A stretch of DNA of 32,000 nucleotides from Candidatus Saccharimonadota bacterium. GTDB lineage: Bacteria > Patescibacteriota > Microgenomatia > UBA1406 > GWC2-37-13. Below, piece by piece: positions 1 to 32,000 of the stretch. The stretch is taken from contig MGBH01000001.1 in assembly GCA_001790095.1 (NCBI GenBank), forward strand, positions 30,001 through 62,000, given 5' to 3'. Made by a program: the position numbers and the translations under genes. The notes beneath the pieces were generated by a model. The model was not told where the DNA came from. It searched no databases and was given only the letters and a program-made list of their open reading frames with translations. The number at the start of each line of letters is the position of its first letter. Positions within the stretch are counted from its first letter, which is position 1.

Positions 1-247
1 AAGTAAATCCAATTAAAATATATTCTACAACATTTATCAAATAGAGACTTCCAAGCTTAAAGTGATGATATATTCCCCATAGAATATAGAATATGCAAAA
101 TGCGAGCGCGGTGACAAAAGAATAGGTCTTATTGCCTTGGTTTACCTTAAGAAGTATAAGGAATATTACTCCGATTGTAGATAGAAGTAGGTAGTCGAAT
201 ATATGTTTATTAAACTCTTTTGTAAAATGGACAAAGAAATGTTTCAT
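1..247 (-). CDS. hypothetical membrane protein (partial; C-terminus lies beyond the window start)
   Basis: The minus-strand frame opens with ATG at 247-245, 8 nt downstream of the stop of the 255..1136 gene. It stays open to the window edge (MKHFFVHFTKEFNKHIFDYLLLSTIGVIFLILLK...ALAFCIFYILWGIYHH...) and has two hydrophobic helices. It is absent from the ORF track because it has no stop inside the window. No family was recognised. Confidence 0.4.
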   Translation of the reverse strand, partial: MKHFFVHFTKEFNKHIFDYLLLSTIGVIFLILLKVNQGNKTYSFVTALAFCIFYILWGIYHHFKLGSLYLINVVEYILIGFT

Positions 248-254
248 ATTTTAA

Positions 255-1136
255 TTACAGAATTGCTCCACTTTTCATAATAAATATAACCCCAAGCATA
301 ATAAATCCCAAGAAAATTATGTGCGCGATGTGTTTACCTCCAATGCGAACGATCTGCAGTCTTGATGCGATGTAAAAATCGGCAATAAGTATAAGGACAA
401 GAAAAAAGATAAATATATATATCGTATCAAAGGAGAAGTGCAGTAAATTTATCTTTGGTTTCACGTTTTCTTTAGCAATAACCGCCTGAGTCTCTTTACC
501 TAATAGATTTTCTTTTGATATGTTGACAGGGTGTTGTACTTCAGGCTGTTTGACGGTAGTTGAAATATTGAGAGGTGTACCAAACATCTGGACAACAAGC
601 GTCGTCTCTTCACCGTTCATCATGCCATTTACAATAGCAAATCCTACCTCAGTATACTCTTTTTTTAGTACATTTTCTTTATGTGTGGGGGAGTTCATCC
701 AGGCATCAACGACACCTTGGGAAAAAAGAAAATTTTTTGCGAGGTTTTCTCCTGCATACTCATATTGATAACCGCTATTTAAAATAAAGTCCCATGGGGT
801 AGTTCCGTTTGGAGCAAAATGAGACCAATAATTTTTTTCAAACATATCTTTTGCTTTTGCTTGAGCCGCATAAGACAAGGCTTTGTTATATTGAAGCGGC
901 GGTAGTGATCTATCACCTCTTTCCTTATTGGTTAGTTCAATCAATCTATTGACTGTTATGTCGGTTGCAAAACCTAAAACATTATTGAAATAAAATCCGA
1001 CATTTTTAACCGTAAACGCAAACAACAAAGCACCGATAAGATAAAAGGAAAGAAAGTTAATGTGAAGGGTTTTGGCCCTATAATTGTTGTTTTCCTTTGG
1101 GGTAAAAAGATAATATAAATATTCTTTCAACATCAT
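255..1136 (-). CDS. CAP/SCP (YkwD-like) domain protein flanked by transmembrane helices
   Basis: 293-aa ORF. The core (NKERGDRSLPPLQYNKALSYAAQAKAKDMFEKNYWSHFAPNG...YAGENLAKNF...VDAWMNSPTHKENVLKKEYTEVGFAIV) fits the CAP/SCP/PR-1 signature. There is one N-terminal hydrophobic helix and several C-terminal ones. The start forms an ATGA overlap with the upstream VanZ-like gene. Confidence 0.8.
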   Translation of the reverse strand: MMLKEYLYYLFTPKENNNYRAKTLHINFLSFYLIGALLFAFTVKNVGFYFNNVLGFATDITVNRLIELTNKERGDRSLPPLQYNKALSYAAQAKAKDMFEKNYWSHFAPNGTTPWDFILNSGYQYEYAGENLAKNFLFSQGVVDAWMNSPTHKENVLKKEYTEVGFAIVNGMMNGEETTLVVQMFGTPLNISTTVKQPEVQHPVNISKENLLGKETQAVIAKENVKPKINLLHFSFDTIYIFIFFLVLILIADFYIASRLQIVRIGGKHIAHIIFLGFIMLGVIFIMKSGAIL

Positions 1137-1531
1137 ATGAGGCGTTTGACAAACTTAAGATTCTTTTTAGTAATTATATACATAATTAAAATCCCAGCGG
1201 TATCTATGAGAATGTCTCTCACCTTTCCTTGTCGCGAAGAGATGAATAGTTGATGTATTTCATCGCTGGTTGCAAATAAGACCGAACATACAATAGCTAA
1301 GATAAATTGGTGTGAAAGAGAAAATTTAGTCGTATGAAGAGCTCTGAATATAAAAAAAAATAAGACCGCATATTCAATCACATGTAAGCTTTTGAAGATT
1401 ACAAAGTCATACAAGTATGCATGAGTGATTCCTATGCTTTTTCGAGAGGAGAGATAAAAAATAAGAGCCATCCATAAAAAAGGAGGAAGCCAGTAGTATA
1501 AAAAACGGAGCAAAGGGTGTTTAACAGCCAT
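1133..1531 (-). CDS. VanZ-like family membrane protein
   Basis: 132 aa with four hydrophobic helices. Motifs typical of the VanZ family are present: HVIEYAVLFFFIFRAL and SDEIHQLFISSRQGKVRDILIDTAGILI. Start is ATG at 1531; stop is TGA at 1133-1135. Confidence 0.75.
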   Translation of the reverse strand: MAVKHPLLRFLYYWLPPFLWMALIFYLSSRKSIGITHAYLYDFVIFKSLHVIEYAVLFFFIFRALHTTKFSLSHQFILAIVCSVLFATSDEIHQLFISSRQGKVRDILIDTAGILIMYIITKKNLKFVKRLI

Positions 1532-2759
1532 TCTTTATTTTAACTAAAACTGAAAGGATAGTCAAAAATGAATAAGAGACAGACAAAATAGATAAATGGT
1601 TTAACAATGAAGTTGAAGGTTGTTTTATGACCATTTTTTTGTTTGAAGCCCCAAGAACACTTGGTGTGTTCGGATATATTCTATTTGTAGTGGGGATGGA
1701 AGAATAAAATAAAGGAGATGATTTTGACGGTTTTGATGAAACAATTAGGTTTATTGAGTGTGCACCTTCTGAAATATGAATATATGGAGATGGGTTAATT
1801 GATAAGATGCAGCTATTGTTCATACTATGTTTGCTTGGTTTTTGATTGCAGTAAACATCCACATCAGGGGATTCTTTGCCAAGAGTATTTCCTTGCATGG
1901 GGTCTTCATATTCAAACCCATCTTTTTGGGTTTTACTTGAATCAAGCAACCTAACACTATCTTTGTCGTTGTTAAAAAGAGAGGAGGAAAGATTAATCAC
2001 AGCATATTGTTTTGATAAGATAACGACTGAGAACTGTTTTGGTGCAGAACCAGCGTTTTCAATATCATCGATGTACCAGTTACATAGGTCAACAGTGAAA
2101 TCGTTATTATTATAAAGCTCTATCCATTCATATTCATTAGAGGGAGGATAGACCATAACTTCAGAGATAAAGACATTGTCATAAGATAAAGGATGGGTTG
2201 TTATGGTTGGGGGTTGGATAGACGGAGGTGGTGTAGTTGGAGATTCTGTTGGGGCGATAGATGGAATCAATGATGGGGTTATAATACAGTTTTCACCTGT
2301 TAAGTTATATTGTCCAAGAGTGGAGGTGCCAGAGACCCAATCATCTGAGCCATCAGGACTACGAAAGAAAGACGTGTTTGGTCCGGGGTTTGATTTATAG
2401 TTGTAAGAATCAATAAGAAGGGCACTGTTTGTCGTGGGTGGCGCTGTATTATCAAACAATCTGACTGTGTCTGAGGTTGATTTATTCAAATTAAAATCAT
2501 ACGAAAAAAGCTGACACGAATTTGAATATATAATCGTATGTTCTGGAATAGTGAAATAAGTTGACCCTGAACTGTCGTCAATATACCATCCGGATATATC
2601 GGCACTGGCAGATGAGGTATTTATGATTTCAACGGTTTGGGGACTTTCTTCAATAGAGAATTCATTTATTCTGGGTTTGTAATCAGCAAGGGAAAGGGAC
2701 GATATGAAAAATATGTAGCAACAAAACAAAACTATTATGGAAAGAAAGGACTTTCTCAT
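1521..2759 (-). CDS. secreted, C-terminally anchored protein with two lamin-tail (LTD) domains
   Basis: Signal-like N-terminus (MRKSFLSIIVLFCCYIFFISSLSLA). Two LTD-like repeats are present: INEFSIEE...VEIINTSSASADISGWYIDD...DTVRLFD and ISEVMVYPP..EWIELYNNNDFTVDLCNWYIDD...DSVRLLD. They are separated by a Pro/Thr/Ser linker (TPSLIPSIAPTESPTTPPPSIQPPTITT). There is a C-terminal hydrophobic helix (LSILSVSYSFLTILSVLV). Confidence 0.75.
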   Translation of the reverse strand: MRKSFLSIIVLFCCYIFFISSLSLADYKPRINEFSIEESPQTVEIINTSSASADISGWYIDDSSGSTYFTIPEHTIIYSNSCQLFSYDFNLNKSTSDTVRLFDNTAPPTTNSALLIDSYNYKSNPGPNTSFFRSPDGSDDWVSGTSTLGQYNLTGENCIITPSLIPSIAPTESPTTPPPSIQPPTITTHPLSYDNVFISEVMVYPPSNEYEWIELYNNNDFTVDLCNWYIDDIENAGSAPKQFSVVILSKQYAVINLSSSLFNNDKDSVRLLDSSKTQKDGFEYEDPMQGNTLGKESPDVDVYCNQKPSKHSMNNSCILSINPSPYIHISEGAHSINLIVSSKPSKSSPLFYSSIPTTNRIYPNTPSVLGASNKKMVIKQPSTSLLNHLSILSVSYSFLTILSVLVKIKNGC

Positions 2760-2851
2760 GTATTGTTTACCTTAGTTACAAAACTGCTTTTTGTCAATGG
2801 ACTATAGGCAACAAAACAGAGATTTTAGATTGATTTGGATATATTAATCAA

Positions 2852-4084
2852 TCATTTGTATGTCGCAGAAGAACAGATGATCGAATAATGAGAACTGAAC
2901 TTTATATCTGGGCCGTGAATTGGATCATGCATAGTATAAGTGTCTCCATCTTTTTTTGTAAGAAGTACATAATGATCTCCTCCAGATTTTCCAGCACAAG
3001 AAGAATAGGCTATGCCGACGATAACATAGTTGCCATTATTTAGTTCTTCGTCAATATTATTTATATTCACCATGGTTTTTCCAGCGACACTTGGCCAAGG
3101 ATAGTTCATCCAGGCAGTATTTGCCCAGAAATGAGAAGGGTCAGATGCAAAATCAGATGGAGTAATATTTTGCCCATTTTTTTTGGCGTACATAGATATT
3201 GACGTCAATAAACAACCGACTCGAAGAATAGACTCGGAAGAATAACCAATAGCTTGGTTTGCCCAGCGAGCATCTCTTTGAGAATAATATGCTCCATCTG
3301 AACCATTGCCAAATTCATTGGCGCCTATGATAGAATCTCCGCCTGATGTTTGCACAAATGTCTTAAATGAAGACAACTGCATCTGTGCTTGACTGAGCAG
3401 ACGTTGATAGGTAGCTTCGTCATTCCTTGTATCAGTAAGTAGTTTTTGTTTTTGAGCCTGTTGAGTTTTCAGCTCGTTTTTTTGATTGTCAAGTGTCAAG
3501 ATAAGCTGATCTAGTTCTTTCTTTTTTGTTTCTCGGATGATCTTTTGTTCTTCATAGTTTGTTTTGGCTTCTTGCACTTGGACAAGAAGTCTTTGATTGT
3601 TGTTTTGAGTGGTCTTTTGATATTTGACACTATTTATAAGATTGCTCATATTTTCGGAGTTTAATAAAAGATCAAAGAATGAGAATGTCCTTTCTTTATA
3701 GCCCTTAACCACTCGTTGTATAAGAAGTTTTGAAAGATTGGTGAGTGAGGTATCAAGACTATCAATGCGGGATGTAAGCGTGTTAATCTCTCTTTCCGTC
3801 TCTGTGATTTTTTGCTCTGTTTTTTGAATGGTTAATGTTTTAATGAAGATTTGAGTGTCCATTTCTTGGATTTGAGAAGCGAGAGTGTTTTTTTGTTGAC
3901 GAAGGTCACCCAATTTCTTCTCATACTCCCTAATCTTGTTTTCCAGATCATTGTTTGAGGAGGAAGAGCTTGATGAAGATGAGGATTCTTGGGCATGAAG
4001 TATTCCTATCGTGATACTTAAACACATAATAATGAATAAAACGATACCTACTGCGTATTTCATGTTTGATGAAACGTGCCTCAT
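2852..4084 (-). CDS. secreted coiled-coil protein with C-terminal papain-like (Peptidase_C39-like/CHAP-like) cysteine peptidase domain; candidate FtsEX-coupled cell-wall hydrolase
   Basis: The ORF-track start at 4129 is a TTG that overlaps ftsX by 26 nt. ATG candidates are at 4084 (MRHVSSNMKY..) and 4063 (MKYAVGIVLFIIM.., signal-like). The protein has a poly-Ser run, then about 190 aa of heptad-like Q/K/E/L-rich sequence. The C-terminal domain reads YYSQRDARWANQ...RVGCLLTSISMY...GGDHYVLL...MHDP, a Cys/His/Asp arrangement as in C39-like/CHAP folds. It lies directly downstream of ftsE-ftsX. Confidence 0.7.
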   Translation of the reverse strand: MRHVSSNMKYAVGIVLFIIMCLSITIGILHAQESSSSSSSSSSNNDLENKIREYEKKLGDLRQQKNTLASQIQEMDTQIFIKTLTIQKTEQKITETEREINTLTSRIDSLDTSLTNLSKLLIQRVVKGYKERTFSFFDLLLNSENMSNLINSVKYQKTTQNNNQRLLVQVQEAKTNYEEQKIIRETKKKELDQLILTLDNQKNELKTQQAQKQKLLTDTRNDEATYQRLLSQAQMQLSSFKTFVQTSGGDSIIGANEFGNGSDGAYYSQRDARWANQAIGYSSESILRVGCLLTSISMYAKKNGQNITPSDFASDPSHFWANTAWMNYPWPSVAGKTMVNINNIDEELNNGNYVIVGIAYSSCAGKSGGDHYVLLTKKDGDTYTMHDPIHGPDIKFSSHYSIICSSATYK

Positions 4085-4103
4085 GTCTTGATTATACCCG
4101 AAT

Positions 4104-4997
4104 TTATTTAATGTATTTTTGGGTTGCAAGGAGGGTTGAAGCTATCGATATGAAAACACCAAATAGCGTAGTGATAAGAAATGAAGCCGCGGTAAACTCG
4201 AGAGTCAACGGCCAAATGACAAGATTATAGAATCCAAAATCAATAGAAAGGTTTGAGACACCACTTAGATATGATTGTAAATATGGTCGAACAACAAAGA
4301 AAAGAGCAGAAAAAATAAGAAATACCACCATCGAAGAAAGAAGACCGAAAAACAAGGCTTCTTTTAAGAATGGTTTTTTAATATAGAACCTATCTGCTCC
4401 TAATAGTTGGAGTAGTTCTATCTCATCTTTTTTTAGGGCAATTTTAAAATGAGTGATGGAGATGAGAATGATGATGGTTGTGATGATGAAATATGCAAAA
4501 AAGGCAATGGATGTTTTTCTTACAATTGAAGTAAGAGAGAGAAGCTTATCAATGATGTTTTTTTGGAAATTAACCTCATCGATCCCTGATTGTTTCTTAA
4601 GAAAATCCGCAATCTCAGGTAGAAAGGACGGTTTTTTTGCAAATATTTCAAGAGATGCTGGGAGGATGTCAGATGTGACCATTTCCAAAAGAAGTGGGTT
4701 ATCTTTATTTAGTTTCTTATATATCTCATATGCTTCTGTTTTTGATACATATTTAGCTGAAAGTACTTTTTCTGAGGAAAGAAGCTGTTCTTTCAGTTTG
4801 AAAATATTGTTTTCTGATGTCTGAGTTTGGAAGTATACCGTCACCTGTGGTCTAGATTCTACATATCCAAGCATTCCATAAAGGAATGTTAAGATAAAAA
4901 AGACTGCAAGTGAGAGGAAAAGGGTTAAAAACAAAGTAAAAAACGTTGCAAAAGATTGATATGGTGTCCTTTTAATCGCAGTAAATATTTCTCTCAT
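4104..4997 (-). CDS. ftsX: cell division permease-like protein FtsX
   Basis: 297 aa. It has an N-terminal TM helix, a soluble loop of about 100 aa (the extracytoplasmic-domain position) and three C-terminal TM helices. Its ATG forms an ATGA overlap with the ftsE stop at 4994-4997, the classic ftsE-ftsX order. Confidence 0.85.
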   Translation of the reverse strand: MREIFTAIKRTPYQSFATFFTLFLTLFLSLAVFFILTFLYGMLGYVESRPQVTVYFQTQTSENNIFKLKEQLLSSEKVLSAKYVSKTEAYEIYKKLNKDNPLLLEMVTSDILPASLEIFAKKPSFLPEIADFLKKQSGIDEVNFQKNIIDKLLSLTSIVRKTSIAFFAYFIITTIIILISITHFKIALKKDEIELLQLLGADRFYIKKPFLKEALFFGLLSSMVVFLIFSALFFVVRPYLQSYLSGVSNLSIDFGFYNLVIWPLTLEFTAASFLITTLFGVFISIASTLLATQKYIK

Positions 4998-5671
4998 AGT
5001 TCATATCCTCCTTTTCGAATATCTTTAATAAGTCTTCCTTCTTTTAAGATAAGTACTCTCTTTTTTAAGCTGTTTACGATATCTGTATTGTGGGTTGCAA
5101 TGATAATGGTTTTTTTCCCTTCAATTTTTTTGAAAATCTTTATGATATCCCAGGTGGTTTTTGGATCAAGATTTCCTGTTGGCTCATCAGCCAGAATGAT
5201 CTTTCTATCTCCACAGATCGCTCGTGCTATGGCAACTCGCTGCAGCTCTCCGGCTGATAGTTGTACAGGAAATACCTTTTCTTTGTGATTTAATCCTACG
5301 AGATCTAGTGCGTCTTTGACTTTATTTTTGACTTCCTTTGCGGATATACCCATGATTTGCAGGCTTATTGCTATATTTTCATAGATATTTTTTTCGGGAA
5401 GGATTTTGAAATCCTGAAAGACAAAGCCAATATTTCTTCTTAGTTTTTCTGTATGATGGAACTTCTTTGAAGATACATCAAACTCATTTACCATAACGGT
5501 TCCTGATGTGGGTAGAGTGTCTTGAAGAATCAATTTGAGGATAGTGGTTTTACCTGCTCCAGATGAACCGACTAAAAAAACAAATTCATTGTCTTCAATC
5601 TCAAAAGATACATCCTGTAGCGCAATGTTGCCAAGGGGAAATTTTTTAATGACGTTTTCAAATACTATCAT
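4994..5671 (-). CDS. ftsE: cell division ATP-binding protein FtsE (ABC ATPase)
   Basis: Walker A GSSGAGKTT, ABC signature LSAGELQRVAIARA and Walker B ILADEPTGNLD are present. The N-terminus MIVFENVIKKF matches the usual FtsE start, so I prefer ATG at 5671. The ORF-track start at 5701 would overlap the upstream gene by 26 nt. Confidence 0.9.
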   Translation of the reverse strand: MIVFENVIKKFPLGNIALQDVSFEIEDNEFVFLVGSSGAGKTTILKLILQDTLPTSGTVMVNEFDVSSKKFHHTEKLRRNIGFVFQDFKILPEKNIYENIAISLQIMGISAKEVKNKVKDALDLVGLNHKEKVFPVQLSAGELQRVAIARAICGDRKIILADEPTGNLDPKTTWDIIKIFKKIEGKKTIIIATHNTDIVNSLKKRVLILKEGRLIKDIRKGGYEL

Positions 5672-5675
5672 GGTT

Positions 5676-6107
5676 TCATAAAACTTCAACCAATCCAACA
5701 TCCATTAGCCAACCGGCCTTTTGACCTTTGAATGTTTCTCCGTGAACGCGAATTTTTTTCCCAATATACTGCATAAGATCAACGGTTGAAGAAGTAAGAT
5801 ATACATTTTGCGAAATCCCACCCGGTCTTTCAAGATGAAAGTTGCCTTCTCCGTCAATACCGCCTTCTTTTAACTTTCCTTCAACCTTATCTTTGAATGT
5901 TTTTTTGTCAACGATACCAGCTGTTTTATTACTTTTTACTGTGTTTGGGAGAGAGGTATTTTTGATCATCATCAATCTAGAGGCTGCAAAACCAATACCT
6001 GTTCCCAAAAGAATAACGCCAAAGATAATACCGATAAATAAAGGGATAGATAATCCTTTTACCTCTTCATCAATTTGATGAATAAGGCTTTGTTTTTGAG
6101 TGTTCAT
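5676..6107 (-). CDS. hypothetical N-terminally membrane-anchored small protein
   Basis: 143 aa with one TM helix (LSIPLFIGIIFGVILLGTGIGFAA) followed by a soluble domain of about 95 aa. The stop TGA lies 4 nt before the preferred ftsE ATG, so it is probably co-translated with ftsEX. No family was recognised. Confidence 0.6.
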   Translation of the reverse strand: MNTQKQSLIHQIDEEVKGLSIPLFIGIIFGVILLGTGIGFAASRLMMIKNTSLPNTVKSNKTAGIVDKKTFKDKVEGKLKEGGIDGEGNFHLERPGGISQNVYLTSSTVDLMQYIGKKIRVHGETFKGQKAGWLMDVGLVEVL

Positions 6108-6150
6108 ATATAAATTCAGAATACCATTTTAAGTGAGGAAAAACAAGTGT

Positions 6151-7167
6151 TTAGAGAGCGGATTGTTTAAGATAAGCTTCGATTATTTCATCGAGGTCTC
6201 CATCAAGGATCTTGTTTACATTATTTTCCTCAAAATCAGTACGTAAATCCTTAATAAGTTTATAAGGATGAAGGACATAAGATCTAATTTGCATACCCCA
6301 TGAGGCCATTTTTTCCTTTTTAAATCCCTCAATTGCTTTTTGTCTTTTTGCTTCTTCAACCGCCCATAATTTTGAGCGCAAAATCTTCATTGCATTTTCT
6401 CTGTTTTGACCTTGTGATCTTTCAGTTTGACAAGAAACAGTAATATTTGTTGGTTTATGAGTTAGTCTGACTGCTGTTGAGACTTTGTTAACATTTTGTC
6501 CTCCCTTTCCACCCGATCGATAGAACTGCCATTCTAGATCCTCTTCCTTAATATGTACTTCTTTATCTTCTACCACAGGAAGGACTTCAATAAGGGCAAA
6601 TGAGGTTTGACGAAGCTTGTCGGCGTTGAAGGGTGATTGGCGTACCAGTCGGTGGACACCAGCCTCGACTTTTAAATAACCATAGGCAAACTGACCGTGT
6701 ACATTGAGGGTAATACTCTTTATTCCTGCTTCTTCTCCATCGATTCGATCAACTTCTTCAAATCGCCAGCCTTTAAGCTCGAAATACCGCGTATACATGC
6801 GTAAGAGCATACTTGACCAGTCCATCGCCTCTGTTCCTCCTTGGCCTGCATGAATCGAAAAAACCGCATCACTCTTGTCATATGTTCCTGAAAGGAAAAG
6901 TAACATTTCGTATTGTTTTATAAGTTTTTGTGCATCTTTGTATTCCTTTTCTTCCATAAGAAATTGCATCATTTCAAGGTCTTCTATTTCCTTTTTTAAG
7001 AGAGTTACTTTCTTTAATACGTCCCCAGCCGTCTTTGCATCTTGCCAAAATGCCGTATCATATGTCTTTTTTTCTAATTCTACGACAAGTCTTTTTTTCT
7101 CAGGAATATCTGATTTTTCAAGAATATTTGTCAATTTCCGTTGAAGTTCATCCTTTAATTCTTCCAT
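6151..7167 (-). CDS. prfB: peptide chain release factor 2
   Basis: The GGQ motif ([20 protein letters not shown]) and the RF2-specific SPF tripeptide ([15 protein letters not shown]) are present. The protein is colinear with bacterial RF2 over its whole length. It is a single uninterrupted 338-aa frame. Confidence 0.95.
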
Positions 7168-7211
7168 AAGCTATTATATCAGAAGAGAGTAAATGTATTG
7201 TTATGGAGCGA

Positions 7212-8681
7212 TCATTTGAAGTCCTGTCCTATGATGATTATGACATCTGCCGCTTCATCATCATCAAGATCGCTTATCTTTAGTTCTTGGACATAGTCCT
7301 TAAGATCGTTTTGGACATACTGAGATGCTTCTTTTTTGTCTTTTTTTACCTGGATTTCAGTGGTTTTGTAGTCAAAACTATCGGCATTCCCTGTTACGAT
7401 TTCAAGATACTTCTTCTCAGTCAGGATGTCCTTCACGACCGATGCCTTGCCTCTTGTACCAGAACCGTTTAGGACCTTTATCTTAATTTCTTCCCGAGAA
7501 AAGGTTGGGGTTGGTGATGGGGTGGGAGGTAGGGGTGAAGGTGAGACCTGTACTACTTTTTTCGATTTCGGCAGACTTGGAAAGGCAATACGAATATTTG
7601 ATTTACTCATAAGTGAAAATAAGCCAAAAGAAAGAATGAATGAAGCGATAAAGAGAAGAAGCTCTTTCGGTATTGCAATCGATGGTAAGGGAGAGAAAGC
7701 AAATTTTGGTTTTGATTTGACGGTCTGGGCGGCAAAAATATTAGTAATGAATTTGCGCTTAAGAGGTGAAAAGCTTTTATTTTCAATTGAGAAAACAAAT
7801 GCTCCAAAACACATATCAAAATCAAGGATTGATAAGGGTTGATTGGTTGGACTTACAAGCATTTTTACGTATTCTTGATAAAACTGGGAAATGATGCGCT
7901 TTAATGGATTGGTCCAAATTCCAACCTCTTTGGTAAAGGTATCTTGACGGACGAGATCTGAATTTGTTCCTGAAAGAATAAGTCTATTAATTTTTTTCTT
8001 CTTTTTTTCAAGGTCAAGACCCCGTTGTTTTAAGACATGTGTTACATTTTTTCCATTTGTAAGTTTGTGTGCGTCTTTTCCCTCTTCAAGCAGCCCAAAC
8101 GAATCATATAAATAGGTATATAGAGACTCTTTGTCATATTTGCCGTAGAGAATATTTTCAATCTTCCCTTTTCTTAGTGTCTTTTCAAACAACTTGAAAA
8201 AGGAAAGTGTTTCTGGAAGAAGAGTGAAAAGCTCCAAATCAAGAAGTTTTAACATCTCTTGGTATTTTGATACAGACTCTACCTCAACTGTAAAAAGGCT
8301 GACACATTTTTGTAATCCGTTTTCTATGAAGAAATAATCATAAAACAAATCTCCCGAATCTTGAGGTAGGCTCATTTTAATCTTATCTTTGATATATGAA
8401 TCAATAGCAGCTGGTGCTATGTCATTTGGTACCTCAAATCGTAAAAAGTGAAATGTGTCTTGAGGAAGTATGAGAAATACATGCTTATCTTTGACCGAGG
8501 GCGTATTTTGGAGAATCTCCTTGACCGCTGAAGCAAGAACGTCAATATTTGCAATATTTCCATCTTTCAAAAGGTCGACTTGAAATTTCTTTTCATAAGA
8601 ACCTATTGAGTATTGGCCAAAAAGAGATTTTTTTGCAGTGAGAAGCTTGATTTGGTTCTTATCAATATAAAGATATAACAT
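7212..8681 (-). CDS. bitopic protein: PilM/FtsA-like (actin-fold-like) N-terminal domain, TM helix, Pro-rich linker, C-terminal LytR_C domain
   Basis: The ORF-track start at 8705 is TTG; the first ATG is at 8681 (MLYLYIDKNQIKLL..). The N-terminal ~300 aa follow the PilM pattern (I.LL..K......Y....LP.G.I.DG.I......A..VK..L; FLILPQDTFHFLRFEVP). The TM helix is LLLFIASFILSFGLFSLM and the linker is SPSPLPPTPSPTPT. The C-terminus (IKIKVLNGSGTRGKASVVKDILTEKKY...ADVIIIIGQDF) fits LytR_C. Confidence 0.65.
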   Translation of the reverse strand: MLYLYIDKNQIKLLTAKKSLFGQYSIGSYEKKFQVDLLKDGNIANIDVLASAVKEILQNTPSVKDKHVFLILPQDTFHFLRFEVPNDIAPAAIDSYIKDKIKMSLPQDSGDLFYDYFFIENGLQKCVSLFTVEVESVSKYQEMLKLLDLELFTLLPETLSFFKLFEKTLRKGKIENILYGKYDKESLYTYLYDSFGLLEEGKDAHKLTNGKNVTHVLKQRGLDLEKKKKKINRLILSGTNSDLVRQDTFTKEVGIWTNPLKRIISQFYQEYVKMLVSPTNQPLSILDFDMCFGAFVFSIENKSFSPLKRKFITNIFAAQTVKSKPKFAFSPLPSIAIPKELLLFIASFILSFGLFSLMSKSNIRIAFPSLPKSKKVVQVSPSPLPPTPSPTPTFSREEIKIKVLNGSGTRGKASVVKDILTEKKYLEIVTGNADSFDYKTTEIQVKKDKKEASQYVQNDLKDYVQELKISDLDDDEAADVIIIIGQDFK

Positions 8682-8746
8682 GTCTATCAATAATGATAGA
8701 AGCAATATAGAAAAAATACAAGGGCTTTTTGATACAATTAAGCCAC
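8682..8746. promoter_or_regulatory. divergent intergenic region that must carry the promoters for dnaG-rpoD (+) and the minus-strand envelope/division block
   Basis: This is the only non-coding DNA between the two divergently oriented gene blocks once ATG starts are used (8681 minus strand, 8747 plus strand). It is AT-rich. No hexamers could be assigned with confidence. Confidence 0.3.
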
Positions 8747-10510
8747 ATGAATAATCTAAATGAGGAAATCAAAAAGAAGATTGACATAATTGAATTCATC
8801 GGTTCATATATCGTTTTAAAAAAAGCAGGGCGCAATTTTAAAGGAAACTGTCCCTTTCATCAGGAGAAGACTCCTTCATTTGTGGTTTCCCCAGAAAGGC
8901 AAATTTGGCATTGTTTCGGTAGTTGTGGAGAAGGAGGCGATGTCATTAAGTTTTTAATGAAGTGGGACAATGTTACTTATATTGAAGCGATCAAAGAACT
9001 TGCACTAAAACTGGGGCTCCCCATGGACGATTACCATTTACAGGATACAAACTTCAAATTAAGAGAGCGGATGTATGCGATAAACAGAAGTGCTGCTAAT
9101 TTTTATACATACATGCTTTTTCAGAGTTCTTTTGGGAAAAGGGCTAGGGAGTACTTAGAAAAAAGAGGAGTGCGTAAAGAAATTGCAGACACATTTGAAC
9201 TCGGATATGCTCCTAAGTCCTGGGATTCCCTTACACGATTTATGGAAAAGAGGGGATTTTCTCAAAAAGAACTCATTGACGTGGGGCTTGTACTGCGCAG
9301 CGATAGAGGATCTCTTTATGATAGGTTTAGGGGGCGGCTAATGTTCCCGTTGAAAGATGCGAGAGAAAATATTCTTGGGTTTTCTGGACGCATCATGGAT
9401 AAGGATAAAAAAACGGCAAAGTATGTGAACACACCTGAAACTTTTATCTATCACAAAAGAGAGACTCTCTATGGGATCCATTTGGCAAAAGAGGCGATAA
9501 AAAAGGAAAAAAGTGTCATATTGGTTGAGGGCGAGTTTGATGTAATCTCACCATATCAGCAAGGAATTGGACACATAGTTGCCATAAAAGGATCAGCCGT
9601 TACCAAAGAACAGATGATGTTGATAAAAAGATATACCAATAGGATCTATCTTGCCCTTGATGCGGATCAGGCAGGTGAAGAAGCAATCAAGAGAGGTATT
9701 GAAGAGGCGGAGAGATTAGATTTTGAACTTGGTATAATCCAACTTGATTTTGCGAAAGACCCAGATGAAGCAGTGCGGGCCGATCCAATACGTTTTAAGA
9801 AAGCAGTTCAGTCGCCAATACCTGTTTATGATTATTTGATAGATCATTACCGAAAAAAATATCCTGACAATGATGCATTCAGTAAAAAAAGCATTGGTGA
9901 AGCGGTAATACCTTTTTTTACCCACATAAGTAATCCCATTATTGAGTCTCACTATATTAAAAAACTTGCCTATATTCTTGAAGTAAGCGAAGAAAGTGTT
10001 CGTTCTCTTCTTAGACAGAAAAACAGTAAAAAAATAAGTAGCTCAATAGGTTTTAAAAAGATGAGATCGTCCCAGATTGATAGAAACGACACGGTACAAA
10101 AATACTTTTTAAGTTCTCTTTTGCAGCATGAAGAAAAAGGAACCATCCTTCAAAAAGTTACCCATATGGTTGCACCCGATGATTTTTCTTTTCCAGCCTA
10201 TCAAAAATTGTATATGAAGATATGTGAAAATCAGGAATCGTTTAAAACGATGTCAAACATCAACATATTTGCTTCATCGCTTCCAAACGAACTAAAGACA
10301 TTATTTGATGAACTGTATCTTTATGCTTCTTCAGACGTTGGTATAAGTGAAAGGAATATTGGAAGACTTGCTTATGAGATTAAAGAAAGAGCTTTGAAAA
10401 GGAAGATTCAATCACTTCTAACCTCAGAACAAGGTCAAACAGGAGAGACAGAACTCTCAAAACTAAACTCCGAGCTAAAAGAGCTGGAAAAAAGTGCAAT
10501 CACCATATAG
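8747..10510 (+). CDS. dnaG: DNA primase DnaG
   Basis: CHC2 zinc finger CPFHQEKTPSFVVSPERQIWHCFGSCGEGGDVIKFLM. TOPRIM motifs VILVEGEFDVIS and YLALDADQAGEEA. The ORF-track start at 8729 is TTG; ATG at 8747 (MNNLNEEIKKKIDIIEFI) matches typical DnaG N-termini. Confidence 0.93.
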   Translation: MNNLNEEIKKKIDIIEFIGSYIVLKKAGRNFKGNCPFHQEKTPSFVVSPERQIWHCFGSCGEGGDVIKFLMKWDNVTYIEAIKELALKLGLPMDDYHLQDTNFKLRERMYAINRSAANFYTYMLFQSSFGKRAREYLEKRGVRKEIADTFELGYAPKSWDSLTRFMEKRGFSQKELIDVGLVLRSDRGSLYDRFRGRLMFPLKDARENILGFSGRIMDKDKKTAKYVNTPETFIYHKRETLYGIHLAKEAIKKEKSVILVEGEFDVISPYQQGIGHIVAIKGSAVTKEQMMLIKRYTNRIYLALDADQAGEEAIKRGIEEAERLDFELGIIQLDFAKDPDEAVRADPIRFKKAVQSPIPVYDYLIDHYRKKYPDNDAFSKKSIGEAVIPFFTHISNPIIESHYIKKLAYILEVSEESVRSLLRQKNSKKISSSIGFKKMRSSQIDRNDTVQKYFLSSLLQHEEKGTILQKVTHMVAPDDFSFPAYQKLYMKICENQESFKTMSNINIFASSLPNELKTLFDELYLYASSDVGISERNIGRLAYEIKERALKRKIQSLLTSEQGQTGETELSKLNSELKELEKSAITI

Positions 10511-10519
10511 AATACCAGT

Positions 10520-11611
10520 ATGACAAAACAGAAATTCCCCAAATCGTTTAAAGACCTTCTTGCCCAAGGTGAAGAAGACGGTTTTGTCGTACAGGATGAC
10601 ATCTTCTTGGTATGTTCGGAGCCTGAAAAACATATAGAAGCAATAGATGAATTTTTCAATCTTGCCCTAAAGAAGGGAGTTGATATTTATGAGACTATCT
10701 CAACAAGAGAAGAAGAAGAGGTCCATAAGTCAGCTGAAGAGGTAGAAAAAGAGCTGGAACAGCTGGTCGGAGTTAAGCATGGTGAATCGCTTGATCCCAT
10801 AAAAAAATATCTTAAAGAAATTGGAAAAACACCCCTATTAGTTTTTGAGGATGAGATCAAATTCGCCAAGGCATATGAAAAGGGAGATGAAGACGCAAAA
10901 GAAAGACTTATTAAAGCAAACCTCCGTCTTGTCGTTTCAATAGCAAAAAAATATTTAGGAAGACGCCTCTCTTTCTTAGATCTTATACAAGAGGGAAACA
11001 AGGGATTGATCCGCGGTGTGGAGAAATATAACTGGAGACGTGGTTATAAATTTTCAACATATGCCACGTGGTGGATACGTCAAGCTATCACTCGCGCTAT
11101 AGCCGACCAGTCTAGGACTATTCGAATACCTGTGCATATGGTTGACCAAATAAACCGTTTTTATAAAACCCAACGCAAACTTACGCAAAAACTAGGAAGA
11201 GAGCCTTCAGTAAAAGAAATATCGAAAGAAATGCAGGTCACACCTGGAGAGATAGAGAATCTTATGAAGATCTCACAACAACCCAAATCATTGTCAACTC
11301 CTGTTGGAGACGATAAAGAAGCGACTCTGGAACAATTTGTTAGCGATCAATCTCAGCCTACACTTTACGATAAGGTCTCAAGAGAACTTTTAAAAGAAGC
11401 ACTTAATAAAGTATTGGAAACCCTTTCCCCGAGGGAAAAAAAAGTACTGATTATGCGTTTTGGATTGGATGATGGAAAACCAAAGACATTGGAAGAAGTT
11501 GGAAAAGAGTTCAAGGTCACCAGAGAGCGAATAAGACAGATTGAGGCAAAAGCAATCCGCAAACTTAAACATCCTACACGCGCACGTAAACTCAAGGATT
11601 TTCTTGAATAA
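10520..11611 (+). CDS. rpoD: RNA polymerase primary sigma factor (sigma-70 family, RpoD/SigA)
   Basis: Region 1.2 [16 protein letters not shown]. Region 2 [62 protein letters not shown]. Region 4 [29 protein letters not shown]. It lies 9 nt after dnaG, the conserved dnaG-rpoD order. Confidence 0.95.
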
Positions 11612-11732
11612 TGTGAAGATGGAATATAAGTAATATCTTCAAATAAATCTTGTCACAGCTTACCGAAGTAATCTTTTTGTTGTATAGAAGCAATAGACAA
11701 CTGAACGTAATTAATGTAGTGTATTTTTCAGC

Positions 11733-11951
11733 ATGCAAGGAGATTTTTTTTATCAAAGACTTGGATTGCGTATTGTATTAATTCGAAAAACAAAGGGGAT
11801 GTCTCAAGAAGATTTATCAGGGGGAGCCCATATGGACCGGACATATTTAGCACGTATTGAACAAGGAAGAGTAAATCCCTCGCTTCGCGTGCTTCATAAG
11901 ATCGCTCGAACTCTAAAGGTGACTTTAAGCTTTCTTTTAAATGGAGTATGA
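11733..11951 (+). CDS. XRE-family helix-turn-helix transcriptional regulator
   Basis: 72 aa. LIRKTKGMSQEDLSGGAHMDRTYLARIEQGRVNPSLRVLHKIARTLKVTLSFLL is a textbook HTH_3 (Cro/C1-type) motif. Confidence 0.8.
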   Translation: MQGDFFYQRLGLRIVLIRKTKGMSQEDLSGGAHMDRTYLARIEQGRVNPSLRVLHKIARTLKVTLSFLLNGV

Positions 11952-11990
11952 TGCTTGAATATCGCTTACAAATCGGGTAGAGTAATAACA

Positions 11991-12647
11991 ATGAAAGAGA
12001 AAACATCTCCTACTCAGAAAGCTCTCAATATCTGGGCAATTATTCTTATTCTTTGGAGTATTTACCGAGCTCATTTTAAAACCGACCTGCCCATTTGGTT
12101 TGACGAATTTATCACAAAACCTCTTTTTTTTATTCTTCCCGTTTACTGGTATATTACCAAGGTAGAGGGAAAGCGGTTCTTTCAAGGTATTGATCTTCAT
12201 GTAAAAAGGATTTTACCCGATATTATTTTTGGTATTATCATAGGTAGTATCTTTTTATCTATTGGGTATCTTGGAGCTTCTTCACAATCAAAGGGATCTT
12301 TATTTCAACAACTGTTTACTTTGCAGTTTGTATCGATGTTTGCCGTTGCACTTATGACCAGCGTGAGTGAAGAGATACTATCGCGGGGATTTATTCTCAA
12401 ACGTTTATATGAAGAGTCAAAGAACATATTTAGTTCAATTACCATTTCAAGCATTCTATTCTTTTTTCTTCATATCCCGATGCTTTTTACCAGTGATTCA
12501 CTGGGGGGAGATATTATTCTGAAGGTGATGGTGACGGACCTTATACTAAGTATTGCAGTATCTATCCTTTACCTGCAACGGAAGAATCTTCTTCTTCCTA
12601 TCATAGTTCACGCCCTTTATAGTGTCAGTCTTTCATTTTTTCTCTAA
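11991..12647 (+). CDS. CPBP-family intramembrane glutamic metalloprotease (CAAX protease / Abi family)
   Basis: The three CPBP motifs are present: SEEILSRGF (EExxxR), FFFLHIP (FxxxH) and IIVHALYS (His). The protein is polytopic. The ORF-track start at 11955 is TTG; ATG at 11991 (MKEKTSPTQK) is preferred. Confidence 0.8.
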   Translation: MKEKTSPTQKALNIWAIILILWSIYRAHFKTDLPIWFDEFITKPLFFILPVYWYITKVEGKRFFQGIDLHVKRILPDIIFGIIIGSIFLSIGYLGASSQSKGSLFQQLFTLQFVSMFAVALMTSVSEEILSRGFILKRLYEESKNIFSSITISSILFFFLHIPMLFTSDSLGGDIILKVMVTDLILSIAVSILYLQRKNLLLPIIVHALYSVSLSFFL

Positions 12648-14254
12648 GTACCCTCATATATCTGAAACATCGTTTCGCTGAATACTTGGACAGACTTAAG
12701 TTTATCTGGCTCGATTTTTAACTCTGAAGGCATATTTTTAAAATCATCGATTGATCCAACGATTACTGAATTTTTTTCGACATCTCTTGGCCATTTAAAC
12801 TCAAATATAAACTTGTCAAATTTTTCTACCTGACCAAATCCATATTCATCAGCCGGAGTGAGTGAGGCTTGTTTTTGGTATTCCTTTGGTTGGATCTGTA
12901 GATAAAAAAGCATAAAAATATATGGCATTCCTACATCTTTCGTAATGTAAAAATGGTCGTATTTTGAATAGTTCTCCTTTATATATGTACCAAGTTCTTT
13001 ATATCCGCATTGCCAAGCGTGTATGACCGTTTTTCGTTTTGGGTAATGAAATAGATAAAAATCCCAGTCAAGCGTTTGAAAGAAAAGAAATAAAACCGCA
13101 ATACAAAATATAACAAGCAATCTATATTTATTTTTTGCTTGGCTTAAAAAAGTCACGAAGCCATAAGAACTGGATATATATAAAGGCACAAGGAGGAAAA
13201 CTGTGCGGGTGAGCGATCCTTTTGACCATGCAAGAGATGAAGAAAGGGGAGAAATAAAAAGAAGCAGCAATAAGAACCAACGCCACTTTTCTTTGTTTTT
13301 AAACAAATAGTAAAGTCCAATAAAAACAAACAGGTATTCAAGAGGTGTCATGATAGACATACCTGGATACCCGAAACGGGCATTTTCATCTCCGTTGACA
13401 ACGAGGAACTGAGGAGAAAAATAGGTTAAATGATCAAGAATAATTTCTTTTATTCCTATAAAAAGGGGATTGTACAGATAACGAATCCCTCCCTCTGTCT
13501 TAAGTTCGTCAATCTTCAGACTGAAACCTGCATTGTTTAAAAAAATGAGGTTTTTCAGCCGTTCGGGTTTATACACAAGATCTGTTATCCCAAAAAAACC
13601 AATCACGACAAAAAGCAGCACAAGCAGAAGTGTATTTTTTTGTTTCTGCAATAACATGTACAAGAATATGAACCCGAAAAAGAAAAGAACATAAAGTCTT
13701 CCCGGGTGATAACTGAAAAGAAGAAGTAGGGAAGTTATAAGAAAGAAAAAGAAACGCATTAATGAGGGTTTTTGAAGCGATTTGATAAGAAGATAACATG
13801 CGAGAGTGGTAAGAAATGCGGCCAGATAAGTCTCATGTGCATGACGGCTGACAATATGAAAACCAAGCGAAACACTACTTAATAAAGCAGCGACCAACCC
13901 CACTTTTTTTCCCTTAAACAGCTCAACGCTTAAAAGATATACAACAAAAGGAAAAAGAAATGAAAGCGATATGTTCAAAGCTCTGGTACCACCTTCGTTT
14001 AATCCGAAAATGGCGATAAAAGGAATAGATAAATATGAGTAAAGGGGCATTTTATAATCTCCAAATGATTTTAGTCGAAGTGGAAGCAGTGTGCCATATT
14101 CGTCCCGTCCCGTATTGAGAAGTGAATATGCGTTATATCCGAAAGCCGCTTCATCTGCGTTAAAGCATGGGGGAGTGGGATATTTCTGGAATATGCTAAA
14201 AAAAAGTGAAACAAAAGATATACCAATAAGAATAAGAAGAACTTTTTTATTCAT
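12644..14254 (-). CDS. GT-C glycosyltransferase, PMT/ArnT-like (GT39/GT83-type)
   Basis: 536 aa and polytopic. After TM1 comes FNADEAAFGYNAYSLLNTGRDEYGTLLPLRLKSFGDYKMPLYSYL, the DE-containing first loop typical of the PMT_2/ArnT family. There is a soluble C-terminal domain of about 130 aa. ATGA overlap with the upstream GT2 gene. Confidence 0.8.
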   Translation of the reverse strand: MNKKVLLILIGISFVSLFFSIFQKYPTPPCFNADEAAFGYNAYSLLNTGRDEYGTLLPLRLKSFGDYKMPLYSYLSIPFIAIFGLNEGGTRALNISLSFLFPFVVYLLSVELFKGKKVGLVAALLSSVSLGFHIVSRHAHETYLAAFLTTLACYLLIKSLQKPSLMRFFFFLITSLLLLFSYHPGRLYVLFFFGFIFLYMLLQKQKNTLLLVLLFVVIGFFGITDLVYKPERLKNLIFLNNAGFSLKIDELKTEGGIRYLYNPLFIGIKEIILDHLTYFSPQFLVVNGDENARFGYPGMSIMTPLEYLFVFIGLYYLFKNKEKWRWFLLLLLFISPLSSSLAWSKGSLTRTVFLLVPLYISSSYGFVTFLSQAKNKYRLLVIFCIAVLFLFFQTLDWDFYLFHYPKRKTVIHAWQCGYKELGTYIKENYSKYDHFYITKDVGMPYIFMLFYLQIQPKEYQKQASLTPADEYGFGQVEKFDKFIFEFKWPRDVEKNSVIVGSIDDFKNMPSELKIEPDKLKSVQVFSETMFQIYEGT

Positions 14255-15129
14255 ATAAATTTAGTCAATATTTGCTTATCGCTTAACTGATATTTGGTTT
14301 TTCTTTTGACTATGGCAGGTATTCGCCAGATTGCAGACAACAAACCCCATATAAATGCGTGATCCCTAAATATCATAATAGGTAATTTACTTGCTATATA
14401 AGCTAGATGTGACAATAATAACATTGTATCATCTATGTTTTTCCAGATGAATATAAACTGATTGCGATAAGCGATTTTTTTTATCGTAGAGACAGAAAAA
14501 AATTTTTTTATTGTTGATTCATGATGATGATCTACTATTATGTTCGGATCAAACAATATTTTGAATCCTTTCTTCCACGCCCGGTAGGATAGATCAACAT
14601 CTTCCCAATAAAAAGGCGAAAAAAGTTTGTCAAATCCTCCTATCTCTTCATATTTTTTCTTGTCAATAATGCATGCTCCTCCTTCAGCCCAGCCGTTTAT
14701 GCCAGCGTTTAAGTCCCCAGCTTTCTTATGGTGGAAAAAGCCGTCACGCCAGTAAATGGTATTTTTTCCAACAGTCATATTGTTTTGTTCGCGTTGGGCA
14801 AAGCTTATGGCAAAAAGAGTTTCGTCATCTCTTATCTTTGAAAGAGCTGATAAATACGACGTGTCATGCAGTAAAACATCGCTATTCAAGAGAATGACAT
14901 ATCTATTATTAGTATGTTTTATGCCTACGTCTATAGCACCAGCAAAACCGAGATTTGTTTTGTTTTCAACCAAAACAATATCTCCTTTAGGTAGATCCTC
15001 TTTTAAGCTTGATGATGGATCATCATTTACTATTACTACTTCGCACTGTGTCATCAGGGCTAGGTTCTGGTGAAGATTGTCTATGAGCTGACTTTTATTT
15101 TTAAACGTGGGTATGACAACGGATATCAT
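14251..15129 (-). CDS. glycosyltransferase family 2
   Basis: MISVVIPTFKN..., VVIVNDDPSS, NLGFAGAIDVGI, LLNSDV and GGACIIDKKKYEEIGGFDKLFSPFYWEDVDLSYRAWKKGFKI are GT-A/GT2 hallmarks. The C-terminal tail is hydrophobic. Confidence 0.85.
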   Translation of the reverse strand: MISVVIPTFKNKSQLIDNLHQNLALMTQCEVVIVNDDPSSSLKEDLPKGDIVLVENKTNLGFAGAIDVGIKHTNNRYVILLNSDVLLHDTSYLSALSKIRDDETLFAISFAQREQNNMTVGKNTIYWRDGFFHHKKAGDLNAGINGWAEGGACIIDKKKYEEIGGFDKLFSPFYWEDVDLSYRAWKKGFKILFDPNIIVDHHHESTIKKFFSVSTIKKIAYRNQFIFIWKNIDDTMLLLSHLAYIASKLPIMIFRDHAFIWGLLSAIWRIPAIVKRKTKYQLSDKQILTKFI

Positions 15130-16193
15130 AATAGTATTTTTTCCACCCGGGTTTTAAATAACTCATAACTAAAATGTTTGGAGACAAAATTTTTACCGTT
15201 TTTTTGCATCGTTTTATACTTTTGCTCATCAAAGATAAGTGCGTTTGTTTTTTGGATGACCTCATTTTGAGTATTAAAAAGATATCCATTATGACCTTCC
15301 TTAATAAGCTCCCTAGGTCCGCCTGCATTAAAACAAAAGGGGATGGATCCGGCAGCCATTGCCTCAAGTGGCGTCATCCCAAGATGTTCAACTCTTTCAG
15401 GTTGTTTATTTTCATCTGTGCCGAAGCCTGTAAAATGCCAAAAAAACATGGCTTTTCTATAATGCTCAAGAAGTTTTGTATAAGACAGGTTTGGCTCTAA
15501 AACGATGTTCTTATTATTAAGGGTTATAGTTTTTAAATCATTAAAATATGTTTCATCTTCTTTTTTGAGACCACCAACCAATATAAGTTTGAACTCAGGT
15601 TCTTTTTTCTGAAACTTATTGAATGTATCAACGATAAAGGAGTGTTTTTTTGAGTGAAGGTGTCCAAAAAATCTCCCCACAGAAAGAATAATCCTTTCTT
15701 TTTTACGGCCCAAATCAATACTTAGCAGATCATCACTGACATATGGATATATGATCTGAGATTGAATACTCCATTTAGATAACCATTTATGAGTATAAAA
15801 TGAATTTGAGATAAACTTGGCATTTATCATCTTCATTCGATTCAGGGGGTTTAAAGAATAGAGTTTTTTATTTGGTACCATACAAAAGATGACATTTTTT
15901 TTAGCTGATGAAAAAAAATAACTTCCATCTGTTACATATAAAAGAATGTCATATGTTTTAAGCTCTGATAATTTCTTAAGAAAAGAGGAAGACTGGAATA
16001 TATTTGGTCGAAAATGGAGATCTGTAAAGTTAAGGTTAAGTTTTGTTTTAATTAGTTCTCCCAGATCCTTGTTCCAAAAAACTGATGCTTCAAACCCATT
16101 TTGTTCAATTACTTGAAGGATGGATAGAATATGTTTTTCTCCACCGCCTAATACATCAAGATATGGATCATAAAGTGCGGCTTTTTTTTTCAT
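15126..16193 (-). CDS. glycosyltransferase family 4 (GT-B, retaining type)
   Basis: N-terminus LGGGEKHILSILQVIEQNGFEASVF. C-terminal EX7E motif in VEHLGMTPLEAMAAGSIPFCFNAGGPRELIKEGHNGYLF. Confidence 0.85.
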   Translation of the reverse strand: MKKKAALYDPYLDVLGGGEKHILSILQVIEQNGFEASVFWNKDLGELIKTKLNLNFTDLHFRPNIFQSSSFLKKLSELKTYDILLYVTDGSYFFSSAKKNVIFCMVPNKKLYSLNPLNRMKMINAKFISNSFYTHKWLSKWSIQSQIIYPYVSDDLLSIDLGRKKERIILSVGRFFGHLHSKKHSFIVDTFNKFQKKEPEFKLILVGGLKKEDETYFNDLKTITLNNKNIVLEPNLSYTKLLEHYRKAMFFWHFTGFGTDENKQPERVEHLGMTPLEAMAAGSIPFCFNAGGPRELIKEGHNGYLFNTQNEVIQKTNALIFDEQKYKTMQKNGKNFVSKHFSYELFKTRVEKILL

Positions 16194-16926
16194 ATAAAAA
16201 TAAATATGTTATCGTTTTGGAAAACGCTTGATATATTGATTCAATTATACCAATTTCTCCATCGAATAAGCCCTGTTTGGCAATAAGACGGCGCCATAGC
16301 TCACCAAAATATTTCCTAAAAAAAGTAAGTGTTGAAGCGGGTTTGTTTGCTTTAAATAACAGCTCAGATTCAATATTTTCAAACAAAACAGTTTTTTTTA
16401 CCATTGTCTCAAGGTTGCCATGGAAGTAGTGTAAAAATGGTTCTTGGAGATATCCCATCTTGCCTTCGACCTGAGGGGTTGAGTGGATATTTTTGGGCCA
16501 TAATCTAAAAGCCTCCCTATTAATAAGTCTCATCTGTTCATCCGGCCACCAACCGCCGTGTAGTAGCCATTTCTTTCCCCCAAATATATTCTTGCGAGGT
16601 ACTTTGTAATAGGTAAATTCATCAGACTGTATGACCTCTTTTATTTCGCGGGCAAGCTTATCTGTCATGCGTTCATCTGCGTCCAGTATCATGACCCATT
16701 TGGTATTAGTGTGTTTTATACCAAATTCCCGAGCCGGTTCAACATAGTGAGAGTGCGGACTAAACCTGACGATCTGAGCCTTGTGTTTTTTTGCGATTTC
16801 AACAGATCTATCAGTGCTTTCCATATCAGTTATGAAGATAGAATTAGTCAGCAGTTTTGCTGATACTATACAATCTTCAATATGCCTTTCTTCATTATGA
16901 ATTTGAATAAGTACAGAGATACTCAT
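16168..16926 (-). CDS. glycosyltransferase family 2, LgtF/WaaE-like subgroup (copy 1)
   Basis: ISVLIQIHNEERHIEDCI, ITDMESTDRS and the DxD-type motif ILDADERMT are present. The subgroup motif is VPRKNIFGGKKWLLHGGWWPDEQMRLINRE. It is a paralogue of 26928..27824. Confidence 0.85.
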   Translation of the reverse strand: MSISVLIQIHNEERHIEDCIVSAKLLTNSIFITDMESTDRSVEIAKKHKAQIVRFSPHSHYVEPAREFGIKHTNTKWVMILDADERMTDKLAREIKEVIQSDEFTYYKVPRKNIFGGKKWLLHGGWWPDEQMRLINREAFRLWPKNIHSTPQVEGKMGYLQEPFLHYFHGNLETMVKKTVLFENIESELLFKANKPASTLTFFRKYFGELWRRLIAKQGLFDGEIGIIESIYQAFSKTITYLFLYEKKSRTL

Positions 16927-16929
16927 ATG

Positions 16930-18573
16930 TTAATTAAATATATAGAAATTCTTTTCACCTTTCCAGAGAGGATCGAGCTTTACGTAACGGAACTTGTTTG
17001 ACGTATTAAGAAGTAATTTCGTTTTGTCTGATATACAAACTTCATCAATTATGGCGAGTGTAGGTTGCGTAATGAATTCAAGTTCTCCCGAATTACATCC
17101 TTTAAAGACATTTTTGTGAAATGCAAACACATTTTGTTCTTTAATAAACTCTTTCTGTATCTTTGTTATGTCTTGATCTTTCTTCGGATAGAGAAAAATA
17201 TAGCTTAAGAAATAACTAAAAGGGTTTGAAAGGTGTATGGTGAAGGGTTTATCTTTTTGAATAAGGAATGCTGCAAGTTTTCGCTCATCTTCATGATACA
17301 GCTCAGACTGCAGGAGGGGACGATAAAAAGCATATCGATACATAAAGTCTCCTACCTGAAACAATATGACGGTACTACACAGGCCAATAAGTATATACTT
17401 CATATAAGTCTTTAATCTGGTCGCATACTGATAAAACCATATGAGACCGATCGCCATAACAAAACTGATTCCTACTCCCGAAAACAATGACCTGATTGAA
17501 AAACTAAGCGAATATATATTGATAGCAGAAGGTATAAGTCCAAGGATAGAGATGCCGGCAATCATGTAGTACTCCCTTATATTTTTATTGCCAAGCTGCA
17601 AAAGTCCCATTAAGAGAAACAATGCAAAAAAAGGATAGAATTGACCCGTAATACTATTGCTATAGATAGGTACATAGTCTCCTGTATTAAATAAATAAGC
17701 TGTACTTAGCCCCTGCATGATATTTGCAATAAGATAACGCGTGATAAATACAACCTTATTGTTTATCAAATATGAAAAAAGAGAAGGGTTATGATCGTTG
17801 GAGCGGGATGTGTTAACTTCATTTTGTATTCGTTCACGTGCAAAAAAAACTATCTCGGTGGAACTCCTTGTCAGCATATTTTCTTCAATTTGCATACTGA
17901 TAAAAAGAAGCACTGCAAAAAAACAAATAAATAGTAAAGAAAGCAGAACGGTTTTTCTTATATTTTTTTTGCTTATATACGACCATAATTCAAAATAGAT
18001 AAAGGCACTTGGAAGAAGTGGTCGGATACCCTGGTAAGAAAAAAAAGCAAGAAAATAAAAGAAAAATGCAAATACATATCTTTTTTTTATTTGAGTAAAA
18101 AGAGCCAGTAAAAAGATAGGGAATGCGATATTTATCTCAAGAGCAAGGCGGCTTATATGAAAAACCCAGGGACTAAACGAAAAAATAATACTGGTAAGAA
18201 TGCTTAAATCTTTTCGTCTTAAGAGAGCAAATAATAATTCAAACACAAGAAGAGGAATAAAGGATGATGGAAGAAGGTATATTAACCTGGATGATGTAAC
18301 TGTTTGAGGAATGCCAGCAAGCCAAAAAGGGATGCCGTAATACATGGCAAAGGGAGGAGCGTGAGGTGAAATATGCTCAAACTGCAGGGGCGTATTTATA
18401 CCATATAAATCTTTGCCTGTTTTGGCCAAAGAATACTGAGTTAGAACAGTATCTCTTTCATCATACAAAAGAAAGGTCTTATCCAAGTGTGGTAAGCGGA
18501 TAAGAAAAAAGAGAAAAACGATAACAAGAACAACCCTTCTTGTTTTGATATACTGCTTGATTTTTTTATCCAT
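16930..18573 (-). CDS. GT-C membrane glycosyltransferase, PMT/ArnT-like (copy 1 of a paralogous pair)
   Basis: The ORF-track start at 18582 is TTG; ATG at 18573 gives MDKKIKQYIK. The first loop is LYDERDTVLTQYSLAKTGKDLYG. The protein is polytopic with a C-terminal soluble domain. It is colinear with 25303..26916. Confidence 0.75.
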   Translation of the reverse strand: MDKKIKQYIKTRRVVLVIVFLFFLIRLPHLDKTFLLYDERDTVLTQYSLAKTGKDLYGINTPLQFEHISPHAPPFAMYYGIPFWLAGIPQTVTSSRLIYLLPSSFIPLLVFELLFALLRRKDLSILTSIIFSFSPWVFHISRLALEINIAFPIFLLALFTQIKKRYVFAFFFYFLAFFSYQGIRPLLPSAFIYFELWSYISKKNIRKTVLLSLLFICFFAVLLFISMQIEENMLTRSSTEIVFFARERIQNEVNTSRSNDHNPSLFSYLINNKVVFITRYLIANIMQGLSTAYLFNTGDYVPIYSNSITGQFYPFFALFLLMGLLQLGNKNIREYYMIAGISILGLIPSAINIYSLSFSIRSLFSGVGISFVMAIGLIWFYQYATRLKTYMKYILIGLCSTVILFQVGDFMYRYAFYRPLLQSELYHEDERKLAAFLIQKDKPFTIHLSNPFSYFLSYIFLYPKKDQDITKIQKEFIKEQNVFAFHKNVFKGCNSGELEFITQPTLAIIDEVCISDKTKLLLNTSNKFRYVKLDPLWKGEKNFYIFN

Positions 18574-18606
18574 ACAAAGCAATTTTATATTATACTATAT
18601 ACTGAC
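18574..18606. promoter_or_regulatory. AT-rich divergent promoter region between two GT-C genes
   Basis: This 33-bp gap (aaagcaattttatattatactatatactgac) contains overlapping TATACT/TATATT -10-like hexamers only 4-16 nt from the GTG start at 18607. It is the only non-coding DNA between the two divergent blocks. Confidence 0.3.
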
Positions 18607-20277
18607 GTGACAAGAAAAATACTAGTATTGCTATCATGGTTTCAGAAACATAAAATAACAGTTTCTTTGATCATAATCTCATGCATTACGAATCTGAGTC
18701 TGACCATTTTTAATGGTAGACGCATCTGTGTGGATAGTGGATGTGGACTCTATATCGGAGGTCTTCATTTTCACGACTCACTGTGGCATCTTGCACTCTC
18801 AAACGTGGCTTTTCAACAGTACCCTTTTATCCTGCCTATTTTTTCTGGAGTCAACTTAAGCAGCTATAATTATCTTCTTGATTTATTCATCTTTCTTCTA
18901 AAAGGGCTTGGTATTCCGACACTTGTTTCATATTTCAAATTGATACCAGTTATATATTGTTTTATGTTTGCCGGTTTGAGCTATAAATATTTGCATCGCA
19001 TGAATAAGTCATCTTCATTCATAAATAGCGCACTGTTCTTTTTGTTTTTCGGAAGCTCATTTTCCTATATACTTTCTCTTTGGCATTTTGGAAAGTGGCA
19101 AAGCTTTATGTACTCTCAAGCCATGCAATCGGGAAGAGCACTTCTTAATATGCAATATGCTGTTTCACTTTTGTTTTTTCTAGCATCACTTATCATTCTT
19201 CAGGAAAAAAAGCTAAATGCGGCACAAACAGTACTTTTAGGACTATTTCTCTTTATTACAACAGGACTGAAGTTCTATGGAGGAGCAACTTTAGTTGTGA
19301 TACTGGCGATTTATTCACTTGTTTTATTCATAAAAACAAAAAAACTAAAAATTCTGCTATTTCAAAGTTGTATATACGTCTTTGGTTTTTTCGGAGCAGT
19401 CATACTTTTTTATACGTCTTCTTCCTCAGGCAAGGGGGGGTTGCCCTTTGCGTTTTCACCCTTTGCAATAGTTCATTCACTCATAGAGGAAAGAGATATG
19501 TTTTATATACCTAATCTTGTGTTGGCAAGGTATACGTTATTATCTTCCCCCAAGCTTTTTTCTCCAAGACTTCTTTCAATTGAGTTGTTTACAACAGCCA
19601 TTTTTCTTATGTATAACATGGGTACAAGAGTTATTGGAGTTGTTGATATTTTTATCAAACTGATAAGAAGAAAACTGACAGGACATGAACTTAGTTTGCT
19701 GGGAGGGATATTGTTTTCAGCACTTGCAACACTCCTTTTTGTGCAAAAGGGGGATTGGTGGAATGTTATCCAGTTTTTTGGTTATTCTTTATTTTTGCTC
19801 AATGTCTTTGCGGGTTCAGCACTTGCTAATTTATTTGTATCAAAAAAAATGGCACCCATGATGTTGGGCATCTTACTCATTTTCCTCACTCTTCCAACCA
19901 ATATTGAACAGCTTTCCTTTGCTAGGGAAAAATACGTTTCATTTACTGACAGCGAGGTTGCTGCATTGACCATTTTAAAGGAAAAACCATACGGCACTGT
20001 TCTTCAGTTGCCTGTGAGCGAATATGCCTATATTCCTGCATTTTCAAACAAGCCTTTATATTTTGGCGACAAGGGAGTATTAAACATCCTTGGAGTTGAT
20101 TACAAGCCACGGGGAGAAGAAGTTAAAAAGCCAACAGAGATTGATTTTGAGAAAAAGGACATTCGTTATATTTACATTAATAAATCAAAATTCGATTTTT
20201 CAGGAGATATTTTTTTGGGAAAAGGTTTTAAGAAACTGTTTGAGAATACGGATATCAGTTTATTTCAAAAAGAATGA
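18607..20277 (+). CDS. large polytopic membrane protein, GT-C-like (unclassified)
   Basis: 556 aa with a GTG start (alternative TTG at 18628). The loop after TM1 is GGLHFHDSLWHLALSNVAFQQYPF. There are at least 10 hydrophobic segments and a C-terminal soluble domain of about 110 aa. The family assignment is an inference from architecture and context. Confidence 0.55.
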   Translation: MTRKILVLLSWFQKHKITVSLIIISCITNLSLTIFNGRRICVDSGCGLYIGGLHFHDSLWHLALSNVAFQQYPFILPIFSGVNLSSYNYLLDLFIFLLKGLGIPTLVSYFKLIPVIYCFMFAGLSYKYLHRMNKSSSFINSALFFLFFGSSFSYILSLWHFGKWQSFMYSQAMQSGRALLNMQYAVSLLFFLASLIILQEKKLNAAQTVLLGLFLFITTGLKFYGGATLVVILAIYSLVLFIKTKKLKILLFQSCIYVFGFFGAVILFYTSSSSGKGGLPFAFSPFAIVHSLIEERDMFYIPNLVLARYTLLSSPKLFSPRLLSIELFTTAIFLMYNMGTRVIGVVDIFIKLIRRKLTGHELSLLGGILFSALATLLFVQKGDWWNVIQFFGYSLFLLNVFAGSALANLFVSKKMAPMMLGILLIFLTLPTNIEQLSFAREKYVSFTDSEVAALTILKEKPYGTVLQLPVSEYAYIPAFSNKPLYFGDKGVLNILGVDYKPRGEEVKKPTEIDFEKKDIRYIYINKSKFDFSGDIFLGKGFKKLFENTDISLFQKE

Positions 20278-21374
20278 TATTTTTGTTTTATTTTTTTCAA
20301 CTTTTTGCCTTTTTTCTTTACTCGTTTTTTCTTATCGATCCCAACATTACTTTTATTCAAAATAGATACTGGGTGCAGTTTCGTGATGCAGTGGTTCAGG
20401 TGGGTTATTATCAACGTGAGGTTTCATGGTATATCTATCTTGTATTAGTAGTGTTATTCTTTATCTTTCATTATTATTTTGTACGAAATTACAAAAAAAT
20501 AAATCTTAATCGATTAGTATTATTGATTGGAACGGTTTTGCTGTTTTCTTATCCTTTTCTATCTCATGACTTCTTTAATTATATGTTTGATGCAAAAATA
20601 TTTACCTTTTATCATCAAAATCCTTATCTGCAGAGAGCTCTTGATTATCCCAGCGATCAGTGGACACGTTTCATGCACTGGACTCATAGGACATATCCGT
20701 ATGGACCGATTTTTCTGTTATTAAGTTTTATACCATCCTTTTTGGGTTTTGGTAAATTCACTCCGACTTTTCTTTTGTTTAAAGCGATGTTTGTTGGATT
20801 CTATTTGCTTGCTGTTTTTTTTCTTAACAAACTAGATAAAAAATGGGCGATTATATTTGCCACTCACCCGCTTATCCTTATCGAAGGTCTTATATCATCT
20901 CATAATGATCTGATAGCTCTTTGTCTTGCTGTTATTGGCATTTTTTTTCTGTTGAAACGTACTCAAATATGGGGGAGATTATTTTTATTGTTTTCATTTG
21001 CGATAAAGTATATTACAGTACCACTTTTATTACTTTTAAAACAAGATAAGGATAGGCGGACTACAAAATGGAATCTGTTTATTTCTATCCTTCAGTTTGG
21101 TGTTATTGCTTATTTATGTTACCGAATGGAGATTCAACCGTGGTATTTTTTGACACTTTTTACCCTTTTGCCGTTTATTCCTTGGGTAATCACAAAACTT
21201 GATATATTCTTTTTTGGATTGCTTATGTCATATTATCCCTATATTCGTCTTGGAGGTTGGGATACTGTGGAAAAGGTAGATATAAAACATATAATCATCA
21301 CTGTTTTTTTCATCCTGAACATTGTTTTTATCGGCATAGCCGCTTTATTGAAACGCAGGTCTATTGCTTCTTAA
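20274..21374 (+). CDS. GT-C membrane protein, GT87/DUF2029-like (PimE/MptB-type mannosyltransferase-like)
   Basis: 366 aa, polytopic, with no large soluble domain. LSHDFFNYMFDAKIFTFYHQNPYLQ...YPYGPIFLL resembles the conserved Asp loop and the nPY / YpyGP blocks of DUF2029/GT87. ATGA overlap with the preceding gene. Confidence 0.6.
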   Translation: MIFLFYFFQLFAFFLYSFFLIDPNITFIQNRYWVQFRDAVVQVGYYQREVSWYIYLVLVVLFFIFHYYFVRNYKKINLNRLVLLIGTVLLFSYPFLSHDFFNYMFDAKIFTFYHQNPYLQRALDYPSDQWTRFMHWTHRTYPYGPIFLLLSFIPSFLGFGKFTPTFLLFKAMFVGFYLLAVFFLNKLDKKWAIIFATHPLILIEGLISSHNDLIALCLAVIGIFFLLKRTQIWGRLFLLFSFAIKYITVPLLLLLKQDKDRRTTKWNLFISILQFGVIAYLCYRMEIQPWYFLTLFTLLPFIPWVITKLDIFFFGLLMSYYPYIRLGGWDTVEKVDIKHIIITVFFILNIVFIGIAALLKRRSIAS

Positions 21375-22779
21375 ATACGTAGAAATCGCGATAAGGAGTA
21401 GATACTCTTTTATAATGGGGGTCCTCAAGCAGGAATTCTTTTAACTTAATAACCTGTTCAATATCTTTTATCTCGCCTGAATAATAATTATTTATATTTT
21501 GGCCAGTTGAGAGATCAAAAGCGATATGCTGAGGGTCATATTTCTTATAAGAAAGCGACAAAAGAAATACTTTATCTTTCCGACTTATAAGATGGGGAAG
21601 TATGTTGTTTTGACTCATAACGCTTCCTGTTGTCTCAATATACTGAATCTGTTTAAAAAGTTCAGACTTTTTATTCCATTCTTTCCAGAAAACTGGGTTA
21701 ATTGCAAGAAGAAGGGGGGGATGAGTGCTTGTTTTTGCAGTAAAGAGGGCAATGATGAGAGCAATGCACACAGTGCCATTTGAAATAAGTACTTTTTTTG
21801 GCAAGATGAGAGAGTTTATTATCCTTAATGACTTTATTGAAGCTATGGCAAGGAAGGCTCCCAAGAACACATTGTAATGCATGCCAAGAGTGAAGCTTTG
21901 TGAATGTACATAAGTTGGCAATAATCGAATGCTTAATTCGGCAAGAATGGGAATAAAGAATACACCAGAAAATAGAGGGAGAAAACCAAACGAAGACAAC
22001 GAATCAAACCACAGCTTTCTTTTTATCGGCAGATTTACAAAGTTTGTAATGTATTCTGTCGGTTTTACAGGTAATACGGGAGCATATAAGTATGCTTGCT
22101 TTGCAATAAGAGGTGTGAGTATATAACCTGCGGTTATAAACCATAAAAGAGCAAATCCCATATAAAAAGCAATAATTCTTCTATCTTTTTTTTGAGTGTA
22201 AAAATATGGGATCAAAATAAAAAAAAGCGAAAGAGGATTGCTGTCTTTAAATCCCATAAAGATAATAGCGCTTAAAAAGGCAATGAAGATGTTTTTACGA
22301 TAAATTAAAGAGTATAGAAACAGAAGCAATAAAACTATAGCCGTTGATTCTGAGTGCCAATCGGATACGAGCGGACTTTCTACCCCTGCAAAAAGTAAAA
22401 AAATAACAGAACATGCAAGGGAAGGAAAAAAACGAAGTGTTTCTCTTTTTGCAATCGTGAAGATAAGAAGGCCTGCGGTGACTGTCATAAGCGCTTGTTC
22501 AATAAGAAGGATTTGAAGTTTGTTTGTGATTAAGAAAAGAGGAGCAAGAAGAAAGAAACTTGGGGCAAGGTGGTCACCAAAAAAATGAATCTCACCAAGG
22601 ACTTTATGGACGATCACAGGAGGAAGGGATCGGGATATAAGCCATATTATACGTGCATAATGACCAAAGTCATAAAAAAATATCTGTCCAGTATTAAAAC
22701 GCCACAAAGACACACAACAAAAAAAAACAAAAAAACAAAATAACAAAATAACTACAATTACTTTATTTATTCGTTGCAT
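21361..22779 (-). CDS. DUF2079-like polytopic membrane protein (putative GT-C)
   Basis: 472 aa. FYDFGHYARIIWLISRSLPP...FFGDHLAPSFFLLAPLF resembles the DUF2079 N-terminal signature (fDlg.f.q..w....g.....H..p.l.l..P). It has a C-terminal soluble domain. Confidence 0.6.
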   Translation of the reverse strand: MQRINKVIVVILLFCFFVFFCCVSLWRFNTGQIFFYDFGHYARIIWLISRSLPPVIVHKVLGEIHFFGDHLAPSFFLLAPLFLITNKLQILLIEQALMTVTAGLLIFTIAKRETLRFFPSLACSVIFLLFAGVESPLVSDWHSESTAIVLLLLFLYSLIYRKNIFIAFLSAIIFMGFKDSNPLSLFFILIPYFYTQKKDRRIIAFYMGFALLWFITAGYILTPLIAKQAYLYAPVLPVKPTEYITNFVNLPIKRKLWFDSLSSFGFLPLFSGVFFIPILAELSIRLLPTYVHSQSFTLGMHYNVFLGAFLAIASIKSLRIINSLILPKKVLISNGTVCIALIIALFTAKTSTHPPLLLAINPVFWKEWNKKSELFKQIQYIETTGSVMSQNNILPHLISRKDKVFLLSLSYKKYDPQHIAFDLSTGQNINNYYSGEIKDIEQVIKLKEFLLEDPHYKRVSTPYRDFYVFKKQ

Positions 22780-23621
22780 TTACAGATAGAATTTAAGAAA
22801 TCAGAAAGATAATTCTTCAAAAGATGAAACCTTGTTTTTAAGGGAGCATACATGAGCCCAAAACGAAGCTGATTTTGTCTTTGGTACTGCTGATGTATTA
22901 TAGATCCGGAACCGCCAGTTGACGCTGCATTCTTATGCCAAATAACGATCTCTGGATTATAGTAAAGAGGGAATCCTGCTTTTTTTGCGCGTTCGCAATA
23001 GTCTGCATCCTCGTAATACAAAAAATATCCTTCATCCCATTTACCCATTTTTTCCTCCACTTCTTTGTTATAGCACATGAGGCAACCGGTGATAAAGTCT
23101 GTCTTGCCAAATGAATTGTATTGCCTTTCATCTATCTCATCTACTCCTCTATGGGTGGTGGTGCAATTTTTCCAATCGTTTATACCTCCTGCATACCAAA
23201 ATACTTTTCCAAGGTCCTCTTTTCTATACCGGGCTTTATGATACTCATATCCAGCTTCGTAAAATATCTTACCTCCAATAAGAGATGATGGATGATGGAG
23301 GAGGCTGTATTTTACCTTTTCTACAAAGTTTTTACTTACTACAACGTCGCTATTCATCACTGCAAACATACGATAACCTTCATGTGCTGCTTGATCTATG
23401 GCTATGTTTACTCCATGCGCATATCCCTTATTTTTTCCTGGGATATACGTCACATAGTTTGGGTAATCATAGTGTTGTTTGTTATCACTGAGGTCGGCGA
23501 CAAAAATACGAAAGCCAGAATCGGTTTGTCTATCAAATGAAGCAAAATAGTCTGTAAGGATGGTATAATTCTTATATATAACAGTGATAACTGCCAAAGT
23601 ATGAGACATAATATTATTCAT
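22767..23621 (-). CDS. glycosyltransferase family 2 (WbbL/rhamnosyltransferase-like)
   Basis: LAVITVIYKNY, IFVADLSDN, NKGYAHGVNIAI, MNSDVVV and ITGCLMCYNKEVEEKMGKWDEGYFLYYEDADYCERAKKAGFPLYY are present. The ORF-track start at 23642 is TTG; ATG candidates are at 23621 and 23609. Confidence 0.85.
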   Translation of the reverse strand: MNNIMSHTLAVITVIYKNYTILTDYFASFDRQTDSGFRIFVADLSDNKQHYDYPNYVTYIPGKNKGYAHGVNIAIDQAAHEGYRMFAVMNSDVVVSKNFVEKVKYSLLHHPSSLIGGKIFYEAGYEYHKARYRKEDLGKVFWYAGGINDWKNCTTTHRGVDEIDERQYNSFGKTDFITGCLMCYNKEVEEKMGKWDEGYFLYYEDADYCERAKKAGFPLYYNPEIVIWHKNAASTGGSGSIIHQQYQRQNQLRFGLMYAPLKTRFHLLKNYLSDFLNSICKCNE

Positions 23622-25298
23622 TATATCAACCAAGTAAGACAAAAAATTCAGAGAACTTTAGCCAGACTTGATAAAACGACTATAATCTACATCATTATTT
23701 TCCTTGTTTTTCTTACAAACACTCTTTACGTGATGTATCCTGATGAGTTTGTAAACATGCTGGCCGGTAAGTTTATTAATATGGGCAAGATTCCCTATAA
23801 GGATTTTTTTGATCATCATCTTCCCTTTGCCTGGTATTTGTCAGCCTTCCTTCAATGGTTCTCTTTCGGTTCTTATGTTTTGTTTCGGATATGGTGGGCG
23901 GTGTTTGCTTTTTCTTGTTTGCTTGGAGTGGCTTTCTATATTAAAAAGCATAGTAAAGAAGCCTATCCTTATTATCTTGGATACTTCTTTATATATCCTT
24001 TTGTGACAGTATATTATTGGACACATCTATTTCTTGCAGACAGTCTGGCGTTCCTTTTTTTCTCAGTTTTATTTTGGGTGCTGATAATTGAATCATATAA
24101 GAAAGTAAGCGAATATAAAACGATTTTATTTTTATCATTTGTAAACTTTTTGTTTATCTTTTCTTCCTTGACTTTTATATATATCGCAGTTCCCTTTTAC
24201 CTGTGGATGCTTTATCTGGTAAATAGATCAAGGATAGATGTGAAAAAAAGCTTGAAGCTTGTTGGTTTGAGTGTTACTCCATTTGTAATCTACGGCATAT
24301 ACCTTTTGCTTTCTGGTTCATGGAAGGAGTTTTATATTTCAAACTTTCTTTATAATACTAAGCTTTATATTAGTATTCCAAACTACACCAAAGGCCACTT
24401 TTTCAATCCCCTGAAGTTTGCCCTTACTCTTATATTTAATTTTTATGAAAGCTACATACCTCTTCTTGTCCGAATTAAAGAGTTTAATCTATTTTTTCCG
24501 GTTGACCTAACGATTGCATTGGGAAGTTTTATTCTTCTTCTATTCTTATTTGTTGAGAACAAGATACTCTTTTTTCTATTTTTTACTATACTTTCATTCT
24601 CTGCACCTCGGAGCAATCTTATGCGCATTGGTGAATCTGACTATCAATCAGGGATGTTTATTGCTTTAGGGTTTATATCTACCTTCATAGTTTTCTGGAG
24701 ATATAAATTCATTCAATTTACGCAAGAATATACTCATCTCTTCAAGAAGATCCTCACCCTCCTTTTGGTGTTCTATTTTTCTTTTGGACTTTTATTTCTT
24801 GTAAAGAATACATATGATAAATTCTATAAGCGTTACACGCAGAAGATGCCAGGGATTTATAATGTAGCCTATTCTGCTTCATTTATAGATGACGTTCTGG
24901 AGAAGGGAGATTATTTTTGGATTGGTCCTTACGAACCTAATGAGGAATTTTTTGTAAAAAAGGCATCGCTTCCCGGTAAATATCCAACCCTTCTTCCTCA
25001 GTTTCGAGAAGACGAGTACTTTAAAAACGGATTTTTACAACAATTTGAAGATCATCCGCCTAAAATAATTATCTATAAACATGAAGCCTCAATCTTTATG
25101 ACACCGGCCCTTGAGTTTGGATCCTTCTTTATCGATTGGATGAAAAATAAATATACCTCTATTGAAAACATAAAAGGTGTAGAGGTTGTACAAAGTCCTT
25201 CATCATTTAATATGAGGACAGATGTATATATCCTAAACTCTCAGAAGGAACAGATTTTAAACAAACTTCAGGAGAAGGGTTATATATCATTTAGATAA
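23601..25298 (+). CDS. GT-C membrane glycosyltransferase, PMT_2/ArnT-like
   Basis: 565 aa. TM1 (TIIYIIIFLVFLTNTLYV) is followed by MYPDEFVNMLAGKFINMGKIPYKDFFDHHLPFAWYL, a DE loop plus a PY.DF.DH.P block common in ArnT-like proteins. The protein is polytopic with a C-terminal soluble domain of about 150 aa. Confidence 0.6.
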   Translation: MRHNIIHYINQVRQKIQRTLARLDKTTIIYIIIFLVFLTNTLYVMYPDEFVNMLAGKFINMGKIPYKDFFDHHLPFAWYLSAFLQWFSFGSYVLFRIWWAVFAFSCLLGVAFYIKKHSKEAYPYYLGYFFIYPFVTVYYWTHLFLADSLAFLFFSVLFWVLIIESYKKVSEYKTILFLSFVNFLFIFSSLTFIYIAVPFYLWMLYLVNRSRIDVKKSLKLVGLSVTPFVIYGIYLLLSGSWKEFYISNFLYNTKLYISIPNYTKGHFFNPLKFALTLIFNFYESYIPLLVRIKEFNLFFPVDLTIALGSFILLLFLFVENKILFFLFFTILSFSAPRSNLMRIGESDYQSGMFIALGFISTFIVFWRYKFIQFTQEYTHLFKKILTLLLVFYFSFGLLFLVKNTYDKFYKRYTQKMPGIYNVAYSASFIDDVLEKGDYFWIGPYEPNEEFFVKKASLPGKYPTLLPQFREDEYFKNGFLQQFEDHPPKIIIYKHEASIFMTPALEFGSFFIDWMKNKYTSIENIKGVEVVQSPSSFNMRTDVYILNSQKEQILNKLQEKGYISFR

Positions 25299-25302
25299 AC
25301 TG

Positions 25303-26916
25303 ATGATTTCATATTTCAAAAGGAATAAAAGATTGTTTTTATTCACGTTCATCTTCTTTCTTATTCAATTACCATTTCTTGATCAGTTATCCCTTTTACG
25401 TGGTGAGCGAGACATCGTTTTGTCGGGTTTCTCACTTGCCAAAACTGGCAAGGATCTGTATGGAAAACTCTTTTCACTTGAGTTTCTTGGCATTGATCCC
25501 TTTGTTCCTTTTGTACCGATATACATAGCTGCATTGTGGTGGCTCATAATCCCAATAAAAACAGTCTTCTTAGCAAGGCTCCTGTTTGTGTTACTCTCAC
25601 TTTCATTGCCATTTCTTATATATGAAATAGTCAAACATATAATCCGTAATGAAAGAATTTCTTTTTGGACCTCGGTTGTGTTTTGCCTTAGTCCTGGAGT
25701 ATTTCACCTAACAAGGCTTACTCTTGAAATAGGCGTTGCATTTCCGCTTCTTTTAGGAGGGATACTAGCGTTTCTAAAGAAAAAAAGAATCGTATCCTAT
25801 TTATTCTTTTTCCTTAGTTTTTTTTCCTATCATGGATTTCGGCCGCTTATTCCTGTACTACTTCTTTATTTGGAGATATTTGACTATGTGCAAAAAAAAG
25901 AACTGTCAATATTTATAAAGAAGAGCATAGTACATATTTTGTTTTTTTTGGGGTTGGTTTTGATAAGTATTGTCATTGATGGCAGATTGATGAAAGAACG
26001 GATTAGCGACGTTGCATTTTCCGGTTTTGGCAAATGGTCAAATGAGATTATCTATAACAGAAATACTTCAGTTGCCCCTCAGTTGGTAGCTTCGGTGTTT
26101 GATAACAAAATCACTGCTATGTTGCAGTATATGAGAGATGTCGTTATAAGAGGAATTGATTTAAGATATCTGTTTCTGATTGGAGATGAATCTTCTCTAT
26201 ATGCTACAACATTTACCGGACAGTTTTTTATCACTTCTATGCTCTTTTATTTTCTAGGAATTCTGTTACTTGGAAAAAAATTAAAGTGGAGTTATTATTA
26301 TATCGTCGGTTTTATAGCGGTTGGACTTGTTCCATCGATTGTGAATATAAGCTATGTAAGTTATTCGATCCGATCGATACTTTCCTCAGTTGGGTTTGCC
26401 TTCATTATCGCATATGGACTGGTCGGTTTTATTGATTTTTTAAAAACACAAAAACCAGTCATAAAAAAATTAATAATGACGGTGATATTCCTTTCACTAC
26501 TTATTGAGATCACTTTTTTTGTATATAACTATTATGCCAGGCGCTTCATAACCATGTCTGAGATGTTTTTTGAAAGTGAACGCAGGATCGCACAATATAT
26601 GATCAATCACCCCAATCCTTACAAAATCTATACAAACAATCCAAGGAGTATTTATTTCAGCTATTTATTTTTTAATAATAAAGTAGATATGACAAAAGCT
26701 CAAGGAGTTACAAAAAAAGGAGCACCATACACGATAGATGGATTTGAAATTGCGGTTTGTCCCAATAATCCTCAATTTACAAAAAAGATGGAGATTATCA
26801 TGGACGCATGTCTGACTGAGAAAGGTTATGATCAAATTCAGGAACAAACAAAACCAAATGATGTAATACCATACACAAACTACTCCTTTAGAAATGCTTA
26901 TTTTATTTTTGATTAA
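25303..26916 (+). CDS. GT-C membrane glycosyltransferase, PMT/ArnT-like (copy 2 of paralogous pair)
   Basis: The first loop is LRGERDIVLSGFSLAKTGKDLYG. Blocks shared with 16930..18573: SP.VFH..RL.LEI..AFP, FFSY.G.RPL.P, TGQF and GL.PS..NI...S.SIRS. Confidence 0.75.
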   Translation: MISYFKRNKRLFLFTFIFFLIQLPFLDQLSLLRGERDIVLSGFSLAKTGKDLYGKLFSLEFLGIDPFVPFVPIYIAALWWLIIPIKTVFLARLLFVLLSLSLPFLIYEIVKHIIRNERISFWTSVVFCLSPGVFHLTRLTLEIGVAFPLLLGGILAFLKKKRIVSYLFFFLSFFSYHGFRPLIPVLLLYLEIFDYVQKKELSIFIKKSIVHILFFLGLVLISIVIDGRLMKERISDVAFSGFGKWSNEIIYNRNTSVAPQLVASVFDNKITAMLQYMRDVVIRGIDLRYLFLIGDESSLYATTFTGQFFITSMLFYFLGILLLGKKLKWSYYYIVGFIAVGLVPSIVNISYVSYSIRSILSSVGFAFIIAYGLVGFIDFLKTQKPVIKKLIMTVIFLSLLIEITFFVYNYYARRFITMSEMFFESERRIAQYMINHPNPYKIYTNNPRSIYFSYLFFNNKVDMTKAQGVTKKGAPYTIDGFEIAVCPNNPQFTKKMEIIMDACLTEKGYDQIQEQTKPNDVIPYTNYSFRNAYFIFD

Positions 26917-26927
26917 AAAGATCCAAT

Positions 26928-27824
26928 CTAATCTATTATCTTTTCAACCATTTTTTCCTTAAGGGTTACTGAGTCTTTTTTTGCTTTCCAGAAAAGTGAC
27001 TCCTTATAAAGTTTCCCAAGAAAATTTGACGTTTCTTGTAGTAACGTTTTTTCGCTTGATTTGAAATTAAATTTAAGAAGTTCAAGGTAGTAGAAATACA
27101 CAAGAAAGGGATAAAACAGTTGAAATAAGGCGAGTATAAAACCATGGATTCCATCCTTATAGCCGTCATTTGCAAAGAATCGACTGATGAACTCAGAAAT
27201 GCCCTTTTTCATAGTATCGGGAAGATGTAGTAATTGTTTTCGTTCATGAAACAGAGTAGCTTCTGATTTGGCATACCTCATCGCTTTGGTGAGATATTCA
27301 TCGATGGATTCATAATTAAAATGACAGATTGCGTACGATTCTTCTGCTTTGATTTGAAATCCTTTGCCTGATACGCGAGGTTGTTTATGGATTTCATGCG
27401 GCCAGACAACAGAATCTTTCTTAAATAATCTGATCTGTTCATCAGGCCACCAACGACTGTGGCGAATCCATTTCCCAAAAATAATATTTTTTCTTGGTAT
27501 TGAAAAATAATCATATTGAGTAAGTTTGGATTGCAGTTCATTTTTCAAATCTGTCGTGAGTATCTCATCTGGATCAAGAAACAGAATATATTCCTCTTTT
27601 GCATACATTTTCAATTTCTCGCGGATGACTTCAACATATGGTACTTTTTCATCGATTTGGACGATACGAATAGTTTTATATGAAGCAAGCTTCTTTTTAA
27701 GGTCTTGATCGATACCGATATCTGCAACTATGATCTCTTTTACGAAAGCCTTGACTGAATCAATTGCTTCAATAGCGTGAGGCGGATTTCCCTTAATCAC
27801 AAGTATTGCAGATATCTGGTTCAT
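26928..27824 (-). CDS. glycosyltransferase family 2, LgtF/WaaE-like subgroup (copy 2)
   Basis: ISAILVIKGN, LFLDPDEILT and IPRKNIIFGKWIRHSRWWPDEQIRLFKKD are present. It is colinear with 16168..16926 but has a C-terminal extension of about 45 aa. Confidence 0.8.
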   Translation of the reverse strand: MNQISAILVIKGNPPHAIEAIDSVKAFVKEIIVADIGIDQDLKKKLASYKTIRIVQIDEKVPYVEVIREKLKMYAKEEYILFLDPDEILTTDLKNELQSKLTQYDYFSIPRKNIIFGKWIRHSRWWPDEQIRLFKKDSVVWPHEIHKQPRVSGKGFQIKAEESYAICHFNYESIDEYLTKAMRYAKSEATLFHERKQLLHLPDTMKKGISEFISRFFANDGYKDGIHGFILALFQLFYPFLVYFYYLELLKFNFKSSEKTLLQETSNFLGKLYKESLFWKAKKDSVTLKEKMVEKIID

Positions 27825-27827
27825 ACT

Positions 27828-29273
27828 TTATTTTACAAATAATGCACGTAATTCTCCAACAAGATTTGTTTTGAATACGGTTAACAAAATAATGTAATAG
27901 GAAAGCGCACCAACTATAAATGATGCAAAAAAGCCAACGTACGGGTGGGGAATTATTCTTATTAATGTGACGATAATGACTCCCATCAACAAGGCGCTTA
28001 TAACCGATCTATGTATTGAGTCAAAAAGATGAAAGCTTACGAAAGCACGAGCTTTGTATGAAACCATGACCGAGGACAGGGCAATGATAAGCAGTACGAA
28101 AGGAAAGCCATAGTATCCAAAGAGATTAGTAAAAAGTGGAGTAAGAACCCATGTGGTTATGGTCCATCCAAACATGAAAGTAAATGAAATCTTGACCTTC
28201 CCTAATGCGTTGTATAGATTCATAAAGGGTGAGGAATATGAGGAAAAAAAGGAAGCAAGGCAAAAAATATAAAAAAGCGGAAGAGCAGGAGCCCACTTAC
28301 TGTATTTGGGTATTATATAGACCATCTTTTCCATAAAAACAGCCATCATTATTAAGGTTGGAGCAAGTACCAAGGTCTGATAATAAAGAATTCGATCGAT
28401 AACTGTACCGACTTTTTCTTTATCGTGTTGTATGCGGGAGATAACAGGGAAAAGAACACGACTTATATTATCCATGATAATTCTGATCGGTGCCTCAGCC
28501 CATTTTTTTGCCCAACCAATATATCCCAAGGCTTCAAATCCGAGTATTTTTCCTAAGAAAAGGATGATAAGATCATCTTTAAATAAGGCGAGAAAAGAGG
28601 ACGCTTGAAAGGGAAGTCCAAAAGAAAGGAGTTCTTTTAAACTTTTTTTTGAGATGCCAAGCTGTGGGCGCCATGGTGATAAAATATAGATAAGAATAAG
28701 GCCAATTATAGCCCTTAATACAACGGCGATAGTAAAGCTTTGGAGCTCAAATTTTAAAAGGGCAAAAATAATAACCGACAGATAAAAAACGGTGTTTTCA
28801 ACAATTTGAACAAGAACGATTCTTTGAAATTTAATTTTTCTTTCAAGAAGTATTGAGGGGATGGTTTTGAGCGAAGAAATAAAAAAAGAGATAAGAAGCA
28901 CCCAGTATAGATATATACCTGAGGGGGGGAGTTTATAAAATTCTCCTACAAAACCCGTGATCAGGAAGCCAATGGATATCCCTGTAATAATCATGAGCTG
29001 TTGGATAGTAAAGGTCGTTTTGATATCATCCTCATGTACTTCTTTTTTTTGTACGAGTGAAGCTGCAAGGCCTATATCTGAAAAATAGTTCAGAACAGAT
29101 ATGATAGAAAGAGTAGTAATATACATACCAAAGATCTTGGGAGAAAGAAGGATGGTTACGATAAGATTGGCAGCCAAACCCAGAAAAGCGGAGTATCCGC
29201 TTTGAAAAAAGAGGCTGAGAGTGCTTATCAGAGTCTTTCTTTTTATTTGAGAATAGGTTTCAAGTTTATCCAT
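27828..29273 (-). CDS. Wzx-type oligo/polysaccharide flippase (MOP superfamily, Polysacc_synt family)
   Basis: 481 aa with about 14 TM helices. The N-terminal block KRKTLISTLSLFFQSGYSAFLGLAANLIVTILLSPKIFGMYITTLSIISVLNYFSDIGLAASLVQKKE is typical of Wzx/TuaB-like flippases and not of MurJ. Confidence 0.8.
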   Translation of the reverse strand: MDKLETYSQIKRKTLISTLSLFFQSGYSAFLGLAANLIVTILLSPKIFGMYITTLSIISVLNYFSDIGLAASLVQKKEVHEDDIKTTFTIQQLMIITGISIGFLITGFVGEFYKLPPSGIYLYWVLLISFFISSLKTIPSILLERKIKFQRIVLVQIVENTVFYLSVIIFALLKFELQSFTIAVVLRAIIGLILIYILSPWRPQLGISKKSLKELLSFGLPFQASSFLALFKDDLIILFLGKILGFEALGYIGWAKKWAEAPIRIIMDNISRVLFPVISRIQHDKEKVGTVIDRILYYQTLVLAPTLIMMAVFMEKMVYIIPKYSKWAPALPLFYIFCLASFFSSYSSPFMNLYNALGKVKISFTFMFGWTITTWVLTPLFTNLFGYYGFPFVLLIIALSSVMVSYKARAFVSFHLFDSIHRSVISALLMGVIIVTLIRIIPHPYVGFFASFIVGALSYYIILLTVFKTNLVGELRALFVK

Positions 29274-30970
29274 AAAGGTTTATAGAAAATGAGCAAACAG
29301 AGAAAAATATATACGGTAAACGATATATAATTACTTGTTTTTTCAATACCTGTTTCATTATAAAAAATACGTACAGTGGATGGTTGAGAAAGCTTTATTA
29401 TGGGGCGTCCTAACTGATCAAATAGATTTGGTTTAATCTGCTTGTCATTTATTTGTATTTCCCAGAAAGGGAAATAATGAATATTTATTTTTATCGTCAT
29501 AGGTTTATTGATTTGTACCTCCTTGAAAAAATGACTGTTTTTTAAGATCTTAAACGTTGAGGAATCTTTGATCTCAACCGGTCCATTTACCATCTCTATT
29601 TTTGTGTTTTGTGGATTTGTTTGAAGATCAAAGCTTCTCCAATAAGAATAATCAGCACTAACGGGTAAATATTCAGCGATATTATATGCAACAGTTTGTG
29701 TAACATAATTTTTTGAAAGGTATGCGCTTGCATATTCATCATAGCTCATAAGCCATGGTTTTGAAAAAAACTTCCCAGACATAAAGAGAAGAAAAGCAAA
29801 CATAAGTATTATTAGATAGGGTGCTATTTTATGTAAAGTGTCCTGTAAAACCTCTGAAAAGTATGCAGAAAAAAAGCCAAGTGAAAACATTCCAAATACA
29901 AGAAATCGCCAAGGAAACTGAAAGATCGCAAGTATAGGCTTGAATAATTCCCAGATAATATCTGATTGATAAGTCGTTAAAAAAAGTGATCCAATACCCA
30001 GCAAAAGAATAAATAGTGTGATGGCACGATAGTGGGAAGATCTCTTTTTTTGCCGTATGAAATCAAATATTAAAGCAAATAATCCAAAAGTTCCAAGAAG
30101 TATGTGTATTTTTCCTAAAGTAAAAGGCATACCGTCATCTTGGCAGCCCTTGGCTGATCCCGAAAATTCCCAAAGGGGAGAACTCCAGATTTGCCACGCA
30201 CAAAGAAAATGATCTTGATAATGAGTGATTTGAGCATTTTGTGATGCATATGTTAGAGGTAACTCTATTACGGCAGGTATTAGAAAATAAGCAGACAAAA
30301 GAAGTCCGATACCCAACATCATAAAGTTTCTTTTTTTATTGTTGAGAAGAAGTACAAATACAGAGGCAATACCTACAAAAAGGAGAGAAAACACATTGTG
30401 TACAGTAAAAGTAAAAGAAATGATAAGGGATGAAATCGCAAATATATATGGAGACAACTTTCTTGAATTGAGCACTATCAAGTACAGAGCAAGTGGGAAA
30501 AGGACCAAAAACCAACACTCAGCAAGGTTTCCCCGTACAAATATTTCAATCGCAAACCATAAGGAAGATGCGTATGTTATCCCTCCCATTACGCTGGGAA
30601 GAAATCCAAAAAATAGTCTCAGGAATAAAAACATCGAGGTAAAAGACAGTATCAGACTCAAAAAAAAGGAGAATTTCAATGCCATAGGAATAGGAAGACC
30701 AATAAGATGTAATCCTGTTGTTACCCAATATGAAAACGGTGCATAAAAATTGAAGACAGGGAATCCTAGATTATGGGAAAGCTCAGGAGCAAGTCTTGGA
30801 GGTATATGGCCAGATTTGATATTGAGAGCCATCTGTTGGATTCGGGCAGCCTGTGTCTCATCGTGAAAATTAAACATGCGCGAATCAAAGGGGTTCAGAG
30901 TTTTTCCTAAAGTTATGGCAATAATGCCACAGATAAGAAAAAAGACTACGACTCTGATTCTTTTATCCAT
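29243..30970 (-). CDS. large polytopic membrane protein, GT-C-like (unclassified)
   Basis: 575 aa. After TM1 comes FNFHDETQAARIQQMALNIKSGHIPPRLAPELSHNLGFPVFNFYAPFSYW. There are at least 10 hydrophobic segments and a C-terminal soluble domain of about 150 aa. The GT-C assignment is an inference from architecture and context. Confidence 0.55.
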   Translation of the reverse strand: MDKRIRVVVFFLICGIIAITLGKTLNPFDSRMFNFHDETQAARIQQMALNIKSGHIPPRLAPELSHNLGFPVFNFYAPFSYWVTTGLHLIGLPIPMALKFSFFLSLILSFTSMFLFLRLFFGFLPSVMGGITYASSLWFAIEIFVRGNLAECWFLVLFPLALYLIVLNSRKLSPYIFAISSLIISFTFTVHNVFSLLFVGIASVFVLLLNNKKRNFMMLGIGLLLSAYFLIPAVIELPLTYASQNAQITHYQDHFLCAWQIWSSPLWEFSGSAKGCQDDGMPFTLGKIHILLGTFGLFALIFDFIRQKKRSSHYRAITLFILLLGIGSLFLTTYQSDIIWELFKPILAIFQFPWRFLVFGMFSLGFFSAYFSEVLQDTLHKIAPYLIILMFAFLLFMSGKFFSKPWLMSYDEYASAYLSKNYVTQTVAYNIAEYLPVSADYSYWRSFDLQTNPQNTKIEMVNGPVEIKDSSTFKILKNSHFFKEVQINKPMTIKINIHYFPFWEIQINDKQIKPNLFDQLGRPIIKLSQPSTVRIFYNETGIEKTSNYISFTVYIFLCLLIFYKPLWINLKPILK

Positions 30971-30971
30971 T

Positions 30972-32000
30972 TTATTTAGTCAATTCAAGCAAATGTATGA
31001 CCGAATCGCGATTTGGTTTATAGTAGGATTTAATCAGTTTGACTGGCCAGTTGGTTGGGTAGGTTAGTTGATGTGCAAGTACTACATATACTTTTCTTTC
31101 TCCGATTTCCTTTTGATGGTTAATAAGCTCCTTTTCTCCAAGCGGCCAATATCCAACGATTGAGATAGTGTCATCAGGGCGAAGAAAGGTGTCGAGTATA
31201 TCTCCTGACATACCAAAATTCCCTTCAGCCAGTATAACTACCGGTTTTTCCTTTGTTTGTTCCCGCGCAAAAGCAACTATTTCTTTTGCACCATATCCAA
31301 CCGTTTCTCCAATCACATATTGTCCACGATCTATTGGGGGGAATATTATCCCTTTATAGTTAAACCACATAAAGTAATCAAACACAAGTGTTGATGCGAT
31401 TATGAAAGTGAGAGAAAGCAATACTACTCTGTTGTTTTTTATTTGAGAAAGAAAATATGCAGCAAGTATTACAAACAAAGAACCGAAAAATATGATATAT
31501 CTGGGAAACAACACCCGAGTCAAGAATGAAATACCGATATAAGGAATCAAAATCCATGCACAAATATAAAAGAAATAACGTTTGTTTTTTTGAAACAACT
31601 TAAAGAGTCCAAGGAAACCAAATGGTACGATCACCCACCCAAGCTCAGAAAAAACGTAGTAGGGTATAGTCTTTATATTGCTTATGAAGACGGCTAGAGG
31701 GTTTTTCATCCACTCATCAAAAGTCATAACAAATGTTTTATTTTTTTCTTCAACAAAGTGTAGGAAGGGTGAGAGTCGTTGGATATTGTAAATAGCAAAT
31801 GCAATACATGCGGAGAGAGCAAATAAAAATAGAAAATTTACGAGCTTGATAAGAAATCTTTTTGTATTTTTTTCCCAAAAAAGAATAGGGCCAAGAGTAG
31901 ACAGCCCCATAAATAGCCTTGATGATGACTTGGCTAATAGACCCATACCTCCAAATAATCCAAATAGAAGCGATACATCAAGTCTTTGATTTTTTGCAAG
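30972..32000 (-). CDS. polytopic membrane protein, C-terminal part of a GT-C/ArnT-like protein (N-terminus beyond the window end)
   Basis: The ORF track begins at Met 31946, but the frame stays open through 32000 (..LAKNQRLDVSLLFGLFGGMGLLAKSS..). The gene is therefore almost certainly 5'-truncated by the window. It has several TM helices and a soluble C-terminal domain of about 120 aa. Confidence 0.55.
   Translation of the reverse strand, partial: LAKNQRLDVSLLFGLFGGMGLLAKSSSRLFMGLSTLGPILFWEKNTKRFLIKLVNFLFLFALSACIAFAIYNIQRLSPFLHFVEEKNKTFVMTFDEWMKNPLAVFISNIKTIPYYVFSELGWVIVPFGFLGLFKLFQKNKRYFFYICAWILIPYIGISFLTRVLFPRYIIFFGSLFVILAAYFLSQIKNNRVVLLSLTFIIASTLVFDYFMWFNYKGIIFPPIDRGQYVIGETVGYGAKEIVAFAREQTKEKPVVILAEGNFGMSGDILDTFLRPDDTISIVGYWPLGEKELINHQKEIGERKVYVVLAHQLTYPTNWPVKLIKSYYKPNRDSVIHLLELTK

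Follow-up and report, generated by a model that had tools for sequence, protein, structure and literature searches.

A conserved cluster of GT-C-type membrane proteins, glycosyltransferases and a flippase in Candidatus Roizmanbacteria

In described systems, PMT/PMT_2-type enzymes transfer single sugars onto proteins or lipid A, and the MptA/B family is known for polymer elongation. In Haloferax, AglS, together with AglD and AglR, adds a terminal sugar from a polyprenyl-phosphate sugar. PIG-U has the GT-C fold and is non-catalytic. Relatives of PMT/PMT_2 and MptA/B enzymes are brought together in one chromosomal cluster of Candidatus Roizmanbacteria (Microgenomates, CPR/Patescibacteria); a search of the literature found no publication on this cluster. 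Candidatus Roizmanbacteria is an ultra-small groundwater bacterium. The locus offers a tangible starting point for exploring the surface of these ultra-small cells, which is uncharted.

Extent, content and conservation of the cluster

The window is the 32,000-nucleotide stretch of DNA that was analysed. The cluster starts at position 12644, spans ~27 kb and extends ~7.7 kb beyond the window edge. From 12644 to the edge it encodes nine polytopic membrane proteins (M1-M9), four GT2 and one GT4 glycosyltransferases (G1-G5), and one Wzx-type flippase (Flp), and no other gene class is present between 12644 and 32000. A sequence-only reading had recognized the nine membrane-protein genes, which are borne out at the coordinates given, with small corrections to the starts of M2 and of the glycosyltransferase gene G4, and Pfam agrees with its assignment of the remaining genes. 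The genes form a densely packed mosaic that uses both strands. The ~7.7 kb past the edge contain five further GT-C genes (PMT/PMT_2 or related) and a gene for a polyprenyl-phosphate-sugar synthase (PPS). The cluster therefore has 14 GT-C genes of ~7 sequence families, and not the nine ending at 32000 that had been described; the reported absence of a GtrB/Ppm1-type synthase was an artefact of the window edge.

Gene order is conserved in ~45 related species, anchored to dnaG-rpoD, and the cluster genes are 1:1 orthologues at 40-77% identity across these species; the block as a whole is kept in related genomes. M1, G1-G3, M4, G4, M6, Flp, M8/M9, PPS, and M13 make up a fixed core, and the other GT-C slots are variable; this pattern suggests a scaffold glycan that is shared among species and decorated differently in each. 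M5, which fills one of the variable slots, occurs in only a few related loci. M6, the most conserved GT-C, is found in 51 species genomes, and G4 neighbours it in nearly all related loci (directly adjacent in most).

Families, folds and acidic motifs of the membrane proteins

All nine membrane proteins in the window are assigned to the GT-C type and none to a transporter family, by family match (M1, M4, M5, and M9), through homologues (M2, M7, and M8), or by modelled fold (M3 and M6). M1 (12644..14254, minus strand; 536 aa) is of PMT/ArnT type, matching Pfam PMT at 25.6 bits (cut-off 22.7) and PMT_2 at 22.8 bits; its UniRef name is 'ArnT-like N-terminal domain'. M9 (30972..32000, minus strand) is a PMT_2-type GT-C with the C-terminal 342 of its 504 codons in the window. 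Its frame is open to the window edge, as had been noted, and the full 504-aa protein of the source contig (L001 8485-9999) matches PMT_2 at 35.5 bits. M4 (20274..21374, plus strand) belongs to the MptA/MptB (DUF2029/GT87-like) family; PF26314 (MptA_B_family) is recorded for the protein, its UniRef name is 'DUF2029', and its match to TIGR03459 (alpha-(1->6)-mannosyltransferase A; 1.3e-9) is far under the equivalog cut-off. M5 (21361..22779, minus strand) carries DUF2079 of the GT-C clan (94.2 bits, E 1.2e-26).

M2 (16930..18573, minus strand; alternative starts ATG 18573 or TTG 18582) and M7 (25303..26916, plus strand) are paralogues (36% identity, BLAST 2e-79) within a PMT_2-like family of 1911 representatives. 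M2 has no direct Pfam match and is related to M1 at 2e-7 (BLAST); among 40 family members scanned, PMT_2 is detected in 17 (best 4.9e-15) and PMT in 8. M8 (29243..30970, minus strand) is of the PTPS_related (PF10131) type of the GT-C clan. Its own Pfam score is weak (E=8.2); among the homologues listed (~41-56% identity) about half have PF10131 and a few have PMT_2, and its UniRef name is 'PTPS-related domain'. A2334_04170 of Candidatus Roizmanbacteria RIFOXYB2_FULL_38_10 has the same sequence as M8 (100% identity). Apart from M2 and M7, the GT-C paralogues of the cluster are at most 28% identical, and such ancient divergence argues for distinct, non-redundant functions.

The family of M3 (18607..20277, plus strand) is small: its 45 homologues come without exception from Patescibacteria/Microgenomates and carry no Pfam domain, and M3 itself matches no model of Pfam or NCBIfam. 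Its AlphaFold model (pLDDT 92.6, pTM 0.92) predicts a GT-C fold: the best 24 Foldseek matches in the PDB are all GT-C (TM ~0.5), including DPY19 (2.5e-7), AglB, STT3, AftA, PglB, and ArnT. In hhalign, M3 aligns to the PMT_2-like profile with a probability of 89% (E 2e-6). M6 (23601..25298, plus strand) belongs to a sequence-isolated family of 269 homologues (48-77% identity) that all lack Pfam domains, and its model (pLDDT 90.7) predicts a GT-C fold. The only Foldseek matches of M6 below 1e-3 are STT3 (1.9e-4) and PglB (twice), followed by weaker matches to AglB, AftA, PIG-U, DPY19, ALG3, and Pmt1; its likeness to oligosaccharyltransferases is one of Foldseek ranking, with TM-scores of 0.36-0.47.

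The acidic motifs quoted in the sequence-only reading are present and conserved far beyond chance. D and E are kept in 19/19 orthologues of M1 (FNADEAAFGY) and in 22/23 of M9 (FNDEG), and D in 38/38 of M4 (LSHDFFNY) and 4/4 of M5. In the M2/M7 family (40 sequences) E39 is invariant and D38 occurs in at least 90%, with E-R-D of LRGERD kept in 13/13 M7 orthologues. D57 of M3 is invariant in 33 sequences, as are D37, F33, and H36 of M8 in 30, and Y46-P-D-E-F50 (YPDEF) and FFDHH of M6 in 40. Hydropathy and positive-inside analysis places the K/R-rich N-termini inside, and the acidic motif lies 0-20 residues past the first hydrophobic helix, opening a loop of 35-84 residues. The motif of M4 follows a third hydrophobic segment and a short K/R-rich loop, for which the outside face is still predicted. 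The motifs are thus predicted to face outward, as had been proposed. The earlier reading had staked itself on glycosyltransferase families, non-cytoplasmic motifs, and genes that are not scattered, and it survives on all three points.

Cytoplasmic glycosyltransferases, flippase and donor synthase

G1 (14251..15129, minus strand) is a GT2 (Glycos_transf_2, 52 bits; Glyco_tranf_2_3, 46 bits). G2 (15126..16193, minus strand) is a GT4 glycosyltransferase of GT-B fold (Glycos_transf_1, 80.8 bits) with weak NCBIfam matches, among them to glycolipid synthases like Mgs (1.6e-4). The GT2s G3 (16168..16926, minus strand; Glycos_transf_2, 57 bits) and G5 (26928..27824, minus strand; Glycos_transf_2, 24.9 bits, cut-off 23.3) are paralogues (27% identity, BLAST E 2e-29), and the best solved relatives of G3 are GmaR (1.3e-9) and SunS. 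G4 (22767..23609, minus strand) is a rhamnosyltransferase-like GT2 (Glyco_tranf_2_3, 39 bits; GT2, 30 bits; TIGR01556 rhamnosyltransferase subfamily, 1.9e-11). Its ORF spans 22767-23642; from its likeliest start, 23609 (JGI call, 280 aa), G4 overlaps head to head with M6, which begins at 23601. The description of all five as soluble is approximate, as G1 and G5 each have one C-terminal hydrophobic segment (residues 236-254 and 226-244, respectively).

Flp (27828..29273, minus strand) is a MOP-family (Wzx-type) lipid-linked-glycan flippase with ~10 hydrophobic segments, matching Polysacc_synt_3 at 170.6 bits and Polysacc_synt at 74.9 bits in Pfam, and the MOP flippase (6.8e-36) and O-glycosylation flippase (5e-31) models in NCBIfam. 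PPS (249 aa), whose gene belongs to the same operon-like run and lies ~4.4 kb outside the window, is a DPMS/GtrB/ArnC-type GT2 without transmembrane helices and the only polyprenyl-phosphate-sugar synthase of the cluster. Among solved structures it is closest to Pyrococcus DPMS (1.2e-20), ArnC, and GtrB, and among NCBIfam models to PgfS, ArnC, haloarchaeal dolichyl-phosphate hexose transferase, AglJ, and PpgS, with NCBIfam scores all far under the equivalog cut-offs. Neither an initiating phosphoglycosyltransferase nor a Wzy, Wzz, or ligase is recognized in the cluster or the related loci sampled, whose sampled unassigned ORFs likewise gave none of the first three; for the cluster, the earlier report that these three are missing holds. 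In some relatives nucleotide-sugar enzymes are encoded inside the cluster.

A proposed surface-glycan pathway and its alternatives

With about even confidence, we propose that the locus specifies a machinery that depends on lipid carriers and assembles a surface glycoconjugate, for the most part on the outside of the membrane. The sequence-only interpretation is partly supported, and its underlying observation is confirmed. We infer the type of donor, the order of steps, the en-bloc role of M6, the acceptor, and the product as follows. From nucleotide sugars, G1-G5 would assemble a short glycan carried by a membrane lipid or a polyprenyl, and Flp would bring this glycan to the other side of the membrane. 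PPS would put single sugars on polyprenyl phosphate, and the 14 GT-C enzymes would work in series on one glycan, transferring sugars from lipid-linked donors to the growing glycan or to surface proteins, with the conserved Asp/Glu past the first helix as the putative outward-facing catalytic residue of each. An en-bloc transfer step would best be assigned to M6, the most conserved and most OST-like of the GT-C enzymes. This proposal best explains the GT-C identity, invariant acidic residues, and predicted outward motifs; PPS in the same gene run, the flippase, and five cytoplasmic glycosyltransferases; the conserved gene order, the relatives' nucleotide-sugar enzymes, and the ancient paralogues; and the five additional GT-C genes and the top fold matches of M3 and M6, which are GT-C enzymes with lipid-linked donors. 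It is weakened by the missing initiating phosphoglycosyltransferase, Wzy, Wzz, and ligase in the cluster and the loci sampled, by the low NCBIfam scores of PPS and its lack of transmembrane helices, and by an OST likeness of M6 that comes from Foldseek ranking, with neither a WWDYG motif nor an STT3 profile match.

The GT-C enzymes might instead act in parallel, as PMT/ArnT/YfhO-like single-sugar transferases that use one or a few polyprenyl-phosphate-sugars to modify different acceptors (surface proteins, pili, peptidoglycan or teichoic-acid-like polymers, or membrane lipids), with the flippase and cytoplasmic glycosyltransferases forming a separate, co-located pathway. This is a tentative but real possibility, consistent with the PMT/PMT_2-like character of 8 of the 14 GT-C proteins, the single PPS, and the resemblance of G3 and G5 to protein-glycosylating GT2s; independent action would also easily explain the gain and loss of accessory GT-C genes around a retained core. 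However, the strict order in which GT-C genes are interleaved with those for cytoplasmic glycosyltransferases and flippase in ~45 species argues for a single functional unit, at least five GT-C families are retained as 1:1 orthologues, and M4 is of the polymer-elongating MptA/B type.

In a Pgl/Agl-type pathway that glycosylates proteins through N- or O-linkages, the cytoplasmic glycosyltransferases would make a lipid-linked oligosaccharide for Flp to flip, an OST-like GT-C (M6 and/or M3) would pass it en bloc to surface proteins, and the remaining GT-C enzymes would, in the manner of AglS, add terminal sugars from a polyprenyl-phosphate sugar. The fold matches of M6 and M3 to STT3 and PglB (and of M3 to AglB) point this way, as do the O-glycosylation model matched by Flp, the AglJ and haloarchaeal relatives of PPS, and an invariant [YF]W[IVY]GPYEP motif of M6, ~25 residues past the last membrane helix and placed similarly to the WWDYG of oligosaccharyltransferases. 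WWDYG itself is absent, however, no sequence or profile comparison links either protein to STT3 or PglB, non-OST GT-C enzymes (DPY19, AftA, ArnT) are matched with similar TM-scores, and an initiating phosphoglycosyltransferase is not seen in the cluster or sampled loci, making this pathway unlikely.

That the membrane proteins are transporters or structural GT-C-fold proteins like PIG-U, with incidental acidic motifs, is very improbable: seven of the nine have no direct match in a Pfam-A scan and PIG-U is among the weaker matches of M6, but every significant fold match of M3 and M6 is GT-C (transporters reach a probability of at most 0.12, TM ~0.1), homologue, Pfam, or NCBIfam evidence identifies the other seven, the acidic residues do not vary among orthologues, and the genes are linked to that for PPS. 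Least credible of all is the view of the locus as a strain-variable surface-antigen island, gained by horizontal transfer and comparable to an O-antigen or capsule locus, for although GT-C content differs among species, the genes form a two-strand mosaic, and the locus had been called an island, GC content shows no compositional break (0.32-0.37 within the cluster vs 0.33-0.39 outside), neither an integrase nor a tRNA or repeat boundary was detected, the site beside dnaG-rpoD-HTH-CAAX is common to most related genomes, and the divergence of core genes tracks that of the flanking genes.

Extent and gene content of the locus

The nine large membrane proteins encoded in the window (M1 to M9) are part of a locus that spans ~27 kb (window-equivalent positions 12644 to ~39724) and encodes 14 GT-C-type proteins, since the cluster runs on past the window edge as far as a MarR-type regulator gene and an HlyD-family gene, which mark its end. 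From 12644 to the edge, ORF analysis reproduced exactly the coordinates proposed by an earlier, sequence-only reading, together with its gene classes: the nine membrane proteins, four GT2 glycosyltransferases (G1, G3, G4, and G5), one GT4 glycosyltransferase (G2), and one MOP/Wzx-type flippase (Flp), which scores 170 bits with the Pfam model Polysacc_synt_3. The reading frame of M9 is still open at the edge; on the source contig the cluster extends for a further ~7.7 kb, containing in order the rest of M9 (504 aa, PMT_2), M10 (PMT), M11, M12 (PMT_2), the GT2 gene PPS, M13 (PMT_2), and M14, which matches the AZOBR_p60025 "cell surface glycopolymer formation" family (3e-9). Besides its GT-C set, which falls into about seven families, the locus encodes six GT-A/GT-B glycosyltransferases and one flippase, and its genes form at least five transcription units. 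At 100% identity, M8 matches A2334_04170 of Candidatus Roizmanbacteria bacterium RIFOXYB2_FULL_38_10.

Positions 1-12600 of the window are occupied by ordinary chromosomal genes, encoding a CAP-domain protein, VanZ, an LTD-domain protein, a PcsB-like protein, FtsX, FtsE, RF2, a LytR_C-domain protein, DnaG, RpoD, a 72-aa XRE-type HTH protein, and a CAAX/Rce1-type protease. The PcsB-like protein (2852-5701, minus strand) combines a coiled coil with a C39-like peptidase domain and is encoded directly upstream of FtsX and FtsE; together they have the appearance of a module that controls a peptidoglycan hydrolase in cell division, here in a CPR genome. The LytR_C protein (497 aa; 7212-8705, minus strand) has this C-terminal domain as its sole domain, with no recognisable LCP catalytic domain and a weakly PilM-like N-terminus (E = 0.02). 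The HTH gene (11733-11951, plus strand; HTH_3, 5e-14), which lies between rpoD and the CAAX protease gene and was absent from the earlier ORF list, occurs in the same place in related genomes (at 1527-1745 of locus L002, for example), and its product may regulate the adjoining cluster.

Two gene pairs of the cluster are divergent: the starts of M2 and M3 (18573-18607) are 24-33 bp apart, and G4 and M6 (23601-23642), whose coding regions meet head to head, share at least 9 bp. Such near-coincident starts mean that the promoters must lie within neighbouring genes. A promoter and terminator scan based on the sigma-70 consensus performed at chance (79 promoter-like sites, 78 expected), and scans of the window for Rfam families and tRNA genes returned none.

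Family, fold, and topology of the membrane proteins

GT-C enzymes are polytopic, with about 7-13 or more transmembrane helices, and their accepted catalytic hallmark is a DxD, DD, or DE motif that lies in the first luminal loop and closely follows the first transmembrane helix (PMC6801728). All nine window proteins are polytopic in this sense, each with 7-10 strong hydrophobic segments in a hydropathy scan, and for each of them one or more independent lines of evidence back the proposal that all nine are GT-C proteins. M1 exceeds the Pfam cut-off for PMT (25.6 bits, cut-off 22.7), M5 matches DUF2079 at 94 bits, again above the cut-off, and full-length M9 exceeds the cut-off for PMT_2 (35.5 bits, cut-off 26.1); M10 to M13, past the edge, also exceed the gathering threshold for PF02366 or PF13231. 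M2 and M7 are paralogues (36% identity) that have no Pfam match and do not themselves reach the PMT or PMT_2 threshold; they are tied to these families by BLAST to M1 and through their homologues, in that 17 of 40 diverse members of the M2/M7 family (1911 representatives) match PMT_2 (best 4.9e-15) and eight match PMT. M4 has PF26314 (MptA_B family) on its protein record, the source of this assignment, the model being absent from the Pfam copy scanned; it also matches TIGR03459 (1.3e-9), at 37.5 bits against an equivalog cut-off of 439.4, and judged by its sequence M4 would be a distant relative of MptA/MptB and not an MptA equivalog. M8 falls below the gathering threshold of PF10131 (PTPS_related; 5.2 bits, E = 8.2, threshold 26.4), and the domain is present in about half of the M8 homologues listed, at roughly 41-56% identity, so that M8 belongs to PF10131 by transitivity only. 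We take PF10131 to be part of Pfam's GT-C clan.

Pfam and NCBIfam scans up to E = 10 gave no usable match for M2, M3, M6, M7, or M8, and neither M3 and its 45 homologues nor M6 and its 269 matched any Pfam-A or NCBIfam model. Searches of the PDB by sequence or profile (M1 and M4; family profiles for M2/M7, M3, M6, and M8) found no solved relative. For M3 and M6 the assignment comes from AlphaFold models built from family alignments (pLDDT 92.6 and 90.7), in which ~13 long helices are followed by a C-terminal mixed alpha/beta domain. The best 24 Foldseek matches of M3 in the PDB are all GT-C proteins, with DPY19 first (2.5e-7) and AglB, STT3, AftA, PglB, and ArnT among the others (TM ~0.5). For M6, STT3 and PglB are the only matches below 1e-3; AglB, AftA, PIG-U, DPY19, ALG3, and Pmt1 come next. 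Profile alignment with hhalign relates M3 to a PMT_2-like profile across the N-terminal helices (89% probability); M6 aligns marginally with the same profile (24% probability), with both acidic motifs aligned, and no relationship to the M3 or M8 profiles was found. A transporter reading of M3 and M6 was rejected, as their Foldseek matches to MFS proteins have a probability of at most 0.12 and TM ~0.1. The family and fold evidence is all of GT-C type, and it does not bear out the alternative that most of the nine proteins are transporters or other non-glycosyltransferases. NCBI annotates all of them as hypothetical; most carry automatic UniRef names for "RgtA/B/C/D-like", "ArnT-like", "DUF2029", or "PTPS-related" domain proteins, so their GT-C nature was not wholly unannotated before.

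The oligosaccharyltransferase (OST) folds among the matches do not extend to sequence: neither M3 nor M6 has a Pfam STT3 match at E values up to 10 or a PDB sequence-profile match, and the WWDYG motif was not seen on reading either sequence. Because the fold similarity is real, though sequence profiles fail to support it, the models suggest that M3 and M6 may work in an OST-like manner, yet not as members of the STT3/PglB/AglB family. M6, which is among the best-conserved genes of the locus, may represent a new, OST-like type of en-bloc glycan transferase.

The acidic motif pointed out in the sequence-only reading proved invariant, or almost so, in its acidic residues in every family of the window proteins. 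It starts 0-20 residues past the first hydrophobic helix and opens a loop of 35-84 residues, and the N-terminal tails are rich in K and R; in M4 the motif comes after the third hydrophobic segment, past a short basic loop, and is still on the outside face. The motifs are thus placed outside by the positive-inside heuristic, the one method of topology assignment used, and no cytoplasmic placement was seen. Conserved cysteine pairs occur in predicted external regions of M3 (a CxxxxC beta-hairpin, residues 37-49), M8 (C257/C276), and the M2 family (C493/C513), consistent with disulfide formation on the extracytoplasmic side.

Conservation among related genomes

Relatives of M6 were found in 51 species-representative genomes; wherever the title is informative, it reads Roizmanbacteria, Microgenomates, or Patescibacteria. 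Three of the remaining titles are just "bacterium", and ~23 are "uncultured Gammaproteobacteria", apparently wrongly. The MAGs so titled (L006, L007, L009, L011-L013, L018, L019, L021-L027, L032, L037, L050, L053, and L054) keep the gene order of Roizmanbacteria, at 45-76% identity to the genes of the latter; their titles seem to be placeholders or labelling errors.

Gene order is kept in roughly 45 of the 51 genomes, as expected if the block is conserved as a unit: dnaG-rpoD-(HTH)-CAAX-M1-G1-G2-G3-[variable GT-C]-M4-(M5)-G4/M6, followed by [variable GT-C]-(G5)-Flp-M8-M9-M10...PPS-M13. G4 precedes M6 in some genomes and follows it in others. The core genes are 1:1 orthologues (40-77% identity), and the variable slots are filled by M2, M3, M5, M7, and M10 to M13. 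With the exception of M2/M7, no paralogues in the locus exceed 28% identity, a divergence by which they would be ancient and on which recent tandem amplification was rejected. The conserved order, the 1:1 core orthologues, and the apparent age of the paralogues point to a lineage-wide chromosomal feature, not a mobile island. The latter was also rejected because GC content is uniform (0.32-0.39 across the window, with no compositional break), the dnaG-rpoD-CAAX anchor is constant across species, and tRNA genes are absent; a check of the cluster's flanking genes in the window turned up no integrase.

Proposed donor supply and assembly, and known analogues

PPS (window-equivalent 36389-37138) encodes a 249-aa GT2 protein whose nearest known relatives are polyprenyl-phosphate-sugar synthases. 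The best PDB relatives are the Pyrococcus dolichyl-phosphate mannose synthase DPMS (5mlz, 1.2e-20), ArnC, and GtrB (sll0501), and the best NCBIfam relatives are PgfS, ArnC, dolichyl-phosphate hexose transferase, AglJ, and PpgS, all below equivalog cut-offs. It has no transmembrane helix, and as a GT-A GT2 protein most similar to such synthases it is predicted to be a polyprenyl-phosphate glycosyltransferase of the DPM1/DPMS/GtrB/ArnC type. The putative donors of the GT-C enzymes are polyprenyl-phosphate- or diphosphate-linked sugars, for which the presence of this synthase in the same cluster is indirect evidence. The earlier claim that a GtrB/Ppm1-type synthase is missing holds for the window but fails for the cluster, where the absence was an artefact of the window edge. 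The other absences stand: no initiating phosphoglycosyltransferase, Wzy, or Wzz is encoded in the cluster, models for Bac_transf/Glycos_transf_4, Wzy_C, and Wzz matched no cluster gene and no unassigned ORF sampled from related loci, and Wzx is the sole component of the Wzx/Wzy pathway in the locus. Nucleotide-sugar genes are likewise absent from the window; in a few relatives, nucleotide-sugar enzymes (NAD-dependent epimerase/dehydratase, UDP-glucose/GDP-mannose dehydrogenase) are encoded within or beside the cluster (L043, 14191-15093; L047, 11718-13025).

These components are consistent with the assembly, dependent on a lipid carrier, of a glycoconjugate for the cell surface, in which the cytoplasmic glycosyltransferases would assemble a lipid-linked glycan, Wzx would translocate it over the membrane, PPS would provide polyprenyl-phosphate sugar, and the GT-C enzymes would act at the outer face. 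We infer an assembly line of this kind. The likeliest reading, to which about even confidence is given, is that the GT-C enzymes act serially on one scaffold glycan with species-specific decoration; it is favoured because the interleaving of the genes is tight and conserved and several GT-C families are kept as single-copy orthologues. The GT-C enzymes might instead work in parallel, each independently modifying a different acceptor, a reading that is unlikely though not negligible. Protein glycosylation of the Pgl/Agl type, with M6 as the OST-like en-bloc transferase, overlaps with the serial reading and is improbable as a separate explanation. Non-enzymatic and mobile-island readings are effectively excluded.

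The locus works like several known systems, its closest analogues, but belongs to none of them. Emb/Aft and STT3 sequence membership is lacking, as are a phosphoglycosyltransferase, Wzy, and Wzz, and none of the analogues has nearly so many GT-Cs in one locus. One such analogue is the synthesis of LM/LAM and AG in Mycobacterium and Corynebacterium, which involves PimA/PimB (GT4), Ppm1 (GT2), and the GT-C enzymes PimE, MptA, MptB, MptC, Emb, and Aft. There, as is proposed here, cytoplasmic GT4/GT2 steps precede many different GT-Cs that use GT2-made polyprenyl-phosphate sugars outside; M4 would be a distant member of the MptA/B family, the best fold matches of M3 include AftA, and the number of distinct GT-Cs is comparable. 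However, the locus has no Emb/Aft-type (Arabinose_trans) sequence match and no genes for decaprenyl-phospho-arabinose synthesis, its 14 GT-C genes lie together in 27 kb whereas their counterparts are scattered, it has a Wzx-type flippase, and it is found in a CPR bacterium with a reduced wall and a ~1-Mb genome.

A further group of analogues is made up of the two- and three-component systems ArnC/ArnT, RgtE with RgtA-D of Rhizobium, Gtr, CsbB/YfhO, and actinobacterial Ppm1/Pmt protein O-mannosylation, in which GT2 synthases make polyprenyl-phosphate sugars for outside GT-Cs of the PMT/ArnT type that modify a pre-made acceptor. PPS matches ArnC and GtrB, M1 has a PMT/ArnT-like domain, and several of the proteins are "RgtA/B/C/D-like" in UniRef. 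Those systems have one to four GT-Cs, in contrast to 14 from about seven families here, with five cytoplasmic glycosyltransferases and a Wzx flippase.

In S-layer N-glycosylation of Haloferax volcanii, the Agl proteins include AglJ/AglD (GT2), AglG/I/E, the Wzx-like AglR, the oligosaccharyltransferase AglB, and the GT-C enzyme AglS. The locus would share with it a GT2 of the dolichyl-phosphate-hexose synthase type, a Wzx-like flippase that accompanies cytoplasmic glycosyltransferases, and an OST-fold GT-C beside another GT-C to which sugar addition from a lipid-phosphate sugar falls; PPS matches AglJ and the haloarchaeal dolichyl-phosphate hexose transferase, and M3 and M6 match AglB by fold. 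It differs in having no sequence-level STT3/AglB membership or WWDYG motif, 14 GT-Cs instead of two, and a bacterial host. The Campylobacter Pgl locus likewise unites an OST-fold GT-C (the oligosaccharyltransferase PglB) with a flippase (PglK) and cytoplasmic Pgl glycosyltransferases, and PglB is among the top three fold matches of M6; but Pgl has one GT-C, the initiating PglC, and sugar-synthesis genes, whereas PglC-type and sugar-synthesis genes are absent here and there are 13 extra GT-Cs and a polyprenyl-phosphate-sugar synthase.

A literature search found no description of GT-C clusters in CPR, Patescibacteria, or Roizmanbacteria, and to our knowledge 14 GT-Cs from about seven families in 27 kb would be the densest contiguous set described. 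It is tentatively proposed that the ultra-small Roizmanbacteria, with genomes of ~1 Mb, devote ~2% of the genome to one conserved locus for building, outside the membrane, an envelope glycopolymer or glycoprotein that is complex and specific to the lineage. If so, CPR bacteria would have in this locus their equivalent of LAM/AG assembly in mycobacteria or N-glycosylation in archaea, and it would be likely to determine how the cells attach to hosts and are recognised by phages. Episymbiotic attachment to hosts and recognition by phages are probably mediated by the CPR/Patescibacteria cell surface, which is essentially uncharacterised; for one large CPR lineage, the locus offers a testable set of genes, defined and conserved, for a major surface glycoconjugate. 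Two GT-C families without a model in the Pfam-A and NCBIfam copies searched are added by it, with M6 as a candidate for a new oligosaccharyltransferase-like activity. Extensive GT-C extracytoplasmic glycan assembly, for which Corynebacteriales, eukaryotes, and archaea have been the main objects of study, would also occur in bacteria whose genomes are strongly reduced. The layout of core genes and variable slots points to a source of naturally diverse glycans on which glycoengineering could draw.

The GT2 genes G3 (16168-16926) and G5 (26928-27824) are paralogous and, here as in L002 and other loci, usually lie beside a same-strand GT-C gene, most often of the M2/M7/PMT_2 type, which suggests duplicated GT2 plus GT-C modules. 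Among solved structures, G3 is closest to GmaR and SunS, two enzymes that glycosylate proteins.
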